In this document: piece after piece, positions 1 to 64,000 of the stretch
How positions within the stretch are numbered: position 1 is the stretch's first letter
Layout: each line of letters begins with the position of its first letter
Origin: a virus
Taxonomy: Duplodnaviria > Heunggongvirae > Uroviricota > Caudoviricetes
Virus record (IMG/VR): IMGVR_UViG_3300021400_000141
Location: 321,354-385,353 of that record
Reading direction: 5' to 3' (one strand)
DNA: 64,000 nucleotides
Notes under the pieces: generated by a model
What the model saw: the letters and a program-made list of their open reading frames with translations, nothing else
What the model was told of the DNA's origin: nothing
The model's database searches: none
Translations under genes and position numbers: made by a program

Positions 1-34
1 CACAACCTTGGTGTGTTCCTCTTCTTGAATATCA

Positions 35-616
35 TTAGGCTGATATTGCTTCGGTTTGCGAGAGTTCTTGGATTCGCTCATCGTAAAGCTCCTTGATTCG
101 TGTGGTAAGTCGTGCGTAGACAGTATGCTGTGCTACTGTGTCGGTAGGGATTTTGATAAGGTCATCGACTTCAGCCTGCGCCAGACCGTAGATAGTCTGT
201 GCGAACACGGACATGGTGTCGTTGTTAGTCTTCTTTTCGTTCAAGAAATCGACCAAGTCGGCAAGGGTCCAATTGCCAGCAGAAGTAGATTCGATAGCCT
301 TTCGCAGGAAGTTGTAACGACGAGTGTCACTCATCTTCAACTTAGCAGCTTCCGAATGGGTTTTGCCTTCCTTCGCCTTGGAAATCTTATCCTTAGTTTC
401 CTTGGACGGGTGTACACCTGTACGGGCCTTCCGCATGGCGGCCTTTGTCGCTTCGGAGTGGTGGTAGCCCTTCTTACGACCTCGCTTCTTGGGCTCGGCC
501 TTTTCGGGTGTTGCCACCTGAGTCGTAGACGGTTGAGTGACCATACTGGTGGCTCCACTGGATACGTCAGCGGAACCAACCATATCGGTCTCTTTGATAT
601 TAGGTTCAGTTTGCAT
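35..616 (-). CDS. NUMOD3-repeat DNA-binding protein (homing-endonuclease-associated module; no nuclease domain seen)
   Basis: three tandem HSE-x-TK-x-K-[IM]S-like motifs (HSEATKAAM, PSKETKDKIS, HSEAAKLKMS) preceded by basic KRGRKKG; own minus-strand promoter at 645-673. Confidence 0.5.
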   Translation of the reverse strand: MQTEPNIKETDMVGSADVSSGATSMVTQPSTTQVATPEKAEPKKRGRKKGYHHSEATKAAMRKARTGVHPSKETKDKISKAKEGKTHSEAAKLKMSDTRRYNFLRKAIESTSAGNWTLADLVDFLNEKKTNNDTMSVFAQTIYGLAQAEVDDLIKIPTDTVAQHTVYARLTTRIKELYDERIQELSQTEAISA

Positions 617-644
617 AGTGTACCTCTTTGTATGTTTACCCCCT

Positions 645-673
645 AATATACAAAATTAAAAGGGGCTTGTCAA
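645..673 (-). promoter_or_regulatory. sigma70-type promoter (TTGACA, 17 nt, TATATT) for minus-strand ORF 35-616
   Basis: revcomp reads ccccTTGACAagccccttttaattttgTATATTaggg; 17-nt spacing. Confidence 0.55.
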
Positions 674-702
674 GGGGTAAATATAAATAATTATTTTACC
701 TA

Positions 703-731
703 TTGACAATCGGGGATTTAGAGATTATATT
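703..731 (+). promoter_or_regulatory. sigma70-type promoter (TTGACA, 17 nt, TATATT)
   Basis: cctaTTGACAatcggggatttagagatTATATTgg, followed by RBS aggagg and ATG at 755. Confidence 0.55.
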
Positions 732-754
732 GGTAAAATATCAAGGAGGTCTAA

Positions 755-1054
755 ATGTCGCACTACATACAGGACGAAAAATGCTGCGAAATCGTCGAAA
801 ATGAGCGTTTTGGACAGTTTTTATATTGTAATGTCTGCCATAAGAGGTGTTTCGAGAGCTACTCGAAGGCCATGAGCGAGATTAGGCGGCAGCATCGTTC
901 GAAAAACAAGCATCATGATATATGTTCTAGGGCATACCAGTGTGATAAGTGCGGGTACTGGCATCTTACGTCACATGCCCCTTCCGCTACCAGCGAGCGC
1001 ATTAAGCGGATTCGTTTCCAGAAGAAAAAGAATCGCCTATCCGAGGCCTACTAA
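755..1054 (+). CDS. small zinc-ribbon protein
   Basis: CxxC pairs (CNVCHK, CDKCGYWH); strong RBS aaggagg. Confidence 0.5.
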   Translation: MSHYIQDEKCCEIVENERFGQFLYCNVCHKRCFESYSKAMSEIRRQHRSKNKHHDICSRAYQCDKCGYWHLTSHAPSATSERIKRIRFQKKKNRLSEAY

Positions 1055-1309
1055 TTGTCTGGAACAGTTTTCTGAACTCTAGACCGTGGTTATCAATCCA
1101 ACGACGAGCTAGGACATCCGACGACTCGTCGGAGCCTTCCTCTCGTTGTCTCATGATGTAGGCTCCTATAACCAACATCTGTATCTTCATTATGTTCTTT
1201 CCATGGTCCATACATATAGTTTATCGGCTAATTCTCGTACAATCCTTTATCCAGTGTGTTTGTGAAAAAATGTTTACATTTGATTTAATTAAAAATATTA
1301 TTCAACCTA

Positions 1310-1338
1310 TTGACAAAAGGATTATTTATTTATATTTT
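1310..1338 (+). promoter_or_regulatory. sigma70-type promoter (TTGACA, 17 nt, TATTTT)
   Basis: cctaTTGACAaaaggattatttatttaTATTTT upstream of ATG at 1366. Confidence 0.45.
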
Positions 1339-1365
1339 TGTTAAAAACTATCCAGCGGAAACTAT

Positions 1366-2139
1366 ATGAAAGCAAAATTTCTATCAGACATTCATTACGA
1401 CTTCGCTCGTGATGAAAAACAAAAACAAATTGTAGAATACGGCAAGGATGCAGACTTGCTGTTGATTGCTGGCGACTTTGGCAACTCCCTTGAAACTATT
1501 AAGGAGTGTCTTTCCTTTATATCCAATTCATGCAAACGGTTTGTCTTTGTTCTTGGGAACCACGACTTGACCGTGGAATGGGATAAGGATATTGATAAGA
1601 CAGCAGAAAAGATTGAGCGTATTGAAGAATTTGCCAGTACACTTGGCAATGCTACCATGTTGGGGCATAGCCAAAATATTGTCCTAGTGAACGATATCCT
1701 GATTGGCGGCACAATGGGTATATGGGATTATAAAATAGACGACTATATCGAAGAGTATGATTGGCGATACAAGTGGTTTGATGGTAAATACTGGGGAAAA
1801 GATGCTGGTATTCAAAAGGTGGCTATTGAAGAACGATATAGACTCGATTATATCACTAAGGCAAAGCCGCAAATCGTATTGACTCATTTTGCACCAAATC
1901 AGTGCAGTACCAATCCAAAATACTTTGGTACTAGGGAAAACCAGTATTTCTATTTCAATCTTGAACATTACAACTACTCTGGTATTAAATACTGGGGGTG
2001 TGGTCATACGCACGATGCACACAAGTTGAAGATTGGCGATATGCAGGTAATGTTGAACCCGCTTGGTTACGGCACTCATCAAGAAAATCCGTACGCTTTG
2101 AATAACTTGTCCGCAAACGACTTTACCGTGGAGATTTAA
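1366..2139 (+). CDS. calcineurin-like metallophosphoesterase
   Basis: motifs SDIHYD, LLLIAGDFGN, VLGNHD in the canonical order of the metallophosphatase fold. Confidence 0.7.
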   Translation: MKAKFLSDIHYDFARDEKQKQIVEYGKDADLLLIAGDFGNSLETIKECLSFISNSCKRFVFVLGNHDLTVEWDKDIDKTAEKIERIEEFASTLGNATMLGHSQNIVLVNDILIGGTMGIWDYKIDDYIEEYDWRYKWFDGKYWGKDAGIQKVAIEERYRLDYITKAKPQIVLTHFAPNQCSTNPKYFGTRENQYFYFNLEHYNYSGIKYWGCGHTHDAHKLKIGDMQVMLNPLGYGTHQENPYALNNLSANDFTVEI

Positions 2140-2257
2140 CAATGGCAGTCAAGGAAAGATATAGTCCTCTCGTATGCTTTCTCAGCATACTTTCGGCATG
2201 TGGCATCTTCTGGGGTGTCATTATCGCAGTAATCAACATGATACTGAAAGGTTAATT

Positions 2258-2551
2258 ATGGATGCGATTGAATTATTAGAAGGCTTACTTGGTCATCGTA
2301 TTGCGTGTGCGTTTATTGTAGTGGCAAACTTGAACCAGATGGAAATTTCTGCCGAGAATTATGCAGTGGGGCCGTCGTTGCATTTCAGCGGAAAGAATGC
2401 ACCTACATACGATATCCTTACAAACTCGCTTCCGAGTGACCGTCGTAAATGTGCGGAAATGTTGTTAGACCACATGTTCCCCAAGAGAAGTGTGAAATTA
2501 GAGGATTTCCCTGAAATTGCAAACTTATTTAACAAAGAGGAAAAAGTATGA
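2258..2551 (+). CDS. hypothetical protein
   Basis: ORF in same-strand tiling; start chosen at ATG after aaagg; start is uncertain (an alternative ATG lies at 2174). Confidence 0.35.
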   Translation: MDAIELLEGLLGHRIACAFIVVANLNQMEISAENYAVGPSLHFSGKNAPTYDILTNSLPSDRRKCAEMLLDHMFPKRSVKLEDFPEIANLFNKEEKV

Positions 2552-3111
2552 GCATGAGAGTATTATATGCGTATCTCTTCAAGGAAAACGCAGAATTCAA
2601 AGACATCCAAGAAGCAAGACAGTACATCAACGACTTGCGAGAGAAGTTCATCAAGTGGGTTCCGACCGATATGATAAAGTGGACTACCATCATGAAGCTT
2701 AGCCGTGCCGAACAGATGGAGAAGCTTGAAAAGGATACGCAGGACCCAGAAATTGGCGGGGTGTGGGATTATCAGCTCCAGTGTGTTATGTTTGCACGAG
2801 AAGTTGATGGAGTTAACTACATCGCATTGCAGTTCTTCCCGAGCAGACCTGTTGTAAAATTCTTGAAAGAGAATGTAAACCTGCGGGAGTTCTGGTATGA
2901 AAATCAGACTGACGAGGGGTTCGATTTGCCAGACTGGGAGTTTCGCAGAACGTTTTGGAATACTGTCTACCACAAGTATTGGACATCTAGTCAGGCAGGC
3001 TTTGCGTGCGACATCTATAACGGAACGGAATGGAATACCACAAGTTCCATCATGAGCGAGTTGGCAGTGCTGGCCGACAAGCAAAAAGAGAAAAAAGATA
3101 AAAAGGAATAA
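2548..3111 (+). CDS. hypothetical protein
   Basis: 187-aa ORF overlapping the previous stop (ATGA); RBS gaggaaaaag. Confidence 0.5.
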   Translation: MSMRVLYAYLFKENAEFKDIQEARQYINDLREKFIKWVPTDMIKWTTIMKLSRAEQMEKLEKDTQDPEIGGVWDYQLQCVMFAREVDGVNYIALQFFPSRPVVKFLKENVNLREFWYENQTDEGFDLPDWEFRRTFWNTVYHKYWTSSQAGFACDIYNGTEWNTTSSIMSELAVLADKQKEKKDKKE

Positions 3112-3114
3112 ACC

Positions 3115-3642
3115 ATGTACGAAGCGCTTTTCAAAAGAATCAAGTCTACGGACTTCCCGTTGAAGTGCAGGGGAATGTACTATTTCAGCAAGGGAAGGCA
3201 TGCCCACCAAGAACGAAAGGGTTCTGGGTTTCCCTACTTTGTCCATCCGAGAGGCGTTGCTTACATCGTGATGGAACACGGGGGAACGGTTGACCAGATT
3301 AACGCCGCGTTTGCACACGACTTGCTTGAAGATACCGAGACATCGTATCTAGAAATCATGACTGTGGCAAATTCCGAACACTGTGCCGACCTCTGCACTG
3401 AACTCAGAAACAACGAAATACTCAAAGAGGAAATGGGCAAGGAAGCGTATATTTCGGAAAAGCTTCTTGGTATGAGCGAGGATGCTCTGTTAATCAAGCT
3501 TGCTGACATGGTATACAACTCTTATGACCAGCCTGGTGAAAAGGCGTTGAACCGAATGTACAAGAATGTATGCCAACTCCTGTTGAAGCGCACGCTTAAT
3601 GAAAAGTGTAAGGAATTGGCAGAACTTGTTCTGCTTGCATAA
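3115..3642 (+). CDS. SpoT/RelA-type HD-domain hydrolase (small alarmone hydrolase-like)
   Basis: HPRGVAYIV...AAFAHDLLEDT matches the Rel/SpoT HD hydrolase signature (H...HDxxED). Confidence 0.6.
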   Translation: MYEALFKRIKSTDFPLKCRGMYYFSKGRHAHQERKGSGFPYFVHPRGVAYIVMEHGGTVDQINAAFAHDLLEDTETSYLEIMTVANSEHCADLCTELRNNEILKEEMGKEAYISEKLLGMSEDALLIKLADMVYNSYDQPGEKALNRMYKNVCQLLLKRTLNEKCKELAELVLLA

Positions 3643-3655
3643 ATCGGAGGTCTAT

Positions 3656-3949
3656 ATGCTGTTTTTGATTGAATCTGGTAATGTTGGAAGCGCTATCGTA
3701 GGGCATGGATTGACACTCGCTGACCTATCCGACCAGTTTTGTGAAGAAGTCGGGCGGCTGCTTTCCATCGGCGGTGTATCCGTTTACACCGTCACTGATA
3801 ACTTGCGTGAAACGAAGGTCTCGTTCTCGCCTACGTGTAACACAATGCACGAAAAGGTGTCGGATTTGAAACAATGCATGATGGACGGAAGTGTCTCACG
3901 TTTCCGTTTCAATGATATAGTGCTTACAATTCAGAACTATAAGCTATAA
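3656..3949 (+). CDS. hypothetical protein
   Basis: internal ATG with strong RBS cggagg; tiles with neighbours. Confidence 0.45.
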   Translation: MLFLIESGNVGSAIVGHGLTLADLSDQFCEEVGRLLSIGGVSVYTVTDNLRETKVSFSPTCNTMHEKVSDLKQCMMDGSVSRFRFNDIVLTIQNYKL

Positions 3950-3953
3950 TTGG

Positions 3954-4184
3954 GTGCTGCAAATGATTGCTATGAAAATGAAGAAAAAAGTAATAATCGA
4001 GTTGGACATCGATGCTTACAGCAGCTTTGGTGTCCCAGAAGAAAACCTTATTTCCCTCGTAATGGCAGACCTGAAATGGTCGATACAGGACCGTCTGCAT
4101 AATATGGAAGGCGATGTTGGTTGTGCTAACGACGGCAAGTCTTTCGGGTACAAATTTAAGCCAAACGATTTCAGTTTGGAGTAG
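3954..4184 (+). CDS. hypothetical protein
   Basis: 76-aa ORF in tiling; start uncertain. Confidence 0.35.
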   Translation: MLQMIAMKMKKKVIIELDIDAYSSFGVPEENLISLVMADLKWSIQDRLHNMEGDVGCANDGKSFGYKFKPNDFSLE

Positions 4185-4192
4185 GGTTCTTA

Positions 4193-4468
4193 ATGAAAAA
4201 TTCGCAAAAAGATAGATACTACAACAGGCTGCAAAAATGTCTGAAGGAAATCGATAAATTTACTCCGATGAGATATATGGAATGGGTTGCCCATCGTGAT
4301 AAAGTCTTGAAAGAGTATGGATTTACGATGGACGATTATTACAGGATGTGCAGCCTGACTGAATCCAACACTAAGGTCAGATGCGACGAAAGCGTTAGGA
4401 CATTCAAGGAAAAACAAAAGATTAAGCTTGACAAGAAGCTGGATGAATGTGAAATTCAAGGAGATTGA
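4193..4468 (+). CDS. hypothetical protein
   Basis: 91-aa ORF in tiling. Confidence 0.45.
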   Translation: MKNSQKDRYYNRLQKCLKEIDKFTPMRYMEWVAHRDKVLKEYGFTMDDYYRMCSLTESNTKVRCDESVRTFKEKQKIKLDKKLDECEIQGD

Positions 4469-4469
4469 T

Positions 4470-4793
4470 ATGTTGAACCAAGTAGATTGTTCACCCGATA
4501 CCCCCGTAATCGAAGCTGCTGCCGAACGAATGGCGCTCAAAGAAATGGATGACAAGAAGTTCCGTGATACGAACGAGATGTCTGGTTTCCATACTGGGTA
4601 CATGAAGGGGTTCCTCGAAGGGGCCGAGTTCATGCGCTCGTTCTATCGTTATAGGGACAATCGTGATAGACTGGCCAGGGTTGAGCGTGAAAAGAAGAAG
4701 CAAGCCGCTGCTGCGAATGACGACAACCGTATCAAGCCTGCCGAACCTATTACTGATGCTATTACTGATGTGTCTCCTTATCTTCGGAGGTAA
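4470..4793 (+). CDS. hypothetical protein
   Basis: ATG after RBS caaggag; tiles with neighbours. Confidence 0.45.
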   Translation: MLNQVDCSPDTPVIEAAAERMALKEMDDKKFRDTNEMSGFHTGYMKGFLEGAEFMRSFYRYRDNRDRLARVEREKKKQAAAANDDNRIKPAEPITDAITDVSPYLRR

Positions 4794-4795
4794 CT

Positions 4796-5230
4796 GTGGA
4801 CGAAGCATTTGTACGTAAAATTTTCAATCAGCTCTTCAACCATTACAACAATATCGATGCCGTTGCTGAATATATAGGAATCCACCAGGAATGTGCGGAA
4901 GACATGGTAAGAAGCGGGCACAAACTAGATATCATTGATGTACGACTGGAACCGATGATAGATAGGATAGTGGTCCACTACACGGTGGCTACCGACGGGG
5001 TAATAAGATACCGTACCTCCTATCCTTTTCGGTGGGAAGTATTTCTTGGTATAGTAGACGGGTTCGACAGGACGGGCTACAACCCATGGACGCAGCAACG
5101 GTATGAATATTCCAGCATCGTCAATGTGTTTGGACGCATGCGGAAGCTGAAAGGCCCGCCCCTCCGAGAAATGTCTCCAGATGATGAGAATAGGATATTG
5201 AACAGACAGGATTCGCACGGGGGTGTCTAA
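4796..5230 (+). CDS. hypothetical protein (GTG start)
   Basis: GTG start 7 nt after cggagg; 144 aa. Confidence 0.45.
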   Translation: MDEAFVRKIFNQLFNHYNNIDAVAEYIGIHQECAEDMVRSGHKLDIIDVRLEPMIDRIVVHYTVATDGVIRYRTSYPFRWEVFLGIVDGFDRTGYNPWTQQRYEYSSIVNVFGRMRKLKGPPLREMSPDDENRILNRQDSHGGV

Positions 5231-5301
5231 CTAATCATCTTGCAAGATTCTAAAAAATATATTATATTTGACAACGAAATAGTTATCAAATAGAGGATAC
5301 A

Positions 5302-5478
5302 ATGAAAAGCATTTACGATATCAAGTCCACTGGCAAATTCGTTCCTACACAGACATTCCGTGAAAAGAAGGCGGGTGTCAACCTTGGTCGCATGGAAAGT
5401 TCCATGAAGAAGCTGAACAAGGGACTGGCTAAGATGGCAAAGGAAAGGCATGAAGCCCGTTCAAAGAAGGGGGCATAA
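5302..5478 (+). CDS. small basic protein (58 aa)
   Basis: below the ORF-track cutoff; RBS agaggat then ATG; its stop overlaps the next ATG (taATG). Confidence 0.4.
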   Translation: MKSIYDIKSTGKFVPTQTFREKKAGVNLGRMESSMKKLNKGLAKMAKERHEARSKKGA

Positions 5479-5780
5479 TGAAAACGATTTTTGCCATCCT
5501 TTGTGTTGCAATGCTAGCCTTCGCCAGTGAAGACAATATCCAGTACGGAGTGCGTACGGGAAGCGTTAAGACTGAAGGTGGCTACATCGGCACTTACCAG
5601 TTCAATGACACCACGTTGACAATCCGTTTTACCAATCATGCTGTAAGCCATGTTCGCTACGACTTTGTGAACCACAAGCTGTACACCAATGGGAATGGAG
5701 TTGCAAAGGACGGAACCGTTGTGCCGCCTCCTCCGCAGCCCGAAGAGAATATGCAGGAAATCCGCCAATGGAACCCATAG
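5478..5780 (+). CDS. small secreted protein
   Basis: N-terminal signal peptide MKTIFAILCVAMLAFASE. Confidence 0.5.
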   Translation: MKTIFAILCVAMLAFASEDNIQYGVRTGSVKTEGGYIGTYQFNDTTLTIRFTNHAVSHVRYDFVNHKLYTNGNGVAKDGTVVPPPPQPEENMQEIRQWNP

Positions 5781-6121
5781 TTGTATTTGAGGAAGACTGT
5801 ACAGACCTTGCCGAGGACTACGACTACGGCGAGGAAGAGTATGTTGAACCAGAGTTCATCACTCTTCCTGACGTGAACTATGTCCCATCAAGGGTTAGGG
5901 AAATAGTTCACGACGGAACTCCACCGCTTGGGTTTCGTCTGGTTCTTCCTCCCCGTCCTTATGAGAAACCGTCCGATATTCCTCTGACTGAAAAGAAATT
6001 CATTTACATCAGAAGGGATACGGAAGAGGTTAGGATTTGTGACGTTCTTCCAATAGTAGGATACAACATAACAGACCATTGCTTGGACCTTTCAACTGAA
6101 TACGTGAGAAGACAATCATGA
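5768..6121 (+). CDS. acidic hypothetical protein
   Basis: D/E-rich N-terminal half (EEDCTDLAEDYDYGEEEYVEPEF); tiles with neighbours. Confidence 0.45.
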   Translation: MEPIVVFEEDCTDLAEDYDYGEEEYVEPEFITLPDVNYVPSRVREIVHDGTPPLGFRLVLPPRPYEKPSDIPLTEKKFIYIRRDTEEVRICDVLPIVGYNITDHCLDLSTEYVRRQS

Positions 6122-7020
6122 AAATCATAGACAACTTTGAACAAATCAGCAAGCTCCTGCGTTTCGAACGCACGGGTGATTGCTACTACCTCGAAATCCT
6201 GCTTCGGGCGAAGGACGGCAACGACGTTCGCAAGAAGCACAACAACGGTGATAGAACCATCCGTGAAATCCTCCTGAACCACGAAGGCCATCTGGAGGAA
6301 CTCCGTGAGGAAATCATCAAGCTGTGCCACGAGTTCAACGCCCGTGCCTACATCCGTCTCAACCGCAGGAACTATGCTGCAATCGGTTGGCACTATGTAA
6401 GGGAATTCATTTACCGTGCCAAGGAGAACGATACAAAGCAGTTCGAGCATCATCAGCAGGACCCGCAGCGTAACCCGTTCCGTGCCATGAGTACGGCCTG
6501 TGGAAAGGTCAATTCCGAACCGAGGGCCACTACAACATGGCTTATCGACTTGGATGACTGCACGATGGATAGCCCTATCGTAAAGGCGTTTGAAGCCGAG
6601 CTGCAGAAACCTGGTATGAACATGAAGATTGCTCCCGAGGACATGATTGTTGCCAAGATTCCTTCCAGAAGCGGGATTCACATGATTGTCCATCCGTTCA
6701 ACGCTGCGAACTACATCGAGGAAGGCGTGGTTGCTTGCCCGACAGAAGAGTTCCGCATGATGCATGCCGTCTTGACATGGGCTGTCGAGAACAAGCTTCC
6801 CATCGCCACGCTGAATACTTTCCTTCGTGGAGAGGAACAGATTGAAGAATCCGACGACCACCCGTACTTGACTGACGAGGATGTGTATGTCATGGAAAGG
6901 AATTACCGCAAGGTTAACGACAAGATTGATATCGCTGGCTTCAACATGACTGTTGGTGAATTTACTGCGGGTGTCCACAAGGACAATCCGACCATCTTGT
7001 ATGCGGAGGCTGACGAATGA
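6118..7020 (+). CDS. hypothetical protein, translationally coupled to glf
   Basis: 300-aa ORF; its stop overlaps the glf ATG (ATGA); no motif recognised. Confidence 0.5.
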   Translation: MKIIDNFEQISKLLRFERTGDCYYLEILLRAKDGNDVRKKHNNGDRTIREILLNHEGHLEELREEIIKLCHEFNARAYIRLNRRNYAAIGWHYVREFIYRAKENDTKQFEHHQQDPQRNPFRAMSTACGKVNSEPRATTTWLIDLDDCTMDSPIVKAFEAELQKPGMNMKIAPEDMIVAKIPSRSGIHMIVHPFNAANYIEEGVVACPTEEFRMMHAVLTWAVENKLPIATLNTFLRGEEQIEESDDHPYLTDEDVYVMERNYRKVNDKIDIAGFNMTVGEFTAGVHKDNPTILYAEADE

Positions 7021-8270
7021 AGTATTTGTTAGTTGGTGCTGGCCTGTATAATGCCGTAATCTATCAACGACTGGTGCATGAATTCAACGTGCATCCGCTT
7101 GACATCACCATCATCGAGAACCGTTCCCATGTTGGTGGGAACTGCTATACGGAAAATGTTGATGGAATCACCGTTCACAAGTACGGTGCCCATATCTTCC
7201 ATACGTCCGATGAAGAGGTATGGAAGTTCGCCAACCGTTTCGGCTCGTTCAACAATTTCGTCAACAGTCCGATTGCCGTGTATTTCAACGAAAAGACTGG
7301 CCAGTCAGAAACGTACAACCTTCCGTTCAACATGAACACGTTTGTACGTCTGTTTGAACGTGAACTGGCGGTGAAGAGGGTTACCCCGTATATTGTCAAG
7401 GAGGCTATCCAAGGTGAAATCGAGGCGTACAAGCTTTCCCATCCTTTTGATACTCCGAGAAATCTTGAGGAGCAGGCTATCTCGCTTGTTGGCACGACCT
7501 TGTACGAAAAGCTTATCAAGCACTATACGGAAAAGCAGTGGGGAAGACCGTGTACTGAACTTGACCCGTCGATAATCAAGCGGTTGCCGCTTAGGTTCAC
7601 CTACGACAACAACTACTTCAATGATGTCCATCAGGGCATTCCCGAGGAAGGCTACACAAAGTGGATTGAAAACATGTTCGAAGGACACGATATTCACTTT
7701 GATGAAAACTTCCTGAGCGACACATACCGCCACGAGGTTCATGGGATGGACAAGTTCGACCAGGTATTTTACTCTGGTGACGTATCCGCGTTGCTGAACG
7801 CAGTCATGAACTACGACAAGCTGGTGGCCGGGATGGTGCACGAGGATGGACTGGACGACTTTTGGCTTGACTGGCGTTCGTTGAAGTTTGCCGAGAAGGA
7901 ATACCCTACTGAAAACTGGCAGGGCAATGCCGTTGTCAACTATACGTCTGGTGAAGTCGGCTACACGCGCTCAATTGAGCATAAGTTCTTCAACCGCGAG
8001 AAGATGGACGATGACAAGACTATCGTGACGTTCGAGTATCCAGTGAAGTACAGGCTCGGGGATGAGCGATACTACCCTCTTGCTAGCGAGAAGGAGAAGT
8101 ATCAGAAGATTCTAGGCTACTTGCCGAAAAAGATTGTTCCAACTGGCCGCCTAGGCTTGTACGAATACATGGATATGGACGACGTTATTAGAGCTTCACT
8201 GTCAGATACAAGGATTCGGGTTGAGCCTGTGATTGAACCAGGTTGCATCTTCTCTACTGCATCAGTTTAA
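7017..8270 (+). CDS. glf: UDP-galactopyranose mutase
   Basis: N-terminal FAD fold VGAGLYNAV...GGNCYTE, then YGAHIFHT, NLPFNMNTF, LEEQAISLVG, YTEKQWGR and RFTYDNNYF; a near-collinear match to enterobacterial Glf as recalled from memory. Confidence 0.9.
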   Translation: MKYLLVGAGLYNAVIYQRLVHEFNVHPLDITIIENRSHVGGNCYTENVDGITVHKYGAHIFHTSDEEVWKFANRFGSFNNFVNSPIAVYFNEKTGQSETYNLPFNMNTFVRLFERELAVKRVTPYIVKEAIQGEIEAYKLSHPFDTPRNLEEQAISLVGTTLYEKLIKHYTEKQWGRPCTELDPSIIKRLPLRFTYDNNYFNDVHQGIPEEGYTKWIENMFEGHDIHFDENFLSDTYRHEVHGMDKFDQVFYSGDVSALLNAVMNYDKLVAGMVHEDGLDDFWLDWRSLKFAEKEYPTENWQGNAVVNYTSGEVGYTRSIEHKFFNREKMDDDKTIVTFEYPVKYRLGDERYYPLASEKEKYQKILGYLPKKIVPTGRLGLYEYMDMDDVIRASLSDTRIRVEPVIEPGCIFSTASV

Positions 8271-8294
8271 TTACACTCAATAAAGGACGAAAAA

Positions 8295-8603
8295 ATGAAT
8301 ATATTTTTCAGTATAACTAATGTTGCTTTTATTCATGTATACAAATTCCAAGCAAAATCTACAAATAAAGATGATGCTTTAAAAGAATTGTTTAAATATA
8401 ATAAAGAATTACTTAAACATGCAGAATATCCTGGCGACAAAAACATCCGACGTGTAATAGCTACGGAAAAGAACGAGCTGAGTGAATCTGAAGCAAGTTG
8501 GTTGCATGTTTCTAGTCTCCGATGGGATGTTGACCGCCCAGATTCTGCAATCTTTGATTCATATAGAGAAGGTTATCCTGATTATTTGCTTGAACAGAGC
8601 TAA
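8295..8603 (+). CDS. hypothetical protein (AT-rich moron-like)
   Basis: 102-aa ORF; codon composition clearly more AT-rich than the flanks. Confidence 0.4.
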   Translation: MNIFFSITNVAFIHVYKFQAKSTNKDDALKELFKYNKELLKHAEYPGDKNIRRVIATEKNELSESEASWLHVSSLRWDVDRPDSAIFDSYREGYPDYLLEQS

Positions 8604-8621
8604 GAAAAACATCTCCTTAAC

Positions 8622-8652
8622 GAAAAAACCGCCTTAATCGGCGGTCTTTTTT
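8622..8652. terminator. bidirectional rho-independent terminator
   Basis: hairpin accgcc-ttaatc-ggcggt flanked by an A6 run upstream and a T6 run downstream. Confidence 0.6.
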
Positions 8653-8857
8653 AATTGTGATGATGGTGAACGGGATATTTTTCTTTATGCCTGTGAGACC
8701 CGAGAAGGAATGAATGCCAAGATGATTCAATAGACTTCACCTTCTTCGATGTCTTGTACATGAATATCACGAGGATTACAAGCAATAGAAAAGAAATCGA
8801 TGTGATTATTGCCGAATAGACTAATAGTTCGTGCGTGTATATGTAAATAGTGTTCAT
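8651..8857 (-). CDS. small membrane protein (AT-rich)
   Basis: 68 aa with a hydrophobic stretch AIITSISFLLLVILVIFM; convergent with 8295-8603. Confidence 0.35.
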   Translation of the reverse strand: MNTIYIYTHELLVYSAIITSISFLLLVILVIFMYKTSKKVKSIESSWHSFLLGSHRHKEKYPVHHHHN

Positions 8858-8924
8858 TGTATTTCCTTTTGTGTTTGATTTACTGTAATAATATAGTTAA
8901 TTTTACGAAAATGTCAAGTATTTA

Positions 8925-8954
8925 CTTGACAAGACGGATTTAATATGCTATATT
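8925..8954 (+). promoter_or_regulatory. sigma70-type promoter (TTGACA, 18 nt, TATATT)
   Basis: cTTGACAagacggatttaatatgcTATATTg upstream of queC. Confidence 0.5.
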
Positions 8955-8985
8955 GATGAAAAACAACATCAACAAAAGGTCTCAT

Positions 8986-9933
8986 ATGACAAAAGCAAAA
9001 AACACCAGAACTCTCAAAACGCTTAAACATATCGCTGACAACTTCGGGAAGGATAAGCGCAAGTCTGAAAAGAAGGAACATCTTCTTGACAAGATTATGG
9101 CCAAGAAGGAGGAAGAACTTGTGGATGTTTTGGACGAAGGCGAGTCTCCGATGGAAGACGTTATGCCCGAAAAGGAAGCTGAACCCGCACATGAAGTTGC
9201 CCCTAAGCCGCTTGACGTAAGGCCGATTACCAAGAAATTTGACGGGATTAAGCAGAATGTTGTTGTTTTCAGTGGTGGCTTTGACAGCACCTTGATTTTG
9301 GTTGACCTGCTTGAAAAGGGCATTAAACCCAGGTTGCTTACTTTCCAGTGCAGACAGTTTGGTGAAAACCGTCATTTCACTTCTGAAATTGCAGCCCAGG
9401 AAAAAATCCTCGAATATCTCGCCAAGAAGTACGACTACGAGCCGAACCGTGATTACATGAAGCTTGAAGGCGACATGATTGGTTGGACTGGTGCTGAACC
9501 GTCCCTGTTCCAGCAGCCATTTATGCTTTCGATGGTTTCTATGGGTGGCCGTAACAACGCTTGCTACCACTTCGGATATCATCGTGGCGACGATTTCTGG
9601 CACAGTTCTCACAATATACTTGCCGCACAGGAACACCTGCTTGCAGTGGCCGGCCAGAAGAACATCATGTTCAGCTTCCCCCTGCAGTTCTTGACCAAGG
9701 CTGACATTATCCGTAACCTGAACCATTACCACTTCCCGACCGAACTCTGCACTTTCTGCTATTCGCCGACCTACAAGGGACGTTGCGGACATTGCGTTGC
9801 TTGCCAGACGTACGAAAAGGCGATGTCCGAAATTGTGCATCTGTCTGGAACCTATGAAGGAATGTCCAACCAGTTGTACTATCCTGATGGGTTCATCGAA
9901 CAGACGAAGCACCGTTCAATGTGGGATGATTAA
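8986..9933 (+). CDS. queC: 7-cyano-7-deazaguanine synthase QueC-like (PP-loop ATPase) with a K/E-rich N-terminal extension
   Basis: PP-loop VVVFSGGFDSTLIL; C-terminal Zn site CGHCVACQ; start set at the ATG after aaaagg because the upstream TTG/ATG lies inside the promoter -10 region. Confidence 0.75.
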   Translation: MTKAKNTRTLKTLKHIADNFGKDKRKSEKKEHLLDKIMAKKEEELVDVLDEGESPMEDVMPEKEAEPAHEVAPKPLDVRPITKKFDGIKQNVVVFSGGFDSTLILVDLLEKGIKPRLLTFQCRQFGENRHFTSEIAAQEKILEYLAKKYDYEPNRDYMKLEGDMIGWTGAEPSLFQQPFMLSMVSMGGRNNACYHFGYHRGDDFWHSSHNILAAQEHLLAVAGQKNIMFSFPLQFLTKADIIRNLNHYHFPTELCTFCYSPTYKGRCGHCVACQTYEKAMSEIVHLSGTYEGMSNQLYYPDGFIEQTKHRSMWDD

Positions 9934-9951
9934 CAACAAAGAGAATTTGAA

Positions 9952-10914
9952 ATGGAAAAGAAACTAAATACATATACAAACGGAAACCACAAGGTGACCA
10001 TCTATTCCGATGGCACCAAAATCAAAGAAACAATCGACCCCAAGGCCGACCATTTCACTTATGATTTTCCAGAGAACTTCGACATTAAAATCACCGACCA
10101 GTGCGATGGCGGTTGCGTATATTGTCACGAAAACTCCACTGTGAATGGAAAGCATGGAGACCTTCGTGCTTTGGAACCGATGATTGCAACCCTGCATGCT
10201 GGTACGGAATGCGCTGTGGGCGGGGGCAACGCATTGGCTCACCCTGACCTCGTATGGTTCCTAGAACGCTTGAAGGAACAGGGTGTCATTGCGAACATCA
10301 CCATCAACCAGCGTCACCTGAGACCGTACAAGGACCTCATCTGCAAGATTGTAGGTGAAGGCCTTGTTCACGGAATTGGCATTTCGCTGACCGATGCAAG
10401 CAACAAGGACGACTTTGCGTTTATCGACACTCTCGGAAACAATGTTGTCATCCACACGATTGCGGGCATCCTTTCGGAAAACGATGTTGCCCCCCTGTTT
10501 GGCCGCAAGATTCTTATCCTTGGCTACAAGGACTTGCGTCGTGGTCACACTTTGCTCGAAAAGCAGTCCGAAGAAATCAAGGCGAACATCAAGTGGTTGC
10601 AGAGCCTGTTGGTACGGATTGGTTCAACCAATATCAATCCGTTCAAGGTAATCTCGTTTGACTGCCTCGGTATCGAACAGCTTAACCCGAAGGCGTTGCT
10701 CAACATTTCCGACGCCCGTTATGATACCCTGTTCCAGGGTTCTGACACGGATGTTATGGACGCTGACGGAAACATTGCCTGTGCGACAATGTACATCGAC
10801 GTTCCCAACATGCAGGTTGCCCGTATGAGCACAGCCGCTTTGGACAAGCGTTATCCGTTCACTGGAAAAGAAAACATTCACGACCTTCTTCAGATTACTA
10901 CACAAGGATGGTAA
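9952..10914 (+). CDS. radical SAM protein, QueE-like (7-carboxy-7-deazaguanine synthase family)
   Basis: CDGGCVYC (Cx3Cx2C) followed by a GGGNALAHP segment resembling QueE SGGNP; longer than typical QueE. Confidence 0.5.
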   Translation: MEKKLNTYTNGNHKVTIYSDGTKIKETIDPKADHFTYDFPENFDIKITDQCDGGCVYCHENSTVNGKHGDLRALEPMIATLHAGTECAVGGGNALAHPDLVWFLERLKEQGVIANITINQRHLRPYKDLICKIVGEGLVHGIGISLTDASNKDDFAFIDTLGNNVVIHTIAGILSENDVAPLFGRKILILGYKDLRRGHTLLEKQSEEIKANIKWLQSLLVRIGSTNINPFKVISFDCLGIEQLNPKALLNISDARYDTLFQGSDTDVMDADGNIACATMYIDVPNMQVARMSTAALDKRYPFTGKENIHDLLQITTQGW

Positions 10915-10916
10915 AA

Positions 10917-11360
10917 ATGAAAACGATAAGACAATCAGTCTTTGAAACCAACAGTTCTAGCTGTCATTCGTTCAGCATCACGAATGAACGCAAGTTTGAC
11001 CCGAAGCGTTATCCCCGCATCAGGGTAAGCGGTAGCGGTGAGTATGGTTGGGACGGCCCCGACGTGGAAACTCCCGACGACCACCTAGACTACGCTCTCG
11101 TGGCGGGCAAGTATATCTTCGGCGAAGGCCTCCGTGACAGGCTCCCTGCTATTCGGGAATACTTCGAGGAACATGGCGTTATCGTCGATTTCGACTTCAA
11201 GGATGAACCGTCTGGCTACATCGACCACCAGAGCGCACCTGCCGCAGACGAAGACAGCCGTCACATTGGCAACATGCTTGACGACCCAGAGGAGCTGTTC
11301 AATTTCGTGTTCAGTGCCTCTGTAATCAAGATTCTTAACGACAACGATTCAATTTGGTAA
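10917..11360 (+). CDS. paralog family protein with N-terminus MKTIRxxVFETNSSSxH (member 1)
   Basis: MKTIRQSVFETNSSSCHSF; RBS aagga; the upstream ATG at 10908 lies inside the previous gene. Confidence 0.6.
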   Translation: MKTIRQSVFETNSSSCHSFSITNERKFDPKRYPRIRVSGSGEYGWDGPDVETPDDHLDYALVAGKYIFGEGLRDRLPAIREYFEEHGVIVDFDFKDEPSGYIDHQSAPAADEDSRHIGNMLDDPEELFNFVFSASVIKILNDNDSIW

Positions 11361-11364
11361 TGCT

Positions 11365-12078
11365 ATGAGAACAATCAGAATGAACGTGTTCGAAACCAAC
11401 TCGTCGTCCGAGCATGCTTTCAGTTATCCTAAGGGAACGGAACCTGCCCTACGCGACAAGTCGGAGTTCCCGCTGCCTGACGAGAACGGATTGCTCGAAA
11501 TCGAGCTGGATACTTTCTGGCAGTCTGGCAACCCGAAGTGCTACACTCACAATGTCAAGCGGATTATCCAGTATCTTGCCGCACATTCTGTATATTCCGT
11601 TCTTACAGAATGGAGAATTGACGGAGACAAGGGCGTTGTCTACAAGGTGCGGAAGGATATCAGGGAAAAGAACCATAAGGATTTCCTTGACCTGCTCAAT
11701 GGAGTGTATCAGGAGTTCGGTCTTCCCGAGATAAAGGACTACCGTTGCTATGCATTGACAGTGGATGGCGACAAGGTTGTCATCGATGGGGATGAACCGC
11801 AGGATTACAGGAACTGCGAGTTCGACCCTGCCGACATGGACCGTGACGAATACGATGCCATGGTAGCTAGGTTCCATGAGGATAGCGACTATCCCGAGTG
11901 CCCTAAGCTGGCCCATTACATTGGCATCTCTGGTAATTGCCTTACGGGAGACTCTTTCGCTGATGCGATGTCGTACTTTGGTCCAGAGGATTGGAGGGAC
12001 GACCTTGCGGGCAAGAAATACGACATGCCTCGTGACCTTCTCAGGAAACAAATGTCATTAACTTTCTGGCATAGCTAA
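11365..12078 (+). CDS. paralog family protein with N-terminus MKTIRxxVFETNSSSxH (member 2)
   Basis: MRTIRMNVFETNSSSEHAF; C-terminal region unrelated to member 1. Confidence 0.6.
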   Translation: MRTIRMNVFETNSSSEHAFSYPKGTEPALRDKSEFPLPDENGLLEIELDTFWQSGNPKCYTHNVKRIIQYLAAHSVYSVLTEWRIDGDKGVVYKVRKDIREKNHKDFLDLLNGVYQEFGLPEIKDYRCYALTVDGDKVVIDGDEPQDYRNCEFDPADMDRDEYDAMVARFHEDSDYPECPKLAHYIGISGNCLTGDSFADAMSYFGPEDWRDDLAGKKYDMPRDLLRKQMSLTFWHS

Positions 12079-12089
12079 AAGAGGAGAAA

Positions 12090-12827
12090 ATGAAGAAAAT
12101 TCTATTCGTATTATTGTTCTTGTTCTCGATGGCATCCGCTATCGAGATACCGCCGACACCGAAAAACACATTTGTGTACGACGGTGCTGGCATCATGTCC
12201 GCAAACGAGGTGTACCAGTTCAATGCAATCGCCGCTGACCTTGCAAAGAACGCAAACTTCGGTCTTGCCTTGGCCACATTCAAGTCGATTGACGGTCAGG
12301 ACCCCGTTGAATTCAGTTTGAAGGTTGCCCAGAAGTGGGCGATTTGCAGCAAGGATTCCAACGAGGGTGTCCTAATCTATGTCGTAATGGAGCCGCACCT
12401 GAGAGGCGTGCAGGTTGGCTACGGTTCGGAAGGCTATCTTCCCGATGTCCTTGTGGAACACATGCAGGAAGTCTCTCTTATCCCCGCATTGCAACAGGGT
12501 AAGGGAGGTCAGGGTGCCATCAAGCTTGCCAGCATGATTGCACAGAAGGTGCAGGAAGAGAAGAAGATTGCTCTGTCTGCAACACTCGATACGGCACAGC
12601 TCGCTCCTGCCGAAGGAGACCATCTCAAAGGGTGGCAGAAGGGTCTGATTATCTTCATTATCATCGCAGTTTTCATCCTGTTGGGCATCATCGAGGCGGT
12701 CACCGACATTCCGTGTTTGAGTGGTTTGCTTCTCATTCTTTCCTGCCTTGGTAAAGGCGGTGGAGGTGGTGGCCGTGGTTTCGGTGGAGGCGGATTCGGC
12801 GGTGGCGGAAGTCACGGTGGCTGGTAG
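12090..12827 (+). CDS. TPM-domain (YgcG-like) membrane protein
   Basis: signal peptide, TPM-like domain, TM helix GLIIFIIIAVFILLGII, Gly-rich C-terminus GGGGGGRGFGGGGFGGGGSHGGW. Confidence 0.6.
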   Translation: MKKILFVLLFLFSMASAIEIPPTPKNTFVYDGAGIMSANEVYQFNAIAADLAKNANFGLALATFKSIDGQDPVEFSLKVAQKWAICSKDSNEGVLIYVVMEPHLRGVQVGYGSEGYLPDVLVEHMQEVSLIPALQQGKGGQGAIKLASMIAQKVQEEKKIALSATLDTAQLAPAEGDHLKGWQKGLIIFIIIAVFILLGIIEAVTDIPCLSGLLLILSCLGKGGGGGGRGFGGGGFGGGGSHGGW

Positions 12828-12829
12828 CC

Positions 12830-12858
12830 TTGACAAGAATTAAATTAAATACTATATT
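12830..12858 (+). promoter_or_regulatory. sigma70-type promoter (TTGACA, 17 nt, TATATT)
   Basis: cTTGACAagaattaaattaaatacTATATTtt upstream of lemA. Confidence 0.5.
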
Positions 12859-12893
12859 TTAACCAAAACATTAAAACAAAGAGGTAAATAACC

Positions 12894-13490
12894 ATGTCTA
12901 CGGGCAAAATCATCCTTATCGTTCTCGCTGTTCTCGCATTCATCGGCGGAGCAACGCTTATCGGACAGTTCAACGGCATCCGCACCCTTGAAAACGGTGT
13001 GCAGATGAGCTGGGCCAATGTCGAAAACCAGTATCAGCGTCGTTACGACCTTATCCCGAACATCGTCGAATCGGTGAAGGGTGAGGCAAACTTTGAAAAG
13101 AGCACGCTCACCGAAGTCATCGAAGCACGCAGCCGCATGGGTGGCGTGATGAAGATGGATGAAAGCATGCTTGGCGACGAACGTGCAATGAAGCGCTTCC
13201 AGGAAGCTCAGAACAGCCTCGGTGGTGCATTGCAGCGTCTCATGATGCTTACTGAAAACTATCCCAACTTGAAGGCTAATGCCGCTTTCCGAGACTTGCG
13301 TGTTGAACTTGAAGGATGCGAAAACCGTATCGCCGAAGCAAGGCGTCAGTTCAACAAGTCTGTCAACGACTTGAACAACAAGGTAAGAACTTTCCCTGGC
13401 GTTCTCGTTGCTGGTATCGCAGGCGTGACCCCGAAGGTTCCGTTCTCCGCAGTGACTGGTGCTGATGTAGCACCGACCGTGAAGTTCTAA
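12894..13490 (+). CDS. lemA: LemA family protein
   Basis: N-terminal TM helix, then QYQRRYDLIPNIVESVKG, LTEVIEARSRM and RQFNKSVNDLNNKVRTFPGVLVAGIAG, the typical LemA signature. Confidence 0.8.
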   Translation: MSTGKIILIVLAVLAFIGGATLIGQFNGIRTLENGVQMSWANVENQYQRRYDLIPNIVESVKGEANFEKSTLTEVIEARSRMGGVMKMDESMLGDERAMKRFQEAQNSLGGALQRLMMLTENYPNLKANAAFRDLRVELEGCENRIAEARRQFNKSVNDLNNKVRTFPGVLVAGIAGVTPKVPFSAVTGADVAPTVKF

Positions 13491-13509
13491 TTTATTTAGA
13501 CTTTATCAA

Positions 13510-13540
13510 AGCGGATGGTGTGAAACTATCCGCTTTTTAT
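13510..13540 (+). terminator. rho-independent terminator
   Basis: agcggat ... atccgct hairpin followed by TTTTT. Confidence 0.6.
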
Positions 13541-13553
13541 CTTAGAGGATATT

Positions 13554-14036
13554 ATGAAAACAATTAGATTAGGGGTATTTGAAACCAATTCTTCCTCGGC
13601 TCATGTGATGACTTATACCCAGAAGGACAAATGGGAAAGGTTCGTTGCAGGAGACCCTAACCTGATTTGGCTTCGTTACAACCCGATGGTTGATAATACT
13701 CCGTATGACAAGTGTGATAACATTGTCGAAGTCAAGGACTATGCAAAATACCTACGTGAGCATTATCCTGACGACTTTGGCGAGTTGTCGTTGGAGTTTA
13801 TCGAAACCTTTATACGGATTACCGTAAATCATAAAACCTCTGGTGGAAATCCAATCAGTGAGTTGCTCTATAAATTAGAGGACGACCACAAGGCAAGCAA
13901 CTATCAGGAACTGAAGGACCTCTCTGCCGACTTTACCGAAGTGGGTGACTCCGAATGGGACCGTTCCGAAGTCAAGGAAGTTGTCGAAGGTGACAAGACC
14001 TTCGTGAAAGCCCGTGCCGTATGGTTCGATGGTTAA
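13554..14036 (+). CDS. paralog family protein with N-terminus MKTIRxxVFETNSSSxH (member 3)
   Basis: MKTIRLGVFETNSSSAHVM; RBS agagga. Confidence 0.6.
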   Translation: MKTIRLGVFETNSSSAHVMTYTQKDKWERFVAGDPNLIWLRYNPMVDNTPYDKCDNIVEVKDYAKYLREHYPDDFGELSLEFIETFIRITVNHKTSGGNPISELLYKLEDDHKASNYQELKDLSADFTEVGDSEWDRSEVKEVVEGDKTFVKARAVWFDG

Positions 14037-14047
14037 TGGAGGTTTCT

Positions 14048-14593
14048 ATGAGTCTCATCGACAGATTGTGGGAAGGTGTATGTGAAGGTGGGCCGTCTAT
14101 CCTAGCTTGTCATGAACGGATAATCGGCGGAATGGTCTATGCCTTTAAGAAGGCGTCTGAAACTGAAATAACTTTGGACGTATATTACGGAAATGACCAC
14201 TACGATTTTGGTGTGGTGTTCAGGTCGGTTGTAAATGACAAGGAGCACTCCCCGTGTGTGACCATGAAGTACCCACCGAAGGAAAAATACGAGTTCATCC
14301 ATGTTCAGGATGCTGTTGGAATGATTGGAACATCATTGCTTGGTGACTACAAGGAATGGAGTGATGATTCCATTAAACAGTGGGTTGAAAGCATGATTGA
14401 TGAGTACGGGAAGCTTGCCTCTTGGAGAATATGGGTTTCCAAGAAGTTCAAGGAACTGGAATCATCCCTGCTTGAACCTGACTGGAATATCGTAGCGGCA
14501 ATCACTAAGGAGATAAAAGCTCATTCCGACCTGATATTCAAACATGGACATGTCACATGTGAGGAAAGTCCCGAAGACGAGAGAGAGGGATAA
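14048..14593 (+). CDS. hypothetical protein immediately upstream of cas3
   Basis: RBS ggaggt; its stop lies 4 nt before the cas3 ATG, so probably co-transcribed. Confidence 0.5.
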   Translation: MSLIDRLWEGVCEGGPSILACHERIIGGMVYAFKKASETEITLDVYYGNDHYDFGVVFRSVVNDKEHSPCVTMKYPPKEKYEFIHVQDAVGMIGTSLLGDYKEWSDDSIKQWVESMIDEYGKLASWRIWVSKKFKELESSLLEPDWNIVAAITKEIKAHSDLIFKHGHVTCEESPEDEREG

Positions 14594-14597
14594 AAGC

Positions 14598-16838
14598 ATG
14601 AACCCGAACGACTTATTGGCGAAAAGTGATGGCACTACATTGATAGCTCATTCCAGAGCAGTAGCTGACATGGCAAAGAGAATTGCTGAAACACTTGGCT
14701 TCGATAGTGTGTTAACCGCACTATGCTATGTGGCCGGGCTTTTGCATGATATCGGCAAAGCAATATCACCTTTTCAGGAAATACTGCGTGAAAATGAGCA
14801 TGGGCCTGGTAAATTGAGCGACGATTGCAATGCTCGTCACAGTGCAGTAAGCGGATGGTTTATGGCTAACCATGCAGCAACGTTCGATAAGATGGTTCCT
14901 GGTGTGAATGGCAGAGCTAGTGAAATCTTGTGCCGTGCCGTTACATGGCACCACAAGCCATATTTTCCTGTTGAGGAAAGTCGGTTTGCGTACGATGAAC
15001 AGTTCGATGCAGAAATCAAGTCGTTTGTTGATGCACTCGTTGATAACCTTGATTGGAGCATTAGTTCTGACGATGATTTTGATTTTTCTGGTGGAGATTT
15101 TTCCTATTTCTATACAAGAAATCTTTCTGGTAAAATCAATTCTCGAATTCATGCTGTGAGGTCGGTAGTCATTCGTGCTGACTATCTTGTAAGTGGAGGT
15201 GTTTCCGAATACTCGATAAGTAAACTTGCACCTATTGATATTGATTCTATCGCATGCCCGATTGATTTCAATGCAGAGCGATTTGTATTTCAGCGAAACG
15301 AAATTGCAAAGAAAGCAATGGAATCTGGCAAGAAAACTGTTGTGATAAATGCACCCGCAGGTTTTGGAAAAACTATTATTGGTCTGCTTGCAGGACTTCA
15401 TCGAGGTGAAAAGATTTACTGGGTTGTTCCAAGAAACGTTATTGCCGAAGAAGTGTATCGTTCTATTTCGGATTTGCTGTCGATGTTGAATGTATCGGAA
15501 ACATATTCGTTGAACATGATTTTTGGCGGCAAGGTTCAGCTTGGCCCAGAAAATGCCGACATTACAGTAACTAACATTGATGCTATCTTGCAGCCGATGG
15601 GTCAACATGGAAATATGGGTTTGCAGTGTGATATGCTGAGTGGAACAATGATATTTGACGAATATCATGAACTGGTAGGAAATAGCCCGATGTGGTCGGC
15701 ATTTCTTATCCTCATGGCTGCAAGAATGGAGGCGAACGGTAGAAATATCCTCGTTTCGGCAACACCGTTAGATATCATGTCGTGTTTGAAAGTGAACCCT
15801 GATGATGTTCTGTATCTTCCAGGTAAGAACATCCATTACCAAGCACAGCATTCAGTTCCATACCATATCGAAACTGCTGACAGCATGCCCTCCTTGGTTA
15901 GTGGAGATAGCTTCGCTATCAGCAACTGCATTTCACGTGTGCAGAAAGTACAGTGTGGAATTATGTTTCATAGCAAGTATACTGACGAAGACAAAAACGG
16001 CATCATATCCCAATTATTGAATTCGTTCGGAAAGGGAAAGACCAATGTAGTCGATGGGGTATCAGCAGGCCCGATTTTGAGCACTTCGCTTGACCTATCG
16101 TGTACACATTTGTATGAAAGTGTATGCAGTCCTATGGATTCCATGCAGCGAATTGGGCGGTGTAACCGCTTTGGAAACAAAAGTGGATGCTCGGTAACCT
16201 TCGTGACTGGAAGCGTTCCAGGTGAACGAGATTATGTGGATATGAAATTTACGACGGAGCTTCGTTCAGAATGGTGTGACACTATCCGTCGGGAATTCAA
16301 TAAAAAAGATATTACTCTTGATGAAATGTATCGTTGCTACGATAAGTTCATGGAAGAAAATGCTGCCCGCATTAAAAGGTGGATGGTTGGTCTGCAACAA
16401 GAGAGCATTAACTGCCTCGTTACAAGCTGTGCCCCATGTGTCTTTGAAGTTGCTTTGCCGAAAAAGAACAAAGGCAAAAGCGGTGGTACTATACGAAACC
16501 CAGAACCAAATATGTACTACATAGTCCCATCTGCCGATGAGAAGACCTACTATGGGCCTTTCAGTATCGACATTGCCACGGCAAACGGGCCGAAGTATGG
16601 TAGAATATTCAGACAGGTGAACAACTTAACGGAATACGAAAAGGCCAAGCAGGCATCTCCTGCTCTTGTGAACGGAACGACAGAATATCTCTCTGGCGGA
16701 ACCCGTAAGAAACGGTGGTATAAGGAGAATGCAGACAAGTTGGCTAGAAACTCGGAAAGCCCGTTTGTCGTATCTGCTAGGTACATGACATACGACTCGT
16801 TCAATGGAGTTGTATTCAACTCGAATATGGAAGACTAA
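14598..16838 (+). CDS. cas3: Cas3 HD-nuclease/helicase (no Cas2 fusion)
   Basis: N-terminal HD motifs (LIAHSRAV, LLHDIGKA); helicase Walker A INAPAGFGKT, DExH box MIFDEYHE, SAT-like LVSATPL, motif VI QRIGRCNRFG. Confidence 0.85.
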   Translation: MNPNDLLAKSDGTTLIAHSRAVADMAKRIAETLGFDSVLTALCYVAGLLHDIGKAISPFQEILRENEHGPGKLSDDCNARHSAVSGWFMANHAATFDKMVPGVNGRASEILCRAVTWHHKPYFPVEESRFAYDEQFDAEIKSFVDALVDNLDWSISSDDDFDFSGGDFSYFYTRNLSGKINSRIHAVRSVVIRADYLVSGGVSEYSISKLAPIDIDSIACPIDFNAERFVFQRNEIAKKAMESGKKTVVINAPAGFGKTIIGLLAGLHRGEKIYWVVPRNVIAEEVYRSISDLLSMLNVSETYSLNMIFGGKVQLGPENADITVTNIDAILQPMGQHGNMGLQCDMLSGTMIFDEYHELVGNSPMWSAFLILMAARMEANGRNILVSATPLDIMSCLKVNPDDVLYLPGKNIHYQAQHSVPYHIETADSMPSLVSGDSFAISNCISRVQKVQCGIMFHSKYTDEDKNGIISQLLNSFGKGKTNVVDGVSAGPILSTSLDLSCTHLYESVCSPMDSMQRIGRCNRFGNKSGCSVTFVTGSVPGERDYVDMKFTTELRSEWCDTIRREFNKKDITLDEMYRCYDKFMEENAARIKRWMVGLQQESINCLVTSCAPCVFEVALPKKNKGKSGGTIRNPEPNMYYIVPSADEKTYYGPFSIDIATANGPKYGRIFRQVNNLTEYEKAKQASPALVNGTTEYLSGGTRKKRWYKENADKLARNSESPFVVSARYMTYDSFNGVVFNSNMED

Positions 16839-16876
16839 ATAAAGTATTTTGTAAATATAATTTTACATAATACGAC

Positions 16877-16904
16877 TTACATTCATGATTGAATTAACTA
16901 TATT
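16877..16904 (+). promoter_or_regulatory. possible internal promoter (TTACAT, 16 nt, TATATT)
   Basis: cTTACATtcatgattgaattaacTATATTtaat in the 98-bp AT-rich gap between cas3 and the next gene. Confidence 0.3.
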
Positions 16905-16936
16905 TAATATCAAATCAAACACAAAAGGAAATAAAT

Positions 16937-17965
16937 ATGATTAAACAGATTCCAACAATCAAACTTCATGTCACGTTCAAGGGTCAGGGAATAGTCAACT
17001 ATGACGGCAAAGACCAGAAGCAGGTTATTTTGGACACCAAAGCAATTACACTTCCTCGTGATAATCAAGGGAAAGTTCGTGATAACCTTAAAATTGCCAA
17101 GGCCACGTATGCCATTGATGGTGATGGAAACGTAAAACGCTCTGTAAAGGTGTCTTCAGATTGTATTCGTCAGGCCATTTTCAGATTAAAACATAACCCG
17201 AACATTGTTTTTAGCCCAGTATTGTTTAACGACTGGATTTCATCAAAGACAGCGCTAGTGAGAGGATATTTTTTTCCAAAAGATGGGGGAAATGCGGCTA
17301 GCCGAAAGAGCCCTCTGACCGTGCTTGATGCACTAGAAGTAAGTGGGCAGATTTCCACGTTTAACGTTCATAGTAACAGCGGTGCTCGTACCGACAATAG
17401 TCTGTACTATGTGGAAGAGATTGGGGAAACCCGTTTCGAAAACGACATGTATATCGACCTTTCTGAACTTAAGCATATCGTGTTATCTGACACATACGGT
17501 AGAAACAGTGTGTTTTCTGACGGTGAAGAATCCCTTGTTGCAAAGCTCCGTGAAAAGTACGGTGTAGTCACAACAGGGTTTTTCCGCATGGATGGAGAAA
17601 CTGTGGAGGTTCCTGAATACGGGGCGGAAATCTCTGATGAAGCAGTTGTGTCTATTGTACGGGATTTGATTGACCATATAAAGCAGTTACATATCAACCG
17701 TTCTAACGCATACCTGGAATGTGATACCATTGAGGTGTTTGCATTCGAAAACGGTGCGTGGATTCCTATGGATGAAAAGAGCAACTTTACTGTCAAAAGT
17801 AGTTATGTTCTCATTGAAGACCAAGACGGTGCAAAAACGCTTCATGACGATGTATGTGACAAGGCAAATCAGGGACAGACTGCCCGCAAAGAAGCAAAGA
17901 AAGAAGAAGCCGCAAAGAAAGCTGCAAAGAAAGCTGCCAAAAAAGCAGCAAAGGACAATACATAG
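16937..17965 (+). CDS. putative Cascade subunit A (Cas5/Cas8-like or Cas7-like) with Lys/Ala-rich C-terminal tail
   Basis: position between cas3 and cas6; 342 aa; C-terminal AKKEEAAKKAAKKAAKKAAK; no confident motif match. Confidence 0.4.
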   Translation: MIKQIPTIKLHVTFKGQGIVNYDGKDQKQVILDTKAITLPRDNQGKVRDNLKIAKATYAIDGDGNVKRSVKVSSDCIRQAIFRLKHNPNIVFSPVLFNDWISSKTALVRGYFFPKDGGNAASRKSPLTVLDALEVSGQISTFNVHSNSGARTDNSLYYVEEIGETRFENDMYIDLSELKHIVLSDTYGRNSVFSDGEESLVAKLREKYGVVTTGFFRMDGETVEVPEYGAEISDEAVVSIVRDLIDHIKQLHINRSNAYLECDTIEVFAFENGAWIPMDEKSNFTVKSSYVLIEDQDGAKTLHDDVCDKANQGQTARKEAKKEEAAKKAAKKAAKKAAKDNT

Positions 17966-17967
17966 CC

Positions 17968-18912
17968 ATGGCGTTTCTTGACCTGACAATTAAACTTACC
18001 GATGGTAAGCGGTTTCGGGCGGCAGACCGAATTAATCAAAATAGTACAGATTTTAAGTCGAGTAATATTCATGACGATTGCCCTGATGATACAATCCCTA
18101 TAACATCTGTTGCAAACATCCTCGCTAAACTGTCTGGTCATCGTCCATGGAAGCGTAATGACATTGAACTAGGAAAGGTTCCTATTAGTTTCTCCCGTTT
18201 CATGAATATGGCAAATCGGTCTCGTGTGGAGATATTCACTGTAGGTGGAAACAAGGAACTTATGCGAAGTTCAAAGGCATCCCATTCTGGTACAAAACAA
18301 ACGTGGAAACTTAGACTTGACGGCAATCTGTTTCCTATAGTGCGTAACTTACCTACTTATGAAACCATCCAAGCAGTACTCCCTGAGGTAGACTGGAAAA
18401 ACTTGGAGGCAATGCTCATAAACCTGTTTGGCTCAGATTACCGTACCAACTTGACCTCAGGAGCGACATCTGCTGCAGCGATGATTGAGAATCTCCGTAA
18501 AGAATATCTGCGTGGCAACAAAGAGGTTATTGCATTTTGCGAATACTACAAGAATACATCGACCAAACTTCGTGATTTGCTTATTGTCCCGCTGACAACA
18601 GGTTCTCCAGTCCGAGATGGTAAAAAATACAAGGTATTCCGCATTGACAGTCCAATAGGAAAGACTTCTGTAGAAAGGCTTTTACATAACAAGACAAATA
18701 CCCACGGCATTCTCATGGCTCAGGTAGTTTCTGGTGTTTTGCATGTCAAAATTGCCGAGAGTGAATTGGAGATGTTTCGTAACGGTCCAGGATTTGCCAC
18801 ATTCCTAGACGGAGGTGTGGCAGAAATTGAAACGCTTGACCTTGACTACTGGCAAAGTGAAACCGATAGCTTACCGAATCCGTTTATATCAAAAACAACA
18901 AAACAGGAGTAA
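17968..18912 (+). CDS. putative Cascade subunit B (Cas7-like or Cas5-like)
   Basis: 314 aa; starts 2 nt after the stop of the preceding gene; position matches the I-F variant layout cas5fv-cas7fv-cas6f. Confidence 0.4.
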   Translation: MAFLDLTIKLTDGKRFRAADRINQNSTDFKSSNIHDDCPDDTIPITSVANILAKLSGHRPWKRNDIELGKVPISFSRFMNMANRSRVEIFTVGGNKELMRSSKASHSGTKQTWKLRLDGNLFPIVRNLPTYETIQAVLPEVDWKNLEAMLINLFGSDYRTNLTSGATSAAAMIENLRKEYLRGNKEVIAFCEYYKNTSTKLRDLLIVPLTTGSPVRDGKKYKVFRIDSPIGKTSVERLLHNKTNTHGILMAQVVSGVLHVKIAESELEMFRNGPGFATFLDGGVAEIETLDLDYWQSETDSLPNPFISKTTKQE

Positions 18913-18917
18913 CCTAT

Positions 18918-19472
18918 ATGCGAACTGTATTCTACTGCACTATTCATCATGACCATAAGGCTACCCACAACGATATTCACAAAAAGATAACAGCCATTTA
19001 CCAACAATCCCCTGGCCCTCGTTGGTGTAGCAACGGCTCGGTTGTTGAGGTTGTTAGCGATAAAATGCCTATACGTTGCGACCAGGTTTCATCTGTTCGT
19101 GAAGTTAGTGTGCCTACTGGGTTACTTACACTATCGTTTCAGTACCCTGCAATACGTCGTAGCAATGATGGTAAGAAGGAGCATGTAAAGATATACGATT
19201 CCCCTGCTATTGCAAAAAAACAAATTTCTGAGAAGGTATGCACCCGTCTGAGCGAACTTGGAATGTCTGATGTTCGTATAGTGGAATATGTACACAACGT
19301 ATGTCGTCTTGACTTGCATGACCGTAAGAATGGTATATCAAAAGTTCCCGTGTCGTTCATCGTTGCCAAGTGCGTTTGTGCAGATGAGGATAAAGTACGA
19401 CATCTTATGGTGAACGGAATAGGAAAGTTCCGCTTCGCAGGCCTCGGGATGATTTATGTAACAGAAGGGTAA
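18918..19472 (+). CDS. cas6: Cas6-family CRISPR repeat endoribonuclease (Cas6f-sized)
   Basis: 184 aa; C-terminal glycine-rich loop GIGKFRFAGLG (GhGxxxxxGhG); its stop codon directly abuts the first CRISPR repeat. Confidence 0.7.
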   Translation: MRTVFYCTIHHDHKATHNDIHKKITAIYQQSPGPRWCSNGSVVEVVSDKMPIRCDQVSSVREVSVPTGLLTLSFQYPAIRRSNDGKKEHVKIYDSPAIAKKQISEKVCTRLSELGMSDVRIVEYVHNVCRLDLHDRKNGISKVPVSFIVAKCVCADEDKVRHLMVNGIGKFRFAGLGMIYVTEG

Positions 19473-19925
19473 GTTTCCCGTGCATACGGGAATTGAAATG
19501 AATACAAAGCCCTATCTTATTCATTGAAAATATGTTTCCCGTGGGAGCGGGAATTGAAACTTTGCACTCGTCCCTCGTAATGGGTTTTCAAAATGTTTCC
19601 CGTGAATACGGGAATTGAAAGAGCGCACTTGTTCCTCGGAATGGGTTTATACAATGTTTCCCGTGTGTTCGGGAATTGAAACGAATACGATACCTGGCTA
19701 CGACAGAGCTACAATGTTTCCCGTGTTTGCGGGAATTGAAAGAGATACGTGTGAGGGTTTCCCCATTCTCCAGTAGGTTTCCCGTGTTTGCGGGAATTGA
19801 AACTCATATTGGACCTCGCCGTTTACGATGTCGAAAGGTTTCCCGTGTGTGCGGGAATTGAAACGATACATTGACAGACCCGAAACATTGGGACGAATGT
19901 TTCCCGTTTATGCGGGAATTAAAAA
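19473..19925 (+). CRISPR. CRISPR array, 8 repeats and 7 spacers, type I-F-like hairpin repeat
   Basis: repeats (ATGTTTCCCGTG-NNNN-CGGGAATTGAAAC) start at 19473, 19534, 19595, 19656, 19716, 19777, 19838 and 19899 with 60-61 bp periodicity; 6-bp stem TTCCCG/CGGGAA with a variable 6-nt loop; unique 32-34 nt spacers; last repeat degenerate (..CGGGAATTAAAAA). Confidence 0.9.
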
Positions 19926-19954
19926 AGCCCACACCATTAAGGTGTTGGCTTTCT
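19921..19954. terminator. bidirectional rho-independent terminator shared by the CRISPR array and clpX
   Basis: aaaaaa-agcccacacc-attaa-ggtgttggct-ttct; 9/10 bp stem; the A6 on plus gives a T6 for the minus-strand clpX transcript. Confidence 0.65.
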
Positions 19955-19966
19955 AACTTAATTTTC

Positions 19967-21214
19967 TTATGATGCTTTCCGTTCTTGTATATTGAAGTGT
20001 TCCATCACCATGTCTTGCGTGATGTGGATTTCCTTCTGTTCGCTGTCGGGGCCCATGAACATTGCGTTATGGAGCAACTCTTCGACGATTGAACGGAGGC
20101 CACGAGCGCCCGTATGACGGTCGATTGTCAGCCTTGCGATTTCACCAAGGGCTTCTTCGTCGAGCGTGAGTTTAATGCCGTCAAGTTCGAGGAGTTTTGT
20201 GTACTGCTTGATGATGGCATTCTTCGGTTCGGTCAGGATGCGACGGAGGGCTTCTTCGTCAAGTTCATCGAGTGCGACGGTAACGGGAAGTCGTCCCACA
20301 AGTTCAGGCATGAGGCCGAACTTCACGAGGTCATCGGGTTCGCACTTATCGAAGAGTTCACTGAGGCTCTTCTTTTCCTTATTGTGGATGGTGGCACCGA
20401 ATCCCATGCCGCCACTCTCGGTACGCTCGGAAATGATGTCTTCCAGCCCCTCGAACGCTCCACCGCAGATGAAGAGGATGTTCCTCGTGTCAATTGAAAT
20501 AAGTTTCTGCTCGGGGTGCTTTCGTCCGCCCTGCGGATTGATTTTAGCCTCGGTTCCTTCCAGGAGTTTCAACAGTCCCTGCTGAACACCTTCGCCAGAA
20601 ACGTCTCGGGTGATAGATGGGTTGGAACTCTTCCTTGCAATCTTGTCGATTTCGTCGAGGAAGATGATGCCGTGTTCAGCGGCGATAGCGTCCATGTCTG
20701 CAGCTTGGAGGAGACGGGAGATGATGCTGTCCACATCTTCGCCCACGTAGCCTGCCTCGGTAAGGACGGTTGCATCGGCGATTGCGAACGGCACGTCGAG
20801 CATCTTGGCGATAGCCCTTGCGAGCATCGTCTTTCCGCAACCAGTCGGGCCCACGAGGAGGACATTAGACTTCTCGATTTCCACATCGTCGTCCGAACGG
20901 ATTGCGTTGTAGTCCAGACGCTTGTAATGGTTGTACACGGCGATAGAAAGGGCTTCCTTGGCCTTGTCCTGACCGATTACGAACTGGTCGAGGTGTTCCT
21001 TAATCTTGTGCGGGGATGGCAGAGCAGCGGCTTTCTTTGGCTTAGGTTCCTTGAGCATGGGGGATTTTGCACCCATCATGCTACTGGCGAGCTTGACGCA
21101 GTCTTCGCAAATCGTTGCGTACATTCCGCTTACGGCCTTCGCTGTAGGTGCAAGGGGCTTTCCGCAGAAGCTGCAAGCAGGGGTAGTTTCTTGTGTAGGT
21201 TTTTTAGTTGCCAT
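19967..21214 (-). CDS. clpX: ATP-dependent Clp protease ATP-binding subunit ClpX
   Basis: N-terminal zinc-binding domain CSFCGK...CEDC; Walker A LLVGPTGCGKT; IIFLDEIDKIARK; full-length ClpX architecture (415 aa). Confidence 0.9.
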   Translation of the reverse strand: MATKKPTQETTPACSFCGKPLAPTAKAVSGMYATICEDCVKLASSMMGAKSPMLKEPKPKKAAALPSPHKIKEHLDQFVIGQDKAKEALSIAVYNHYKRLDYNAIRSDDDVEIEKSNVLLVGPTGCGKTMLARAIAKMLDVPFAIADATVLTEAGYVGEDVDSIISRLLQAADMDAIAAEHGIIFLDEIDKIARKSSNPSITRDVSGEGVQQGLLKLLEGTEAKINPQGGRKHPEQKLISIDTRNILFICGGAFEGLEDIISERTESGGMGFGATIHNKEKKSLSELFDKCEPDDLVKFGLMPELVGRLPVTVALDELDEEALRRILTEPKNAIIKQYTKLLELDGIKLTLDEEALGEIARLTIDRHTGARGLRSIVEELLHNAMFMGPDSEQKEIHITQDMVMEHFNIQERKAS

Positions 21215-21239
21215 GTGTAATTCCTTGGTTCTTGCATTT

Positions 21240-21268
21240 AATATAGTATATTCTGTTTATCTTGGCAA
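21240..21268 (-). promoter_or_regulatory. sigma70-type promoter for clpX (TTGCCA, 17 nt, TATATT)
   Basis: minus strand reads ccccTTGCCAagataaacagaatatacTATATTaaatgc. Confidence 0.5.
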
Positions 21269-21298
21269 GGGGTTTTGAAAAATAATTAGGTATTTCCC

Positions 21299-21327
21299 TT
21301 GACAATCGAAAACGAAGTATGTATATT
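21299..21327 (+). promoter_or_regulatory. sigma70-type promoter (TTGACA, 17 nt, TATATT), divergent from the clpX promoter
   Basis: cccTTGACAatcgaaaacgaagtatgTATATTttgg. Confidence 0.55.
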
Positions 21328-21345
21328 TTGGTAAAAGAGGTTTAT

Positions 21346-21705
21346 ATGGCAAACGAAGAAAAAAGACTTACCGAAGAACTCGAAAAGCTGATAGAGCTTC
21401 GTAAGGGTATTGAAAACGAAATGGAACAGTTCAACAAGAAAATGGAAGGTGTCCTTGGCGGTGATACCCGTTCGATGTATTTCGGGCCTAGCCACTTGTT
21501 TGACGATTATCTAATCAAGTGGATTATGAGAAACCTGAATGAAGCCAGGTATGGTGCCGAATGGTTCCTGTATGAGGCTCTGGGACAAATGTCTAAAGGC
21601 GGTTATACTTTTGTTGTAGAAAATGGCAAGAAATACACTCTTCACAATGTTGCTGAATATGTAAGTATGTGTGTAAAAACTCATGTAAAGGGGAAGAAGA
21701 AATGA
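21346..21705 (+). CDS. hypothetical protein
   Basis: RBS aaagagg then ATG; the track start 21319 lies inside the promoter -10. Confidence 0.5.
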   Translation: MANEEKRLTEELEKLIELRKGIENEMEQFNKKMEGVLGGDTRSMYFGPSHLFDDYLIKWIMRNLNEARYGAEWFLYEALGQMSKGGYTFVVENGKKYTLHNVAEYVSMCVKTHVKGKKK

Positions 21706-22274
21706 GTCGGACAGTGGAAGAAAATAAGGCTCTGTTGGAGAAGTACCCGATACTTCGCCAGAGGAATGTCTACACGGGCGAACCGATTGATAACAACGAC
21801 GAGTACACCTATCTCGACGCAATGCCTAAGGGATGGGCTAAGGCGTTCGGCATCCCGATGTTCGAGGATATCCAGAACGAGGTAAATACTTGGCCGAAGG
21901 AAGAACAGGAACGATTCTTCTTTACCGACATCAAGGAAAAGTATGGAGAACTCCGTGTGTACACCTCGCACATGACAGACAATATGTTCAACATCCTCGA
22001 AGCGTACTGTGCAATTTCTCGCAACGTATGCATTATTTGCGGAAAGTTGGATGTTCCTATGGTCAATCGCGGGTGGATTAGCCCGTACTGCCGTGACTGT
22101 GCAACGAAAGCTGACATAGACAGTATGGAAGAATATGACGATGCCGTCAAAGATGAGCGCAAGACCATCGTGACCAGTCTCAAGTTCAGCACAGTCAAGG
22201 ACGGAAAGGAATATCCGTTTGAGCTCGATATTTCCGAATACGTCAAGAAAGTTAGAGATTACAACAAGGAATAA
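21702..22274 (+). CDS. zinc-finger hypothetical protein
   Basis: CIICGK...CRDC cysteine pairs; ATGA overlap with the previous gene. Confidence 0.5.
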   Translation: MSRTVEENKALLEKYPILRQRNVYTGEPIDNNDEYTYLDAMPKGWAKAFGIPMFEDIQNEVNTWPKEEQERFFFTDIKEKYGELRVYTSHMTDNMFNILEAYCAISRNVCIICGKLDVPMVNRGWISPYCRDCATKADIDSMEEYDDAVKDERKTIVTSLKFSTVKDGKEYPFELDISEYVKKVRDYNKE

Positions 22275-22276
22275 AC

Positions 22277-22783
22277 ATGCAAGTTATTCTTGATATTGAA
22301 AATACAGTAATAGACAGCCTGTTCTCGTGCAGGTTCATGGATGAAAACTGTAGGAAGATTGCGGAGTTCATTAAGAAGTATGACCCTCTATTCGTACATC
22401 TGTTTACATGGGGATGGAAGACCAGCAATGATGCTGACCTCGCAATCGCCAACAGGATATATGACCGACTTGGGGTGGATGGGTTCAACCGTGGTTTACT
22501 TTACACGAAGAACGACTCTGTTGATTATGCAATCAGCCGTGGTTGGCTGAATGAAGAGGACAGGGAAGAAGTTCTAAACCCAGGCATGATGGGAGTGTAC
22601 GGTCTCACCAAGGTAAACCTGGTGGTTGAACAGTTCGAGAACAACGACCTGAGCAAATACGAAGGTGGCGAATATGTCATCATAGACGACCTTGTCAGTG
22701 AAAAGGAACACAATACCCGTCCTTACTTTAACATACTGCTTCTCAACCCATCCAAAGACCTTATCATAAAAAAGGAATCATAA
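22277..22783 (+). CDS. hypothetical protein, weak HAD-like features
   Basis: N-terminal ILDIENTVID (a DxExT variant of HAD motif I) and a later IIDD; tentative. Confidence 0.35.
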   Translation: MQVILDIENTVIDSLFSCRFMDENCRKIAEFIKKYDPLFVHLFTWGWKTSNDADLAIANRIYDRLGVDGFNRGLLYTKNDSVDYAISRGWLNEEDREEVLNPGMMGVYGLTKVNLVVEQFENNDLSKYEGGEYVIIDDLVSEKEHNTRPYFNILLLNPSKDLIIKKES

Positions 22784-22784
22784 C

Positions 22785-23066
22785 ATGCTGATACGTGACA
22801 AGGACGGAAACGAGAGAATCGCATACTCCGAGGACTTCCAGGATACATCAATAACGCTGACTCCGCAGGAGTGGCAGGAACTGTGCGCTCTGCTGGAATA
22901 CCGTAAGCAGACGAAGCCGTGTGCCTTCGCCAAAGCGAACATGAAGATATACGAGAAGCTGATGACCAACCCTCCGTTATTGCGAGATGGTGTGACTGAA
23001 ATAAAGACGGAGGACACGATGGCCAATAACCAAGCAAATCAAGGAGATTCACATGAAAACAATTAG
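22785..23066 (+). CDS. hypothetical protein
   Basis: RBS aaaaagga; 93 aa. Confidence 0.45.
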   Translation: MLIRDKDGNERIAYSEDFQDTSITLTPQEWQELCALLEYRKQTKPCAFAKANMKIYEKLMTNPPLLRDGVTEIKTEDTMANNQANQGDSHENN

Positions 23067-23784
23067 AAATTCCGTATTCGAAACCAATTCATCTTCAATG
23101 CACGCAATCGTTATACCGAGGGATAGCGTGCACAACGAGACACCTGTCGATGTCTGTATGGACGGGAGCATGGATTTTAGCTCGAGAATGCTTATCGAGA
23201 GGAAGCTGCCTGACGAAAAGGCTAGCTACTGCTTTCTCATTATCATGAAATACTGGTGCGACAAGTTTACTTGTGGCAAGTGGTCTGAGAAAAAGAAGGG
23301 CTACCTGAACATTACTGATGAGGAAATCAAGCGTAATGATGAGATTATAGCAGCGTTTCGCAAGTTCATTACGTACATGAAGAAGAGTTTTAAAAGGCAC
23401 TGGGCAATCAACCTTACAATCAAGAATTACACAGTAAAATCTATGAAAAACGGAGCATACATCTCTCCGAAGGATTGGGCTACTAACGGATGCTATGGAC
23501 ATGATGTCTTAAACTCTATCCTTATGAAACGGTTGCTCGAAAGGATTGACGAGATTACCGAGCCAGATGCAGACTTGTCTGTGCTGAGAGCGGATGATAA
23601 TACATGGAATTCATTCCTGGACTTCTGTGACCTTGCTTCCTTTATTCTGGACCCGAATGCGGTTATCATCCAGCATACTGACGAGTATGACGAATATGAC
23701 CTTAAGCTTATGCAGAAGATGGTAATTGACTATGTAAAGAAAAACAAGGGCATGTGCTTCGTTGACTGGCCTGCAGGCGGCTAA
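23053..23784 (+). CDS. paralog family protein with N-terminus MKTIRxxVFETNSSSxH (member 4)
   Basis: MKTIRNSVFETNSSSMHAI; RBS caaggag. Confidence 0.6.
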   Translation: MKTIRNSVFETNSSSMHAIVIPRDSVHNETPVDVCMDGSMDFSSRMLIERKLPDEKASYCFLIIMKYWCDKFTCGKWSEKKKGYLNITDEEIKRNDEIIAAFRKFITYMKKSFKRHWAINLTIKNYTVKSMKNGAYISPKDWATNGCYGHDVLNSILMKRLLERIDEITEPDADLSVLRADDNTWNSFLDFCDLASFILDPNAVIIQHTDEYDEYDLKLMQKMVIDYVKKNKGMCFVDWPAGG

Positions 23785-23850
23785 CCTCTTGACAGCCAGT
23801 TTTAAATTTACTATATTTCAAACTAACAAACAATCAACAAAGAAGGACCT

Positions 23851-24531
23851 ATGTCTTTTATCAAAAACAAATTCCGTGCGCTGTACATGGCAGCGTTTAT
23901 CATCTTCACCGTCATCTTCACCATCATGATGCCTGACGGCCATACGGCGATGTGGTTCGCAATGCTCACCGCACTTCTGGGAACGATATCCACCGTGATG
24001 TTCGCACAGAAGAACATCTGGGCTTACGTACCCAGTTTCGTGTTCAACTTCATGTATATGTACATCTGTTGGGAAAGCCGTCTGTGGCTTGAATTTGGCG
24101 AATACATTTTCTACAACGTGACTATGGTTTATGGTGTCTACGCATGGTACAAGCAGCTCGAAAAGGACAAGACTCACGTTATCCCGAAGAGGCTGTCCCC
24201 CAAGGCGTGGGTCGCTTCCATTATTGCCACCATCATCCTTACGGTCGGCTTCGGTACATTCGATAAGTTTGTTCTGGACGGTGCAGTTCCGTACATGGAT
24301 GCGTTAAGCATCAGCTTCACTGTTATCGCCCAGATTCTCATTGTCACTTGTTACCGTGAACAGTGGTTCTTCTGGTTTGTTCTTGACGCAATTTCCATTG
24401 TTACGTTCGCACTGATTGGCGAATGGGCAATGGTTGCAATGTATGTGTGCTGGTTCATCAACACCATCTACGGATGGATTGAATGGTCTCATAACGAGAA
24501 GAAACTCGAAACGGACACCGTGGAGGATTAA
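23851..24531 (+). CDS. pnuC: nicotinamide riboside transporter PnuC
   Basis: multi-TM 226-aa protein; VYGVYAWYKQ matches the PnuC IYGWYAW signature; stop overlaps the nadR ATG. Confidence 0.75.
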   Translation: MSFIKNKFRALYMAAFIIFTVIFTIMMPDGHTAMWFAMLTALLGTISTVMFAQKNIWAYVPSFVFNFMYMYICWESRLWLEFGEYIFYNVTMVYGVYAWYKQLEKDKTHVIPKRLSPKAWVASIIATIILTVGFGTFDKFVLDGAVPYMDALSISFTVIAQILIVTCYREQWFFWFVLDAISIVTFALIGEWAMVAMYVCWFINTIYGWIEWSHNEKKLETDTVED

Positions 24532-25680
24532 ATGTTTGGCGACGTGATTAACAACATCTGCGGTGCGCCTCGTGAATACGGGGTTGTGCTCGGGTCTTTC
24601 AGCCCGATGCACACAGGTCATCTTGACCTCGTAATGGCAGCGAAGAAGCTCTGCTCTAAGGGCGCTATCATTGCCGTTTGCGGTCTTGATGGTGACCGTG
24701 GCACGAGAATCGGTCTCCCTATTGAACGCCGCTATGAAATCATCAAGAAGATGTTTGAAGGCGACCCGCTTGTACACGTCGTCATGATGAAGGATAACGA
24801 TATCGGCATCGCAGGTTACATGGACAAGTGGGCTGAATGGTTGGAAGCCCTAAGCTATAAAATAGCTGAAGTCGTGTATGGCAATGCTGATATTAGCAAG
24901 AGAAAGTGCATGAAATTGCTTCAACGCACGACTGTCTTTACTGGTGAAGAGTCGTACAGACAGGCAATCATGTCGTTGGTGATGAAGGGCCCTAATGTGT
25001 TCCAGTTGTCCAGGAAATTGAATACGATTTCTGCGACAAAGATACGAAAGCAACCGATGAAGTATTGGGACGAAATCATTGGGTATGAGTTCAAGGCTCA
25101 GTTCGCCAAGCGTGTCTTGATTATCGGTACGGCATCGGAAGGAAAGTCTACTCTCACGAAAGACCTTGCACGATATTTCGATGCGGGTTGCACCGAGGAG
25201 TATGGACACACGTATATTGCCGATGTGAATGGTGAAACCCCACATCCAGACGATACCAAGCTGACCTACGATGACTACATCCGTTTCCTTGACGAACAGT
25301 ATCGTGTCAACTCGGCAAGCTGGCATAAGGTTAACATCTGTGACAGTGACGCAATGACGACGCTCATGTATGCCAAATACTATTCGATGGATGACAGGTA
25401 TGCCATCACCGAAGAAGATTACAAGCGTATCGAAGCGCATGCAAAGTTCCTGAAGTACGATGCAATCTTTGTTCTTCCACCGAAGAAGGACAGTTGGGTG
25501 CAGGACGGCAGCAGGGATTGCCTCACCAACAGTTTCGAAGACCGTAAGAAGCAGTACCAGGTATTGATGAGCATTATCGGACAGCACTACTGCACCGAAG
25601 ATATCGTTTACCTGAACGGCACTTATCACGAGAACTTCATGAGGGCCAGAGACAAAATCAAGAGTTTGCTTTCTGACTAG
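24532..25680 (+). CDS. nadR: bifunctional NMN adenylyltransferase / ribosylnicotinamide kinase (NadR-like, no HTH)
   Basis: N-terminal HxGH nucleotidyltransferase motif GSFSPMHTGH; C-terminal Walker A GTASEGKST. Confidence 0.75.
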   Translation: MFGDVINNICGAPREYGVVLGSFSPMHTGHLDLVMAAKKLCSKGAIIAVCGLDGDRGTRIGLPIERRYEIIKKMFEGDPLVHVVMMKDNDIGIAGYMDKWAEWLEALSYKIAEVVYGNADISKRKCMKLLQRTTVFTGEESYRQAIMSLVMKGPNVFQLSRKLNTISATKIRKQPMKYWDEIIGYEFKAQFAKRVLIIGTASEGKSTLTKDLARYFDAGCTEEYGHTYIADVNGETPHPDDTKLTYDDYIRFLDEQYRVNSASWHKVNICDSDAMTTLMYAKYYSMDDRYAITEEDYKRIEAHAKFLKYDAIFVLPPKKDSWVQDGSRDCLTNSFEDRKKQYQVLMSIIGQHYCTEDIVYLNGTYHENFMRARDKIKSLLSD

Positions 25681-25692
25681 GCTGAATGGACT

Positions 25693-25767
25693 CGGGTAGT
25701 ATCCCAACTGGTAGAGGAATGGGACTTAAAATCCTTACAGGTGTGGGTTCGAATCCCACCTGCCCGA
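25693..25767 (+). tRNA. tRNA, anticodon loop cTTAAaa (anticodon UAA, Leu-type) in a short-variable-arm scaffold
   Basis: acceptor cgggtag/ctgcccg (one G-U pair), U8, D-loop with GG, T-arm gtggg-TTCGAAT-cccac, discriminator A; anticodon stem only 4 bp. Confidence 0.5.
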
Positions 25768-25786
25768 TTAAAAGTAAGGTGTAATT

Positions 25787-26980
25787 ATGATTGAGATACA
25801 GGGAAAGTTTAATACGGCCAAGGTGTTCACCGACAATATCGAGCCCGAGGCTTACACACAGTTGTTGAACATGATGTGCCAGTGCTGGGCTAAGGACATG
25901 CAGGTTCGCGTCATGCCCGACGTACATGCTGGAAAGGGGTGTACGGTTGGAACCACTATGACCATCAAGGACAAGGTTGTTCCTAACCTGGTCGGGGTGG
26001 ACATTGGGTGTGGTATGCTTGTCGCCAAGTTGAAAGACCGTTCGGTTGATTTCGACAAGTTGGACAAGGCTATCCGTGAAAGGATTCCATCTGGTAAGAG
26101 CCACCGTGAAAGCAAGCATTCGATGGCAAAGGACTTTCCTATCGAGGATATGATTGTCTACAAGGAAGGGAAGATGGAGTATACCGAGCTGTTGTCGCTT
26201 GGGTCACTCGGCGGTGGCAACCACTTCATCGAACTGGACAAGGATTCCCACGGCAATCTGTACATCGTAATCCACTCTGGTTCCCGTCATCTTGGGTTGG
26301 CAACATGCGATTACTGGCAGGGACTTGCAATCGACGAATGCAATGACCTTACGCAGCAGCGTGGGGCCATTATCGCCAAGTACAAGCGTGAGGGACGTGA
26401 AAACGAGCTTGAAGCGGCGTTGGCAAGCATCCCTCATTTCCCGCCACCGAAGGAACTGTCTTACCTCACTGGCAAGTCGTTCGACGGATATCTGCATGAC
26501 ATGGCGTTGGCACAGGAGTTTGCAACACGCAACCGCGAAGCGATGCTTGAAGAGATTGTCAGGGCGCTCCGCCTGCATGTTGTGGACAAGTTCTGCACAT
26601 TGCATAACTACATCGACTTGAAGCACATGATACTCCGCAAGGGTTCTGTATCGGCTCAGGAAGGTGAGCGTCTTATCGTTCCTTTGAACATGAGGGATGG
26701 TTCTCTTATCTGCACTGGTAAGGGAAACCCTGACTGGAACTTCTCGGCTCCTCACGGTGCAGGACGCAAGATGTCCCGTTCAAAGGCTAAGGAAAGCATC
26801 TCCCTTGAAGCGTACCAGAAGGCCATGCGTGGCATCTACACGACTTGTGTAAACAAATCTACTTTGGATGAATCCCCGATGGCATACAAGCCGTCCAAGG
26901 AAATAATCGAGAACATCAAGGATAGTTGCGATGTTGTAGATACTATCAAGCCTGTGTACAACTTCAAGGCATCTGACTGA
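25787..26980 (+). CDS. rtcB: RtcB-family RNA 3'-phosphate/2',3'-cyclic-phosphate ligase
   Basis: MPDVHAGKGCTVGT, GCGM, SLGGGNHF, HNYI and APHGAGR motifs in RtcB order. Confidence 0.9.
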   Translation: MIEIQGKFNTAKVFTDNIEPEAYTQLLNMMCQCWAKDMQVRVMPDVHAGKGCTVGTTMTIKDKVVPNLVGVDIGCGMLVAKLKDRSVDFDKLDKAIRERIPSGKSHRESKHSMAKDFPIEDMIVYKEGKMEYTELLSLGSLGGGNHFIELDKDSHGNLYIVIHSGSRHLGLATCDYWQGLAIDECNDLTQQRGAIIAKYKREGRENELEAALASIPHFPPPKELSYLTGKSFDGYLHDMALAQEFATRNREAMLEEIVRALRLHVVDKFCTLHNYIDLKHMILRKGSVSAQEGERLIVPLNMRDGSLICTGKGNPDWNFSAPHGAGRKMSRSKAKESISLEAYQKAMRGIYTTCVNKSTLDESPMAYKPSKEIIENIKDSCDVVDTIKPVYNFKASD

Positions 26981-26988
26981 GGTGGAAT

Positions 26989-27648
26989 ATGAAAAATCGA
27001 AAGTCGCTCTACAACGATTCTAGCATACAGCTTATCCGTGAGGATGACCACTATGTGCTTGTCACTAAGGAAAAGAAAGTCAAGATAGAGAATCGTACTT
27101 ATGACGAAGACCAGAAAGCCATGCTTGAAGGAGCTACGGTTGATGCGTGGTGCAAGAAATTCGATGTCGTGTATAGTGTATTCGATGTACCAGCAGTCAA
27201 TGGAAAGCTTTTTGTCTATACCACCAATGGAAACTTCTCCAGACGGGTAATGACAATGGGTGAACACGAGGATTTCGCCAAGATTGTCATTAACGAGTAC
27301 AAGCTGCCGTATATGTTCTATGGTGAAATGAAGGATGCGGACGAGTCTGGATATGTCATGATGTTCGGGTGTAGGATTGGCGATGATGATTTCGTTTCAG
27401 ATGACTTCTGCGAAAGGATGGTACTTGAAACATCCAATCCTAAGGTCAAGTGGCATTTATATTGCTTTGACGAGCATGACGAGCCTGAGAGCGATGTTGT
27501 CGATGAGATATTCGACAAGTACCGTCTCAAAGAAGACAAGATGATGGGCCTGTATATGTCCAACGACAACTGTGGATGCCACTGGGCTTTTCTCGAATTT
27601 CCGAACTGGAAGATAATTCCAGGCAGTGCATATTCTAAACGGAGGTAA
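26989..27648 (+). CDS. hypothetical protein
   Basis: RBS gaggtgg; 219 aa; acidic C-terminal half. Confidence 0.5.
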   Translation: MKNRKSLYNDSSIQLIREDDHYVLVTKEKKVKIENRTYDEDQKAMLEGATVDAWCKKFDVVYSVFDVPAVNGKLFVYTTNGNFSRRVMTMGEHEDFAKIVINEYKLPYMFYGEMKDADESGYVMMFGCRIGDDDFVSDDFCERMVLETSNPKVKWHLYCFDEHDEPESDVVDEIFDKYRLKEDKMMGLYMSNDNCGCHWAFLEFPNWKIIPGSAYSKRR

Positions 27649-27650
27649 CT

Positions 27651-27938
27651 ATGGTTATCAAGAAAATCGACCTTACATCTGACAGGTTCGCCGAACAGAA
27701 AATCGTAATTCAATTGAATTACAGCGAGCTGACTAAGATTGCAAACGCAGTCCACAACATTAAAGTCAAGGACAAGGATGATGCTTGGCTCAAATGGGAA
27801 TTTGCTGCACTCCGTGACCTGTGCCATGATGAGGGATTTATGACCGATTTCGCCCCGGCCACCATCTTTCCTAGAATAATGAAAGAACTCAAGGCTGTTG
27901 AAAAAAAGCAGAATAAAAAGGAGACAACCAATGAATAA
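27651..27938 (+). CDS. hypothetical protein
   Basis: RBS acggagg; 95 aa. Confidence 0.5.
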   Translation: MVIKKIDLTSDRFAEQKIVIQLNYSELTKIANAVHNIKVKDKDDAWLKWEFAALRDLCHDEGFMTDFAPATIFPRIMKELKAVEKKQNKKETTNE

Positions 27939-28098
27939 AGAAGATGCCGTCTTTTTTGCTGGACAGATGGAAGATTTTCTGGATATTCCATCTATGTTCT
28001 GCGAAAAAATCGAGAAAATGCTGACCGAAGGAAAGGCAATGGAAGTGTGCGAGTACATTGTACGCCGTCGCAGGGAACTTGTCAAGAAAAAGGATTAA
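27931..28098 (+). CDS. small hypothetical protein (55 aa)
   Basis: ATG after aaaaaggag, overlapping the previous stop. Confidence 0.4.
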   Translation: MNKEDAVFFAGQMEDFLDIPSMFCEKIEKMLTEGKAMEVCEYIVRRRRELVKKKD

Positions 28099-28100
28099 AT

Positions 28101-28301
28101 ATGAACGTAGAAGAACTCAAGGCCAAGCTCTGTGAACGTATTTCCAATACGGAACTGGACAAGACATTCAGGGTGGTCGTGGCCCGAAAGAAGAAGCGTG
28201 GTGGATATGATATCTACCCCTGTGTCAAGGATGTAGAACTGGCATACGTTCCGATTCCAGGTGAAACTAACCCAGTTGCCGCAATCGTATTTGAGGACTA
28301 A
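28101..28301 (+). CDS. small hypothetical protein
   Basis: ATG after aaaaagga. Confidence 0.4.
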   Translation: MNVEELKAKLCERISNTELDKTFRVVVARKKKRGGYDIYPCVKDVELAYVPIPGETNPVAAIVFED

Positions 28302-28302
28302 T

Positions 28303-28551
28303 ATGGCTGACCGTAATGAATTTCATAATGACCTTGAAGTGTTTTGCTCTGCACAGGAACACAAGGGAATGGTTCTTGAACTGATTAGGGTGTACGGCGA
28401 GTCTGTCACCTTGAAGGATGTACTGGATAGCATAAACTACCAGATGGACAAGTACGAGAACCTTCTGTTCAATCATCATCTTTTGAAACCCGCAATCAAC
28501 CTTGCTACTGCGGTCATGTCGTCTATCAACGACGTGAAGGAAACCAAATGA
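28303..28551 (+). CDS. small hypothetical protein
   Basis: ATG after ttgagga; tiles exactly with neighbours. Confidence 0.4.
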   Translation: MADRNEFHNDLEVFCSAQEHKGMVLELIRVYGESVTLKDVLDSINYQMDKYENLLFNHHLLKPAINLATAVMSSINDVKETK

Positions 28552-28718
28552 AAATCTACAATGTGTTCCAAGTATCGGGCATGGGCTACCACATGTATAT
28601 GGCCACTTGTAAGACACGGGAGGCTGCTAACAAGTTTGTTGCAAAACTTTGTAAGAAGCATCCTGACATCTACAAGAAATCTTACTTGAAGGTAAGGGTT
28701 GGAAAAATCTTGGAGTAG
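28548..28718 (+). CDS. small hypothetical protein (56 aa)
   Basis: below the ORF-track cutoff; ATGA overlap with the previous stop; fills an otherwise empty 170-bp gap. Confidence 0.35.
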   Translation: MKIYNVFQVSGMGYHMYMATCKTREAANKFVAKLCKKHPDIYKKSYLKVRVGKILE

Positions 28719-28721
28719 GCC

Positions 28722-28913
28722 ATGTGTAAGTATTGCGAACAGTTGGATGGACTTGGCTGCGGTGAAGACTTCACGGATGACGATAGTTGGACTGACCGTT
28801 TTCATCTGCGTCGAGATAGCGACGGTAAATATCGTATCGAATGCTATGCCGACCAAAGTTCACCAATCAATTTCTGCCCTAAGTGTGGGAGACCGTTATG
28901 CGACCCGAAATAA
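28722..28913 (+). CDS. small zinc-ribbon protein
   Basis: CKYCEQ ... CPKCGRPLC cysteine pairs. Confidence 0.45.
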   Translation: MCKYCEQLDGLGCGEDFTDDDSWTDRFHLRRDSDGKYRIECYADQSSPINFCPKCGRPLCDPK

Positions 28914-29164
28914 AGGAACTACTACAAGATAGACTTGAGTCGTTCGTGACTGAGTATCTGAATGATGCCGCAAAGAATGCCGATGGAGGATGCTGCGGCG
29001 TTCACATAACCAACCCAGAGATGCGATACTACAAGGGATATATCGACGGCATGTGCTGTGCCTTGAATTTCAAGGGATGGGGACTTGAAGGCGAATACTG
29101 GGTTGTGCGTGATGCTCGTAACCGTATTGTAATCAAATGTAAGAACGAATGGGAAGAGGAATAA
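28898..29164 (+). CDS. hypothetical protein
   Basis: ATG start (the track start 28883 is a GTG); 88 aa. Confidence 0.4.
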   Translation: MRPEIKELLQDRLESFVTEYLNDAAKNADGGCCGVHITNPEMRYYKGYIDGMCCALNFKGWGLEGEYWVVRDARNRIVIKCKNEWEEE

Positions 29165-29165
29165 A

Positions 29166-29747
29166 ATGAGAAGACTGTTTATTATCAGAAAGGATTTGCA
29201 GCTGCAGCCAGGTAAGCTTGCAGCTATGGTGGCCCACTGTGCCGAAGGGTACTGGCTAAACGTATTTAAGTATCTGAGCGTAGTCGAGGACAACGAATAC
29301 GATACACTGCCAGTAGAAACTCCGAACGACCCTGATTACTGGATGCGTTATCGTCATCCTGCTGTATTTGAGGCGGCGAAAGCTGCTCACGAACGGGGTG
29401 AGAAAACCTTTAAGTTCAAGGCGGAAAACTCCCGTCCTACAAAGACGATTTCATTTGAAATCCCGAAAGAAATCTGGGATGGCTACATCAATGATATCTT
29501 CACGAAGACAATCTGCGAGGCAAAGAATCTTAACCATCTAATGAAGGTGGAAGAGGTTGCCACGGAACTTGGTCTTGTCCCGCTCGTTGACTACGGGTAT
29601 ATCGACGATGTTTGCAAGACCGATTTGACCCCAGAATTCACAGACGAGAACGGTGTGGGCCGTTGCCGTGTTGGCATCTGGTTCAAACCGCTTCCTGACG
29701 ATATCAGCCATAAGCTGAGCAAGAAGTACCAGCTTTACAAGGGGTAA
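29166..29747 (+). CDS. PTH2-type peptidyl-tRNA hydrolase-like protein
   Basis: N-terminal LFIIRKDLQLQPGKLAAMVAHCAEG resembles the PTH2 motif VRxDLxMxxGKxAAQxxHAA; longer than canonical PTH2. Confidence 0.5.
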   Translation: MRRLFIIRKDLQLQPGKLAAMVAHCAEGYWLNVFKYLSVVEDNEYDTLPVETPNDPDYWMRYRHPAVFEAAKAAHERGEKTFKFKAENSRPTKTISFEIPKEIWDGYINDIFTKTICEAKNLNHLMKVEEVATELGLVPLVDYGYIDDVCKTDLTPEFTDENGVGRCRVGIWFKPLPDDISHKLSKKYQLYKG

Positions 29748-29749
29748 AC

Positions 29750-30034
29750 ATGAAGGATACTAGGATAGAAGACTTGGTCAAGGCCATCATGGAGGCGACC
29801 AGTGTGAAGGAAGTTGTTGACGCTGACGGAAACCGTATGCACGTAGGTTCAAACCGTCTCCATCTGAGTGTTACCGATGATGTCGATATCATTATAGAGA
29901 CGGATATGGGGCCTATGTATGACGTGTGGATTCAGAACCATACCGAGGGAGAGGGATGCACAGTCGCCCGTACTGAGGACTTGGAGAAAGTAGCGGCATT
30001 CATCCTAAGCGTGTTCAAACTCTGTGGAAAATAG
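29750..30034 (+). CDS. hypothetical protein
   Basis: RBS aagggg; 94 aa. Confidence 0.45.
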   Translation: MKDTRIEDLVKAIMEATSVKEVVDADGNRMHVGSNRLHLSVTDDVDIIIETDMGPMYDVWIQNHTEGEGCTVARTEDLEKVAAFILSVFKLCGK

Positions 30035-30037
30035 CCT

Positions 30038-30352
30038 ATGCATAGCCGTCAAGACCTAATTCAATTAGAACTGACAGAAGATGAAGCTCAGGAAATAATA
30101 AACTCCCTGCCCGAGAATAATTGGGCGGGGATGAGTGTTAAGACCAAGTTGAAATCCCTGTTGGATAAAAAGAAACAGCGGGATAGCCATCCCCACAAAC
30201 TTGCCGATGAATACGAGGCAATGAAAAACTGCCCGTATCGTGGAGACTGGCACTACTGTTGCAGATGTGAATTTGATTATATCTGCACTGGTTCTAACCA
30301 TTACGATAAGAACATGGTGAAGAAACACATTGAAGAAAACAGAGGCAAATAA
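30038..30352 (+). CDS. hypothetical protein
   Basis: 104 aa; last plus-strand gene before the strand switch. Confidence 0.45.
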   Translation: MHSRQDLIQLELTEDEAQEIINSLPENNWAGMSVKTKLKSLLDKKKQRDSHPHKLADEYEAMKNCPYRGDWHYCCRCEFDYICTGSNHYDKNMVKKHIEENRGK

Positions 30353-30634
30353 CTAGGCCTTCTTGTTTTCTTTTACACCGAAGCGCTGCATCTGGTATTC
30401 ACGCAGCGCTTTTCTTTCTATACGGTTCTTTCGCATCTGGAGTTCAGCGTTCTTGCCGTGGCCAAGTACCCCAAGCACGAAGGAAAGGTCGGATTTGGAG
30501 TTGCGACGGCTGTTCATCATCTTCTTTACAAGATGGATTGCATAGTCGTATTCTGTGTCGAACACGAGGTTATGCTGAGCATCAACATGATAGGGGTTGC
30601 CGATAAGGTCTAACTGGTGTTTTGCTTTTTTCAT
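30353..30634 (-). CDS. hypothetical protein
   Basis: start moved to the internal ATG with RBS aaagga downstream of the minus-strand promoter at 30663-30691; the track start is a TTG inside the -10. Confidence 0.45.
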   Translation of the reverse strand: MKKAKHQLDLIGNPYHVDAQHNLVFDTEYDYAIHLVKKMMNSRRNSKSDLSFVLGVLGHGKNAELQMRKNRIERKALREYQMQRFGVKENKKA

Positions 30635-30662
30635 GGTATGTCCTTTTGAAGTTTCTATACAC

Positions 30663-30691
30663 AATATAGAAACTTAAATGCGATTTGTCAA
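30663..30691 (-). promoter_or_regulatory. sigma70-type promoter (TTGACA, 17 nt, TATATT), minus strand
   Basis: minus strand reads ctaTTGACAaatcgcatttaagtttcTATATTgtg. Confidence 0.5.
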
Positions 30692-30698
30692 TAGTTAA

Positions 30699-31298
30699 TT
30701 AAATAATTCCGACAGTTTCCTTGATAGCTTCAAGGTTGCGGTCAATTCGCTGCATGTATTGGTGAATCATTGTGATGGCATTGTACTTCTTGCTTTGTAC
30801 GGCGCCAGGGTTGAATTGAAGTTTCCATGCTTCGGCAGGGTCATCCGCCTTGTTGAACTGGATTACTTCCCATGACATCATCTGCATCGCCTGACGCATA
30901 TCATGGTATTCTCCACCCAAATGGAATTCGTTTAGTCGGTATCCTAGTTCCACCATCATACGGGTTCCGTTCGGGGTATTTGGAAGGTGGTGTTGATGCA
31001 CATTAGCCATTCGGAAAGGTTCAAGCATGCTGTCCAGCTTTTCGATGATACGCTGGATTTCCTGCTTGTTTACGCTAACTTCCTCAGACGGTTCCTCCAA
31101 GGCTGAACCCTCTGGTTTCTCGTCAATTTCTCCGCTAAGAGCGTCCTGCATATCTGACGGGTTTTCATCGGCTATGAGATTGGGTTCGCCTTCGTGCGTT
31201 GCTTCGAACAGGGAAACAACGGCATCTTCCTTCTCTTTACTCAAACCGAGGTTGTGAACGCTTTCCAAGAACAGTTTTTTGCGATACATAGTGAACAC
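30699..31298 (-). CDS. hypothetical protein
   Basis: 199-aa ORF, minus-strand tiling. Confidence 0.5.
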   Translation of the reverse strand: MFTMYRKKLFLESVHNLGLSKEKEDAVVSLFEATHEGEPNLIADENPSDMQDALSGEIDEKPEGSALEEPSEEVSVNKQEIQRIIEKLDSMLEPFRMANVHQHHLPNTPNGTRMMVELGYRLNEFHLGGEYHDMRQAMQMMSWEVIQFNKADDPAEAWKLQFNPGAVQSKKYNAITMIHQYMQRIDRNLEAIKETVGII

Positions 31299-31321
31299 CA
31301 GTGTAATTCAACTACAGTTTA

Positions 31322-31356
31322 TAACAAAAGCCCGCATGGGAATCCACACGGGCCTT
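31322..31356 (-). terminator. rho-independent terminator (minus strand)
   Basis: minus strand reads gcccgtgtggattcccatgcgggc followed by ttttgttat. Confidence 0.55.
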
Positions 31357-31371
31357 CTGAACAGGATTTGA

Positions 31372-31479
31372 TTACTTCTTGTCCTTCTTCAACTTATTGT
31401 TTTCTTTGATGATAGCAACAAGTTTGCAGAAAAGGCAACCGAGGGCAAATCCGAGACAAATACCGAACAGTACCGCCAT
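31372..31479 (-). CDS. small hydrophobic peptide (35 aa) coupled to the SPFH gene
   Basis: MAVLFGICLGFALGCLFCKLVAII...; its ATG lies 1 nt after the SPFH gene stop; terminator follows. Confidence 0.3.
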   Translation of the reverse strand: MAVLFGICLGFALGCLFCKLVAIIKENNKLKKDKK

Positions 31480-31480
31480 A

Positions 31481-32428
31481 TTATTCCACCTTGCTCATGT
31501 TGATTCCCGAGAAGTTCGGGGTGATAGTGTTGGCTTCTGAACCAGGGAACTTGCCGTTCCACTTTTCGAGACGGGCCATAGTTTCTTCATGACGCCATGC
31601 GCTCTGCTGAATTGCATAGTTGGCGGCGATAGCCTTGTTCTTTGCAATCATTGCCTTAGCTTCTGCTTCTGCGGTCACGATGGTAGCCTCAGCGTTTTTC
31701 TTGGCGATTTCAAGTTCGTTTTCAGCCTTGTTGAGAGCATTGCGGTAGGTTGCCGAGTCAGCCCTCAACTGAGCCTGTTGAGCAACGACCTTCTTTTCGT
31801 TGATTGCACGTTCGATTTCCACGTCAGCCTTTGCAGTCTTTTCCTTCTGGGTCTTAATCATCGTTTCCTTAATCTGGTTGTCGAAGTCTTTTGTCCAGTC
31901 CCAGTTGGTAATGTTGACATCCTGAATGGTAATCGGGAACTTTGCACACTTCTTTTCCATCAAAGCCTTCACTTCATCCGCAATCTTGTCGGTTTCCTTG
32001 GTAAGGTCATAGATGGAATACTTGCCGATGACAACCTTCAATGAAGTTTTCATGTTGGACTTGAAGAAGCTTTCCATAGAGCTTCTGCTATAGTTGCGGA
32101 CGAAGTTTTCGGCTTCATCTTCGTTGAACACATAAATGATGGAGGTGGAAACACCAACCGTCTGCATGTCCTTCGTGATTGCACCGTCATCGCCGACTTC
32201 GTATGTAAAGTCGTCCTTCTGCGGAGAAAGGTCGATGGTGGTGATAGACTGGATGAACGGAACCTTCAATGTGTAACCGTTGCCACGAGGAATCGTGCCC
32301 GAAATAGAGCCTGCCGTCTTGACGACACCGACTTCGGTCGGTTCCACGCAAGTGATAGAACCGAGCGCAAGGGCGAAGATTGCCACGACTGCGCAAATGA
32401 TGATGATGATTTTGGTATTACTGTTCAT
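31481..32428 (-). CDS. SPFH/band-7 domain membrane protein
   Basis: N-terminal TM helix, an EVGVVKT-type start of the SPFH domain, and a long coiled-coil Ala/Lys/Glu-rich C-terminus typical of the stomatin/HflK family. Confidence 0.6.
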   Translation of the reverse strand: MNSNTKIIIIICAVVAIFALALGSITCVEPTEVGVVKTAGSISGTIPRGNGYTLKVPFIQSITTIDLSPQKDDFTYEVGDDGAITKDMQTVGVSTSIIYVFNEDEAENFVRNYSRSSMESFFKSNMKTSLKVVIGKYSIYDLTKETDKIADEVKALMEKKCAKFPITIQDVNITNWDWTKDFDNQIKETMIKTQKEKTAKADVEIERAINEKKVVAQQAQLRADSATYRNALNKAENELEIAKKNAEATIVTAEAEAKAMIAKNKAIAANYAIQQSAWRHEETMARLEKWNGKFPGSEANTITPNFSGINMSKVE

Positions 32429-32457
32429 TGGTTTCTCCTTTGAGAGTTGTGTTGGAA

Positions 32458-32706
32458 TTAATTTAAATTGTTCAGAAGGCCTAGAGATGCGTATAGACTG
32501 ATTGCCTGTCTCGACGCATCACGCTCACGCTTTTTCAACAGGGCTGCAGCCTCTGGGTAAACCAGTTCTCGTGAACCGTCTTTCAATCCGAAGATTGCAT
32601 CACGTACACGGTCGAAGTGTTCATCGTCCGATGCGAACAGCTTGTCGCACCACGAGATGTGAATCCACTTGTCACGAAATTCGTATTGGAGGAATGTATA
32701 CTTCAT
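32458..32706 (-). CDS. hypothetical protein (near-leaderless)
   Basis: ATG about 4 nt downstream of the predicted TSS of the promoter at 32717-32745. Confidence 0.45.
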   Translation of the reverse strand: MKYTFLQYEFRDKWIHISWCDKLFASDDEHFDRVRDAIFGLKDGSRELVYPEAAALLKKRERDASRQAISLYASLGLLNNLN

Positions 32707-32716
32707 TGTACTAAAT

Positions 32717-32745
32717 AATATAGTAAGTTAAAAGGCGGTTGTCAA
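32717..32745 (-). promoter_or_regulatory. sigma70-type promoter (TTGACA, 17 nt, TATATT), minus strand
   Basis: minus strand reads cTTGACAaccgccttttaacttacTATATTattt. Confidence 0.5.
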
Positions 32746-32761
32746 GAGAATATATGAAATT

Positions 32762-33061
32762 TTATGTTTTATTTTTCGCACGGGAAATAGGGAACACGTT
32801 CCTGTGGCACAGGGGGCATCTGGAAATAGTGAAGGACATTGCCAAAGACTTCGCTTCGCATTCTTTGTCATAAGCGATACTTTCCTTTGTCTCGCACCAT
32901 GCGCCAACATATACCTTCAGGTGGTTTCCTTCAAGTTCATAGCACTTGTTCATTCCAATTCCGATATAAGCTCCCCCGTATCTTTCCTTTGGGGTGAACT
33001 CTTTGAAATACTTACCTTTGCCATTTTTGGGTTGGCACAGCGGACATCTTTTATTTTTCAT
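32762..33061 (-). CDS. zinc-finger hypothetical protein
   Basis: CPLCQ ... CPLCHR cysteine pairs. Confidence 0.45.
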   Translation of the reverse strand: MKNKRCPLCQPKNGKGKYFKEFTPKERYGGAYIGIGMNKCYELEGNHLKVYVGAWCETKESIAYDKECEAKSLAMSFTISRCPLCHRNVFPISRAKNKT

Positions 33062-33069
33062 GTGTACCT

Positions 33070-33702
33070 CTACATATGGATTTCATCGGGTGAGGGCATG
33101 TCTGTCATGGGAGTTACCAGACGGTTATTTCTCTCGCATTTTTCCTTGAACTCGATATGAATAAGCTCCAGTTGCATATCGAGAGTTGCAGGGTCGTCGG
33201 CACAGAAGTATGTACCCCCGCTACGGTCAGATATGTAGATGACATCTTCAATCATGTGGATTGTACTTTTCAGGAGTATAGACTTGTCGCTTAGAACTAG
33301 GGTCTTCTCTGTTTCCTTTACCACGTCCCAACCGCCGTGCCATTCGCCATTCCATTTCATTCCAGGGGCGGTCACTTTCTTCCAGCCCAATGTGGGGTAT
33401 TCCACCTTGGGCTTGAACACGGGCTGTTCCTTCTCGTAGTAGTCTTTAAGGTTGCCCATTTCTCCCTTCCTGCGGACACAGGAACGATGGCAGTCCCAAC
33501 GGTTCCTGTAAGTGTGGATGCACTTCATTTCCCTACATTCGTCGAATGTATGCTTGGGAACCAGGTCGTATGCTTCCTGTTGGAGTTCCTTTATTTGCGA
33601 GTTGAGTTCATCTATGCGGGCGGCGATTGCCTTCAGTTTGGCTCGTGTCTCGTCGGAAAGAACTTCCATTACCATAGGTGTCTTTTTATCAGTCGGTTTC
33701 AT
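33070..33702 (-). CDS. hypothetical protein with N-terminal coiled coil and Cys/His-rich region
   Basis: 210 aa; AARIDELNSQIKELQQEAYDL, then CREMKCIHTYRNRWDCHRSC. Confidence 0.45.
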   Translation of the reverse strand: MKPTDKKTPMVMEVLSDETRAKLKAIAARIDELNSQIKELQQEAYDLVPKHTFDECREMKCIHTYRNRWDCHRSCVRRKGEMGNLKDYYEKEQPVFKPKVEYPTLGWKKVTAPGMKWNGEWHGGWDVVKETEKTLVLSDKSILLKSTIHMIEDVIYISDRSGGTYFCADDPATLDMQLELIHIEFKEKCERNNRLVTPMTDMPSPDEIHM

Positions 33703-33929
33703 ACCATGAATATTCCTACCGCAAATTTCAAGAACAAGATGATTACCAAGAAAACGAACAGGCCTCCTAATAGGGTGTCTCCTATTATATTCTTCGGATA
33801 GACCTTGTTGAAGTCTTCCTTAGCTGCTTCAATAGAATTGAAACAACGTCCATTGTCTCGGCAATGATGCCACTTTCCGTCACGCTGGTAGTACATTTCG
33901 CCACGGCGTTCTCCAAATTCTCTAGCCAT
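33699..33929 (-). CDS. small membrane protein
   Basis: C-terminal hydrophobic helix LGGLFVFLVIILFL. Confidence 0.4.
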   Translation of the reverse strand: MAREFGERRGEMYYQRDGKWHHCRDNGRCFNSIEAAKEDFNKVYPKNIIGDTLLGGLFVFLVIILFLKFAVGIFMV

Positions 33930-33931
33930 TG

Positions 33932-34294
33932 TTATCTCCCGTTAAGAGTGTGAATGAAGTCGTCGAAGTTGTGTCTTCCAGGACGGTCCGCCCTTCCTTC
34001 ATAGAAGAGTTCGTCTGGAATTCCAAACGCCATCTTCTCAAAGTAATCCAATTTGGCAAACTCACCTTCCTTCAACGGGGCACGCTTGATGATAGCGTAC
34101 GAGTCTTTTCCGTGGAGCAGGCTGATGCCGCCCCAAGTCCCGTGGATATTTCCCGCGTCGTCAATGCTCTGGACAACCCCTTCCTTGCCTACGTAGATGC
34201 CTTCTGCTGGGTCATGGGTGCCGTCGGCGTTAGGGGCCAGGGACAAGATACGGATAGTGTCACCTACCCTTACTGTGCTAATGTATTCTGCCAT
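33932..34294 (-). CDS. hypothetical protein
   Basis: 120 aa, tiles with neighbours. Confidence 0.45.
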   Translation of the reverse strand: MAEYISTVRVGDTIRILSLAPNADGTHDPAEGIYVGKEGVVQSIDDAGNIHGTWGGISLLHGKDSYAIIKRAPLKEGEFAKLDYFEKMAFGIPDELFYEGRADRPGRHNFDDFIHTLNGR

Positions 34295-34297
34295 AAT

Positions 34298-34594
34298 CTA
34301 CTCCTTTTGGTAGCGCCATGCCTTTACATCGACAGAGTATACAGGGTCGGTGTTGTCATCGACGAATAGCCATTCCTTGGTGTAGTCCTCAACGACAGAA
34401 CCATCGTCGTCGGTGTAGTTGCAAGGAACTTCGTCTGGGTACAACTGACCGTCTACAATACTGCCGTCTTTCATGATGTATTGGACGTTGTGATAACCCC
34501 AACCACTACTAATCTCTGCTGGTATCGAGCAATAGAGGTGGGTATCTCCAAGTTCAATCCAGTCAGACCATACTTCTTTTTTGCCTTCAGCCAT
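34298..34594 (-). CDS. hypothetical protein
   Basis: 98 aa. Confidence 0.45.
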   Translation of the reverse strand: MAEGKKEVWSDWIELGDTHLYCSIPAEISSGWGYHNVQYIMKDGSIVDGQLYPDEVPCNYTDDDGSVVEDYTKEWLFVDDNTDPVYSVDVKAWRYQKE

Positions 34595-34887
34595 TACTTG
34601 TTTACCTTCTGCTTGTCGTGAACGGTGATTTCGAGCTTGGAGAAATCGCCGTTGAAAATGAACGAGCCTACCTTGAATTGGCTATGGAGTTCCTGACCAA
34701 TACGCAAGGTGTTGTAGAAATCGCAGTCAACGGGGAGTTGGAGGAACTGCTTGTTGGCCTCGTTCTTCAAATGCTCGCTGATGCTCAGAGTGAACGTTGA
34801 CTGCTTAATCTTGAAAGTGACCACGCAGAGTTCACCTGCGAACGAGGAGAGTTCGAACAACATGATGATTGCAAAGATTTTCTTCAT
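34594..34887 (-). CDS. small secreted protein
   Basis: start moved to the internal MKKIFAIIMLFELSSFA signal peptide; the N-terminal extension of the track ORF overlaps the upstream gene. Confidence 0.45.
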   Translation of the reverse strand: MKKIFAIIMLFELSSFAGELCVVTFKIKQSTFTLSISEHLKNEANKQFLQLPVDCDFYNTLRIGQELHSQFKVGSFIFNGDFSKLEITVHDKQKVNK

Positions 34888-34888
34888 T

Positions 34889-35185
34889 TTACTTTTCCAT
34901 TGGTGGATAATGTTTATTGACCCAATCCACAAACAAATGGTCCAGAGCCCTGCGGGTACCAAAGTCGGACCACTTTTCGACAGGCATATTTGCGGACGGG
35001 GAGTTGAGTTTAATAACCATAGAGAGGTTTTCAAGAGGAATCGGCTTCGGTGCGTTCGGGTCTGGACCGCCGCTGTCCACACGGTAGCCTTCGAACAACT
35101 CGGGGTTGATACCGTGCTTCTTGAACATGGCGTTCATGGTTTCCTTGTAATAGTCGGGTTGCATGGGGAGGGTGATGTTGCTCAT
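34889..35185 (-). CDS. hypothetical protein
   Basis: 98 aa. Confidence 0.45.
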   Translation of the reverse strand: MSNITLPMQPDYYKETMNAMFKKHGINPELFEGYRVDSGGPDPNAPKPIPLENLSMVIKLNSPSANMPVEKWSDFGTRRALDHLFVDWVNKHYPPMEK

Positions 35186-35361
35186 GGGTAATCCTTTTTT
35201 AGATAGTCGTCACAGAGGTTTAAAATATGTATGATTGGGTTGTTTGTTATAATACGGCCACACGCAAAACAGTAGTTGAGGTGGTCTTTGGTTCCCTTGG
35301 ATAGGTCATCGTTAACATAGTCGTCTCCAGGGAACCGTTGACAGTAGGGGCAGAAGTCCAT
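35182..35361 (-). CDS. small zinc-ribbon protein (59 aa)
   Basis: below the cutoff; CPYC ... CFAC; its TGA overlaps the next ATG (ATGA). Confidence 0.4.
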   Translation of the reverse strand: MDFCPYCQRFPGDDYVNDDLSKGTKDHLNYCFACGRIITNNPIIHILNLCDDYLKKDYP

Positions 35362-35364
35362 AGG

Positions 35365-35502
35365 CTATCTATCCCCCCAATCTAAATCGTCGTCGAGATG
35401 GGACATGGCAACGATGCTTTCCTGCATCGCCTCGCCGCTCAATCTGCGTTCGAAATCGACCTGAACGGTCTCTTGACGCTTTTCGGTATTGTTTTCAGCC
35501 AT
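35365..35502 (-). CDS. small acidic protein (45 aa)
   Basis: start moved to the ATG with strong RBS aaggagg downstream of the promoter at 35524-35552; the track ORF start lies upstream of that promoter. Confidence 0.4.
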   Translation of the reverse strand: MAENNTEKRQETVQVDFERRLSGEAMQESIVAMSHLDDDLDWGDR

Positions 35503-35523
35503 GTTGGCCTCCTTTGGGTTGAT

Positions 35524-35552
35524 TACATGACTAAATATACATAAATAAATCA
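35524..35552 (-). promoter_or_regulatory. sigma70-type promoter with hairpin around the -35 (minus strand)
   Basis: minus strand reads atcacccgtgtcTTGACAtgggtgatttatttatgTATATTtag; inverted repeat atcaccc/gggtgat. Confidence 0.5.
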
Positions 35553-35599
35553 CCCATGTCAAGACACGGGTGATAAAAAAGTGAAATGTTTATAATTTT

Positions 35600-35944
35600 T
35601 TACATATGGGAGATGGCAGCGTGCTTCATTATGCAATCCTTGCAGATATAGAGGGAGGTCTTTCCGAGTTTCTTGTTTTCGGCTTCATCTACTGTATATA
35701 TGTCGATTCGGATGCTTGTGTCTGCACCGCAGTACCGACACTTCTGGTAAATGTACACTCTCGGTTTTCTTCCTTTGAACTTGTTCGGGTTATACGCCCC
35801 AGGACGCCTCGTCTTCAATGCAATCACCAGGGTGGTCGGGGAAACACCGAGCTTGGCAGCGGCGTCTTTTGCACACATGTGTTGAAGTCCTAGGTCTTCC
35901 CACATCGTGCAGATTTTTTCATATTTCTCTTCTGTTTGTGTCAT
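35600..35944 (-). CDS. HTH plus zinc-ribbon putative transcription regulator
   Basis: helix-turn-helix-like AAAKLGVSPTTLVIAL; CRYCG ... CKDC. Confidence 0.45.
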   Translation of the reverse strand: MTQTEEKYEKICTMWEDLGLQHMCAKDAAAKLGVSPTTLVIALKTRRPGAYNPNKFKGRKPRVYIYQKCRYCGADTSIRIDIYTVDEAENKKLGKTSLYICKDCIMKHAAISHM

Positions 35945-36257
35945 TTTTCTGCCTTGTCTTTTCTTTCTGGTATTCCCACTGTTGGAAGATTTCCTGTGGT
36001 GATTTGTGAGTGAAATTTAATTCTTTTTCCTTTTCGTCCAGTTCGAACTTGTACGCTAGGAAATGCTCGTGTTCTCGTTTCATCTGTTTGAACAGGCTGT
36101 CGGCGTTGTCTGCCATTATTTTTGCTACATGTTCCCAGAATTCGAGTTGGCTCATCGTAGGAACACCCTCTCTCAGGTACATCTTGAATGCAGCGTCGAT
36201 TTTCTCCTTGTATGAACCAAACGTGTTGGAGTATGCCTCGTTAATCTTATCTAGCAT
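35919..36257 (-). CDS. hypothetical protein
   Basis: 112 aa. Confidence 0.45.
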   Translation of the reverse strand: MLDKINEAYSNTFGSYKEKIDAAFKMYLREGVPTMSQLEFWEHVAKIMADNADSLFKQMKREHEHFLAYKFELDEKEKELNFTHKSPQEIFQQWEYQKEKTRQKNDTNRREI

Positions 36258-37057
36258 GGTTGTTCCCCCTTTGTCAACTTAATTCGTTCAATGCTGTACT
36301 TGACCTGCTCGGCAGATATTTCGCTGCCAAGGTACTGCATGCCTAATGCGACGGCACCGACAGCGGTTGTACCTGTGCCTATGAACGGGTCGAACACCAC
36401 GGTTTCCTTCTCTGGTGGAGCATACAGTTCCAACAGGGATGTCACCAGCTTGGTGCTGAATGCGGCCTTGTTGAGATTGTTCTTTCCGTCGTTGTTGGGA
36501 GCCTCGATAAAGTTGTAGAACGGGGAGTACATCTTCTGCCCAGTCGGCCTGACAGAAGACACCTTCTTGTTGGCCTTGAACGTCTTGAACTCGCCCGAGC
36601 GGGCGATGACATAGACGAACTCGCAGAGGCGTGTCGCCTTGTTCGGGGACTGGTTGTCAGGTAGCGCCGACTTCTTTTTCCATGTGATGACATCGGCGAT
36701 TGTAAACCCTTCCTGAATGATGCGGTTGAGCGCAAGGAACATCGCATTTGCGTTCTCGTTTCCGTAACTGGCGTTCCACAGGATTACACCGTTCGGTTTC
36801 AACACCTTGTCGAAACCCTTGAAACATTCCGCAACAAAGTCGCAATACTGGTCGTTGGTAAGGTTGTCGTCGTAGCCGTCGTATCTGGCGTAGGTGAACT
36901 CACCCTGCTTGGCATGAACCGTGTTTGTGTTGACCTTGGAGGAGCCCTTCTTGTTCGTGTTGTATGGAGGGGAGGTCAGGATTACATCGACGCAGCCCGC
37001 GTCCATCTCCTTCATGAGGTCCAGACAGTTCATGTTGTATATGGTATTAAATTCCAT
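36251..37057 (-). CDS. DNA methyltransferase (N6-adenine or N4-cytosine, beta class), orphan
   Basis: motif IV SPPY near the N-terminus and motif I DPFIGTGTTAVGA near the C-terminus; no adjacent endonuclease. Confidence 0.75.
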   Translation of the reverse strand: MEFNTIYNMNCLDLMKEMDAGCVDVILTSPPYNTNKKGSSKVNTNTVHAKQGEFTYARYDGYDDNLTNDQYCDFVAECFKGFDKVLKPNGVILWNASYGNENANAMFLALNRIIQEGFTIADVITWKKKSALPDNQSPNKATRLCEFVYVIARSGEFKTFKANKKVSSVRPTGQKMYSPFYNFIEAPNNDGKNNLNKAAFSTKLVTSLLELYAPPEKETVVFDPFIGTGTTAVGAVALGMQYLGSEISAEQVKYSIERIKLTKGEQPC

Positions 37058-37081
37058 TCTGTTTCCTGTACAGTTTCTATA

Positions 37082-37110
37082 AATGTAGATAATTAATTAC
37101 TATTTGTCAA
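37082..37110 (-). promoter_or_regulatory. sigma70-type promoter for the methyltransferase (TTGACA, 17 nt, TACATT)
   Basis: minus strand reads cccTTGACAaatagtaattaattatcTACATTtat. Confidence 0.45.
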
Positions 37111-37280
37111 GGGTGGAGTCTATCCAATCTTCGTTTCGTTTCGCCTCGGTATAGGCGGCAAAGATGAGGGGGCTGAGAATTGCGACCCCGAGCATGAAAA
37201 TAGTTGCCAATACAGTATCTGCTATTCTTTTGAGCATGTCTTTTCCAAGTATATTTCCCTATTTAATTTATAATTTTCGG

Positions 37281-37309
37281 TTGACAGATTTAATTACATA
37301 TTGTATATT
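37281..37309 (+). promoter_or_regulatory. sigma70-type promoter (TTGACA, 17 nt, TATATT)
   Basis: cggTTGACAgatttaattacatattgTATATTatatgg. Confidence 0.5.
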
Positions 37310-37339
37310 ATATGGTGGATTTAACTAATGAGGAAACCA

Positions 37340-37564
37340 ATGATTGAGATTACCAAGCCTGGAAAGAAACCAGAGCCAGAAAAGAGAGCTGTATTGACAT
37401 TCACTTGCCCGAATTGCGGATGCGAGTTTCGTACGGACGAGTATAGCAAATGTGCGGAACGTTGCCCGAACGGTCGCCGCTGGATTGAAGTCAAGTGCCC
37501 TGAAAAGGATTGCTGCAACACTTTCTCCGTGGAAGATAAACATGCCAAGGCTGTTCTGGGGTGA
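37340..37564 (+). CDS. small zinc-ribbon protein
   Basis: CPNCGCEF ... CPNGRRW ... CPEKDCC; RBS tgaggaaacc. Confidence 0.45.
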   Translation: MIEITKPGKKPEPEKRAVLTFTCPNCGCEFRTDEYSKCAERCPNGRRWIEVKCPEKDCCNTFSVEDKHAKAVLG

Positions 37565-37591
37565 TATGGACAATCAGGCATTTCTGTTCGA

Positions 37592-37627
37592 GAAGAAGAA
37601 GAAGAAGAAGAAGAAGAAGAAGAAAAG
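37592..37627. repeat. (GAA)11-12 trinucleotide microsatellite
   Basis: perfect gaagaagaa... run in a 357-bp region with no convincing gene. Confidence 0.9.
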
Positions 37628-37921
37628 CACCCTCTTTCCAGGCAGTATTAAGTATGGAATTTCTTAATGGAAGCGAATTGTTTCACATGCACAGTGGGCA
37701 TTTCACGATACTCCAGCTGTGGCTTGGCGAACGTGTCTTTGACATCAGTTATTATCCGCAGCACACATTTCATTTCTGGTGCCATTCAAACGGGGCCGTG
37801 AAAGGTAAAGACAGTTGCCTTGACTTGAACCTGCATATTCTTGGCGTTTTCTTTTCGTATACCGATTACGGCTATTATCGCTACAAGAGGAGAAAATAAT
37901 GATTTTCACTAAGGAGAATTT

Positions 37922-38170
37922 ATGAACGCCGTCAGGCATGAATTCTGTGATAATAATACCCTGTTGAAGTATTATGATGCACAAGACCGTATTGTAGAAA
38001 TTGCATTCATTACCTCTGGAAACGGATGCACAATCCAGTATGACGTATCCCTGGAACGACCAGATGAACGCATAGTCCGTTGGGACAACGGGGAAGTGTT
38101 CCGTACTTGGACAGAAGAGGGAAAGACCAAGTTTGTGAGGCTGAACGATGTGCAAGAGTGGCACTACTGA
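37922..38170 (+). CDS. hypothetical protein
   Basis: strong RBS ctaaggag; 82 aa. Confidence 0.5.
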   Translation: MNAVRHEFCDNNTLLKYYDAQDRIVEIAFITSGNGCTIQYDVSLERPDERIVRWDNGEVFRTWTEEGKTKFVRLNDVQEWHY

Positions 38171-38326
38171 GTTGCACCCATTTGATATACGGAAGTTCGA
38201 ACTGTATACTGGACGAGGCATTTCTGCTGCATACAATGCTGGTGGCTACGAGGGTGCCAAGAAATTCTATGAAACCGAAACGGGAAGCTCGTTCGAAAAA
38301 GACCTTGAAAAAGCGAGGAAGTATTA

Positions 38327-38568
38327 TGAAAGTGAAAATAACAAACAAGAAAGATGAGACTGATTCATACTCGTTAAACCTATCCAAGGCGTTTGGAGTC
38401 AGGCGTATGGGAGATGCGTTAATCGTGTATTATCCTGGGTATAATACCATGTTTTCGTTTCCGTCAAAACAATATAAGTTTGAAGAAGTCGAAATGTCGG
38501 CTGATGGTCGGGCTCATTATAGCGAGCGTAATATTGAGGAAATAGCAGAGTATTTCCTGTATGATTGA
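38327..38568 (+). CDS. hypothetical protein
   Basis: ATG after gaggaag; competes with the overlapping frame 38148-38357. Confidence 0.35.
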
Positions 38569-38607
38569 CATCATCTGAAAAAATATAGAAAATTTAAACA
38601 ACCCCCC

Positions 38608-38636
38608 TTGACAAAGGGGGTTTAATTATCTATATT
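38608..38636 (+). promoter_or_regulatory. sigma70-type promoter with hairpin around the -35 and conserved TTTAATTATCTATATT core
   Basis: aaccccccTTGACAaagggggtttaattatcTATATTatt. Confidence 0.55.
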
Positions 38637-38665
38637 ATTCAAGTAAACACAAAAAGGAACCAAAA

Positions 38666-39091
38666 ATGAAAGCACCGAAAAAGACAATCAATGTCATTGT
38701 GAATCCTACAAAGGGAGCAATCGAGCGTATTGCAAGCGTCAGGTTGATTCGTGGGTACGATGACGGTCGCATCAAGAAACAATTTGCCAAAGTGGACGGA
38801 TGCGCTATTTTATATCCTGAAACACATCTCATGCCGAAGGATGCTGCTGTTCGTACAAAGAATGTTATTGACCTGTTCCTTGAAAGTGATGGAACTGAGT
38901 TTAACATACTCACTGTATCGACCGATGTATGCATTCTCGCACACGATTACGGTAAACACAAGAAGTGCAAGGTGAAGTTGTCCTATCAGGACAAACCGTC
39001 TACACTTGCAAAAGTGTTCAAGAAGTTCAATGAATTTTTCACTTACAATGCCAGGGTGACTGAAGACATAGACAGTATTTGGCATGAGTAA
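38666..39091 (+). CDS. hypothetical protein
   Basis: RBS aaaaagga; 141 aa. Confidence 0.5.
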   Translation: MKAPKKTINVIVNPTKGAIERIASVRLIRGYDDGRIKKQFAKVDGCAILYPETHLMPKDAAVRTKNVIDLFLESDGTEFNILTVSTDVCILAHDYGKHKKCKVKLSYQDKPSTLAKVFKKFNEFFTYNARVTEDIDSIWHE

Positions 39092-39108
39092 CCAAAAGAG
39101 AGGAAATC

Positions 39109-39417
39109 ATGGCATACAAATCATTCGACGAAAATGCCAAGGAACTCGGGGGCATAACAAACAAGGAGAACAACATGACGGAAACAAAGGAAACCATCCC
39201 ACAGCGCATCACGCTTGACGGCGTGGAAGTTCGCAATATCGAAATTCATGATGGCCAGTTCGACAGTCACTATGAAGACCTGGTTAGCCTGGAGGATGTC
39301 GAGCGCCTCGTTGAGCAGGCGAATTGCCTCATTTGCCTTAGCGAAGGCAAGGCCTCTGGCCTCCAATATGCGCTTAACGCGCTTCTTGAAAAGACACACA
39401 AGTCCAATAAAGGTTAA
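39109..39417 (+). CDS. hypothetical protein
   Basis: RBS agagagga. Confidence 0.5.
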   Translation: MAYKSFDENAKELGGITNKENNMTETKETIPQRITLDGVEVRNIEIHDGQFDSHYEDLVSLEDVERLVEQANCLICLSEGKASGLQYALNALLEKTHKSNKG

Positions 39418-39430
39418 AAGGAGTTAAAAA

Positions 39431-39814
39431 ATGGAATACAAATCATTCGAAGAAAAAATCAAGGACTATGATGCCCGTAGCGACATACACTACCATGTGT
39501 ATTTCAGTTCTGCATCGTACACCTATTGCGTGGACGTGCTTCAGTTCAAGAAGAAGTCCGATATCAAGAACGACTTATACAAGAACAAGAAGTATTATTC
39601 CACTTATGCGGAAGCACAGGCAGTCGCTGATAAGCTCAATGCAAAGGACACCGATGTTGGCCATCTTTTCGGCAGGGCTGCAAGTGAATTTGAGCATAAG
39701 ATGTATGAACTCCTTAAAATGGGAGGAATGACAGAGGCCCAGAAGTATGCTATTGAAGCGGCGAATGCTAATGTGCATGCGCTAACCAAGCTTATCAACG
39801 ACGAGCACTTCTAA
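39431..39814 (+). CDS. hypothetical protein
   Basis: RBS aaaggag. Confidence 0.5.
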   Translation: MEYKSFEEKIKDYDARSDIHYHVYFSSASYTYCVDVLQFKKKSDIKNDLYKNKKYYSTYAEAQAVADKLNAKDTDVGHLFGRAASEFEHKMYELLKMGGMTEAQKYAIEAANANVHALTKLINDEHF

Positions 39815-40074
39815 TGCGTTGCAACGGATGTCCATACGAAAGTTACGACTACCAGGAAGGATACCCGACCTGCAGACTGTTCGGTGATGACGACGAATTC
39901 ATCTACGAGAACGCAAAGGGCGAACTCGGATGTAGGTTCAACCAACGTGGCTTGCAAAAGTACATCAGGATGCATGAGGCAGAAGAAGAGGAAATCGTCA
40001 GACAGATGGGCGATTTCGCCAAATGGTATGAAGAAACATATAAAACCCAATCCAATCAGGAAAACGCCAAGTAA
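39814..40074 (+). CDS. hypothetical protein
   Basis: stop/start overlap; C-x2-C ... C pattern (CNGCPYE, CRLF). Confidence 0.45.
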   Translation: MRCNGCPYESYDYQEGYPTCRLFGDDDEFIYENAKGELGCRFNQRGLQKYIRMHEAEEEEIVRQMGDFAKWYEETYKTQSNQENAK

Positions 40075-40087
40075 AGGAAACTGAATT

Positions 40088-40570
40088 ATGTACATGATGA
40101 GAAGAGTACACGCTGAGCAGAGCCCAAAAGGCGGCCACATGAATGTCTGGGTAATGCAGTGGAAACACGCTGACCTCAACGAATTGATTAAAAAGGCCAG
40201 ATTCAACCTTGACCCGTTCAAGGAAGTTCCTGGTTGCTGCATGTGGGAAGACCACTCCCCTGACCAGAATAAGTTGCCAGGATGCGTGTGGCAGGGCCGT
40301 GTGGACGAGAATTTCGAATGGAACGACAGTATTGTTCACGGGATTACCCACTGCATGATTTTCAACATCTCGAAATGCTGGTACAGTTCCGTTCTGTCCC
40401 GAGAGACGAGCGATTGCGACAACGCCCTTATCCGTTTCAACTGCAAGTTTGATGATGAAGTATACCCGTCGTTCGCCACAATCAAGGAATGCGTGGACTA
40501 CCTGACAAGCCCAGAGGGTATCGGGATATGTAGCAACAGAGATATCAAACCTGTGGAGGTTGACAAATGA
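40088..40570 (+). CDS. Cys-rich hypothetical protein
   Basis: RBS aaggaaa; many Cys/His residues. Confidence 0.5.
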   Translation: MYMMRRVHAEQSPKGGHMNVWVMQWKHADLNELIKKARFNLDPFKEVPGCCMWEDHSPDQNKLPGCVWQGRVDENFEWNDSIVHGITHCMIFNISKCWYSSVLSRETSDCDNALIRFNCKFDDEVYPSFATIKECVDYLTSPEGIGICSNRDIKPVEVDK

Positions 40571-40767
40571 CAGCGTTATACATCGGTATCTACATCATCG
40601 TCGCACTCGTAATCTATCTCGCCGCACTGTTCGCATGGGCGTTTGGCTTCGGGATGGCTTATCCCTATGCCAAATGGTATCACTGGTCCAACCTCGGATG
40701 CGCATGCATTATGTTCGGATATCCCATCGCTGCAATCGCAGCAGGAATTCTAATCTTCGCTCGATAA
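40567..40767 (+). CDS. small membrane protein
   Basis: two hydrophobic helices; ATGA overlap with the previous gene. Confidence 0.45.
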   Translation: MTALYIGIYIIVALVIYLAALFAWAFGFGMAYPYAKWYHWSNLGCACIMFGYPIAAIAAGILIFAR

Positions 40768-40794
40768 AAAATCATAAAATTTACATAAACCCGC

Positions 40795-40823
40795 TTGACA
40801 AGGCGGGTTTAATTGTCTATATT
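40795..40823 (+). promoter_or_regulatory. sigma70-type promoter with hairpin around the -35
   Basis: aaacccgcTTGACAaggcgggtttaattgtcTATATTaac. Confidence 0.55.
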
Positions 40824-40859
40824 AACACATGTAGCACACAAACAAAAAAAGGAACAAAC

Positions 40860-41576
40860 ATGCTTGCATATCTCAAATGGTTATTTACCCCGAAGTCCCG
40901 TCCTGCCTATGTTTTGGACTGGTTCAACAAGAATATCGCAGTGAATCCCAAGTTGGCTCCCTTCATGGGCAGATTGAAGGTGGAAACTGCACAGGATGAA
41001 CTTCGGTTCATCGTATCATCAGGTATCTATAGCAATAAACAACTGTGGGAAGTTCATTGCACTAATGTGAAGCGTCTGTACACTCGTGCAATGGAATACC
41101 CGAATGCGAAACAGGGGGATTCCTTGATTGACAGCATCATCTATCATATTAAAGAGGTGGATGCTGCGGTAAAGTCGTTGGACAAGTATTTTCTCCGTAT
41201 TTTTGACAACTCTAATTTTAATCTGACTGACTTTGATTACAGTTCATCTACGTTTGGCCAAGTGTCTTTGTGCCCTGCTGGTGTTCTTCCTCTGATGGAG
41301 GCGACTGAAAAGGATATCAAGAGGCAGGGTAACCATTTGTACAATGATGAACTTGCTCTGAAGGCAGACCTCGGTAATTATTATAACTACATTATCAAAG
41401 AATTTTCGAAGCGGCTTAACGGTCGTAAGCCTAAGGCAAGTTCCCCTCATATTGATGTCAAGACATTTGAAGAATGGCGTATAGACAGAGACATTATTGC
41501 CAAGGCTGATGCGGAAGAAGAACGGTTGAGCAAGGCCTGTACCAAGGTTCTTGACGACATAAGTAGAGGAAAATAA
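40860..41576 (+). CDS. hypothetical protein
   Basis: start set at the ATG downstream of the promoter with RBS aaaaaggaac; the track ORF has a 100-aa spurious N-terminal extension. Confidence 0.5.
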   Translation: MLAYLKWLFTPKSRPAYVLDWFNKNIAVNPKLAPFMGRLKVETAQDELRFIVSSGIYSNKQLWEVHCTNVKRLYTRAMEYPNAKQGDSLIDSIIYHIKEVDAAVKSLDKYFLRIFDNSNFNLTDFDYSSSTFGQVSLCPAGVLPLMEATEKDIKRQGNHLYNDELALKADLGNYYNYIIKEFSKRLNGRKPKASSPHIDVKTFEEWRIDRDIIAKADAEEERLSKACTKVLDDISRGK

Positions 41577-41577
41577 T

Positions 41578-41985
41578 ATGAAAACACTTTTCTATGTTCG
41601 CTCGGCTATGCTCACCCTGTTTGAAGCATATCCTGATGACCCGAAGACTGGTTGGATGGCGGGGCGTGAATGCCTAGGTTCCACCAATCTGGATTACCGT
41701 GGTAAGTACGACTCGATTGCATCCCTGCTAACCTACATATCCCCTAATGACACATACTATCCCATTAGCGAATGGGAAGTGTCCAATGTTGAGGATGGCG
41801 GGTTCCTGCTTAACTTGGATGTACTTGTTGACCACAATAAGCTCGCACCGTCGCCCGACCGTATTAAAGCGTGGAAGGAAGGTCATGCACACTTGTGCCA
41901 TGGCTACTATTCCATCGAGGTGAAGGCACAGCGTATCGAGGATATTTCCGCAGACGAACTGCAGAAACTTATTGAAAAGGCATGA
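41578..41985 (+). CDS. hypothetical protein
   Basis: RBS gaggaaa. Confidence 0.5.
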   Translation: MKTLFYVRSAMLTLFEAYPDDPKTGWMAGRECLGSTNLDYRGKYDSIASLLTYISPNDTYYPISEWEVSNVEDGGFLLNLDVLVDHNKLAPSPDRIKAWKEGHAHLCHGYYSIEVKAQRIEDISADELQKLIEKA

Positions 41986-41992
41986 GGAAACC

Positions 41993-42568
41993 ATGAGAAA
42001 AGCGGCAGCAAAAAAGATAAAGGCGCTTGAAGACAAGATTGATGCCTTGCGAAACAAGCAGGATGAAATCAGGCATAAGGAATGGGAATATGAAGAGGCC
42101 GAAGAGAAACGTAAGTGGATGAAGGACAATGCCGAGTGCATTCCGTTCTGTAAGGCTCTTGTAGGCAAGGCATTCACCTTTGGCGATTCTGTGATAAAGC
42201 ATCATACGGACACGGAGAATGGTGTTGTCACCAGTGAATATGATTATATCAGCATCTATTTTGCAAAGATAGTCAGCTATCGTGAGAAGTCTAAGGTGTG
42301 CATGGCGGTCAGGCACATGTACAGTGGTGACACATACGCCACATTAGATGACAACACTGAGATGTTCATTAGTTTGGAAAAGCGTGGCAAAGACTGGATG
42401 GCCGATGAACGTGGCAGAAGTTTCCTCGGAAAGGTGCATGTATTAACCGATGAAGAACTGCAGGAAGCGTTCGCATTCTGGGAAAAACGTATGTCCGAAC
42501 TTGGGCGTAATGCGTTTATCGACCCTTCCAAGAACAGGTGGGTATGCCCGACGTTGTCGAATAAATGA
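41993..42568 (+). CDS. hypothetical protein
   Basis: ATG after gaggaaacc. Confidence 0.5.
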   Translation: MRKAAAKKIKALEDKIDALRNKQDEIRHKEWEYEEAEEKRKWMKDNAECIPFCKALVGKAFTFGDSVIKHHTDTENGVVTSEYDYISIYFAKIVSYREKSKVCMAVRHMYSGDTYATLDDNTEMFISLEKRGKDWMADERGRSFLGKVHVLTDEELQEAFAFWEKRMSELGRNAFIDPSKNRWVCPTLSNK

Positions 42569-42579
42569 CTGAGGTAAAT

Positions 42580-43152
42580 ATGCAAAAACGAATGAAGACT
42601 AAAAAAGATTATGATGCGGCCATGGACGCTATCGATTGCAAGCTTGCACAGATTAGCAAGACCGCTGATGAACTGGAAGCCAAGCGGAGAGCGCTGCAGA
42701 ATAAAAAGAGGGCTAAGTTCGACCCAGAATACCGTGCCGAACAGGCAAGGCGACGGAAAGTCAACGCCGAGCGCAAAAGATTGATAGCGGACGCCGCCAA
42801 GAAGTTCGTCGGCAAATGGGTGTTCCTTGACGACGGAACGTACATACATATTTGTGGCGTAGACGCTCCTACGAAAGAATCCTCCAGTGGAGAATACCAG
42901 GGTGAAGGATATCTCGTGTTTCCTACGCACTACGACATAAGCGTTGTGGCTGGCGACGGTAACGTCAAAATAGCCAATGGAACGTCAAAGAACCATGGAG
43001 TGGTATATCTCACCTTATATGCTGAGGACGTGATTAAAGTACCAAAGAAGGATGTCATGGAAGACCTGGAGAGCAAATTGGGTGATGTAATGTCCAACTA
43101 CAAGGCATTGTGCAAGCGGATGAAATGGAAACCTTCCGTATGCAAAGCATGA
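42580..43152 (+). CDS. hypothetical protein
   Basis: ATG after gaggtaaat. Confidence 0.5.
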   Translation: MQKRMKTKKDYDAAMDAIDCKLAQISKTADELEAKRRALQNKKRAKFDPEYRAEQARRRKVNAERKRLIADAAKKFVGKWVFLDDGTYIHICGVDAPTKESSSGEYQGEGYLVFPTHYDISVVAGDGNVKIANGTSKNHGVVYLTLYAEDVIKVPKKDVMEDLESKLGDVMSNYKALCKRMKWKPSVCKA

Positions 43153-43177
43153 CGTGTGTTTTTTTTGCATAAACCCC

Positions 43178-43206
43178 TTGACAAGAGGGGTTTAATTATC
43201 TATATT
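43178..43206 (+). promoter_or_regulatory. sigma70-type promoter with hairpin around the -35
   Basis: aaaccccTTGACAagaggggtttaattatcTATATTatg. Confidence 0.55.
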
Positions 43207-43247
43207 ATGTCGTGTAGAATGCACAAAGGCATCAAAAAGGAGTTATT

Positions 43248-43772
43248 ATGTATTCCGAAATTCAAGACGGGCCTGCACGTATCGGAACATCCAAGTTTTT
43301 CTTCGATGTGTGGTATAAGATAACCAATGAAAAAGCGTTGGTTCCGTGTGGGTATTGCGGGAATGGTTGGAATGCCGATTCCAACGAGCCGCCCAAGACT
43401 TATTTTGTTGGTGACTATTCCAGGGAACAGTTCAACTCGGTGCTGTTTCGATTGAGTATCTCGAAATCTTCATTGTGGGAAGGCAAATATGATGTCAAGG
43501 TGCTTTGCTTTGCCGACACCAGAGAGTGCGGGGCTGAAACTATCGTCTATATGAAGACTGATGACCCAAATAAGATTGAGGCTCGCATGTTCGAATATGC
43601 AGCCGACGTGCTTTCCCGTTCTGGTGCTGTATTGGACCATGAATTGAACCAGAAGGATTTCGAATCACGTAAAGAAAAGATTGCTACCATGCAGGCGTAT
43701 AACGACAAGTTGGCCAGAATTATGCAAATCGATAAAATCGGTAAAAACTTGAAAGAGCTTTTTCATAACTAG
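43248..43772 (+). CDS. hypothetical protein
   Basis: RBS aaaaaggag; 174 aa. Confidence 0.5.
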   Translation: MYSEIQDGPARIGTSKFFFDVWYKITNEKALVPCGYCGNGWNADSNEPPKTYFVGDYSREQFNSVLFRLSISKSSLWEGKYDVKVLCFADTRECGAETIVYMKTDDPNKIEARMFEYAADVLSRSGAVLDHELNQKDFESRKEKIATMQAYNDKLARIMQIDKIGKNLKELFHN

Positions 43773-43780
43773 GAGTTAAC

Positions 43781-44326
43781 ATGGCTGTAAAACTACCAGA
43801 TGAGCCTAAACAGTTGAAATCCCTTTGTGAAAGGTATCAGAAGCAAGTCAAGGAACTCACGCAGAAGTGCGAACGCGAGAACCTAAAATGGGGGATGGAG
43901 GAATACTATCTCACCCAGAAGATTCGTGACTTCGAGAAGCTATGCGAGAACAACGACATTGGTTTCGACATCGTGAACGAGCTTGACAAAAAGCGTCGCC
44001 ACCTGCCAAGTGCCAAGAAAGAGCCTGTCACCGAGGAACAGTTCCTGTCGGTGTTCACTCATTATTACCCTCATGCCTATATTCACAATGTGGATGATAA
44101 AGACTTCGACGATATCTGGGTTCGTGCCAAAGGATTTTGGGAGGCCGACAGAATACTGTACAGCCGTTCCGATAAGGAAATCCGCATGTGGAGAACCAAA
44201 GGCCAATATGACTACCATTTCAATTCAATCAAGGAATTTGAATGCTGGTTAGAGAGAGCGCTGTTTAGAGACAGAGAATTTGAAAGAAAGAGTGAAAATA
44301 ATGAAGAGGCAAGGTGTACAATTTGA
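43781..44326 (+). CDS. hypothetical protein
   Basis: RBS taggag. Confidence 0.5.
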   Translation: MAVKLPDEPKQLKSLCERYQKQVKELTQKCERENLKWGMEEYYLTQKIRDFEKLCENNDIGFDIVNELDKKRRHLPSAKKEPVTEEQFLSVFTHYYPHAYIHNVDDKDFDDIWVRAKGFWEADRILYSRSDKEIRMWRTKGQYDYHFNSIKEFECWLERALFRDREFERKSENNEEARCTI

Positions 44327-44341
44327 ATAAGGAGATGTCAT

Positions 44342-44599
44342 ATGACGTTCTTTGAAATGGAAGGATATAAAGAGGGCGAACGCTATCCAGAATGCACCGT
44401 TAGGTATACCACGTTCAAGGGAGCTGTCGAACATTTGTCCCGCTCCGTTGGGGGTCTCGGACACCTGTCCAGAGTGGTTGTATACTACGTTGGTCAGGCG
44501 CATCCTAGCGCCAAGCTCATCAGGCTTTCTAAATGGATGGTGTCATCCCGAAAGCTGTGTAAATTTATCTTGAACAATTGTCCGTTTATTGAGAAATAG
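44342..44599 (+). CDS. hypothetical protein
   Basis: RBS aaggag. Confidence 0.4.
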   Translation: MTFFEMEGYKEGERYPECTVRYTTFKGAVEHLSRSVGGLGHLSRVVVYYVGQAHPSAKLIRLSKWMVSSRKLCKFILNNCPFIEK

Positions 44600-44606
44600 G
44601 GTTGAT

Positions 44607-45017
44607 ATGACTGCATCAGAAGAAATGCACAAGGAATATGTAGAGCAGGCTGCAAAGAACATTGATTTCGTGTTCGTTCCTGCGTTGCTTAAATTTGATG
44701 GAAAATACTGTAATGTGCCTGAACTTCATTGGGAACAGTCAATGAAGCCGTACCCACAGGATGACCCCCGTGCGTTCGGCTATCACATCGGAAATTTCAG
44801 TGCTCGTTTCGAGCGTAATCCTGATACGCACAGACTCGACACATTGGTACTCACGTTTGAAGAAGGAACTTTCGAGGGATTCCTTCATCCAGACGACAAG
44901 GTGAAAATCGACATGACCAAGGATGCTTTCACCAAGTTCCATGTAACCTATGACCCGAAGACGGAAAAGCTTAAACTCGACCGTCTTGAAGAGAATGTAA
45001 AAATCGCAAAGGAGTAA
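44607..45017 (+). CDS. hypothetical protein
   Basis: internal ATG with a short upstream purine run. Confidence 0.45.
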   Translation: MTASEEMHKEYVEQAAKNIDFVFVPALLKFDGKYCNVPELHWEQSMKPYPQDDPRAFGYHIGNFSARFERNPDTHRLDTLVLTFEEGTFEGFLHPDDKVKIDMTKDAFTKFHVTYDPKTEKLKLDRLEENVKIAKE

Positions 45018-45019
45018 TC

Positions 45020-45304
45020 ATGGCTACAGCATCAGAAAATGCAAGAAAAGTCCTTAATTCAATCAAGGCTAAACTCAATCTGGATAAGTTCCCCCGTGGA
45101 ACATTTATCGAAGGGTTTGGCGATGACCTAGCCTACATCCGATACAACGGTTGTATTGAAGGCCGTTTCTCCTCTGGGGAACTTACTGACGAGGAAGCAG
45201 AAGAACGGGCCCAGAAAATAATCGACACCTGTGGCGCACCTGAGCTGAACACCTCAGAGGATTTTCTTGCCCCAGAAGACATTCCACCCTGCATGAGAGG
45301 TTAA
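45020..45304 (+). CDS. hypothetical protein
   Basis: RBS aaaggag. Confidence 0.5.
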   Translation: MATASENARKVLNSIKAKLNLDKFPRGTFIEGFGDDLAYIRYNGCIEGRFSSGELTDEEAEERAQKIIDTCGAPELNTSEDFLAPEDIPPCMRG

Positions 45305-45591
45305 TGATGCAACGGGTAAAGGAATATCTCGAAGAAATCAATGTCCCCTACACCGAGGAAAATGCCGATGGAATGACTGTGCTCAAACTCAAGTACCACG
45401 ATGACTTGCTGGCAATCTTCCCTCCTGATGACGGAGAGGAAGAATTCCATGCGGTCACCGCCTACAACGGGAAGGTGCAGCAGTACGGTAAGATGAAACT
45501 CGATGCCCTCAAAGATTGGCTTCATGCCGTATTCATCGAGGAGTCTCCCGATTATGTCTACGAAGATGAAGCCTTCACTGAAAATAATTAG
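45304..45591 (+). CDS. hypothetical protein
   Basis: RBS gagagg. Confidence 0.5.
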   Translation: MMQRVKEYLEEINVPYTEENADGMTVLKLKYHDDLLAIFPPDDGEEEFHAVTAYNGKVQQYGKMKLDALKDWLHAVFIEESPDYVYEDEAFTENN

Positions 45592-45611
45592 GTATTTTTA
45601 CAGGACACCCC

Positions 45612-45639
45612 TTGCATTTTGAAATAATTTTCCTATATT
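45612..45639 (+). promoter_or_regulatory. sigma70-type promoter (TTGCAT, 16 nt, TATATT)
   Basis: ccccTTGCATtttgaaataattttccTATATTttt. Confidence 0.45.
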
Positions 45640-45799
45640 TTTGTTGTGCAGTACGTTAGTGGAGAGAACACCTGGCTAGGGGCTGGGTGGCGGTTACCGT
45701 TGCGATGCGTGTATCGGCGGGATAGTTCATTCCACAAGGGCGGGGAGAGTATCAGGCGCATGACAAACTCCCGTCCGCACAACTTTTATTGGAGCTTTT

Positions 45800-46033
45800 A
45801 TGGAGAAAGATTTCATCGAGGATATGGAAAGGGTTGCCCACCGCATCACTCTGAGTATGGAACACTTGGGTGATGGTTGTTTCAAGTGGGAGCGAACTGA
45901 GGAACCAGACTTCTGGGAAACAATGAAGGAAGACAGGCCGAAGACCGCCGAGGAGAAACTCGAAGAGGCTGAGTTCGTCGAGTGCGAAATCATCGAGGAA
46001 AACACCGTTGCAATCGGATATGAAGCGGTTTAA
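45800..46033 (+). CDS. hypothetical acidic protein
   Basis: 77 aa; weak RBS; preceded by a ~140-nt GC-rich leader. Confidence 0.35.
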   Translation: MEKDFIEDMERVAHRITLSMEHLGDGCFKWERTEEPDFWETMKEDRPKTAEEKLEEAEFVECEIIEENTVAIGYEAV

Positions 46034-46108
46034 GGAGACTTCTATGGTAGATAATGGTTTCAACCTCGCTGAAACATTGCAATACAACCCGAAAATGAGG
46101 TAACACCT

Positions 46109-46333
46109 ATGACATATGCCGACCTGAAAGAACTTGTTGAGACCATGGACGAAAACTACAACGCCGAGTACCTCGCCAACAAGGAAGTTGTAATCGAATA
46201 CAAAGACAAGAACGGTCACTACCATTATTACGGCATCGGTGATTGGAAGTTCAACCAGTGCGGCGATGAGTCGATGGACTGCCTGTATCTTCGGTGCGAC
46301 GACGATGTACCGTGCATGGAGAAAACAACATGA
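46109..46333 (+). CDS. hypothetical protein
   Basis: RBS tgaggtaa. Confidence 0.45.
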   Translation: MTYADLKELVETMDENYNAEYLANKEVVIEYKDKNGHYHYYGIGDWKFNQCGDESMDCLYLRCDDDVPCMEKTT

Positions 46334-46521
46334 GCAAAAAGAAGAATGAATCTCCTGTCGTATACATGATTACAGGCATCATTCCTTACTCTGGCGGGGA
46401 CCGCTCGGTAATCAATGTCTATCTTGACGAAGAGAAGGCGAACAAGCGTTACGAAGAATTGCGTAACGGCAGTGACTATTATCTCGATGTGCAGATGGAC
46501 ACTTATGAGGTGGATGACTAA
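46330..46521 (+). CDS. small hypothetical protein
   Basis: internal ATG after gagaaaacaac. Confidence 0.4.
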   Translation: MSKKKNESPVVYMITGIIPYSGGDRSVINVYLDEEKANKRYEELRNGSDYYLDVQMDTYEVDD

Positions 46522-46534
46522 GGTCGGAGGTAAT

Positions 46535-46918
46535 ATGGCCAAAGAAAATGATGAAATTGTATGTGTCCCTCTTGCCAAACTTTTTGTTACCGACAAGAAG
46601 CCGTATAAGGGTCATGTTGAAAAGCCAGTGTTTGCTGACGATTGGGAGACGCAGGGTATAGACTGCTCGGAGGTTCCTTCTGTAATCAAGCCAGACATGG
46701 ATGGGCCGTCCCTAACCAAGGTTGCAATAAGCCTTCGTAGAGAAGCGAAAGCTTGGCTCAAAAGCAATAAGAATCTGAGTGACAATGGTGCAAAACTGTT
46801 TGCAAAGAACTTTGCATGTGCTCTCAAGGCTGCTATTAACGCCACTTACAATAACAAGGACCTTGCAGAAATTCTTGCTAAGGAAGGATTTACCAACACG
46901 CTGACGATATGGAGATAG
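46535..46918 (+). CDS. hypothetical protein
   Basis: ATG after tcggaggtaat. Confidence 0.5.
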   Translation: MAKENDEIVCVPLAKLFVTDKKPYKGHVEKPVFADDWETQGIDCSEVPSVIKPDMDGPSLTKVAISLRREAKAWLKSNKNLSDNGAKLFAKNFACALKAAINATYNNKDLAEILAKEGFTNTLTIWR

Positions 46919-46926
46919 CATAGCTA

Positions 46927-47196
46927 ATGATTGATACTGAATGGCACTCAGCTTTCAAGGAATGTGGACCGTTCGACCATGAGGACGAATGGGACAAATC
47001 ATGGGTTATCCCAATCGAATTTAAGATGCATGATGGGAAAATCAAGAAGACAAACTTGATTTATACAGAAGATGAACACGGAAAGGGCTTCGACTATGAT
47101 GAAAACAGTGGGGACTTCTGTGCTTATTTTGATGTTTACGATATAGTAGCATGGCGTTTCCCTGTCATGCCAGGACAACTTAACAACAAGGAGTAA
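46927..47196 (+). CDS. hypothetical protein
   Basis: 89 aa. Confidence 0.45.
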   Translation: MIDTEWHSAFKECGPFDHEDEWDKSWVIPIEFKMHDGKIKKTNLIYTEDEHGKGFDYDENSGDFCAYFDVYDIVAWRFPVMPGQLNNKE

Positions 47197-47198
47197 TT

Positions 47199-47378
47199 AT
47201 GGGATTATTTTCTAGTATTTGTGATATGATTGCCGACACGGCTGATACCGCTGTCGATGTGGCATCCTCCGCAACCAAGGCTGGCGTGCGTGGAGTAAAA
47301 AAGGTGGCGAACGATGCAGAACGGGTGGCAAAGAATGTGGTTGACCCCTTCCAGATTTTTCACGATGATGAGGAATAG
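47199..47378 (+). CDS. small hypothetical protein (59 aa)
   Basis: below the cutoff; RBS caaggag; fills the gap. Confidence 0.45.
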   Translation: MGLFSSICDMIADTADTAVDVASSATKAGVRGVKKVANDAERVAKNVVDPFQIFHDDEE

Positions 47379-47382
47379 GCGT

Positions 47383-47847
47383 ATGAACAACGAAGCGAAG
47401 ATGGACGCAAAGTTCGTCAAGGCAAGTCACCATAACGGTGACCCTAACCACGATGCACAGTGGGAAAACAACGGTATCAAGCAACTGAAAATTTCTGACA
47501 TTCCTCAGCTAATTATTTCCATGAAGCACGCTTTGGATAAATTCAATTACAAGTACGTGTGCAATTTCATGGCCACTGAGCATGACCTGAACATTTTGAA
47601 CCCAGATGCGTTAAAGGCGTTTATGTATGAGAATGCGATGAACGCTATTGCGAAACTATCCAGTATCATTATAGACGGAGCTTCCTGTGCTCCAAGGGAA
47701 TTTTGGCTTGATGAAACATGGCTGCAAGCAAACATTGCGTTCACACTTCCGATTCATTGCCGCATCAGGCAATATCCAGAAGAACCGTTGAAGGTCATCT
47801 TGGAATTCATCCCGTTCGCAACAGAAATGTCCATCGAAAGGCGATAA
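47383..47847 (+). CDS. hypothetical protein
   Basis: ATG after gaggaat. Confidence 0.5.
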   Translation: MNNEAKMDAKFVKASHHNGDPNHDAQWENNGIKQLKISDIPQLIISMKHALDKFNYKYVCNFMATEHDLNILNPDALKAFMYENAMNAIAKLSSIIIDGASCAPREFWLDETWLQANIAFTLPIHCRIRQYPEEPLKVILEFIPFATEMSIERR

Positions 47848-47848
47848 T

Positions 47849-48049
47849 ATGGATATGGCATCGACGTATCAAGAACAGCTCCGACTGGCGGATATTTATG
47901 CGTCCGAAAATAGTTGGAATGATACCGACTGGCAGAAGGTTTATAACTGGCTGAAAGAAAACCAGAGGGAAATCGACAAGAACACAGTACGCAGTTTATG
48001 TAAATCAGCAGACGAATCCGAAGACATCATTTGGACACTGGGGCTCTAA
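47849..48049 (+). CDS. small hypothetical protein
   Basis: RBS gaaagg. Confidence 0.45.
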   Translation: MDMASTYQEQLRLADIYASENSWNDTDWQKVYNWLKENQREIDKNTVRSLCKSADESEDIIWTLGL

Positions 48050-48426
48050 TGAAAAAGAAAAGCACGACACTTACTTTATCCTTGAAACGGAAATGGTTCG
48101 ACCTTATCAAGAGTGGGGTCAAGCTTGAGGAATATCGGGAATACAACCCGTATTGGTGCTCCCGTTTCTTTGTCAAAGAACCTGGGTTCAAGGACTGGGT
48201 TCATGTCCGTATAGACTACACGGAACTTGTATTCACCTTGGGGTATCCTAAGAAGGATGACATGTCCCGCAGGCTCGTATTCAAGAATCCTCGCATCTAT
48301 ATTAGGACGGGTAAGCCAGAATGGGGTGCAGAACCAGGTAAACCCTATTTCGTAATCACATGGGATGCTCCAAATGTCGAAGAGAAAAACGTTTCCACTG
48401 ACAATTTACGAGAAGAACCAGTTTAA
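48049..48426 (+). CDS. hypothetical protein
   Basis: ATG overlapping the previous stop (taATG). Confidence 0.5.
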   Translation: MKKKSTTLTLSLKRKWFDLIKSGVKLEEYREYNPYWCSRFFVKEPGFKDWVHVRIDYTELVFTLGYPKKDDMSRRLVFKNPRIYIRTGKPEWGAEPGKPYFVITWDAPNVEEKNVSTDNLREEPV

Positions 48427-48498
48427 GCCGCCGTATTCTGGAATTTACAACCCGTTAGAAACAGTGTTCATAAAGATACGAGTTATTAGGAGGAAACC

Positions 48499-48666
48499 AT
48501 GTGGATTTACCGACCGACAGATGAGATGATTAAAAAAGATTTCAAGAAGCATAACTGGTACAATACGGCAATTGACGAGGCAGATTGTAAAAAGAAAATT
48601 GCAGAACTTATAAAATCTGGTAAATACAAAAAAGGTGAACTCATGTATGACGATTTCCGATGGTAA
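48499..48666 (+). CDS. small hypothetical protein (55 aa)
   Basis: below the cutoff; strong RBS taggaggaaacc. Confidence 0.45.
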   Translation: MWIYRPTDEMIKKDFKKHNWYNTAIDEADCKKKIAELIKSGKYKKGELMYDDFRW

Positions 48667-48677
48667 AAGGAGTACCT

Positions 48678-49022
48678 ATGGCTACCAACCGTGAATACCT
48701 TAATGCTATATTGTTCTCTGGAATGCTGGATGCTTGTACACCATCCCAGATGACCAACTACATGAAGAACGCTTCCGAGAATATACCGAAGTATGTATAC
48801 AAGTACAAAAAGGTTGTCGGAAATCCACCGACTGCTGAACACACTCAAATCGTCGTAACGAAACGCTACGAACTGGAAAAGGTTAGCAAGTACACAGTCC
48901 TTCACTGCATGGAAAGCCAGATGCGTGCTATCGAAAATTTGCCTGCATGTAAGGCATTGCCTCTGTTGAAAGATGCTATCGACCAGTTCGAAAAGGAACA
49001 CGAAGGTGGCAAGGATGAGTAA
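48678..49022 (+). CDS. hypothetical protein
   Basis: RBS aaaggag. Confidence 0.5.
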   Translation: MATNREYLNAILFSGMLDACTPSQMTNYMKNASENIPKYVYKYKKVVGNPPTAEHTQIVVTKRYELEKVSKYTVLHCMESQMRAIENLPACKALPLLKDAIDQFEKEHEGGKDE

Positions 49023-49719
49023 GAAGTTTGTTCGAGCAAATCCGTTCCTGAAACAGAGCGAGATTTCCGAGAATTTCCATGGGCAGGAAGTATATAAGTC
49101 TGGCCCATGGCATCCGTATTATCGTTATGAGGAGCGTGATGAACTTGGGAGACTTACAGGTATCTACTACGCTGATGAACACAAGAAGCCAAGGCCGAGG
49201 ACACTCGTAGTCAAGTATTCAGATGACAGCAAGCGCCCGTATGCAATATGGTTCTGCTACGACGGCTCCGAAGAAATGCACTTCTGCTTTAAGTACAAGA
49301 AAAACGGAGACCTTGACACGATTTACTTCTGGGGTGACGGTGGTAATACATGCAACGAGTTTCATTACAAAAAAGCGATAGAGACAAATACGGTTAAAAC
49401 AGGTCGCCGAGTTACATACAAAGAGAGTTGGCCAGCAATCACAATCAACGGCCATACTGCATTGTTCCTCCGTGAACTGCCAGACATGACCAAGGTTGCT
49501 GGGTTCTACTATACCCACGAGAAAGACCCTTTCTATCCCCAGACCCTAATTGAAAACGACTGGGCAATCCACGACTGGCTAGGCATAAGTGCAGAAACCC
49601 TGTACGACAGATATCCAAAGAGACCTCCACGTCCGTTTGACCCGAAAGTGGACGGATATTGTGTAAGGAAGATGATGGAAATACAGAACGCAATTAACAG
49701 ACCACAACTCGGAGAATAA
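49015..49719 (+). CDS. hypothetical protein
   Basis: ATG after ggcaagg; 234 aa. Confidence 0.5.
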   Translation: MSKKFVRANPFLKQSEISENFHGQEVYKSGPWHPYYRYEERDELGRLTGIYYADEHKKPRPRTLVVKYSDDSKRPYAIWFCYDGSEEMHFCFKYKKNGDLDTIYFWGDGGNTCNEFHYKKAIETNTVKTGRRVTYKESWPAITINGHTALFLRELPDMTKVAGFYYTHEKDPFYPQTLIENDWAIHDWLGISAETLYDRYPKRPPRPFDPKVDGYCVRKMMEIQNAINRPQLGE

Positions 49720-49720
49720 T

Positions 49721-50155
49721 ATGGCAACGAAAACTATGGGAACACTTAAATTTATTCATCTTGCGATAACCGACCTGATGGCAGACTGTATGTTCATCAT
49801 GTGGTTTGGAATGGTGCTTGATAACATACTGGTAGTCTATGCGTTGATAACTGGCGTGGATATGATTGTGTTTCCAGACAGGGCTAGCACGCTCCGTATA
49901 TTATTTGCCGTATATGGAGGACTAAACACATTCTTTCTTATTATGACCTATTGTTATATTCTGGAACCGCATGAGCGAGGGTATACCAGGGAAGAACGGT
50001 ATGACCGTTATGGCAAGGCGCTAGCACCGATGCTGGTACTATGGCCGCTTGCATTGCCTATGTGGGCAGGTTTCATAGTAGCCATGATTGTCTTCGGTAT
50101 CGGATGGCTCATATACACAGGTTACAAAACGCTTGAAAACAAATTGCTTAAATAG
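49721..50155 (+). CDS. membrane protein
   Basis: multiple hydrophobic helices. Confidence 0.5.
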   Translation: MATKTMGTLKFIHLAITDLMADCMFIMWFGMVLDNILVVYALITGVDMIVFPDRASTLRILFAVYGGLNTFFLIMTYCYILEPHERGYTREERYDRYGKALAPMLVLWPLALPMWAGFIVAMIVFGIGWLIYTGYKTLENKLLK

Positions 50156-50163
50156 AGGTTGGC

Positions 50164-50622
50164 ATGTTAAAATTTTACATCGAAGCTCTCAAATTCGTAT
50201 GGGCATGGACTAAGAAATTCCTGCTTGCTATTACTGTTCTGCTCCCAGGCATCATCTTCCTGATATACATGTTTGCCGAAAATATGCCAGATGTAGGGAT
50301 AATCCCAGGCCTCCTCGTCATTGCCGCTATTGCACTGTGGGCACCAATTCCTCTGCGTCCGTTCTTCTTTCAAGGCCAGAAATTGATTGAATGCTATGTG
50401 ACAATGTTTGGGGCGATAGGTATTGCGATTGCGTTCTGCCTTGTCTTGTTAGGCTGGCTTGTGTGGTTGCTCCTTCCTATCCTAACTGGATTGGTTATAA
50501 GCGCCGTATTGAACCGTGAACCAAAACCACTTGAATGTGTAGGAACAATAGTATTCAACATTGTTTGGGGCCCAGGTGCTCATTACGTTTACCAAAAGCT
50601 GCTTGACAAAGTAATTAAATAA
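50164..50622 (+). CDS. membrane protein
   Basis: multiple hydrophobic helices. Confidence 0.5.
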   Translation: MLKFYIEALKFVWAWTKKFLLAITVLLPGIIFLIYMFAENMPDVGIIPGLLVIAAIALWAPIPLRPFFFQGQKLIECYVTMFGAIGIAIAFCLVLLGWLVWLLLPILTGLVISAVLNREPKPLECVGTIVFNIVWGPGAHYVYQKLLDKVIK

Positions 50623-50643
50623 TCCTATATTCAATGAAGATAA

Positions 50644-50718
50644 TGCCCCGTAGCTCAATGGACTTAGAGCGTCGCTCTCCGAAGGCGAAGGTTACGAGTT
50701 CAACCCTCGTCGGGACAA
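50644..50718 (+). tRNA. tRNA-Arg (anticodon CCG)
   Basis: acceptor tgccccg/cgggaca (one C-A mismatch), U8, D-stem gctc/gagc, anticodon loop cuCCGaa, variable aggtt, T-arm acgag-TTCAACC-ctcgt, discriminator A. Confidence 0.65.
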
Positions 50719-50722
50719 CTAA

Positions 50723-50815
50723 AAGGGTAGGGACCCCTGAAGGGTGCATTTTCGAATGATTTCCCTAAACGTCCTTCGAACCAAACACTTGCACCTGGGT
50801 CCTACCCTTAATTTT
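50723..50815 (+). terminator. long imperfect hairpin (about 19-bp stem, 50-nt loop) then T-run; probable terminator or structured RNA after the tRNA
   Basis: agggtagggaccc..gggtgca pairs with tgcacctgg..gggtcctaccct, followed by taattttttaaaa. Confidence 0.45.
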
Positions 50816-50831
50816 TTAAAATGGAGAAGTC

Positions 50832-51554
50832 ATGGAACTGCATCACAAGATAATCGAAGTTCTTAATCAGGAATTCCCGACATTGGTACTTCCCGAAATT
50901 CAGAAAGGATTTAAAATAGCCATCACAGTGACCCTCGAACGGCTTGCACCTGACCCGAAAAATCCAGTACAATATATGGAGTTTTCCTACTACTCCGAAA
51001 CAGGTGATTTCACTTACGTTCCTATCCTGTTGAGCTCTGGCATAGGTCACCAAACCACAGTAGAAGAGTTCCAGAGAGAACTTCAGTGGGCTAAGGAAAA
51101 TGGACCATTCAAGGTAAATGCTTCGGTCAATTTCGTTTGCCCTTCAATAACTGTCTACAACAAAACCACAGTGAATTCCGATAATAATTTTTCTCAGGAA
51201 ACTTTCACCGATGAGGAAATCAAAATGGCTCGTGAACGAGAGAACGATACGTTCGGTGTGGAAGTGTCCGAAGACAAGTTTAAAATCAAGGTGTTCCCGA
51301 AAGATAAAAACTCCATTTATGACTCTCTCCTTCTTACGGTCGAACGCCATATCAAGTTCCCTAAGGACAGGATGTGGCACCTCGAACTTCTGACCGATAT
51401 TCCCAACATTGGCACTGACCCGCACAATGACCTGAGCAATCACACAAGGTGGGCTGGAATCCCTTTTAGCGTCATGCTCGACAAGATGTTCGACCTTTAT
51501 GAAGATGATGGTTATACGGTGATTCCAGCCGCAGGAAATTTAAAAGAAAATTAG
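50832..51554 (+). CDS. hypothetical protein
   Basis: RBS aaaatggag; 240 aa. Confidence 0.5.
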   Translation: MELHHKIIEVLNQEFPTLVLPEIQKGFKIAITVTLERLAPDPKNPVQYMEFSYYSETGDFTYVPILLSSGIGHQTTVEEFQRELQWAKENGPFKVNASVNFVCPSITVYNKTTVNSDNNFSQETFTDEEIKMARERENDTFGVEVSEDKFKIKVFPKDKNSIYDSLLLTVERHIKFPKDRMWHLELLTDIPNIGTDPHNDLSNHTRWAGIPFSVMLDKMFDLYEDDGYTVIPAAGNLKEN

Positions 51555-51563
51555 TGAACCCCC

Positions 51564-51592
51564 TTGACAGCACTTTCGTTCTTTTCTATATT
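51564..51592 (+). promoter_or_regulatory. sigma70-type promoter (TTGACA, 17 nt, TATATT)
   Basis: cccccTTGACAgcactttcgttcttttcTATATTtat. Confidence 0.55.
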
Positions 51593-51599
51593 TATAAAC

Positions 51600-51900
51600 G
51601 GACACAGGGGAAACCCTGTGGGACAGCAAACCAAGCCGTGGATGGCGGCTACATACGCTGTTCATCCCTTCATGGATGCATCGTGAAGCGGTTGGAGTCG
51701 GACCGTATGAGCGACCAAGGTTCAGCCCGTCTCCTAAATGGGGCCAGTTGACGCTTTTCGAGTTTCGATGATTAAGCCATCGCGATGGTCTGATGTAAAC
51801 TCGTAGCACTTGCGACGACTAAACTTGCCCTCGGGGTAATTTGAATGCCGCAGCGTATCCCCCCTACGCTTAGCCTCATCAGCAGGGGGTTTTCTTTTTA
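51600..51900 (+). ncRNA. candidate ~300-nt non-coding RNA with its own promoter and terminator
   Basis: no ORF with an RBS inside; 5' hairpin cacagggg-aaa-ccctgtg just after the predicted TSS; several internal hairpins; ends with cccccc...ggggg then ttttcttttt. Confidence 0.4.
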
Positions 51901-51916
51901 TAGAGAGTAAGTCAAA

Positions 51917-52447
51917 ATGGAAGAAGTTTATCAAGTTTCCTCGGTTCCTGTCATGGGCATATGGTGCGCCTACAAGCTCGCACCACTCTACCCGTTCTTC
52001 TCATCGTTCAATGTCTCGGAAGCGAAACACGGTCAGAACTCCGTTAAAATCCTCTCCACCGAACGGGGGAAATTCAGTCAGAAAGGAACTATCCACCGCA
52101 GGATTAACTCGAACGACCTACTCAGTTCACACCCAATCGAGGTGGATGTCCCCTATGAATACAGGATAAAGTTCCAGCTCGAAGACGGAACACTCCAGAC
52201 AGTCTACACCAATTCCGACGAGGCAGGCTGCCTGCTCCGTCTCATGTCCTCCCAAGAGAATATTGACAAATTCCGTAAACTTGCTCTCAAAGGCTATTGG
52301 GCGGCTGCTATGACCGCTCTCATGGGTGAAGAAGTTGTTGAAAAATCCTTTATCAGCATGACAGACAAGGAAAATCTTGAAGCGCTTGCTAAATTGGGCG
52401 GTAAGAAAGTAGATGATGCGGCAAACAATTCACCCAAGGTAGAATGA
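51917..52447 (+). CDS. hypothetical protein
   Basis: 176 aa. Confidence 0.5.
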   Translation: MEEVYQVSSVPVMGIWCAYKLAPLYPFFSSFNVSEAKHGQNSVKILSTERGKFSQKGTIHRRINSNDLLSSHPIEVDVPYEYRIKFQLEDGTLQTVYTNSDEAGCLLRLMSSQENIDKFRKLALKGYWAAAMTALMGEEVVEKSFISMTDKENLEALAKLGGKKVDDAANNSPKVE

Positions 52448-52680
52448 TGAACAATCTGCAATATTTTGTGAGAAATGAGAAGAACATCCATAGGCTAATC
52501 TATGTTCTTGGGAGCGACGATTGCGATGTATGCCCAGCGCACTCGTTCTGCTTGGCTGACGGCAAAAGGGCCGAGCCCAAGTATGAGGATTGCGGAGATG
52601 CCTTCGTCGCTTGGGCAATGAAGGAAAAGAAAATAAGAAGCAAAACGGATAAACCCTGGCTTGAAACACCAAACATCTGA
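52444..52680 (+). CDS. small Cys-containing protein
   Basis: ATGATG overlap; CDVCPAHSFC. Confidence 0.45.
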   Translation: MMNNLQYFVRNEKNIHRLIYVLGSDDCDVCPAHSFCLADGKRAEPKYEDCGDAFVAWAMKEKKIRSKTDKPWLETPNI

Positions 52681-52687
52681 GGAACCT

Positions 52688-52951
52688 ATGATTGTCCGAA
52701 TAACTGAAACAGTTTACAGCGAGTTCAGCGGCGTGTATAAACGTGAACCCGTCCTATACAAGATACCAGGAGAACTGCAGAAGATGGTTGATGATATCCA
52801 CAAGATGTCAAGGGATAGCGCAATCAAGGCAGATATCTTCTCCGCAGAACTGACAGACAGCGATAATCTCCTTTGTAATAATCCATATCATAATAGTCCA
52901 AGTTGTAATAAGGAGGAGTCAGATGGTTGTGACACAGGAACGAGTGATTGA
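52688..52951 (+). CDS. hypothetical protein
   Basis: ATG after gaggaacct. Confidence 0.45.
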   Translation: MIVRITETVYSEFSGVYKREPVLYKIPGELQKMVDDIHKMSRDSAIKADIFSAELTDSDNLLCNNPYHNSPSCNKEESDGCDTGTSD

Positions 52952-53097
52952 TTGGCTCGAACGTCAGATAGGATTCGTAAAGGCGAACCACCTCGAAAAT
53001 TGCCTTATGACAAATGATGGCGACCTGAAGATGGAGCCAGAGCATCCTAACCTATGCACCATCGTCATCTATGACCCGAGGATTCCAGCAATATAAT
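52924..53097 (+). CDS. small hypothetical protein (57 aa)
   Basis: below the cutoff; strong RBS aaggaggag. Confidence 0.4.
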
Positions 53098-53130
53098 GTA
53101 AGAATTTTTAAAAAAATGTCCGAACCCGCT

Positions 53131-53159
53131 TGACAATGCGGGTTTAATTATTTATATTG
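53131..53159 (+). promoter_or_regulatory. sigma70-type promoter with hairpin around the -35
   Basis: gaacccgcTTGACAatgcgggtttaattatttaTATTGg. Confidence 0.55.
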
Positions 53160-53184
53160 GTAGCACAGCATAAGGAAATAGAAA

Positions 53185-53493
53185 ATGTCGAACCTATTGA
53201 AACTCCGTGTAGAACTGGCAGATGGCTGCATTCTTGTGGGCGAGGTAGTCAGCGTAGGCAGCAAACCACAGTCCCCAGAATACTTTGACAAACCTCAGAT
53301 GAAGTGGTTTATGGACTTACGGACGGACACGCTCGGGAAGGTCGAAATTAACGCTCTCAACATCGTAAAAATGGGACCAGACCCTATTAAGATGCAGGAA
53401 TTCAAGGACCCTGTGGAGGTAGTCAACCACGTGATGGAGCTTATGCGGGTTGCCAAAAACATGCCCCTCGACTTCCTGAAACTAAGAGAGTAA
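53185..53493 (+). CDS. hypothetical protein
   Basis: RBS aaggaaa. Confidence 0.5.
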   Translation: MSNLLKLRVELADGCILVGEVVSVGSKPQSPEYFDKPQMKWFMDLRTDTLGKVEINALNIVKMGPDPIKMQEFKDPVEVVNHVMELMRVAKNMPLDFLKLRE

Positions 53494-53496
53494 ACT

Positions 53497-53718
53497 ATGG
53501 CTTATACAATCGGATACTGCAATTGCTGCCATAAGCCGCTTCTGAACAATTTACAGTACTTGACTGCAAATCTTGATGACATCCTGTGTCCATACTACGG
53601 GAAACCGAAACTCGCATACTGCTCGGATGAATGTGTAGAAAAAGATGTGAAATTTGTTTTGGAACAGTTGAAACAAAAAAGGAAAAAACAATGTCTTACC
53701 CAAAACCAGGCGTTATAA
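53497..53718 (+). CDS. small zinc-ribbon protein
   Basis: CNCCHK ... CPYYG ... CSDEC. Confidence 0.45.
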   Translation: MAYTIGYCNCCHKPLLNNLQYLTANLDDILCPYYGKPKLAYCSDECVEKDVKFVLEQLKQKRKKQCLTQNQAL

Positions 53719-53987
53719 TCTACTTGACCGATAAAGAAACGGGTGAAACCACGGTTACGAACACGAGCACGGACGAGCATTACAAACTGTCAGAAAAGTG
53801 TGAACCAGGCCCGTTCGGACTTGTTCATGGCGGACCGTCCAACCCAATCTGTTTTGTATGCGGCGCTCCCCTTGCAGGAAAGTGCTACGCTTCTAACGGC
53901 CTAGGAGACTTCTGCCTTGAATGCTCCGACGAGGCAGATTACTATGTTAATGCAATGAAAGGCCGTGGCTTCCACGGTACGAGGTAA
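53691..53987 (+). CDS. hypothetical protein
   Basis: ATG after aaaaaggaaaaaaca; CFVCGAPLAGKC ... CLEC. Confidence 0.45.
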   Translation: MSYPKPGVIIYLTDKETGETTVTNTSTDEHYKLSEKCEPGPFGLVHGGPSNPICFVCGAPLAGKCYASNGLGDFCLECSDEADYYVNAMKGRGFHGTR

Positions 53988-53990
53988 ACC

Positions 53991-54212
53991 ATGAACAACC
54001 TGTTGAACCCAGCTAACCCGATTTCCCCGCTAAACCCGATTAACCCCATATCCCCTCTGCACGACGGCCTGTTCAAGTCGCCCTCTGACACACTATACAA
54101 TATGGCAGCGGCAACATCGACCGATATTCCTATGTTCGTTCTGGGTATGTTCCTTGGCATCGTATTCACTCTCATTCTATGCGTATTCATCTTTCTTTGG
54201 AAAAAAGGATAA
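53991..54212 (+). CDS. small membrane protein
   Basis: PISPLNPINPISPL repeats, then a TM helix. Confidence 0.45.
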   Translation: MNNLLNPANPISPLNPINPISPLHDGLFKSPSDTLYNMAAATSTDIPMFVLGMFLGIVFTLILCVFIFLWKKG

Positions 54213-54216
54213 CACC

Positions 54217-54372
54217 ATGAAGAAACCTCTCGTCGTATTCAAGGATTGGTGCATCTGCACGGATAGCCCAGTCATCTACTACTCCATCGTTGTACTGTCT
54301 TCCCTAGCCCTAGGATTCTTTATCGCCTATGTATGGATTCCCTTAGTGCAATGGATACACACCTATGTCTGA
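54217..54372 (+). CDS. small membrane protein (51 aa)
   Basis: ATG after aaaaaaggata; hydrophobic C-terminal half. Confidence 0.4.
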   Translation: MKKPLVVFKDWCICTDSPVIYYSIVVLSSLALGFFIAYVWIPLVQWIHTYV

Positions 54373-54541
54373 AAAGCAAGATGGCATGTCATACCTGATG
54401 TTCACAAACAGGGATACGAACCGTTTCTTGTGGAACAACAAGGTTCGCAAAGAGATTCTCGAAGAGAACAGACCGAAGGAACCACTTGAACCAGTTGAAC
54501 AAGAAGACGATGGTTAACTAAATTCAATGTAAAGGAAACCT

Positions 54542-54826
54542 ATGGCAACCCCGATTAACTTCGTCCTACCTGATAGCGGCCCGTTCCGCTTCATCCATGA
54601 ACAGTTCCGCAACGACAAGCGGTTCGCAGATGAGGTTCGCAACGGCGGTGCAATCGTCGTCCTATCCATGACAAAACCCATTATCAAAGTCAAGGTCGCA
54701 AAAGACGGAAAGACACTGTTTGCCGACGAACAGGGCCTCTATGAGGACTGGCTATACTGCTGCCCTGGAAAAGAATATCTCAAAACTTTCGAACGCACAA
54801 CCACATACAAACGAATCAAAAGGTAA
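54542..54826 (+). CDS. hypothetical protein
   Basis: RBS aaaggaaacc. Confidence 0.5.
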   Translation: MATPINFVLPDSGPFRFIHEQFRNDKRFADEVRNGGAIVVLSMTKPIIKVKVAKDGKTLFADEQGLYEDWLYCCPGKEYLKTFERTTTYKRIKR

Positions 54827-54830
54827 ACCT

Positions 54831-55124
54831 ATGTCACAACCAATCGTAATCTCTCCCGAAGCGGCGAGCGAAGTAAACCAGAAAATCAAGGAACTCAAAG
54901 AAACCCTCGAAAAGCACAACCTGCTCATGGTGTTCAATGTCGAAATCGGTGAGGGATTCCTGTTCCCGAACACATACAAGGTATGTTCTATCGACGACCC
55001 TGAATACGACGAGGCGGACCCCACCGATTTGCCCATGTCCGTAGACGGCACCCGAACCAAGATTGGTGACTGCATGTCCACCTTCGAGAAGCATTACAAC
55101 GCAATTATTTCAACCAAGAGGTAG
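54831..55124 (+). CDS. hypothetical protein
   Basis: ATG after caaaaggtaaacct. Confidence 0.5.
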   Translation: MSQPIVISPEAASEVNQKIKELKETLEKHNLLMVFNVEIGEGFLFPNTYKVCSIDDPEYDEADPTDLPMSVDGTRTKIGDCMSTFEKHYNAIISTKR

Positions 55125-55129
55125 ATATT

Positions 55130-56191
55130 ATGATGTCGCTTGACGAATGCAAGAAGCATGCGGCAAACGGTGAACCATGCCAGATGATGACTCCTGATGG
55201 CAAATGGGTTCCGTTTAATGAAACACAAGTAATAACGAAGTTCCGTGTCGCTCCCCGTCTGTTCGAGAACAGCGGCCCGAGAATCGTGATGTACGCCTTG
55301 CTCAGCCTCGAAAAAATGGTCGAACGCCATTTCCGCAACACATTCTTGTGGATTGACCTGCCGCAATCTGGTTTCAAGGAAGACTGGACTCTGACCGCTG
55401 GCTACCATGGCAAACTCGGTGCTCGTGACATAAGGGTTGAACCAAGTATCGAAGACCAGGTAAGAGCCGTACTGGGGAAACCGAAGACGGAATATCTTGA
55501 CCGTACGGATTTACGCCTCAGAGATATATTCAGAACGTATTTCCGTGTCCGTAAAGTAAAACCAACCGTGTACGAAGTCCAGTGCCGCTCTCTGACGAAA
55601 GCCCAAGACGATAACAACTGGATTACCATATTCAGGGTGAAACAGGAGCATTTCAAGGAACACGACGATTTCAATCTTGCCTCTAAGGATGCACCTCTTA
55701 GCTGGTGCATCGAAACCTGCGCTGATTACTCGTATATACCTAAAGAATGGAAGGAAAGGCTTGGAACATACCAGTATAGTACAACTGAGCGATATCGAAT
55801 CAAGCAACAGCGTATCAAGAGCGTATCAAAAATAACGCCATGCGGAACCGAGATTCTCAACAACATCGCACTCTGGATTTGCAACTACCTGACGTTCATC
55901 AGCCATATCGACATGAACCTGAAGGACTTCTCGGATTTCATCGAGAATAACATGGAAAAGACAGACAGCCCGACTCACCGTCTGGCTACACCAGGATGGA
56001 CTACGAACAACAGGAGCCTTGTCATATACTACCAGTACAGCGAATTTGCAAAATATCGAGATGCCGCCCTTGGGAGACGCCAGTATGATGAAAACGGGTA
56101 CTTAGATTACCGACAGGCACACGCAATACTTCTGCGATACTTCAATATGAAATATCACGGGACCATCTATGAAGTGAGAGAGAAACAGTAG
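55130..56191 (+). CDS. hypothetical protein (353 aa)
   Basis: RBS aagaggtag; largest unassigned ORF in the right half. Confidence 0.55.
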   Translation: MMSLDECKKHAANGEPCQMMTPDGKWVPFNETQVITKFRVAPRLFENSGPRIVMYALLSLEKMVERHFRNTFLWIDLPQSGFKEDWTLTAGYHGKLGARDIRVEPSIEDQVRAVLGKPKTEYLDRTDLRLRDIFRTYFRVRKVKPTVYEVQCRSLTKAQDDNNWITIFRVKQEHFKEHDDFNLASKDAPLSWCIETCADYSYIPKEWKERLGTYQYSTTERYRIKQQRIKSVSKITPCGTEILNNIALWICNYLTFISHIDMNLKDFSDFIENNMEKTDSPTHRLATPGWTTNNRSLVIYYQYSEFAKYRDAALGRRQYDENGYLDYRQAHAILLRYFNMKYHGTIYEVREKQ

Positions 56192-56240
56192 TTCATTAGG
56201 CGATATCAAACAAAATCTAATCAAATCAGGAGATAACACC

Positions 56241-56651
56241 ATGTTCAAACGTGAATTGACAAACCTTGAAGAAAGACTTTACGACTTCCTCGACTTCGCA
56301 GACAGCACACTGGAATACGATGTCTCCCAGAAGTCATGGGAAAAGCTGCGGGAAGCAATGAAACGCTGCAAGGAAGACTGCAAGGTGAAATACGGAGTCA
56401 TCAACAACGGTTACTCCCTCCATGTGGAACTTCCCTTCGACGTGGACAAGTACATGAAGCAACAGGAAAAGAAGAGCAACCTCCTGCAGGACATGAAGGA
56501 AGACCCAGCAGCCAACAAGCTCGGCGAATTCATCGTCAACCAGCTCGGTATCAACCTCGTTTCCGTCGATGGCATCAAGGTCGAAAGACAGCATGACGGC
56601 CAGATTACCGATATCCACATCGCTTTCATCCCCGCACCAAAGGAAGCATAG
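56241..56651 (+). CDS. hypothetical protein
   Basis: RBS caggagat. Confidence 0.5.
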   Translation: MFKRELTNLEERLYDFLDFADSTLEYDVSQKSWEKLREAMKRCKEDCKVKYGVINNGYSLHVELPFDVDKYMKQQEKKSNLLQDMKEDPAANKLGEFIVNQLGINLVSVDGIKVERQHDGQITDIHIAFIPAPKEA

Positions 56652-56653
56652 TT

Positions 56654-57079
56654 ATGACAAAGCCAGTTTCACCTGTTCCAGTTTCCCAGTTTAACTACAA
56701 CTGCATGAAGAACCTCTGCAACAACGAAGTCCACCAGTTCAAGAGACCTGCTCCTTGGGACAATGACAAGGAAGTAAATGCGGCCCACTGGGTTTTCAGT
56801 GAGGAATACGCCCTTAACCACGACGGGTTCGAACTCTTCTGGCATACACCTGGAGTTATGGACGGTGGTGAGTATGTAGTAGCCAAGTTTCCCAAGGACG
56901 GCCCAAAGGACACGCTCGTGGTAGAAGCGCATAAGGACGGCTTCGTTCCGATGGGTGTCATCAAAAGTACAGAAATCAAGCTGGAACGTGGCAAGAACAG
57001 GATGATTCTCCTCTACTATGGCGAACTAACGAGTGAATTCAAGGTCTACTTTGTAGATGAACAAAATAAATCAAATTAG
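56654..57079 (+). CDS. hypothetical protein
   Basis: RBS aaggaag. Confidence 0.5.
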   Translation: MTKPVSPVPVSQFNYNCMKNLCNNEVHQFKRPAPWDNDKEVNAAHWVFSEEYALNHDGFELFWHTPGVMDGGEYVVAKFPKDGPKDTLVVEAHKDGFVPMGVIKSTEIKLERGKNRMILLYYGELTSEFKVYFVDEQNKSN

Positions 57080-57088
57080 AGGTAAACT

Positions 57089-57349
57089 ATGTCACTGAAA
57101 GCTAAAAGAACCCTGGTCGTATCCTTTGTCATCCTCACGGCATTCTCCCTGGGTCTGGCCCTCATTTCGATGCGTGGCTTCTCCATTGCAGGATGGCTCC
57201 TCCTCTCCATGCAGGTGGAACTCGGTATACTCGTATTCGCCTTGCTCGTCATAGGCATCATCGTAGGTTACGGATGGGCCCTTACCGCAGATGCCCACAA
57301 GTCGTTCTTGGCATATCTCAAATTCATCGTTCAACACGTACTGGAGTAA
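57089..57349 (+). CDS. small membrane protein
   Basis: two TM helices; RBS agaggtaa. Confidence 0.45.
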   Translation: MSLKAKRTLVVSFVILTAFSLGLALISMRGFSIAGWLLLSMQVELGILVFALLVIGIIVGYGWALTADAHKSFLAYLKFIVQHVLE

Positions 57350-57353
57350 ACCT

Positions 57354-57635
57354 ATGGCCGTACACTACTCGATGCTCTGCAACCCACGAAAGGACGGGGA
57401 CGGAAAAGCCATTGCCGAAGACCTGAGGAAGAGACTGAGAGAAAGCCTCGTGGCGTTCACAGCCGACAAGAAAAAGGATGAGTTCGTCAGGATAACATCT
57501 AGCCGCTACCTCTCCGATGGAGATATCAGGGTGTGTTTCATCATGGACGACAACTCCGCCCAGAAACTCACAGGCTTCCTCTATGACCATCAGGACGAAC
57601 TGGACATAGATATCCTAGAAGCGGGAAAAGACTAA
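57354..57635 (+). CDS. hypothetical protein
   Basis: ATG after ggagtaaacct. Confidence 0.45.
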   Translation: MAVHYSMLCNPRKDGDGKAIAEDLRKRLRESLVAFTADKKKDEFVRITSSRYLSDGDIRVCFIMDDNSAQKLTGFLYDHQDELDIDILEAGKD

Positions 57636-57652
57636 AAATACAAAAAATATCT

Positions 57653-57681
57653 TGACAACCAAGATTTAATTATCTATATTA
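57653..57681 (+). promoter_or_regulatory. sigma70-type promoter with inverted repeat overlapping the -35
   Basis: atcTTGACAaccaagatttaattatcTATATTaatg. Confidence 0.5.
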
Positions 57682-57686
57682 ATGGC

Positions 57687-57863
57687 ATGAAGACTATAAA
57701 ATTTGTATTAAGATTATTGTTTTTCAATTTTATTACTTGGATTTCTGTAGTAATTGCACTTTTAATTGTTGACAAGTCCGAAACTTGTACATATATCAGT
57801 TATGTACTTGTAAACATTTTTGTTTTTACCTGGATATACATTTTAACCCATCCTGCTAACTGA
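57687..57863 (+). CDS. small AT-rich membrane protein (58 aa), apparently leaderless
   Basis: ATG about 7 nt after the -10; no RBS; hydrophobic LLFFNFITWISVVIALLIV. Confidence 0.35.
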   Translation: MKTIKFVLRLLFFNFITWISVVIALLIVDKSETCTYISYVLVNIFVFTWIYILTHPAN

Positions 57864-57872
57864 TTTCATATT

Positions 57873-58505
57873 ATGGAAAACAAAAAGAAATACACATTCT
57901 TCTCCGCTGGCGAACTCGAAAACGAAATCGCTGGCAAATGGGCTTACCAACCCCTCGGCTTGCTTATGGTGTATGCCAGCAAGCTAGCCGACGAGTTCTA
58001 CGAGGGTGTCAACGATACCGTCGGCCCCATGCTGCAGGACACCGTTGACGACCTCTATGATGCCTATGCCGAAATCAAGGACGAGAACATCAAGGTCAAA
58101 TCCCTTAAACAACTCAGGGCGTGGATGGATGCCATCGTCCCCACCTTCGAATGGATTGAAGCCAATATCACCGACCCGGCCACCCGTGGAATGTTCGAAA
58201 ACAAGGTCGCAGGCAACGGTGCAGGCCCCCTCGGCATCCTCGTAGGATACTCATCTAATCTCTGGCACGATACCTCCAAGGCAATCGCATACAAAATCGG
58301 AACACCCCTCCGTGAATCCGTGGACAGCTACTACGCCAAGGATAAGCAAATCACGGACAAGAACGCAAGGATGAAAGCCCTCAAACGTATTCGAGTTTGG
58401 CTCGATGTAATAATCGACGCTGTCTCCTATGTCGAAGAAAGAACCGACAACTCCGATTTAACCATCAAGAAAAAGGACCACAACCAGATTTTTCCAATGA
58501 GGTAA
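57873..58505 (+). CDS. hypothetical protein
   Basis: 210 aa. Confidence 0.5.
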   Translation: MENKKKYTFFSAGELENEIAGKWAYQPLGLLMVYASKLADEFYEGVNDTVGPMLQDTVDDLYDAYAEIKDENIKVKSLKQLRAWMDAIVPTFEWIEANITDPATRGMFENKVAGNGAGPLGILVGYSSNLWHDTSKAIAYKIGTPLRESVDSYYAKDKQITDKNARMKALKRIRVWLDVIIDAVSYVEERTDNSDLTIKKKDHNQIFPMR

Positions 58506-58510
58506 CAACC

Positions 58511-58921
58511 ATGTCCAGAAGAACACGTGAATTGGAATATGACTTCAAAAACCACATGCAAGAACCCGTAAAAATCCGCCTCGTCCATGATTTCGACGAC
58601 GAATACGCAATGGAATTCTGTCTCCTGAATGAAAGCCCCTGTTGGCATCAGGTTCAGGAGTACATACATACCCTAGACCATACATATGAACCTGGTTCAA
58701 GCACATGCTATAGCAGCGGTGTATGGACCACCCGTTGGTTCAAAGTCAACGACATCGGCCACGGCAAGAAGATTCTCGAATATTACAGGGGGAAAATCAA
58801 TACGGTTGCCGATATATACTGCCTCTTCATTGAAAAGGGAATCCGTGAGCGTGAACGAGATATTGAAGCCTACAAGAAGTATAAGGCACACCTAGAGTCA
58901 ATCCCAGATACAATCGAATAG
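58511..58921 (+). CDS. hypothetical protein
   Basis: ATG after gaggtaacaacc. Confidence 0.5.
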   Translation: MSRRTRELEYDFKNHMQEPVKIRLVHDFDDEYAMEFCLLNESPCWHQVQEYIHTLDHTYEPGSSTCYSSGVWTTRWFKVNDIGHGKKILEYYRGKINTVADIYCLFIEKGIRERERDIEAYKKYKAHLESIPDTIE

Positions 58922-58950
58922 GTAAAAATATACAAAAAAGGAACAAAACT

Positions 58951-59349
58951 ATGCTTGATTTTCTGTTTGGAAACAATGAAAAAAGGGCAGTCCTAGACTG
59001 GCTTGTGGAACATGATAACGGTGATTATCATGGCTTTTATATGACTTATGGCTATGAACTTAATCGGTTTTATTACGAACAAACTTACAGTTTGGATGCG
59101 CTGAAGCAAATGAAAGAAGATATGATTGCTAAACACAATCGTTATCTTTATGAAAAAGCCCACCCGAAGCCGAAAATCGGGGAAACCTACAATGTCTACC
59201 TATGCGGCAACCACGTAGATACCCTCTACCACGTCACGAACGTTTCCTCCAACGAACACGGAGCCTTCTTCACCATCACGAACGAGGACGGAACCACCTC
59301 CCTCAAGGAATACTGGGGCTCTGGCAGCATCAACTGGACTAAAGAATGA
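58951..59349 (+). CDS. hypothetical protein
   Basis: RBS aaaaaggaac. Confidence 0.5.
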   Translation: MLDFLFGNNEKRAVLDWLVEHDNGDYHGFYMTYGYELNRFYYEQTYSLDALKQMKEDMIAKHNRYLYEKAHPKPKIGETYNVYLCGNHVDTLYHVTNVSSNEHGAFFTITNEDGTTSLKEYWGSGSINWTKE

Positions 59350-59927
59350 CACTTATGACCCCACTAAAGCAAACACTGGAATATATCCGCTCGCTCGACC
59401 ATGACGGATGCCAGAAGGAACTGGAACAGATTGGCCACGCCCTGTTCACGAGTAATGGCAAAGTGATTCACGACAATATAAGAAACGACAAGATTGTCAG
59501 GAAACACTACGATGAAGAAAAACGCCGCTTCACCGAACAGATGTTCTCCTATGTCTCCAACGGGCAGATGATACCCGTGGAGCTGGTAAACAGCCTGTGC
59601 CGCTTCCTGTACCAGTCCCACAGGCACTGCTTCCCTGGCTTCATGGGCTTTAACCGAGTTAACGACCGCAAGCACATTACAAGGTGGCTCGACGACATGA
59701 AACATCCCGAGGAGGCATGCGTACATGCCTGTTACGTGATTCGTAAGTATATCAACGGGAAGGGAGCCACCGATATAATGCTTGGCAACCTCAAGAAAGG
59801 GTTCCAGCACTACGGACGTGCCAAGGACCCGAACCAAAGGATATGGTCGTTGATTGAAACCATGTTCATTAACTCAGTACACCAGTATTACTGGACGATG
59901 GAAAAGAAGATGCATGACCCGTTCTAA
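59346..59927 (+). CDS. hypothetical protein
   Basis: ATGA overlap with the previous gene; 193 aa. Confidence 0.5.
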   Translation: MTLMTPLKQTLEYIRSLDHDGCQKELEQIGHALFTSNGKVIHDNIRNDKIVRKHYDEEKRRFTEQMFSYVSNGQMIPVELVNSLCRFLYQSHRHCFPGFMGFNRVNDRKHITRWLDDMKHPEEACVHACYVIRKYINGKGATDIMLGNLKKGFQHYGRAKDPNQRIWSLIETMFINSVHQYYWTMEKKMHDPF

Positions 59928-60264
59928 CGGAAGCAGGGTTGAACGAGGCTTCTACAACGAGAGGTTACATCAGTTGATGCGTACTAAACAAATAACAGTT
60001 ACACCGAACAAGGATGCTCCAATATATACGGTGCAGTTCCATGCTTGGCTGTATAATGAACTAAAAGAATATATCGATAAGAAGATTATATCTATATTTT
60101 ACAGTTCAGCGTACGGTTGCGTAGTTACTCTGCGAGACACGCCATCGGAAGAATTGCGAGTTTTGGAAATGTCTCCACTAATGTCCAGGGATGATTTATT
60201 ATTCAACATCAAACTATGGATTAGACTGAAAACTTCGGATGCAGAACACCATGACCGACCGTAA
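59914..60264 (+). CDS. hypothetical protein
   Basis: in-frame ATG overlapping the end of the previous gene. Confidence 0.4.
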   Translation: MTRSNGSRVERGFYNERLHQLMRTKQITVTPNKDAPIYTVQFHAWLYNELKEYIDKKIISIFYSSAYGCVVTLRDTPSEELRVLEMSPLMSRDDLLFNIKLWIRLKTSDAEHHDRP

Positions 60265-60301
60265 GGAATCATAGCCAGTCAAAAATACAGGAGACGCTAA
60301 T

Positions 60302-60448
60302 ATGCCAGTTATGGACAAGCTGAGACAATGTGCTGAAAAAATGGGTTATCATCTAGGCCCTATAGACCAGAAAATGGAAAAGGCTATCGACGAAGCCTTC
60401 GACGCAGTCTTTGAAGATGAAGAAAAATCGAATAAAGAACAAAAATAA
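60302..60448 (+). CDS. small acidic protein (48 aa)
   Basis: below the cutoff; RBS caggagacg. Confidence 0.35.
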   Translation: MPVMDKLRQCAEKMGYHLGPIDQKMEKAIDEAFDAVFEDEEKSNKEQK

Positions 60449-60466
60449 AAAATGTTTCAAAACCCC

Positions 60467-60495
60467 TTGACAACCGTGCTTTAATTATGTATATT
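60467..60495 (+). promoter_or_regulatory. sigma70-type promoter (TTGACA, 17 nt, TATATT) with TTTAATTATGTATATT core
   Basis: aaccccTTGACAaccgtgctttaattatgTATATTctt. Confidence 0.55.
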
Positions 60496-60532
60496 CTTTA
60501 TACCAATCACGGAAACCAAACAAGGAGTTACC

Positions 60533-60727
60533 ATGAAAAACAGGAGATTTCCTATCGGAACGGGCAAGTTCAAGTGTGTCGAACCGTATTCGGAAAACGG
60601 GATTGAACTTGTCAAGGGGAAGACCTACGAAGTGTATTCCTACGACAGCAACTTCGTCTATATCTGGGGAATCAAGGACGCAAAGTTCTCACACATGTTC
60701 TTCTGGGAACATTTCGAAGAAGCTTAA
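60533..60727 (+). CDS. small hypothetical protein
   Basis: RBS caaggag. Confidence 0.45.
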   Translation: MKNRRFPIGTGKFKCVEPYSENGIELVKGKTYEVYSYDSNFVYIWGIKDAKFSHMFFWEHFEEA

Positions 60728-60753
60728 CCAAACATTAAACAAGGAAACCTAAG

Positions 60754-60900
60754 ATGAACCGTAAGGAATTCGAAAAGAAGTACAAAGGCAGCAGCGATGA
60801 AATGTTCAAGGACGCCCTCTCCGTCTTCGACTCCCTCGAAAAAAAGCTGAAGGAAGAGGAAGAGTCCAGATACTACGACTCCTTCATGGGAGCAGGGTAA
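60754..60900 (+). CDS. small acidic protein (48 aa)
   Basis: below the cutoff; RBS caaggaaacc. Confidence 0.35.
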   Translation: MNRKEFEKKYKGSSDEMFKDALSVFDSLEKKLKEEEESRYYDSFMGAG

Positions 60901-60928
60901 ACTCAAACTTAATCCAGTTAAAGGAAGC

Positions 60929-61159
60929 ATGAAACTCAAAGACTATATCAAACAGGTCAGGAACCATATCCTGTGCTATGAATACTCTACCACCTCCGAC
61001 CTCGCTAACCATATCGTCGAAGAGGACCGTGAGTACATAGAAGAAAACTTCAACAACCATGTACCGACCGACGATACCGCCCATCAGGTCTGGAACCGAT
61101 GGGTTTGCCCCTCAGGTATCGAACCCTTTGTCAACCAAGGAGATAACCAATGCAGTTAA
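60929..61159 (+). CDS. hypothetical protein
   Basis: RBS aaaggaag. Confidence 0.45.
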   Translation: MKLKDYIKQVRNHILCYEYSTTSDLANHIVEEDREYIEENFNNHVPTDDTAHQVWNRWVCPSGIEPFVNQGDNQCS

Positions 61160-61365
61160 CCCTCAATACCCTCATTGACCAACTTACCCGCATCCGTGAC
61201 AAGTACGACGCAGGGGAAGCCCTCGTCGAAACCCGCTACGAAGAAGATATCGACCTCGTTGAAGAAATCATCACGGCCAAAGTTGTTTCAGTTGATACTC
61301 CCCCGAAGTTGAAACCCCACAAGGTTATCATCAACATGGATAAACCAATACCGAAATACTACTAG
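61150..61365 (+). CDS. hypothetical protein
   Basis: RBS aaggagat, overlaps the previous gene. Confidence 0.45.
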   Translation: MQLTLNTLIDQLTRIRDKYDAGEALVETRYEEDIDLVEEIITAKVVSVDTPPKLKPHKVIINMDKPIPKYY

Positions 61366-61375
61366 GAGATAACCC

Positions 61376-62179
61376 ATGAGCACAGAAGCTGAACTGCCAT
61401 CCTCCCCCTCCTGGGGCGAACCGTCCCTCCCCGTCAAGGGCCCACTCAACGACTTCCTTGCCAAACGTCTGGTAAAGGAGGAACAAGGCAAAATGGAGAA
61501 ATCTATGTCAGAACCCAAAAAATCAAAAAATATTTCCGTACCAGAACAGGATATCCCCCCTGTAGATGACCTGTCCTATTCCCTCGTAAAGCTGTACTTC
61601 AAGGTCAACACTTCATCCCGAAACGACGAAGACGACTATGACCCTTACCTCCTCCAACGGGACTACTTCCCCGAACTCCTCTGGGCCTTCTCCATGACCT
61701 ACATGGGAAACCACTTCCCCAACAAGGCGGAAGACCTCCCCGAAGGCGTCAAACCCGCCCAGCACTACCTCGCATACTCCCCCACGGAAGGCATCCTCCT
61801 CTGCGTAGGATACTACTTCAAGAACAGCATCCTCCAACGCTCGTCGGCAGAATACTTCAAGGACTGCCTCGAAAAGATTGTCGATAACATCGACGGCCAG
61901 TTCCTCGACGGATGGGGCGAAAACGGATTCCAGTTCATATACAAGGATAAGTACATAGTCGCAAACTTCGAAAGCAGACTCCTCTATGTCATCGCCGATG
62001 TCTTCAGCGTGGATTCCCTCCATGTCAGATGGGACTCCATCCAGGAAATCGACAACCTCGACTGGATGCTATCCTATAAGGCATACGAATGGCTCTATGA
62101 ACACCGCAGGTTTATGGACCAGTCCCAAACCCAACTGGATTACCTTACAAAACACAAGGGAAACTTCTTCTTCGCGTAA
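61376..62179 (+). CDS. hypothetical protein (267 aa)
   Basis: RBS taggagat. Confidence 0.55.
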   Translation: MSTEAELPSSPSWGEPSLPVKGPLNDFLAKRLVKEEQGKMEKSMSEPKKSKNISVPEQDIPPVDDLSYSLVKLYFKVNTSSRNDEDDYDPYLLQRDYFPELLWAFSMTYMGNHFPNKAEDLPEGVKPAQHYLAYSPTEGILLCVGYYFKNSILQRSSAEYFKDCLEKIVDNIDGQFLDGWGENGFQFIYKDKYIVANFESRLLYVIADVFSVDSLHVRWDSIQEIDNLDWMLSYKAYEWLYEHRRFMDQSQTQLDYLTKHKGNFFFA

Positions 62180-62206
62180 ACCCAAATTGTTTAGGAAGGC
62201 GTAATA

Positions 62207-62602
62207 ATGGTACTTGAACAATTATACCAGTATCTCGGTAGCTATATCCGTAATGGCTATGGCCACCTGAATGTAGCAGTCGAGAATGCGTTTGGAGAAG
62301 GCGGAGACCTTAATTCCATCAGCATTGCAAATGACGGAAAGACAATCTATCTGAAAGAGTCCCATGGCCCTCAGTTTTTTGAAGGGGGTCTCTATGAGGT
62401 AGATGCAGGCAGTTTCTTTATCGCAAAACGGGCTACAGGTGAAGAAGGCCCTGGCATTCATGTGGGTGACCCCATCCTCGAACGTGACGAAGGAAACAAG
62501 ATGATGCATACGATTGCTGGGATTCCCGAGAATGCCAGGTTTACTGGAATAGTTGTACATTTCAGTATTCTGGAAAAGGGAGAGAGGAACATAACCCTAT
62601 GA
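62207..62602 (+). CDS. hypothetical protein
   Basis: RBS aggaagg. Confidence 0.5.
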   Translation: MVLEQLYQYLGSYIRNGYGHLNVAVENAFGEGGDLNSISIANDGKTIYLKESHGPQFFEGGLYEVDAGSFFIAKRATGEEGPGIHVGDPILERDEGNKMMHTIAGIPENARFTGIVVHFSILEKGERNITL

Positions 62603-62919
62603 ATACCCTGGAACAAAGATGCCTCAACTACATGAAGGCCTATAAGGCACCCAGAGAGGAATTCTTCCAACACCTCTGGGATTCAATAGTTTGCCCCAAG
62701 GAGTTAGCACAAAAAGCCCTAACCCATGCTGGCATCCCGTTTGGAAAAGTCTGGACCCTCAATGCCCGTGTCGCCCATAACCCATGTACGGATAAGGATG
62801 AACTGACACTGGACTGGCTCACCGTTGCCTACTACCTGGAACAAAACCATGCTATTACCCTAAACAATACCGCAGAGGCAAAAGACAGGGTAAACCAGTA
62901 CCTTGCATCAATCCCCTAA
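62599..62919 (+). CDS. hypothetical protein
   Basis: ATGA overlap with the previous gene. Confidence 0.5.
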   Translation: MNTLEQRCLNYMKAYKAPREEFFQHLWDSIVCPKELAQKALTHAGIPFGKVWTLNARVAHNPCTDKDELTLDWLTVAYYLEQNHAITLNNTAEAKDRVNQYLASIP

Positions 62920-62993
62920 AAAATCAAAAAATATCCCCCAGGTTAATCACCCAGGGGATTCCTCATGTATTGAATATACGGCAGGAAGAAATG

Positions 62994-63404
62994 TCATCTC
63001 TTCAATACACGCTTTAAAATCGTGGTAAGACTATCTATCTTCCCGAACATCTCACTTATGGCTAACATCACGCTAGTAGAGGTAAGGGTGCACGTCTCCA
63101 CATAATCCCTGTCAAGTCTCCTTACTCCCCCAAAATTGTAATAGTTCGGAAAGTAAAAGCGGCTGCACTTGGAGTTCTCCCACCCGATGGAAAGAAAGGC
63201 CCTAACCTCCTTGAACTCACCCTTCTTTGTATACTCTATCGAAACACAGAGGTAACCGTATTTCATGTACAGGTAGAAAACACCCTTGCATAACCCGTCC
63301 TCGATAAAACCCTGCTTCTTCAAATACTTGCGGAAAGCAAAAATTTCTCTATTAGTTGGCTTAACCATACAATGCCTCCAAACATTCGTCAATGCCATCG
63401 CCAC
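62994..63404 (-). CDS. hypothetical protein
   Basis: 136 aa; convergent with the plus-strand block. Confidence 0.5.
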   Translation of the reverse strand: MAMALTNVWRHCMVKPTNREIFAFRKYLKKQGFIEDGLCKGVFYLYMKYGYLCVSIEYTKKGEFKEVRAFLSIGWENSKCSRFYFPNYYNFGGVRRLDRDYVETCTLTSTSVMLAISEMFGKIDSLTTILKRVLKR

Positions 63405-63588
63405 CCCCTACATAGGAACCCGCCTTACAGTCGAACATCCCCCAGTGGTCCTCCTGACGTATCAGCTTGATATGAGTATCGGGAAGACTCACTATCCTAC
63501 CCGTGCTTGAAACACTTATCTTCCCCTCGTCGAATTCAACCCCCAGGGTCTTCAAACACTCGATTACACTCTGCTTCAAATCTACCAT
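63361..63588 (-). CDS. hypothetical protein
   Basis: 75 aa; downstream of the minus-strand promoter at 63624-63652; RBS aacggaggtttcc. Confidence 0.45.
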   Translation of the reverse strand: MVDLKQSVIECLKTLGVEFDEGKISVSSTGRIVSLPDTHIKLIRQEDHWGMFDCKAGSYVGGGDGIDECLEALYG

Positions 63589-63623
63589 TGGAAACCTCCG
63601 TTGTTTTAACTAGGTATATTACC

Positions 63624-63652
63624 AATATAACAAATCTCCCCCAGTCTGTCAA
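63624..63652 (-). promoter_or_regulatory. sigma70-type promoter (TTGACA, 17 nt, TATATT), minus strand
   Basis: minus strand reads ccctaTTGACAgactgggggagatttgtTATATTggt. Confidence 0.5.
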
Positions 63653-63692
63653 TAGGGTAATATAAGAAAATTAAAAATTATTTTCCATCCCT

Positions 63693-63716
63693 GGGGGGCA
63701 GCGAAGCTGCCCCCCA
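63693..63716. other. perfect 10-bp GC-rich hairpin with a GAA loop
   Basis: ggggggcagc-gaa-gctgcccccc; sits in a non-coding A-tract-rich region. Confidence 0.6.
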
Positions 63717-64000
63717 TGTTTTCACAAAAAATCAAAAATTATTTTGAACACCAGAAAAATCAAAAAAATTTTTTACCCGTGGTGAAAACCCCCTGTTTTG
63801 AAATTGGCCAAAAAACGCTAATTTCGCCATAGGTTATTACCCAAGACGATACGTTCTTCGGACGTATGAGCGGCGCGGCGCTGTTATAAAATGAATTGTT
63901 TTGAAACTGATTTAATTATGTATATATTTACACAGGGCTGTTAAAGAAGGGATAAGACCTAACCCTCGTGTGTCTCAACAGGTTATCAACAGGTTTTCTA

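Follow-up and report, generated by a model that had tools for sequence, protein, structure and literature searches.

A pnuC-nadR gene pair of a ~420-kb rumen phage as a probable, divergent nicotinamide-riboside salvage module of the NARP3 type

Layout and expression signals of the locus

The gene pair described here lies in a 64-kb window (the whole stretch of DNA that was analysed), which is part of a 419,315-bp rumen phage contig (ENA ERZ1756080 NODE_150). Positions 23851-25680 are filled exactly by two ORFs, 23851-24531 (226 aa) and 24532-25680 (382 aa), which are co-oriented, in agreement with the original prediction of a two-gene operon made from the nucleotide sequence. The genes, their signals, and their 3′ neighbours are as follows.

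23789..23817, + strand: promoter-like TTGACA-17-TATATT, 33 nt 5′ of the pnuC ATG (sigma-70 scan, 11/12)
23842..23847, + strand: Shine-Dalgarno-like GAAGGA 5′ of pnuC, read from the sequence
23851..24531, + strand: pnuC, 226 aa with 8 predicted helices; putative nicotinamide riboside facilitator of the Pnu family (family and structure matches)
24522..24526, + strand: GGAGG Shine-Dalgarno for nadR, within the 3′ end of pnuC, read from the sequence
24532..25680, + strand: HTH-less NadR-like bifunctional enzyme, 382 aa (Pfam, PHROG, PDB, AlphaFold, motifs)
24577-25059, + strand: NMNAT domain of the NadR-like enzyme, ~aa 16-176
25099-25677, + strand: RNK domain of the NadR-like enzyme, ~aa 190-382
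25692..25768, + strand: tRNA-Leu(UAA) (ARAGORN; Rfam 50.7 bits)
25787..26980, + strand: RtcB RNA ligase (Pfam RtcB 3e-64; phrog_1075 6e-134)

The site at 23789..23817, which presumably acts as a promoter, fits the consensus TTGACA-N7-TTTAATTAT-N-TATATT, found 13 times in the window at ≤3 mismatches versus 0 expected. Since this promoter class is generic, being common to at least 13 transcription units, it does not point to defence- or NAD-specific regulation. Shine-Dalgarno-like motifs precede 71 of the 124 window ORFs, compared with 18 ± 4 at random positions. The two genes had been predicted to overlap at the stop and start codons. Instead, the pnuC stop TAA (24529-24531) and the nadR ATG (24532-24534) abut at 24531/24532, forming the junction TAAATG with zero spacing and no base in common. 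This arrangement, together with the GGAGG located inside pnuC, makes translational coupling of pnuC and nadR plausible. The GGAGGnTTAAATG junction is the same in close relatives L009-L012; in the more distant relative L013, the two genes overlap by 8 nt.

An Rfam search for a riboswitch or other regulatory RNA 5′ of pnuC (e.g., the NAD+-II/pnuC motif), at both gathering thresholds and E ≤ 1, returned none, the tRNA being the sole match. An intrinsic terminator was sought between nadR and the tRNA gene, and none was found. The tRNA-Leu(UAA) and RtcB genes are probably on the same transcript as pnuC-nadR. They are outside the conserved two-gene module: synteny of the tRNA gene with the pair is confined to close relatives, and RtcB is missing beside pnuC-nadR in L012-L015. 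The 5′ neighbour, a 243-aa ORF at 23053-23784, was considered as a further part of the module and rejected, as it has no family matches and is found beside the pair in close relatives alone.

The PnuC transporter

The first ORF matches Pfam PF04973 (2.3e-38) and phrog_1880 (3.4e-37), and its score against the NCBIfam PnuC equivalog TIGR01528 (100.1 bits) is above the cutoff of 42.45. It also matches the Neisseria mucosa PnuC structure (PDB 4QTN) both in sequence (3.6e-14) and in predicted fold (TM 0.75). These matches bear out the original assignment of the gene as pnuC. The "IYGWYAW-type motif" on which that assignment drew is not present as written; two approximate versions are, VYGVYAW (aa 93-99) and TIYGWIEW (aa 205-212). 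The segment WFFWFVLD (aa 172-179) fits WxxW(x)3D/N, which has been described as the Pnu-family ligand motif (PMC5749112), and this motif is shared with N. mucosa PnuC, as are the REQW and C-terminal N..YG..W motifs.

Overall identity to N. mucosa PnuC is 24%. Of the four side chains that coordinate NR in that protein, three are changed in the window protein, where M92, D179, and W201 take the place of Q, N, and Y, respectively; Q171 (chain numbering) is the one identical residue. Likewise, N45, Q94, and N180, the NR-contact residues of Bas30_87, the transporter of the NARP3 system discussed below, are not kept: the aligned positions hold G, either M or a gap, and D, respectively. It should be added that D at the N180 position is permitted by WxxW(x)3D/N, and that G occupies the N45 position in N. 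mucosa PnuC also. The pocket differences run throughout the clade of gut large phages, Lak phages included.

The NadR-like enzyme

The product of the second ORF matches Pfam families PF01467 and PF13521 and phrog_3462 (4.8e-60); together with those of the first ORF, these family matches (E 1e-38 to 1e-60) are beyond chance motifs. Full-length matches were obtained to the HTH-less NadR of Lactococcus lactis (PDB 6GYE; 2e-37) and to the NARP3 enzyme Bas30_86 (PDB 9X6F, of the pair 9X6F/9X6H; 3.7e-21). The AlphaFold model of the protein (pLDDT 89.7) matches the L. lactis NadR fold with TM 0.74-0.79. Gene identity, domain architecture, and fold are established by these data, as are the catalytic motifs, which comprise HTGH (aa 27-30), ISATKIR (aa 166-172), and the Walker A sequence GTASEGKS (aa 199-206). 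The predicted architecture, an HxGH nucleotidyltransferase domain joined to a Walker-A ribosylnicotinamide kinase domain, is borne out. The predicted lack of an HTH domain is equally clear, as 15 residues precede the first Rossmann strand (aa 16) and the match to NF005988 begins at profile position 64 of 411.

Residues D271, D273, and R328 align to the Walker B and lid regions of the L. lactis enzyme. Among 48 NadR homologues (29-90% identity), 26 alignment columns are invariant, those in the kinase domain including K205, E223, D271, D325, and R328. The mutationally important residues of Bas30_86 include K10, F11, S37, E80, P84, G89, F110, S112, D115, V139, I141, E230, and D275 (PMC13464706). 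That paper names 20 residues of Bas30_86, of which 6 (F11, Y86, W90, F110, I141, and D275) are identical here and 4 more are replaced conservatively; the rest differ, often at positions variable in the family.

With both NCBIfam NadR models, the score of the protein stays under the cutoff, at 174.4 versus 341.15 for TIGR01526 and 119.3 versus 201 for NF005988. As calibration on the same models, the experimentally proven Bas30_86 falls below the first cutoff with 270.7 and exceeds the second with 253.2, and the Lak NadR scores 191 and 133. Calibrated in this way, the sub-cutoff scores indicate a divergent member of the NadR family, not an equivalog of the proteobacterial type.

Conservation of the pair and selection

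Phage lineages with identities of 97% down to 44% retain pnuC and nadR as a pair, their contigs measuring 200-475 kb. At NadR identities of 69%, 63%, 44%, and 35%, the two genes are adjacent and the flanking genes are unrelated; adjacency reaches down to ~27% NadR identity, with flanks that change completely. The pair is adjacent also in Lak megaphages and in 19 of 20 loci from MAGs or genomes, and a single relative among those examined (L035) has the adjacency broken. Purifying selection on the two genes is strong, with dN/dS of 0.04-0.10 for pnuC and 0.10-0.17 for nadR at synonymous divergence that reaches saturation. The conserved pairing and the selection on it are established features of the locus.

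The carrier phage

The carrier is a rumen phage of ~420 kb. Its phage origin is indicated by the size of the contig and of its IMG/VR relatives (175-422 kb), the coding density (90%), and the preponderance of small ORFs without a family match. Use of an alternative genetic code was considered and rejected, as all three stop codons are in use and coding density is 90%. At the DNA level, the search for similarity to known phages gave no close relative, with weak RtcB matches alone. A 764-aa Cas3-like helicase, tried as a placement marker, gave no informative matches; it lacks a Lak match, and the two phage lineages thus appear unrelated. An exact-protein lookup for the product of the ORF at 40560-41576 found nothing on record.

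The assignment of a host is ambiguous. A 93%-identical contig was binned as Bacteroidaceae, and the Lak phages of Prevotella are the closest relatives in the catalogue; the window, however, combines strong Shine-Dalgarno sites with TTGACA/TATATT promoters and is without promoter motifs of the Bacteroidota type.

Comparison with known systems

Several phage routes to NAD+ are known. NARP1 consists of Adps and Namat, and NARP2 of Nampt and Nmnat, the latter pair being of the KVP40 NadV/NatV type (Osterman et al. 2024, bioRxiv 10.1101/2024.02.11.579819). The same authors proposed that phage operons of NadR and PnuC rebuild NAD+, and the NadR-PnuC route was catalogued in gut jumbo phages (PMC11662467). 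Finally, Yan et al. (Sci Adv 2026) demonstrated the route experimentally for Bas30_86/87 and named it NARP3: the two genes, both of which are needed, restore NAD+ and rescue T7 and lambda from Sir2-HerA and DSR1 (PMC13464706). Thus, the idea put forward for this locus, that NAD+ salvage counters NAD-depleting defences, is sound and has been demonstrated in the homologous NARP3; as a concept, it had already been proposed in 2024 and proven in 2026, and a PnuC/NadR route can no longer be called a different solution awaiting discovery. With concept, mechanism, and even structures published, the locus opens no new question; it adds a divergent case to a system that is already known.

The locus shares several features with NARP3 of the T5-like Escherichia phage TrudiRoth and of Salmonella Epseptimavirus phages (PDB 9X6H/9X6F; PMC13464706). 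In both, two adjacent, co-oriented, and tightly packed phage genes encode a PnuC-family transporter and an HTH-less NMNAT-RNK enzyme with intact (H/T)xGH, ISATxIR, and Walker A motifs. The two also differ. Identity is 26-30% for NadR and 21-23% for PnuC; the gene order is pnuC-nadR here and nadR-pnuC in Bas30; HTGH replaces the TRGH of Bas30_86; and the NR contacts of Bas30_87 are not conserved. Moreover, the present module belongs to a rumen megaphage, whereas NARP3 comes from Enterobacteriaceae phages, and experiments exist for Bas30_86/87 alone. Within the phage collection, the closest sequences are those of the Lak megaphages of Prevotella (e.g., the unannotated record MK250016), with 34% identity for NadR and 33-37% for PnuC. 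These are likewise very large gut phages in which the genes are adjacent and the PnuC pocket has the pattern M/gap, Q, D, W, but their order is nadR-pnuC.

Among solved structures, the best match of the enzyme in both sequence and fold is L. lactis NadR (6GYE/6GYF/6GZO; PMC7221760), which, like the window protein, is by nature HTH-less. This bifunctional enzyme converts NR to NMN and then NAD, with measured kinetics for NR and ATP (PMC7221760). Unlike the phage protein, to which it is ~26-33% identical, it is a cellular housekeeping enzyme, and its counterpart of the insert around aa 104-135 is shorter. As regards NARP1 and NARP2, the outcome, phage-encoded rebuilding of NAD+, is the same, but NARP1 uses ADPR and nicotinamide, NARP2 uses nicotinamide and PRPP, and neither includes a transporter. 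The Pfam families of these pairs (Adps (PRPS-like) with Namat, and Nampt with Nmnat) are not found among the genes of the 64-kb window.

Proposed function and alternative explanations

In our reading, the locus is probably a NARP3-type nicotinamide-riboside salvage module. The stereotyped phage promoter would transcribe pnuC and then nadR, the two probably being translationally coupled; the expression timing in this scheme is one that we infer. PnuC in the host membrane would admit external NR by diffusion, the RNK domain would phosphorylate NR to NMN and thereby trap it in the cell, and the NMNAT domain would adenylate NMN with ATP to yield NAD+. Facilitated diffusion followed by trapping by the adjacent kinase is the mechanism described for Pnu transporters (PMC5749112). 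The net effect would be a phage-controlled NAD+ supply independent of NAD+ breakdown products and, in the absence of an HTH repressor domain, of host regulation. The most likely benefit would be the upkeep of NAD+ during infection, including under host NADase immunity of the Sir2/SIR2-HerA, DSR, and TIR/Thoeris types. The predicted chemistry, i.e., NR import and conversion through NMN to NAD+, has the support of family matches, motifs, predicted folds, synteny, and selection. We consider it highly probable, with NR specificity and both enzyme activities ascribed by homology at 21-30% identity. As to counter-defence being the main selected role, a benefit suggested by homologues at that same level of identity, our confidence falls just short of calling it probable.

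Sequence alone cannot separate counter-defence from general NAD+ supply, and there is a substantial, if somewhat smaller than even, chance that the same chemistry serves as an auxiliary metabolic module that sustains the long and costly infection of a very large phage, NADase immunity not being the driver. Such a module could possibly also feed NAD+-consuming enzymes of the phage itself or help hosts that depend on NR salvage. In line with this role, 727 phage records contain a NadR-like gene and 349 a PnuC-like gene, with many groups of hosts represented; gut jumbo phages reportedly encode complete pathways of NAD+ synthesis alongside enzymes that consume NAD+ (PMC11662467); the promoter is generic; and the closest solved relative is a housekeeping enzyme. 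Similar nadR-pnuC pairs are also present on contigs that have been placed in genomes and MAGs of gut bacteria. Those in true bacterial genomes would be ordinary salvage operons, and some of these contigs may be mis-binned phage; the bacterial assignments make a plain metabolic role just as compatible with the data. On the other hand, the counter-defence effect of the homologous module has been demonstrated (PMC13464706), and no NAD+-consuming enzyme was found within the 64-kb window of the 419-kb genome. Moreover, the two roles are not mutually exclusive.

The bacterial pairs could also suggest that the genes are a functionless passenger captured recently from a host genome. This reading is effectively refuted, and its probability negligible, given dN/dS of 0.04-0.17 up to synonymous saturation, the intact reading frames and motifs, and the persistence of the pair in diverse phage lineages. 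It is also quite improbable that the transporter, and possibly the kinase, handles another substrate, such as nicotinic acid riboside or some other nucleoside or vitamin that Pnu-family members handle, so that NR would not yield NAD+. Such a shift would accord with the replaced pocket residues (three of the four N. mucosa ligands and all three of those in Bas30_87, across the gut large-phage clade and Lak) and with the existence of non-NR members of the Pnu family, e.g., PnuT (thiamine) and PnuX (riboflavin) (PMC5749112). However, the protein passes the PnuC equivalog model and keeps the ligand motif, and its partner is in every case an RNK-NMNAT of the NadR type whose motifs are intact, not a thiamine or riboflavin kinase; gene context is the accepted predictor of Pnu substrate (PMC5749112).

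If the probable NARP3-type assignment is correct, the locus extends NARP3, so far known mainly from phages of Enterobacteriaceae, to a clade of phages from rumen and gut with sizes of 200-475 kb. With its inverted gene order and different transporter pocket, the clade should be useful for catalogues of anti-defence and auxiliary metabolic genes and when choosing divergent enzymes for testing.

A broader, and in our opinion unlikely, reading is that pnuC-nadR heads a linked anti-effector unit of ~6 kb (23.8-30.1 kb) that would restore both NAD+ and cleaved or depleted tRNAs. Besides the pair, this region holds the tRNA-Leu(UAA) gene, RtcB, and a PTH2-type peptidyl-tRNA hydrolase. If real, the unit would repair damage once abortive-infection effectors fire. 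The reading draws on a weak recurrence: in L022, an unrelated contig with 34% NadR identity, RtcB lies ~900 nt 3′ of nadR-pnuC, and NARP3 of T5-like phages is likewise situated within a tRNA cluster.

The gene pair and its products

The interval in which the original prediction placed a PnuC–NadR operon (23851–25680) is filled exactly by two co-oriented ORFs:

23851–24531, plus strand: pnuC, 226 aa, PnuC-family transporter
24532–25680, plus strand: nadR-like gene, 382 aa, with NMN adenylyltransferase (NMNAT) and ribosylnicotinamide kinase (RNK) domains

Judged by its sequence, the first ORF encodes a PnuC-family transporter, as had been predicted: it matches Pfam NMN_transporter (2.3e-38), NCBIfam TIGR01528 'nicotinamide riboside transporter PnuC' (100.1 bits; cutoff 42.45), phrog_1880 (3.4e-37) and, as the sole match of the PDB sequence search, Neisseria mucosa PnuC (4QTN, 3.6e-14). 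In the AlphaFold model, computed from a homologue alignment, the protein forms eight helices (pLDDT 80.6), and fold comparison again returns 4QTN as the only match (TM 0.75). WFFWFVLD fits the family's ligand motif, WxxW(x)3D/N. Just one of the four nicotinamide riboside (NR) ligands of N. mucosa PnuC, a Gln, is conserved; this pocket pattern is common to the whole gut large-phage clade, the Prevotella Lak megaphages included.

The second ORF combines a cytidylyltransferase-like (NMNAT) domain with AAA_28 (RNK). Its product matches phrog_3462 (4.8e-60) and, along the full length, Lactococcus lactis NadR (6GYE, 2e-37), the phage protein Bas30_86 (chain 9X6F, 3.7e-21), and the NadR proteins of E. 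coli (8X7F) and H. influenzae (1LW7). Both predicted catalytic motifs were found, the HxGH nucleotidyltransferase motif as HTGH (aa 27–30) and the Walker A of the kinase as GTASEGKS (aa 199–206); ISATKIR lies at aa 166–172. The helix-turn-helix (HTH) is indeed missing, only 15 residues preceding the first strand and the full-length NadR profile being entered at position 64 of 411. This is not a phage invention, because L. lactis NadR, the closest solved relative, also lacks an HTH; the latter is described as bifunctional, making NMN from NR and NAD from NMN, and its kinetics for NR and ATP have been measured (PMC7221760). The protein reaches neither NCBIfam NadR cutoff, and Bas30_86, its proven homologue, likewise falls below one of the two. 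The AlphaFold model, again computed from a homologue alignment (pLDDT 89.7, pTM 0.84), superimposes over both domains on the L. lactis, E. coli and H. influenzae enzymes with TM 0.69–0.79. The predicted models of both proteins are confident.

The observation behind the original prediction is real, with one detail wrong: the stop codon of pnuC (TAA, 24529–24531) does not overlap the nadR start codon (ATG, 24532–24534) but abuts it, with no base in common. Since GGAGG lies 5 nt ahead of this ATG, translational coupling of the two genes remains plausible.

Both genes are under strong purifying constraint, with dN/dS of 0.04–0.10 for pnuC (relatives at 96–82% PnuC identity) and 0.10–0.17 for nadR (relatives at 92–69% NadR identity). 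Adjacency of the two genes is retained while their surroundings change: pnuC precedes nadR, among unrelated neighbours, in relatives at 69%, 63% and 44% NadR identity, and the order is nadR then pnuC in a relative at ~35% identity, in Lak megaphages and in T5-like phages. A PnuC gene adjoins the NadR gene in 19 of 20 loci from genomes and MAGs. The selection and synteny data together exclude a functionless passenger.

Relation to NARP3 and probable role

The interpretation of the pair as an NAD+ salvage route against NADase-type defences is sound but not new: it is already in print, and has been demonstrated for a homologous system. Osterman et al. (2024, bioRxiv 10.1101/2024.02.11.579819) noted that phage NadR genes usually stand in one operon with PnuC, possibly as a further NAD+ reconstitution pathway; nadR and pnuC clusters also appear in a 2024 survey of gut jumbo phages (PMC11662467). 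Yan et al. (Sci Adv, August 2026; PMC13464706) named the pair NARP3, showed that Bas30_87 transports NR and that Bas30_86 converts it to NAD+, and solved structures 9X6H and 9X6F; rescue of T7 and lambda from Sir2-HerA and DSR1, together with NAD+ restoration, occurred only with both genes. Of the records in the phage collection, 727 carry NadR-like genes and 349 carry PnuC-like genes.

Like NARP3, the present locus has adjacent genes in a phage genome, a Pnu-family transporter and an HTH-less NMNAT+RNK enzyme with intact catalytic motifs. Identity to the proven NARP3 proteins is 26–30% for NadR and 21–23% for PnuC. Among 20 named Bas30_86 residues, six are identical and four more conservative; the three NR-contact residues of Bas30_87 correspond to G, M (or a gap) and D in the alignment. 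The locus is accordingly classed as a divergent member, predicted to work like NARP3.

The best-supported reading has three steps: external NR would diffuse into the cell via PnuC, the RNK domain would phosphorylate it to NMN and so trap it, and the NMNAT domain would adenylate NMN to NAD+. The established view of Pnu transporters is that they act by facilitated diffusion, the neighbouring kinase then trapping the substrate, and gene context serves as the accepted predictor of what they carry (PMC5749112). Since the NadR partner is invariant, a change of substrate is unlikely, though possible. The main rival keeps the same chemistry and sees the benefit not in counter-defence but in a general supply of NAD+ to a huge phage; the two roles are inseparable from sequence alone and are not mutually exclusive.

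Expression signals and transcript extent

The following features lie in the plus-strand run around the pair:

23789–23817, plus strand: promoter-like TTGACA-17-TATATT, 33 nt 5' of pnuC
25692–25768, plus strand: tRNA-Leu(UAA), 11 nt past the nadR stop codon and 18 nt ahead of rtcB
25787–26980, plus strand: RtcB RNA ligase, directly downstream of the module
29166–29747, plus strand: PTH2-type peptidyl-tRNA hydrolase (Pfam 31.5 bits; cutoff 23)

A stereotyped element, TTGACA-N7-TTTAATTAT-N-TATATT, recurs across the window, with 13 matches at up to 3 mismatches (0 expected), nearly all in intergenic gaps; the site ahead of pnuC is one copy. Examples are:

38608–38636, 43178–43206, 53130–53158, 57652–57680 and 60467–60495, plus strand: promoter-like element
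645–673 and 30663–30691, minus strand: promoter-like element

Several copies come after a G+C-rich inverted repeat, which has the -35 hexamer in its loop and a 3' arm that continues into the T-rich stretch (e.g., ccccccTTGACAAAGGGGGTTTAATT at 38602–38627); the arrangement looks like a compact terminator/promoter cassette. At the pnuC–nadR locus itself, searches for terminators and for Rfam riboswitches found none. No further plus-strand copy of the full consensus occurs between the pnuC site and the orientation flip near 30.1 kb; the transcript may therefore extend past nadR, and could take in tRNA-Leu, rtcB, a dozen or so small ORFs and the PTH2-like gene, which closes this plus-strand run.

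The order pnuC–nadR–tRNA-Leu–rtcB is kept in close relatives (contigs L009–L011 and L016). Because synteny of tRNA-Leu and RtcB is limited to such relatives, both lie outside the conserved module. In L016 the rtcB frame (4254–6386) is broken by ~920 nt, possibly through insertion of an intron, an intein or a homing endonuclease. An unrelated contig (L022; NadR 34% identical) carries RtcB (5699–6886, 46% identical) ~900 nt downstream of its nadR–pnuC pair. The tRNA-Leu(UAA) here is just 75–77 nt long, with a short variable loop, although a long variable arm is the norm for bacterial tRNA-Leu.

Phage origin and host

The source is a very large rumen phage. The same PnuC and NadR-like proteins are encoded on sheep-rumen contigs and on a 419,315-bp metagenome contig (ENA ERZ1756080 NODE_150), where the window corresponds to about 315–379 kb, and IMG/VR viral contigs of 175–422 kb encode NadR proteins 89–92% identical. 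DNA-level comparison with catalogued phages gave no close relative of the window. Coding density is 90%, all three stop codons are in use, and most ORFs are small and without family matches.

Host signals conflict. Contig L016, 93% identical, has been binned into a Bacteroidaceae MAG, and for both nadR and pnuC the closest catalogued relatives are those of Prevotella Lak phages. On the other side, Shine-Dalgarno-like motifs precede 71 of 124 ORFs (18 +/- 4 expected), promoters are of the TTGACA/TATATT type, and no Bacteroidota-type promoter motif was found in the window's intergenic gaps; such strong Shine-Dalgarno use and apparent sigma-70-type promoters argue against a Bacteroidota host.

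Other genes of the window

7017–8270: UDP-galactopyranose-mutase/amine-oxidase-like flavoprotein (phrog_9677, 1e-97)
8953–9933: QueC-like protein
9952–10914: radical-SAM protein
12090–12827: TPM-phosphatase-domain protein
12894–13490: LemA-family protein
14544–16838: Cas3-like helicase-nuclease, 764 aa
19967–21214, minus strand: full-length ClpX-like AAA+ unfoldase with an N-terminal C4 zinc finger, alone among plus-strand genes
31481–32428, minus strand: Band_7/SPFH-domain protein
36251–37057, minus strand: N6/N4 DNA methyltransferase

The flavoprotein, QueC-like and radical-SAM genes may together serve 7-deazaguanine-type modification of nucleotides or DNA. The Cas3-like protein combines HD nuclease with DEAD/ResIII helicase domains and weakly matches Cas3_HD and a Cas3-like C-terminal domain; among the catalogued phages it has next to no relatives. 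The SPFH gene lies ~6 kb from the pnuC–nadR module; in the T5-like phage 'bastian' (L003, 1286–2229), two SPFH/band-7 genes and several tRNAs stand directly beside the NARP3 genes, which may be coincidence or a recurring neighbourhood.

Follow-up and report, generated by a model that had tools for sequence, protein, structure and literature searches.

A type I tRNA-Leu(UAA) gene beside an RtcB RNA ligase gene in a large tailed phage

The tRNA, RtcB and PTH2 genes on the plus strand of the window (the whole 64,000-nucleotide stretch analyzed here) are all real, and each belongs to a known kind. In particular, the tRNA is, as judged from its sequence, a genuine elongator tRNA and a regular member of the type I tRNA-Leu family, in which a short variable loop of 5–6 nt stands in place of the long arm. 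These genes lie in an accessory (host-takeover) block carried by a large tailed phage that is uncultured; its DNA has 45.5% GC and uses Shine-Dalgarno sequences. We think it reasonably probable that the tRNA-Leu, RtcB and PTH2, together with PnuC and NadR, keep translation running during infection.

The tRNA-Leu and its family

An earlier note on this DNA had proposed a tRNA fold at 25693–25767 on the plus strand, and both predictors accept it: Rfam model RF00005 matches these positions with 50.7 bits (E = 6e-8; gathering score 29), and ARAGORN calls Leu(taa) at 25692–25768, the one extra base on each side being an optional eighth U:A acceptor pair. The same note had described the anticodon UAA, a discriminator A, the missing long variable arm and a weak anticodon stem, each of which is seen in the structure drawn in the Rfam register. 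Here, the 7-bp acceptor stem has C1-G72 and discriminator A73, the variable loop has 6 nt (ACAGGU, ending in U48) with no long arm, the anticodon loop CUUAAAA holds U33 and the anticodon, and the anticodon stem is weak (U27 and U43 are mismatched, and G28·U42 is a wobble pair). The D stem has 3 bp with a C13·A22 mismatch, the D loop is AACUGGUAG, and CCA is not encoded in the gene. The LeuRS identity set is present (A73, U8-A14, A15/U48, G18G19, the 3-bp D stem and the 13·22 mismatch), and the D-loop sequence AAYUGGUAGA is common to this tRNA and to type II tRNA-Leu, E. coli leuZ included. UAA is kept in all three orthologues, from the related phage contigs L001–L003, in which compensatory changes (A31-U39 to G-C and G28·U42 to G-C) make the anticodon stem stronger.

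A family search of IMG/VR with a D-loop/T-loop spacing pattern matched at least 119 contigs, and 121 of the 126 matching tRNAs carry Leu anticodons. Among the 111 unique viral copies, 109 have a Leu anticodon, A73 and U48 are each found in 108, and 9 have a 6-nt variable loop, as the window copy does. The 72 unique copies from genomes carry Leu anticodons without exception; for viral and genome copies together the count is 181/183, with all six Leu anticodon types represented. In an alignment of 70 sequences, compensatory changes occur at 18 of 20 stem pairs, and the covariation score is 1.006, as against 0.22 for shuffled and 0.13–0.19 for slid controls. Type I tRNA-Leu is also found in the cultured phages Pseudomonas ZC03, Enterococcus EFDG1 and Prochlorococcus P-SSM7, where it is annotated just as tRNA-Leu, and on chromosomal contigs of many Actinomycetota, mostly as the sole tRNA of the fetched stretch. 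In P-SSM7 the gene has the anticodon UAA, and a gene for a tRNA ligase comes immediately after it. These comparisons point to a type I tRNA-Leu with Leu identity elements, strong covariation and Leu-restricted anticodons that is spread across phages and Actinomycetota.

RtcB, PTH2 and the surrounding genes

Directly after the tRNA lies, as previously claimed, a full rtcB gene (25787–26980, plus strand; 397 aa), which starts 19 nt past the tRNA end with a Shine-Dalgarno sequence, AAGGTG, ahead of it. Its product, an RNA ligase of the kind that joins 3'-phosphate or 2',3'-cyclic phosphate to 5'-OH ends, matches Pfam PF01139 (E = 3e-64) and PHROG 1075 (6e-134) and is 52% identical to a Bacillus phage RtcB. 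Residues D72, C75, N145, H146 and H163 align with E. coli D75, C78, N167, H168 and H185, and R167, H273, H323 and R327 align with E. coli R189, H281, H337 and R341. Every E. coli catalytic residue is kept on this alignment, and the active site is complete.

The PTH2-like hydrolase expected about 2 kb downstream is likewise present on the strand of RtcB, 2.2 kb beyond it and with eight small ORFs between (29166–29747, plus strand; 193 aa; Pfam PF01981, 31.5 bits, cut-off 23). Chance alone would not account for the tRNA, RtcB or PTH2 matches. The AlphaFold model (pLDDT 91.6) and a Foldseek search against the PDB, in which the best 13 matches are all Pth2 (probability 1.00; target-normalised TM 0.66–0.75), indicate a Pth2 fold with an insertion of ~65 residues at about residues 38–100. 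The protein has more than 2,000 metagenomic homologues. Some homologues are without the insertion, and K17, D142 and T152 are invariant; tblastn against GenBank phage genomes gave no match.

Upstream of the tRNA are genes for a PnuC-type nicotinamide riboside/NMN transporter (23851–24531, plus strand; 226 aa; Pfam PF04973, 2e-38) and for a NadR-like protein (24532–25680, plus strand; 382 aa) with cytidylyltransferase-like (NMN adenylyltransferase) and AAA_28 kinase-like domains (Pfam PF01467 and PF13521), the latter gene ending 12 nt before the tRNA. Both are syntenic in L001–L003 (PnuC at 95–96% identity), and the syntenic block in these close relatives consists of PnuC-NadR-tRNA-RtcB only. 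A sigma-70-like promoter candidate upstream of pnuC (23789–23817, plus strand; TTGACA-17-TATATT, 11/12), called by consensus match alone, is possibly the start of a transcription unit running from PnuC through NadR, the tRNA and RtcB to PTH2; no terminator-like sites were found between this candidate and the tRNA/RtcB genes.

Between RtcB and PTH2, a 219-aa ORF (orf219; 26989–27648, plus strand) without a family match in Pfam or PHROG is an indel relative to the closest relative, L001, which lacks it at this position. Seven tightly packed small ORFs follow (27651–29164, plus strand; 55–95 aa), as called on an identical Logan contig: 27651–27938, 27931–28098, 28101–28301, 28303–28551, 28548–28718, 28722–28913 (which carries a CxxC...CxxC motif) and 28898–29164. 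They are conserved in L001; searches gave no Pfam match and one weak PHROG match. The linkage of PTH2 to RtcB is loose, the two lying within 6 kb of each other in 3 of 80 related loci. tRNAs are found within 6 kb of RtcB in 51 of these 80, and in contigs of 230–415 kb tRNA arrays of 11–16 adjoin RtcB. The window also holds a canonical class I tRNA-Arg(CCG) (50644–50718, plus strand; ARAGORN and Rfam, 57.1 bits), 25 kb off and outside the tRNA-Leu/RtcB cluster.

Probable translation upkeep and the alternatives

The reading we favor would run as follows. Host RNase P and 3' processing would free the tRNA-Leu from a polycistronic transcript, the host CCA-adding enzyme would complete its 3' end, and host LeuRS would leucylate it by recognizing A73 and the D/T-loop core rather than the anticodon or variable arm; once charged, it would read UUA and UUG in phage mRNAs. 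RtcB would reseal tRNAs (or rRNA) in which cuts by host ribonucleases have produced 2',3'-cyclic phosphate and 5'-OH termini, PTH2 would recycle peptidyl-tRNA released by stalled ribosomes, and NAD+ salvage by PnuC/NadR would join in, so that translation goes on in the face of host defence nucleases or just of infection stress. The tRNAs, RtcB and PTH2 of large phages have already been read as translation repair and counter-defence (Iyer et al. 2021, PMC7824862); translation protection and repair, which is also the general reading of the earlier note, is the standard published inference for this combination and fits the window data. Points against the reading are the weak anticodon stem and 6-nt variable loop of the window copy, the loose PTH2 linkage, the failures of charging in vitro described below, and a modest demand for tRNA-Leu(UAA), with UUA the least used Leu codon of the window (5.5%) and UUG at 19%.

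Supplying codons may instead be all that the tRNA does, topping up a scarce host isoacceptor, with RtcB and PTH2 independent of it and brought into one variable region by chance. Both phage tRNAs correspond to the least used codon of their family in the window genes (UUA, 5.5%, for Leu-UAA; CGG, 8.3%, for Arg-CCG), and the host tRNAs for such codons are typically of low abundance. In addition, the linkage of PTH2 is not conserved, orf219 is an indel, and unrelated accessory genes form a mosaic here. Against this reading, which we regard as unlikely though worth weighing, RtcB stands beside tRNA genes or arrays in the 51 of 80 loci, some of them on the 230–415 kb contigs, where adjacency by chance is unlikely, and P-SSM7, an unrelated cyanophage, likewise has a short tRNA-Leu(UAA) beside an RNA ligase.

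It is quite unlikely, in our judgment, that the short arm is itself a device of defence escape, by which the tRNA evades host toxins or nucleases that recognize the long arm of type II tRNAs and replaces destroyed host tRNA-Leu(UAA), while RtcB mends whatever else is cut. Type I tRNA-Leu does occur in phages of several host phyla (Pseudomonas, Enterococcus, Vibrio and Prochlorococcus), and these phages often carry a type II tRNA-Leu as well; phage tRNAs rescue infection under tRNA-targeting defences (PMC10264068, PMC11555353), and human SLFN11 cleaves type II tRNAs, going by the title of reference 2 in PMC13056530. However, there is no known bacterial nuclease specific for the tRNA-Leu variable arm, the sole characterized bacterial Schlafen cuts class I tRNAs (Lys, Met, Ala, Val and Phe), and relatives show the opposite change, with class II-like Cys, Gln, Asn and Met tRNAs. 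Moreover, the short-arm architecture needs no defence explanation, because type I tRNA-Leu is a normal chromosomal gene in Actinomycetota.

The earlier suggestion of a non-canonical tRNA, decoy or substrate mimic, taken here as unused in translation and soaking up an anticodon nuclease or other tRNA-binding defence protein, drew on the weak anticodon stem and could also cite the unusual 6-nt variable loop, but it is highly improbable given the full set of canonical and LeuRS identity elements, the compensated, stronger stems of the orthologues, the family's covariation, the nearly uniform Leu anticodons of all six types, which a decoy would not need, the Actinomycetota chromosomal copies, and the experimental leucylation of one type I tRNA-Leu (PMC6614811).

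Comparison with known systems

The Streptomyces coelicolor type I tRNA-Leu(CAA) (Fan et al. 2019, NAR 47:6369, PMC6614811) has, like the window tRNA, a Leu anticodon and a short variable loop. The chromosomal copies compared here, from other Actinomycetota (Mycobacterium, Amycolatopsis, Nocardia and others) share with the window tRNA the D loop CAACUGGYAGAG, the 3-bp D stem with C13·A22, U48, A73 and the T loop UUCGAAUC; the window copy differs in being phage-borne and in its anticodon UAA, its C1-G72 pair and its variable loop of 6 rather than 5 nt. The main LeuRS determinants are A73 and the tertiary core, and arm deletion chiefly reduces affinity (PMC2377443); in S. coelicolor, A73 was reported as not the key LeuRS contact (PMC6614811). 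Leucylation of a type I tRNA-Leu has been obtained with LeuRS from Streptomyces and from human mitochondria, whereas in vitro the E. coli enzyme and one of the Streptomyces enzymes did not charge such a tRNA (PMC6614811). Charging by the host of the window phage cannot be assumed.

Compared with type II tRNA-Leu(UAA) (E. coli leuZ; jumbo phages L006, L009 and L037), the window tRNA has the same type of anticodon loop, shares A73, U8-A14, A15, G18G19, the 3-bp D stem and the 13·22 mismatch, and aligns over its full length except in the variable region, where the 13–18 nt stem-loop is missing. It has C13 and T-loop A59 where the type II tRNAs have G13 and G59, and because such differences hold family-wide, type I tRNA-Leu is an old separate lineage and not a recent deletion. 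Animal mitochondrial tRNA-Leu(UUR), which is charged by a bacterial-type LeuRS, is likewise of type I and has a UAA-type anticodon, but its D/T-loop core is degenerate, whereas the phage tRNA has a fully canonical elbow (G18G19, UUCGAAU). The LeuRS of S. coelicolor accepts the type I tRNA-Leu of its own species and does not charge the mitochondrial tRNA-Leu(UUR) (PMC6614811).

The PTH2 homologue resembles archaeal/eukaryotic Pth2 (1RLK, 3ERJ, 2ZV3, 1WN2 and 1XTY, and human Bit1, 1Q7S) in its N-terminal RxDLxxxxGKxxAxxxH motif and the conserved Asp of a D-x-G motif, at a sequence identity to the solved structures of 13–18%; it has 193 aa rather than ~115–120 because of the insertion, which follows the first helix. 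In gene content, the window phage is like the jumbo phages with sets of tRNA, RtcB/Rnl and PTH2 (PMC7824862), except that it has one tRNA beside RtcB where they have arrays. Where T4 counters PrrC with the ATP-dependent Rnl1/Pnkp pair, the window phage carries RtcB, an enzyme whose chemistry suits RNA ends with a 2',3'-cyclic phosphate and a 5'-OH, as made by metal-independent RNases.

A type I tRNA-Leu directly upstream of RtcB

To judge from its sequence, the tRNA encoded immediately before RtcB is a regular type I tRNA-Leu, that is, a tRNA-Leu with a short variable loop, of a kind that is already known but little discussed. In particular, the gene for this tRNA-Leu(UAA) (25693-25767, plus strand) is matched over its full length by Rfam model RF00005 (model positions 1-71; 50.7 bits against a gathering score of 29; E=6e-8), and ARAGORN calls it as Leu(taa) at 25692-25768; the only other tRNA that ARAGORN reports from the window is Arg(ccg) at 50644-50719. 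The one extra base at each end of the ARAGORN call represents an optional eighth U:A acceptor pair. An 8-bp acceptor stem, reminiscent of tRNA-His or tRNA-Sec, was considered and dropped, as the 7-bp Rfam register with A73 fits the family; this register gives a C1-G72 pair and discriminator A73. The anticodon loop is the 7-nt CUUAAAA, with U33 and the anticodon UAA, the variable region comprises 6 nt (ACAGGU) without a stem-loop, and CCA is not encoded in the gene. The anticodon stem is weak: U27·U43 is mismatched, and G28·U42 is a wobble pair. The earlier note had described a tRNA fold at this position with a UAA anticodon, a discriminator A, no long arm and a weak anticodon stem, and all of these features are present in a structure that both ARAGORN and Rfam accept. 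(Alternative anticodon registers, which would produce a UUA ochre suppressor or an enlarged loop, were rejected, given that a shifted loop would disrupt the stem and that code 11 gives a normal reading of the window ORFs.)

Leucine identity for bacterial LeuRS, the leucyl-tRNA synthetase, is conferred by A73, U8-A14, A15 with U48, the placement of G18G19 and a 3-bp D stem (PMC2377443). The window tRNA has this leucine core (A73, U8-A14, A15 with U48, and G18G19), and its D arm consists of a 3-bp stem with a 13·22 mismatch and an AAYUGGUAGA D loop within which G18G19 is set. Moreover, a short tRNA-Leu(UAA) likewise lies upstream of RtcB in the three closest IMG/VR relatives (L001-L003). These copies retain UAA and have a variable loop of 5 nt, and in their anticodon stems both A31-U39 and G28·U42 are replaced by G-C; such compensated changes are a signature of selection for the fold. 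The exact 28-mer of the window anticodon arm has no match in IMG/VR, the anticodon stems of the nearest relatives being different, and a blastn search of 5,426 E. coli genomes with the window tRNA returned no match at E<=1e-3, a result that carries no weight, given the short query and the size of the database.

Type I is marked by a leucine anticodon (NAG or YAA) together with a variable region of 4-6 nt that forms no stem-loop, and the window tRNA agrees on both counts. Canonical type II tRNA-Leu carries a variable arm of more than 10 nt folded as a stem-loop, so that the window tRNA, with 6 nt, falls outside type II. When aligned with type II tRNA-Leu(UAA) of related jumbo phages, of E. coli (leuZ) and of cultured phages, the window tRNA matches from end to end save for a clean gap at the variable arm. 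The two types differ also at positions 13 and 59 (the latter in the T loop), where the window tRNA has C13 and A59. Because these two bases are specific to the type I family and missing from type II, we rejected the idea that the window tRNA arose from a type II tRNA-Leu of a jumbo phage by recent deletion. Indeed, C13 and A59 are common to all short copies, which argues that the short form has long been a lineage of its own.

The type I family and its possible charging

As far as sequence comparison goes, type I tRNA-Leu is a large and coherent family that includes all six leucine anticodon types and is carried by phages whose hosts belong to several phyla as well as by chromosomal contigs of Actinomycetota. 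To survey IMG/VR, we used a pattern that combines a D-loop motif and a T loop at a distance compatible only with a short variable loop (CAACTGGYAGAG-N29-30-GTTCGAWTC), and found matches on at least 119 contigs. Among the matches listed, ARAGORN assigned leucine anticodons to 121 of 126 pattern-matching tRNAs (CAA 38, UAG 37, UAA 27, GAG 11, CAG 5 and AAG 3), all 74-80 nt long. The 111 unique viral copies among these listed matches include 109 with a leucine anticodon, 108 with A73 and 108 with a variable loop ending in U48; this loop is 5 nt long in 102 of them and 6 nt in the other 9. Consistent with a conserved cloverleaf, in an alignment of 70 of these sequences with the window copy both bases have changed in 18 of the 20 cloverleaf pairs, with a covariation score of 1.006 as compared with 0.22 for shuffles and 0.13-0.19 for slid partners. 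(Note that this set had been pre-filtered for near-complete pairing, so that the figure of 98.4% paired arises partly by construction.)

Applied to bacterial contigs from one genome per species, the same pattern gave at least 120 matches, mostly in Actinomycetota (Mycobacterium, Amycolatopsis, Nocardia, Pseudonocardia and others), which gives a lower bound, possibly biased, on how widely the type is distributed among the chromosomes of different taxa. Each of the 119 matching tRNAs among those listed has a leucine anticodon, and for most of the listed matches the fetched sequence, of up to 8 kb, contains no other tRNA, the contig often being hundreds of kb long or up to a whole chromosome. Several cultured phages also carry a type I tRNA-Leu, annotated plainly as tRNA-Leu, among them Pseudomonas phages ZC03 and ZC08, Enterococcus phage EFDG1 and its relatives, and Prochlorococcus phage P-SSM7; further carriers are cyanophage P-RSM6 and phages of Vibrio, Rhodococcus, Bacillus, Rhizobium and Myxococcus. 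In ZC03 and EFDG1 a type II tRNA-Leu is present beside the type I form, and in P-SSM7 a 73-nt tRNA-Leu reading UUA is followed directly by a tRNA ligase gene. The short-arm tRNA-Leu is thus no curiosity limited to Streptomyces and mitochondria. Separately, the top of the acceptor stem varies within the family, a G1·U72 wobble being found in 39 of 111 unique phage copies as compared with 11 of 72 genome copies among the matches listed; the window clade has C1-G72 instead, a pair that related jumbo phages have in their type II tRNA-Leu.

In the searchable literature the term type I tRNA-Leu occurs only in the study of the Streptomyces coelicolor case by Fan et al. 2019 (PMC6614811), and broad reviews on tRNA identity and on non-canonical tRNAs make no mention of phage or Streptomyces cases. 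In S. coelicolor, a type I tRNA-Leu(CAA) is present in addition to type II isoacceptors; it is leucylated by the single S. coelicolor LeuRS and by human mitochondrial LeuRS, but not by E. coli LeuRS or one other Streptomyces LeuRS in vitro (PMC6614811). Charging is the main uncertainty: the E. coli enzyme failed on a type I tRNA-Leu in vitro, yet tRNAs of this type are found in phages whose hosts are Proteobacteria, Firmicutes and cyanobacteria. The cultured phages EFDG1, ZC03 and P-SSM7 make it possible to test both whether an ordinary bacterial LeuRS accepts these tRNAs and whether loss of the arm brings the phage any advantage.

A broader proposal, which we regard as unlikely, is that type I tRNA-Leu is a largely phage-spread architecture, used in hosts that themselves have only type II tRNA-Leu, and kept as a functionally distinct form that either evades toxins or nucleases that read the arm or follows a non-standard charging route, with the adjacent RtcB serving the same replacement of the tRNA pool. 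What points toward such deliberate remodelling of tRNA shape is the reverse change in the same phage group, where tRNAs named here by their anticodons have long arms: Cys-GCA (90 nt; L006:2695-2784), Gln-UUG (90 nt; L011:2562-2651), Asn-GUU (86 nt; L011:10230-10315) and Met-CAU (87 nt; L015:3849-3935) in relatives of the window phage. P-SSM7 likewise carries a long-arm Asn-GUU (85 nt; L202:2425-2509). These long-arm Cys, Gln, Asn and Met tRNAs score 39-58 bits with Rfam and suggest that the reshaping of tRNAs by phages extends further. As regards escape from arm-reading enzymes, we know of no bacterial nuclease specific for the variable arm of tRNA-Leu, which weighs against the idea. So does the finding that the one bacterial Schlafen studied cuts class I tRNAs, the paper reporting no type II preference (PMC13056530); speaking for the idea are MenT3, which relies on tRNA-Ser's variable loop (PMC11541572), and human SLFN11, which targets type II tRNAs according to the title of a reference in PMC13056530. 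Finally, the suggestion in the earlier note that the window tRNA is a decoy or substrate mimic is hard to reconcile with a family restricted to leucine anticodons, with a full canonical elbow and with the common occurrence of a chromosomal tRNA-Leu gene of this kind in Actinomycetota.

RtcB, the PTH2 homologue and the surrounding locus

The RtcB gene (25787-26980, plus strand) starts 19 nt past the regular type I tRNA-Leu, behind a Shine-Dalgarno sequence (AAGGTG), and specifies a predicted RNA ligase of 397 aa that matches Pfam PF01139 (E=3e-64) and, over residues 1-397, PHROG 1075 (6e-134). It is 35% identical to E. coli RtcB, with window residues D72, C75, N145, H146, H163, R167, H273, H323 and R327 aligning with E. 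coli D75, C78, N167, H168, H185, R189, H281, H337 and R341, respectively. Of these, we take D72, C75, H146, H163 and H273 to be metal ligands, H323 to be the guanylylated histidine, and R167 and R327 to be essential arginines; the corresponding roles in E. coli RtcB were reportedly assigned by mutagenesis in the Shuman laboratory. The same residues recur in an alignment with P. horikoshii RtcB, at D95, C98, H203, H234 and H404. With no active-site residue missing from either alignment and every residue held essential conserved, the window RtcB is predicted to be catalytically complete, in agreement with the full RtcB that the earlier note had placed directly after the tRNA. As an RtcB it would use GTP and Mn to join RNA ends bearing a 3'-P or 2',3'-cyclic phosphate to 5'-OH ends.

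RtcB is encoded in 692 phage records, and the proteins of SPO1-like Bacillus phages are 52% identical to that of the window. In IMG/VR, identity reaches 97% in L001 (a 175 kb contig) and 93% in L002 and L003, and is 61-66% in more distant relatives on contigs of up to 415 kb; an identical RtcB is found, with gene order unchanged, on Logan contigs of run SRR873599. Megablast of positions 23000-31000 against GenBank phages returned only 40-nt RtcB fragments, which indicates that the window phage has no close cultured relative.

A promoter-like site that closely matches the consensus (TTGACA-17-TATATT; 23789-23817, plus strand) lies upstream of genes for a PnuC transporter (23851-24531) and a NadR-like NMN adenylyltransferase/kinase (24532-25680), both on the plus strand and both identified by profile matches. 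The tRNA starts 12 nt past the NadR stop codon, and no terminator-like site was found between the promoter-like site and RtcB. PnuC and NadR could form a phage NAD+ salvage pair able to offset NAD+-depleting host defences. PnuC, NadR, the tRNA and RtcB are syntenic in L001-L003, and the full order from PnuC through PTH2 is kept in L001 only. A 219-aa ORF without a family match (26989-27648, plus strand) separates RtcB from a run of small ORFs; because it is absent from the same position in L001, the 97%-identical relative, it represents a recent insertion or deletion. At least one tRNA lies within 6 kb of RtcB in 51 of 80 RtcB-bearing viral loci (in relatives of 230-415 kb RtcB adjoins arrays of 11-16 tRNAs), whereas a PTH2 homologue lies within that distance in only 3 of the 80 (L001, L011 and L013), which argues that the association of RtcB with tRNAs is recurrent and that with PTH2 loose.

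The PTH2-like hydrolase that the earlier note had recognized downstream of RtcB is borne out by an ORF of 193 aa (29166-29747, plus strand) that scores 31.5 bits with PF01981, above the cut-off of 23, and matches profile positions 4-115 over residues 4-191. Its N-terminal motif, RKDLxxxPGKLAAMxxH, is common to solved Pth2 proteins, and K17, D142 and T152 are invariant across 24 aligned homologues. K17 (in a GK motif) and D142 (in a D-x-G motif) line up with the equivalent motifs in 1RLK and 1RZW, and presumably have the catalytic roles assigned to their counterparts in archaeal Pth2. An AlphaFold model built on the homologue alignment has a mean pLDDT of 91.6, and in a Foldseek comparison with the PDB, Pth2 structures take all of the first 13 places (probability 1.00; target-normalised TM 0.66-0.75). 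Whereas a typical Pth2 is a compact single domain of about 115-120 residues, the window homologue contains an insertion of about 65 residues (about 38-100). A minority of very similar homologues lack it (149-165 aa; P0065, P0072, P0077 and P0080), which argues that the insertion is an optional module. The modelled structure thus indicates a PTH2-fold enzyme, of predicted activity, with a lineage-specific insertion. Metagenomic homologues number more than 2,000, are about 190 aa long and occur on contigs of up to 455 kb; tblastn against GenBank phage genomes found no match.

The window as a whole is 45.5% GC and densely coded, mostly on the plus strand around this locus, and Shine-Dalgarno motifs precede 60 of its 96 ORFs as compared with 23% of control positions. 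UUA is the rarest leucine codon (5.5%), and UUG makes up 19%. The second tRNA, Arg(CCG) (50644-50718, plus strand; U1-A72), reads CGG, the rarest arginine codon in the window ORFs (8.3%), so that both window tRNAs read the rarest codon of their own family. The accessory genes are typical of large phages. On the plus strand they specify a UDP-galactopyranose mutase (7017-8270), a QueC-like protein beside a radical-SAM protein (8953-10914), which may belong to a pathway for the 7-deazaguanine modification of DNA or tRNA, a TPM-phosphatase/LemA pair (12090-13490) and a 764-aa Cas3-like nuclease-helicase (14544-16838) with an HD domain, a DEAD/ResIII helicase core and a Cas3-like C-terminal domain; on the minus strand they specify a ClpX-like ATPase with a zinc finger (19967-21214), an SPFH/Band 7 protein (31481-32428) and an N6/N4 DNA methylase (36251-37057). 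A metallophosphoesterase and an HD protein are also encoded.

Comparison with known phage translation genes

The tRNA, RtcB and PTH2 genes are co-oriented, with a plausible shared promoter. The tRNA would be freed from a polycistronic transcript by tRNA processing, and host enzymes would then add CCA and leucylate it, allowing UUA and UUG to be read. RtcB would reseal RNAs with the 2',3'-cyclic phosphate and 5'-OH ends left by host ribonucleases, dropped-off peptidyl-tRNA would be recycled by PTH2, and NAD+ would be restored by PnuC and NadR; the driver of the gene set may be either host defence or plain codon supply. The tRNAs, RtcB or Rnl ligases and PTH2 of jumbo phages have already been catalogued, and were interpreted as repairing tRNAs cut by nucleases and rescuing ribosomes that cleaved peptidyl-tRNA has blocked (Iyer et al. 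2021, PMC7824862). Protection of translation is thus a plausible reading of the window set, by analogy with what has been published for jumbo phages. With the apparent oddity of its tRNA gone, the cluster resembles a familiar phage translation-maintenance gene set.

Follow-up and report, generated by a model that had tools for sequence, protein, structure and literature searches.

The closest known system to the elements described here is the promoter-early stem-loop (PeSL) cassette of T4-type phages (Arbiol et al. 2010, PMC2839356; Comeau et al. 2014, PMC4122927). The stem-loops of T4-type phages terminate transcription in reporter assays (PMC2839356), and PeSLs have been proposed to act as homology patches for module-shuffling recombination. 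Several of their properties recur in the 64-kb stretch of DNA analyzed here (the window): a stem-loop may overlap the -35 box, as in one of the five described PeSL subclasses, the stems (A3-4 C3-5-loop-G3-5 T3-4) mirror those of phage nt-1 (A3-4 G3-loop-C3 T3-4), and both kinds of cassette cluster in indel-rich regions with many genes of unknown function. However, the phage lineage is distinct, and a comparison with cultured phages gave no nucleotide match to the window and only weak protein matches. Furthermore, the -10 box is always TATATT here, the spacer element TTTAATTA is near-invariant, the leader is conserved, the stem-loop occurs in only ~11% of the cassettes, recombination junctions are not in excess at the cassettes, and terminator activity is predicted from sequence.

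Further similarities exist to the strong early promoters with which lytic phages recruit the host polymerase, namely T5 early (PN25), T7 A1-A3, T4 early and SPO1 early. Shared features are near-consensus boxes, a 17-bp spacer, an A/T-rich upstream region, many copies and conservation beyond the hexamers. To our knowledge, however, none of these families is built around a terminator hairpin, and spacer and leader are unusually conserved here over hundreds of copies. Intrinsic (Rho-independent, including bidirectional) terminators resemble the hairpins in their GC-rich stem (7-11 bp), in the size of the loop (4-8 nt) and in having an A-run ahead of the stem and a T-rich run behind it, but the T-run is short and interrupted here (TTTAATTAT), doubles as promoter spacer and follows a loop containing the predicted -35 box. 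Morons of lambdoid phages are likewise single genes with their own promoter and terminator, but we know of no common cassette sequence among them, unlike in the present family. Stoperators of cluster A mycobacteriophages are also short oriented repeats in intergenic gaps genome-wide, but they are repressor-binding sites rather than promoters and lack the -35/-10 architecture found here.

In total, 19 exact copies of TTGACA-N17-TATATT were found on both strands of the window, accounting for 28% of its TTGACA and 28% of its TATATT hexamers. No copy is fully contained in a called gene (the final 20 nt of a gene overlap with one of them), the intergenic share of the window being ~10%, and all 19 are oriented toward the next gene, tRNA or untranslated RNA. 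The core TTTAATTATCTATATT matched 22 times in the window with up to three mismatches (0.81 expected), a number reached in none of 100 shuffles. Spacers of 15 and 16 nt between the two hexamers occurred once each in the window and those of 18 and 19 nt never; no other -10 variant was present at its exact sites, TATAAT included. At 16/19 exact sites, the -10 box is followed by a start codon within 11-42 nt. Start codons served by family promoters are preceded by motifs resembling ribosome-binding sites; such motifs were found for 120/133 called genes compared to 20% of random 13-mers, compatible with a host whose transcription and translation signals are conventional.

A sequence-only reading had proposed a family of near-consensus sigma70-type promoters with at least seven members. 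The exact hexamers, the strict 17-nt spacer, the intergenic placement, the orientation, the distances to start codons and ribosome-binding sites and the copy ahead of a tRNA support this proposal. All seven sites are present: the positions 38608, 40795, 43178 and 60467 were right, those given as 53131 and 57653 were 1 nt off (TTGACA starts at 53130 and 57652), and the minus-strand site placed at 35524 in fact spans 35534-35562, with its hairpin at 35549-35574. The count of more than 20 promoters with 17-nt spacing is about right when one-mismatch copies (1310, 21268(-), 37110(-) and 8917(-)) are added to the 19 exact sites. Beyond the seven sites, members of the family occur throughout the window and in a clade of related phages.

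Table 1 Family promoters and associated hairpins in the window.
Feature	Position	Strand	Remarks
Promoter TTGACA-N17-TATATT	38608-38636	+	exact core TTTAATTATCTATATT; start codon of gene 38666-39091 30 nt downstream
Hairpin AACCCCCTT-GACA-AAGGGGGTT around -35 box, then TAATTATC	38601-38622	+	-13.1 kcal/mol
Promoter, core TTTAATTGTCTATATT	40795-40823	+	serves gene 40860-41576
Hairpin TAAACCCGCTT-GACA-AGGCGGGTTTA, 11 pairs	40786-40811	+	-15.8 to -16.6 kcal/mol; starts 19 nt past stop of 40567-40767
Promoter, exact core	43178-43206	+	serves gene 43248-43772
Hairpin TAAACCCCTT-GACAA-GAGGGGTTTA	43170-43194	+	-13.3 to -14.1 kcal/mol; starts 18 nt past stop of 42580-43152
Promoter, core TTTAATTATTTATATT	53130-53158	+	serves gene 53185-53493
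Hairpin GAACCCGC-TTGACAAT-GCGGGTTT, loop holds entire -35 box	53122-53145	+	-12.9 to -13.7 kcal/mol; starts 26 nt past stop of 52923-53096
Promoter, core TTTATTTATGTATATT	35534-35562	-	serves gene 35365-35502(-)
Hairpin ATCACCCGTG-TCTTGA-CATGGGTGAT	35549-35574	-	-15.6 to -16.1 kcal/mol; 26 nt past stop of 35600-35944(-); compensatory changes in orthologues
Promoter, exact core	57652-57680	+	ATG 7 nt past -10 box
Weak alternative hairpin TCTTG-ACAAC-CAAGA, different register	57650-57664	+	-4.4 kcal/mol
Promoter, core TTTAATTATGTATATT, without hairpin	60467-60495	+	orthologue L017:17894 has AAAACCCC-TTGACA-GGGGGTTTT
Family promoter	50603-50631	+	-10 box ends 13 nt ahead of tRNA-Arg(CCG) 50644-50719
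Family promoter	51564-51592	+	precedes conserved ~310-nt untranslated stretch 51593-51905
Divergent pair, back to back, both exact	645-731	673->645 (-), 703-731 (+)	
Divergent pair	8890-8954	8917->8890 (-, spacer 16), 8926-8954 (+)	two -35 boxes form an inverted repeat
Exact promoter without hairpin	12830-12858	+	3 nt past upstream stop codon
Divergent pair	21240-21327	21268->21240 (-, -35 = TTGCCA), 21299-21327 (+, exact)	
Exact promoter without hairpin	23789-23817	+	
Exact promoter without hairpin	30663-30691	-	
Exact promoter	32717-32745	-	relative's homology stops exactly at -35 box; window has two-gene insertion there
Divergent pair	37082-37309	37110->37082 (-, -10 = TACATT), 37281-37309 (+, exact)	
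Exact promoter	63624-63652	-	separate strong hairpin 63692-63716 upstream

In related viral and metagenome contigs, the promoter is part of a ~75-nt cassette with at least 225 distinct copies, in which an A/T-rich upstream part is followed by a C-rich stretch, TTGACAA, a spacer with TTTAATTA, TATATT and an A/C-rich leader. Over 12 orthologous pairs, identity amounts to 98.6% for the -35 box, 97% for the -10 box, 94% for the distal and 76% for the proximal spacer. Three spacer subclasses (AGG, AAC and AT[C/G/T]) can be distinguished, each with distinct flanks. As had been claimed from the window, the spacer is conserved beyond the needs of sigma70, being near-invariant and more uniform than recognition by a host sigma factor demands. 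In the relatives, TTTAATTA reaches 1.2-1.9 bits per position and is equally conserved in cassettes without a hairpin, so that a terminator role fails to explain its conservation.

Five sites of the window (38608, 40795, 43178, 53130 and 35562(-)) carry a strong GC-rich hairpin whose loop contains or adjoins the -35 box; the folding energies range from about -13 to -16.6 kcal/mol, with p <= 0.007 for each site in comparison with shuffled flanks. The inverted repeat described for the whole set of seven is weak at 57652 (-4.4 kcal/mol) and absent at 60467. Each of the five strong hairpins stands behind a same-strand gene, at a distance of 18-26 nt and in one case 243 nt, and together they make up five of the nine terminator-like hairpins in intergenic regions of the window, where no divergent promoter pair carries a strong one. 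Across the 225 cassettes, 24 (~11%; 18 distinct sequences) have the hairpin, and it is not a product of chance: swapping of the flanks abolishes it, orthologues compensate for changes in its arms, and the sense-strand RNA is more stable. When left and right flanks were re-paired among promoters, 200 trials gave on average 1.9 and at most 8 hairpins instead of 24; since the cassette copies are related by descent, permutation statistics of this kind overstate independence. The arm pairs in orthologues of 35562(-) are ATCACCCGTG/CATGGGTGAT, CGCTCATG/CATGGGCG, TCGCTCGTG/CACGGGCGA and CCCCTC/GAGGGG, two of them with compensatory changes, and their covariation score of 0.27 (0.125 for shuffles) was reached by 8/500 shuffles. 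The RNA of the sense strand exceeds its antisense counterpart in stability in 14/18 hairpins (Wilcoxon p = 0.004), and hairpins with at least one G-U pair number 13 for the sense strand and four for the antisense strand. The hairpin is nevertheless dispensable, as 201/225 cassettes and 13/19 window sites lack it although they also stand behind same-strand genes.

From the computed motif statistics, placement, orientation, clade conservation, arm covariation and sense bias, we infer the polymerase used, the start site and termination. The cassettes are probably strong primary-sigma promoters, in which the hairpin and the fixed TTTAATT would provide the upstream gene with an intrinsic terminator or attenuator. 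The primary (sigma70/sigmaA-type) holoenzyme, most likely that of the host, would bind TTGACAA and TATATT across the strict 17-bp spacer, probably aided by the UP-element-like A/T-rich upstream region and by the A/T-rich spacer (TTTAATTA, about -22 to -15). The predicted start lies ~7 nt past TATATT and would open a short leader that is A/C-rich and contains a ribosome-binding site. In the hairpin subclass, the ~5-9 nt directly upstream of the -35 box are complementary to the first 6-7 nt of the spacer; the promoter places no demands on either stretch. RNA reading through from the upstream gene would fold into a GC-rich hairpin of 7-11 bp whose loop contains or adjoins the -35 sequence, and the UUUAAUU from the fixed spacer directly 3' of it would complete the terminator or attenuator. 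This role for the hairpin and the T-rich stretch, already suggested from the sequence, is the best-supported one, given the co-varying arms, the more stable sense RNA, the same-strand upstream genes and the share among terminator-like hairpins. Termination may be weak, given that the U-tract (UUUAAUUAU) is interrupted as well as short and that its first Us can base-pair with the A-run ahead of the stem.

Alternatively, a phage sigma factor or a phage-modified host polymerase could recognize the cassettes, with TTTAATTA, TATATT and the conserved ATAGAAAC leader as specificity elements of a phage transcription class. The exclusive use of TATATT at exact sites, the information content of TTTAATTA and the three spacer subclasses with their distinct flanks are in line with such a factor, and the palindromes TAATTA and TTAATTAA would suit a dimeric one. 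However, a perfect TTGACA separated by exactly 17 bp from a good -10 box is the signature of primary sigma factors, whereas phage sigma factors usually recognize sequences far from the TTGACA-N17 consensus, and the 130 window proteins (about one third of the genome) matched 39 Pfam families, of which the 25 listed include neither a sigma nor a polymerase domain. Overall, we consider a dedicated phage factor unlikely. Regarding the host, the best bacterial matches of a ClpX homologue (~55% identity) are mostly from Bacteroidota, which is a weak result; the Bacteroidota polymerase does not use TTGACA-type promoters, which would count against the primary-sigma reading, and the frequent ribosome-binding sites argue against a Bacteroidota host.

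It appears similarly doubtful that the cassettes are kept mainly as homology patches for the shuffling of gene modules, with the hairpin as a DNA recombination signal and promoter or terminator activity being secondary. The region is indeed highly plastic: over 29 kb, comparison with a relative of 85-92% identity revealed 26 junctions of indels or replacements measuring at least 100 bp, and gene modules are reordered in L018/L019. Five junctions end within a cassette; one of them coincides exactly with the -35 box of 32745(-), and others lie 9 nt past the -10 boxes of 37110(-) and 57652. Moreover, at 60467 a patch of 8-10 nt differs inside otherwise identical flanks. In addition, the restriction of the hairpin to one cassette subclass (23/24 hairpins; Fisher p = 1e-12) suggests that cassette lineages spread as units. 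However, only 5/52 window-side boundaries (9.6%) fall in a cassette, as compared to 12% of gene ends and 4.8% of bases, and these boundaries showed no excess at cassettes over gene ends generally. Likewise, the sense-strand bias and the G-U pairs indicate an RNA rather than a DNA structure.

The same RNA-level evidence, together with the weak U-tract, could also be read as a 3'-end stabilizer or processing site in polycistronic transcripts instead of a terminator. We regard this as improbable, because the stems fall short of the ~20 bp that RNase III requires, the T-rich spacer always lies directly 3' of the hairpin, and an event forming the 3' end would still be required there. Finally, a protein bound or a cruciform extruded at the repeat, which has the -35 box at its centre, would obstruct sigma region 4 and thereby regulate its own promoter, but this regulator site or supercoiling-sensitive element, raised in the sequence-only reading, is unsupported and very unlikely, because the arms differ from copy to copy (CCCCC, CCCGC, CCCAC, CACCCGTG, CGCTCATG, CCCCTC) while complementarity is kept, pointing to structure rather than a sequence-specific site, the loop of 4-8 nt varies in size and register, sense-strand G-T pairs are A-C mismatches on the other strand, and arms of 7-11 bp with such loops form cruciforms poorly.

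The uniformity of the family speaks against the promoter-terminator reading. A regulator may bind the invariant TTTAATTA spacer, and the fixed TATATT together with the near-invariant spacer could reflect a phage-specific factor or homogenization of the copies by recombination. The source of the window is a large uncultivated phage, and promoter-plus-terminator cassettes of this kind are already known from T4-type phages; with the hairpin and UUUAAUU as terminator or attenuator, one stretch of ~45 nt would end the upstream transcript and start the next.

The conserved 16-mer of the promoter family, TTTAATTATCTATATT, matches the window 22 times at up to three mismatches, compared with 0.81 matches expected, and none of 100 shuffles reached this number. 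Both strands together contain 19 exact TTGACA-N17-TATATT sites, which take up 28% of the window's TTGACA hexamers and likewise 28% of its TATATT hexamers. The spacer measures 17 nt in 19/21 sites, with lengths of 15 and 16 nt found once each; spacers of 18 or 19 nt do not occur on either strand of the window, nor does TATAAT or any other -10 variant at the TTGACA-N17 spacing, the -10 box always being TATATT. A sequence-only reading of this DNA had listed seven such promoters, and all seven exist according to the TTTAATTATCTATATT enrichment, the reading of the flanks and the hexamer scan. Its plus-strand positions 38608, 40795, 43178 and 60467 were right, whereas 53131 and 57653 were one base off and the minus-strand position 35524 was off by about 10 nt (see table). 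More than 20 promoters with 17-nt spacing, as it had also proposed, is a fair count if the one-mismatch copies are added to the 19 exact sites.

Coordinates of promoter sites, homology junctions and neighbouring features in the window
Feature	Position	Strand	Detail
Exact promoter, TTGACA start	38608	plus	flank reading and hexamer scan; hairpin -13.1 kcal/mol, p <= 0.007
Exact promoter, TTGACA start	40795	plus	flank reading and hexamer scan; hairpin -16.6 kcal/mol, p <= 0.007
Exact promoter, TTGACA start	43178	plus	flank reading and hexamer scan; hairpin -14.1 kcal/mol, p <= 0.007
Exact promoter, TTGACA start	53130	plus	flank reading and hexamer scan; hairpin -13.7 kcal/mol, p <= 0.007
Exact promoter, TTGACA start	57652	plus	flank reading and hexamer scan
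Exact promoter, TTGACA start	60467	plus	flank reading and hexamer scan
Exact promoter	35562 down to 35534	minus	flank reading and hexamer scan; hairpin -16.1 kcal/mol, p <= 0.007
One-mismatch copy	1310
One-mismatch copy	8917	minus
One-mismatch copy	21268	minus
One-mismatch copy	37110	minus
Homology junction	promoter 32745	minus	exactly at the -35 box
Homology junction	promoter 37110	minus	9 nt after the -10 box
Homology junction	promoter 57652	plus	9 nt after the -10 box
tRNA-Arg(CCG)	50644-50719		-10 box of the 50603 promoter ends 13 nt ahead
Untranslated conserved stretch	51593-51905		about 310 nt, downstream of the 51564 promoter, ending in a terminator-like hairpin
Hydrophobic ORF	57687-57863		58 codons, opened by an ATG 7 nt past the -10 box of the 57652 promoter
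Cas3-like HD-plus-helicase gene	14598-16835
Weak Cas7fv match	16937-17962		NCBIfam type I-Fv Cas7fv, E = 3.5e-25, below the family cut-off
Repeat array	19467-19932		8 repeats with a period of 60-61 nt

The 19 exact sites show the layout of a sigma70/sigmaA-type promoter (-35 like TTGACA, -10 like TATAAT with A at position 2 and T at position 6, 16-18 bp between them), and all of them lie upstream of a transcription unit and face downstream. Genes were called with a codon-usage model, and an identical public contig of 21 kb has matching gene calls. Intergenic DNA makes up about 10% of the window, and none of the exact sites is wholly intragenic, the site at 50603 sharing the last 20 nt of the gene 50164-50622. 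All 19 are oriented towards the next gene, tRNA or untranslated RNA, and in 16/19 the -10 box is 11-42 nt away from the start codon. Motifs resembling ribosome-binding sites accompany 120 of 133 genes (90%) versus 20% of random 13-mers, a figure that is somewhat inflated because such motifs were used in choosing start codons. Exact hexamers, the 17-nt spacer, intergenic placement and orientation to the next unit support the sigma70-type assignment made before, and the sequence argues strongly that the family sites function as promoters. In the window, which is a minor part of the genome, no sigma or polymerase gene was found among the 25 families listed of the 39 Pfam families matched. At 57652, the downstream ORF (MKTIKFVLRLLFFNF...) has no ribosome-binding site and its ATG lies close to the -10 box, so its mRNA may be leaderless; in the relative's counterpart of this site, a different gene begins 6 nt past the -10 box and homology stops 9 nt past it.

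A pattern scan found the motif in IMG/VR contigs of 175-422 kb, and 225 distinct cassette copies were gathered from viral loci and a generic metagenome scan, restricted to loci with at least two copies. Among the loci added later (L100-L221, of which 117 came from the metagenome scan), 80 had fewer than two exact promoters and were excluded, their single matches being taken for chance or unrelated occurrences. Class frequencies from the viral-scan loci are biased because the first scan required TTTAATTATC and the second GGGTTTAATT; this retrieval bias does not affect the bystander copies or the generic metagenome pattern. In some regions of the relatives, nearly each small gene carries its own cassette copy, and one related locus, L006, holds 14 copies in 12.9 kb ahead of proteins without known function. 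The consensus runs from an A/T-rich upstream part through aaaaCCTC or aaaaCCCC, TTGACAA, about five free positions, aTTTAATTA, two further free positions and TATATT to an A/T-rich start region, an A/C-rich leader, GGAG and ATG. The leader is often ATAGAAACAAC, and the spacer TTTAATTA carries 1.2-1.9 bits per position in the relatives. An ungapped comparison of 12 orthologous pairs between the window and a close relative gave identities of 98.6% for the -35 box, 97% for the -10 box and 94% for the distal spacer, with 80% in the 10 nt upstream of the -35 box and 76% in the proximal spacer.

Based on the last three spacer bases, the cassettes fall into three subclasses, AGG, AAC and AT[C/G/T], and the seven promoters listed initially all belong to AT[C/G/T]. 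The AGG subclass (loci L005, L006, L009 and L013) shows two conserved elements: an additional box, TTTACA(C/A)AAAAA, which precedes the -35 box by about 25 nt, and the leader ATAGAAACAAC. This box was rejected as a second promoter because no -10 box lies at the right distance, and a second inverted repeat in the relatives, ACCTA...TAGGT, which spans the whole promoter, was dropped for want of consistent co-variation by eye.

For the 19 window sites, the 34 nt around each -35 box were folded and the flanks shuffled. The sequence-only reading had placed a GC-rich hairpin around the -35 box of all seven promoters; the folding recovered it at five of them (energies in the table), found a weak one of -4.4 kcal/mol in another register at 57652, and gave none at 60467. 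A further inverted repeat, at 8926, consists of the -35 boxes of two divergent promoters, and the other 12 exact sites, including 60467, have no hairpin in this folding of 34 nt. Stems reach into the flanking A and T runs, for example TAAACCCGCTT-GACA-AGGCGGGTTTA. In total, 24 of the 225 copies across the clade (18 distinct sequences) and 5-6 of the 19 in the window bear a hairpin. Of these 24 copies, 23 are of the AT[C/G/T] subclass (Fisher p = 1e-12), which suggests cassette lineages that propagate as units.

Re-pairing the flanks among promoters yielded on average 1.9 hairpins of -10 kcal/mol or below (maximum 8 in 200 trials) against 24 observed, so the hairpin does not simply follow from the C-rich left flank; when limited to the 34 copies with a right-side G-run, re-pairing yielded 5.4 (maximum 11 in 500 trials) against the same 24. 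Orthologues of the 35562(-) site have differing complementary arms (ATCACCCGTG/CATGGGTGAT, CGCTCATG/CATGGGCG, TCGCTCGTG/CACGGGCGA and, in another register, CCCCTC/GAGGGG), with compensatory changes at two pairs and a covariation score of 0.27 compared with 0.125 in shuffles, reached by 8/500. Similarly, the relative's counterpart of 60467 bears the hairpin AAAACCCC-TTGACA-GGGGGTTTT; here 8-10 nt of the proximal spacer differ from the window and the flanks are otherwise identical. The sense RNA is stabler than the antisense RNA in 14/18 hairpins (p = 0.004), and 13 hairpins contain at least one G-U pair on the sense strand, compared with 4 on the antisense strand. Compensatory changes and strand-specific pairing, both expected under selection for structure, were thus found in a small sample of related copies. 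These hairpin statistics overstate independence because the copies are related by descent, and the lines of evidence all agree despite this kinship.

Because the cassette's own start site lies downstream of the hairpin, the latter would be transcribed only through read-through from the upstream gene. Each of the five strong hairpins is located 3' of a gene on the same strand, 18-26 nt past the stop codon in four cases and 243 nt past it in one; none of the five is located at a divergent promoter pair. The tail directly 3' of each is TTTAATTAT or TTTATTTAT, with at least five T in 8 nt, and the five make up the majority of the nine terminator-like intergenic hairpins in the window. They have the parts of an intrinsic terminator, namely a stable GC-rich hairpin followed by a U-rich tract past a same-strand gene, with a tract weaker than the textbook case: it is short and interrupted, and part of it can pair with the A-run ahead of the stem. 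Same-strand placement, T-rich tails and the 5/9 share of terminator-like hairpins support the earlier idea that hairpin and T-rich stretch could end transcription of the upstream gene. The most economical reading is that of a predicted intrinsic terminator or attenuator, which would occupy the only positions that the cassette leaves free and would use the fixed T-rich spacer as its U-tract. Most cassettes have no hairpin and TTTAATTA is equally conserved in those, so the role of this spacer must lie in the promoter or elsewhere.

A different view is that the cassette is the recognition unit of a phage-specific transcription mode, which could involve a phage factor acting on the palindromic spacer TTTAATTA or a modified polymerase, and that the hairpin-bearing AT[C/G/T] subclass represents self-insulated mobile single-gene cassettes. 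Under this view, the latter would be spreading within and between genomes of the clade. The invariant TTTAATTA, the fixed TATATT and the conserved leader ATAGAAAC may point in this direction, and we regard the proposal as rather unlikely. The hairpin had also been considered as the binding site of a phage regulator, but the variation of the arms from copy to copy makes a sequence-specific operator unlikely. Arm length, variable loops and strand asymmetry speak against the supercoiling-sensitive element or cruciform suggested alongside it; both the cruciform and an RNase III site, the latter requiring longer stems, were rejected on stem length and strand asymmetry.

For the combination of promoter and predicted terminator, the closest described counterpart is the promoter-early stem-loop (PeSL) cassette of T4-type phages. 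In these small cassettes, a strong sigma70-like promoter with A/T-rich sequence upstream is combined with a stem-loop, which terminates transcription in a lacZ assay (PMC2839356). Five positions are possible for the PeSL stem-loop, one of them overlapping the -35 box. PeSLs cluster in hyperplastic regions where genes of unknown function abound, and their mini-circle formation and terminator activity in reporters are experimental findings (PMC2839356). In phage nt-1, the stems have the form A3-4 G3-loop-C3 T3-4 (PMC4122927). Compared with this composite, our family likewise repeats a sigma70-like promoter together with A/T-rich sequence upstream and a GC-rich stem-loop, although the stem-loop is present in only 24/225 copies. 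It also shares the setting in a hyperplastic region rich in unknown-function genes, since only about 20 of the 130 predicted window proteins have Pfam matches and the L006 arrays flank unknown proteins. However, breakpoints coinciding with cassettes, a hallmark of PeSLs, are not clearly seen in the window family. Relative to a contig of 85-92% identity, 29 kb contain 26 junctions of at least 100 bp (indel or replacement), of which 5 touch a cassette, and window-side boundaries fall within cassettes in 9.6%, versus 12% for gene ends and 4.8% for bases overall. Junctions are no commoner at cassettes than at gene ends generally, which gives a PeSL-like recombination hotspot no clear support. Gene-level mosaicism as such is extreme between window positions 32000-62000 and the related loci L016+L017, L018 and L019; L018 and L019, which are more distant with about 70% protein identity at the anchor gene, contain reordered gene-sized patches of 84-93% nucleotide identity. 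Altogether, the family is a set of clade-wide promoter cassettes, some with a built-in predicted terminator, that is PeSL-like and belongs to an undescribed phage lineage.

A megablast search with 8 kb of the window against 50,697 phage records gave no match, and tblastn with four window proteins gave only weak, scattered matches to unrelated phages. The Pfam matches concern accessory functions (such as Cas3-like helicase, ClpX, RtcB, UDP-galactopyranose mutase, DNA methylase and a NadR-like protein with NMN transporter), and hallmark genes are absent within the window. The 175-kb contig IMGVR_UViG_3300021431_000077 is syntenic with the window at 78-97%, mostly 85-92%, identity; together with the presence of the motif in contigs of 175-422 kb, this indicates that the window is part of a large uncultivated phage. 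The 422-kb contig IMGVR_UViG_3300028914_000001 (L019) is nearly identical over 21 kb to a 175-kb contig (L018, 3300028797_000099) despite a 2.4-fold difference in length, and may represent a concatemer or an assembly error instead of a larger genome. Regarding the host, matches of about 55% identity to the ClpX homologue occur in several phyla, mostly Bacteroidota, and are not decisive, coming from a biased, peptide-seeded search. The promoters are not of the Bacteroidota type (-33 TTTG / -7 TAnnTTTG), having consensus TTGACA and TATATT and no TTTG at -7. This promoter type and the motifs resembling ribosome-binding sites ahead of 90% of the genes argue against a Bacteroidota host. Elsewhere in the window, 24532-26980 forms a cluster for RNA repair and NAD salvage, a type known from large phages, with tRNA-Leu(TAA) (25692-25768) between the NadR-like gene and the RtcB RNA ligase gene and the NMN transporter gene just upstream; two convergent genes meet at 30352/30353 with neither a gap nor a terminator-like hairpin between them.

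The window also carries a phage-borne, minimal type I-Fv-like CRISPR-Cas-like locus (14598-19932) with an unusual array. The ORFs at 17968-18909 and 18918-19469 have no family matches, and in the neighbouring ORFs that were searched, no family match pointed to cas1 or cas2. The array repeat is approximately GTTTCCCGTG-NNNN-CGGGAATTGAAA(C/G), and the 4-nt loop of its hairpin differs in all copies, an uncommon trait among CRISPR arrays. The Cas7fv-like gene is preceded by a near-family promoter, CTTACA-N17-TATATT, whose -10 box ends at 16904. In addition, the GC-rich untranslated stretch following the promoter at 51564-51592 ends in its hairpin and then TTTTCTTTTT. Its core is almost identical in three related loci (L017, L198 and L156) with flanks at about 80-85%, compensatory changes occur at four pairs among three sequences, an Rfam search with a cut-off of E <= 1 gave no match, and folding yields a z-score of only -1.2; we consider it a candidate new phage non-coding RNA. 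This RNA and the CRISPR-Cas-like locus may be of greater interest than the cassette family.

For the clade of about 175-kb uncultivated phages, the cassette set provides a ready-made transcription map, in which each gene or short operon has one strong promoter, as do a tRNA and a candidate non-coding RNA, and promoter type and frequent ribosome-binding sites constrain the possible host. With the -35 box in the loop, predicted termination and re-initiation are packed into about 45 nt, which, if functional, could serve as a compact insulator part for synthetic biology. Cassettes combining promoter and terminator, known to date from T4-type phages of Gram-negative hosts, would also be found in an unrelated lineage, and should the phage-specific transcription mode with mobile cassettes prove true, PeSL-like modular shuffling would extend to that lineage as well.
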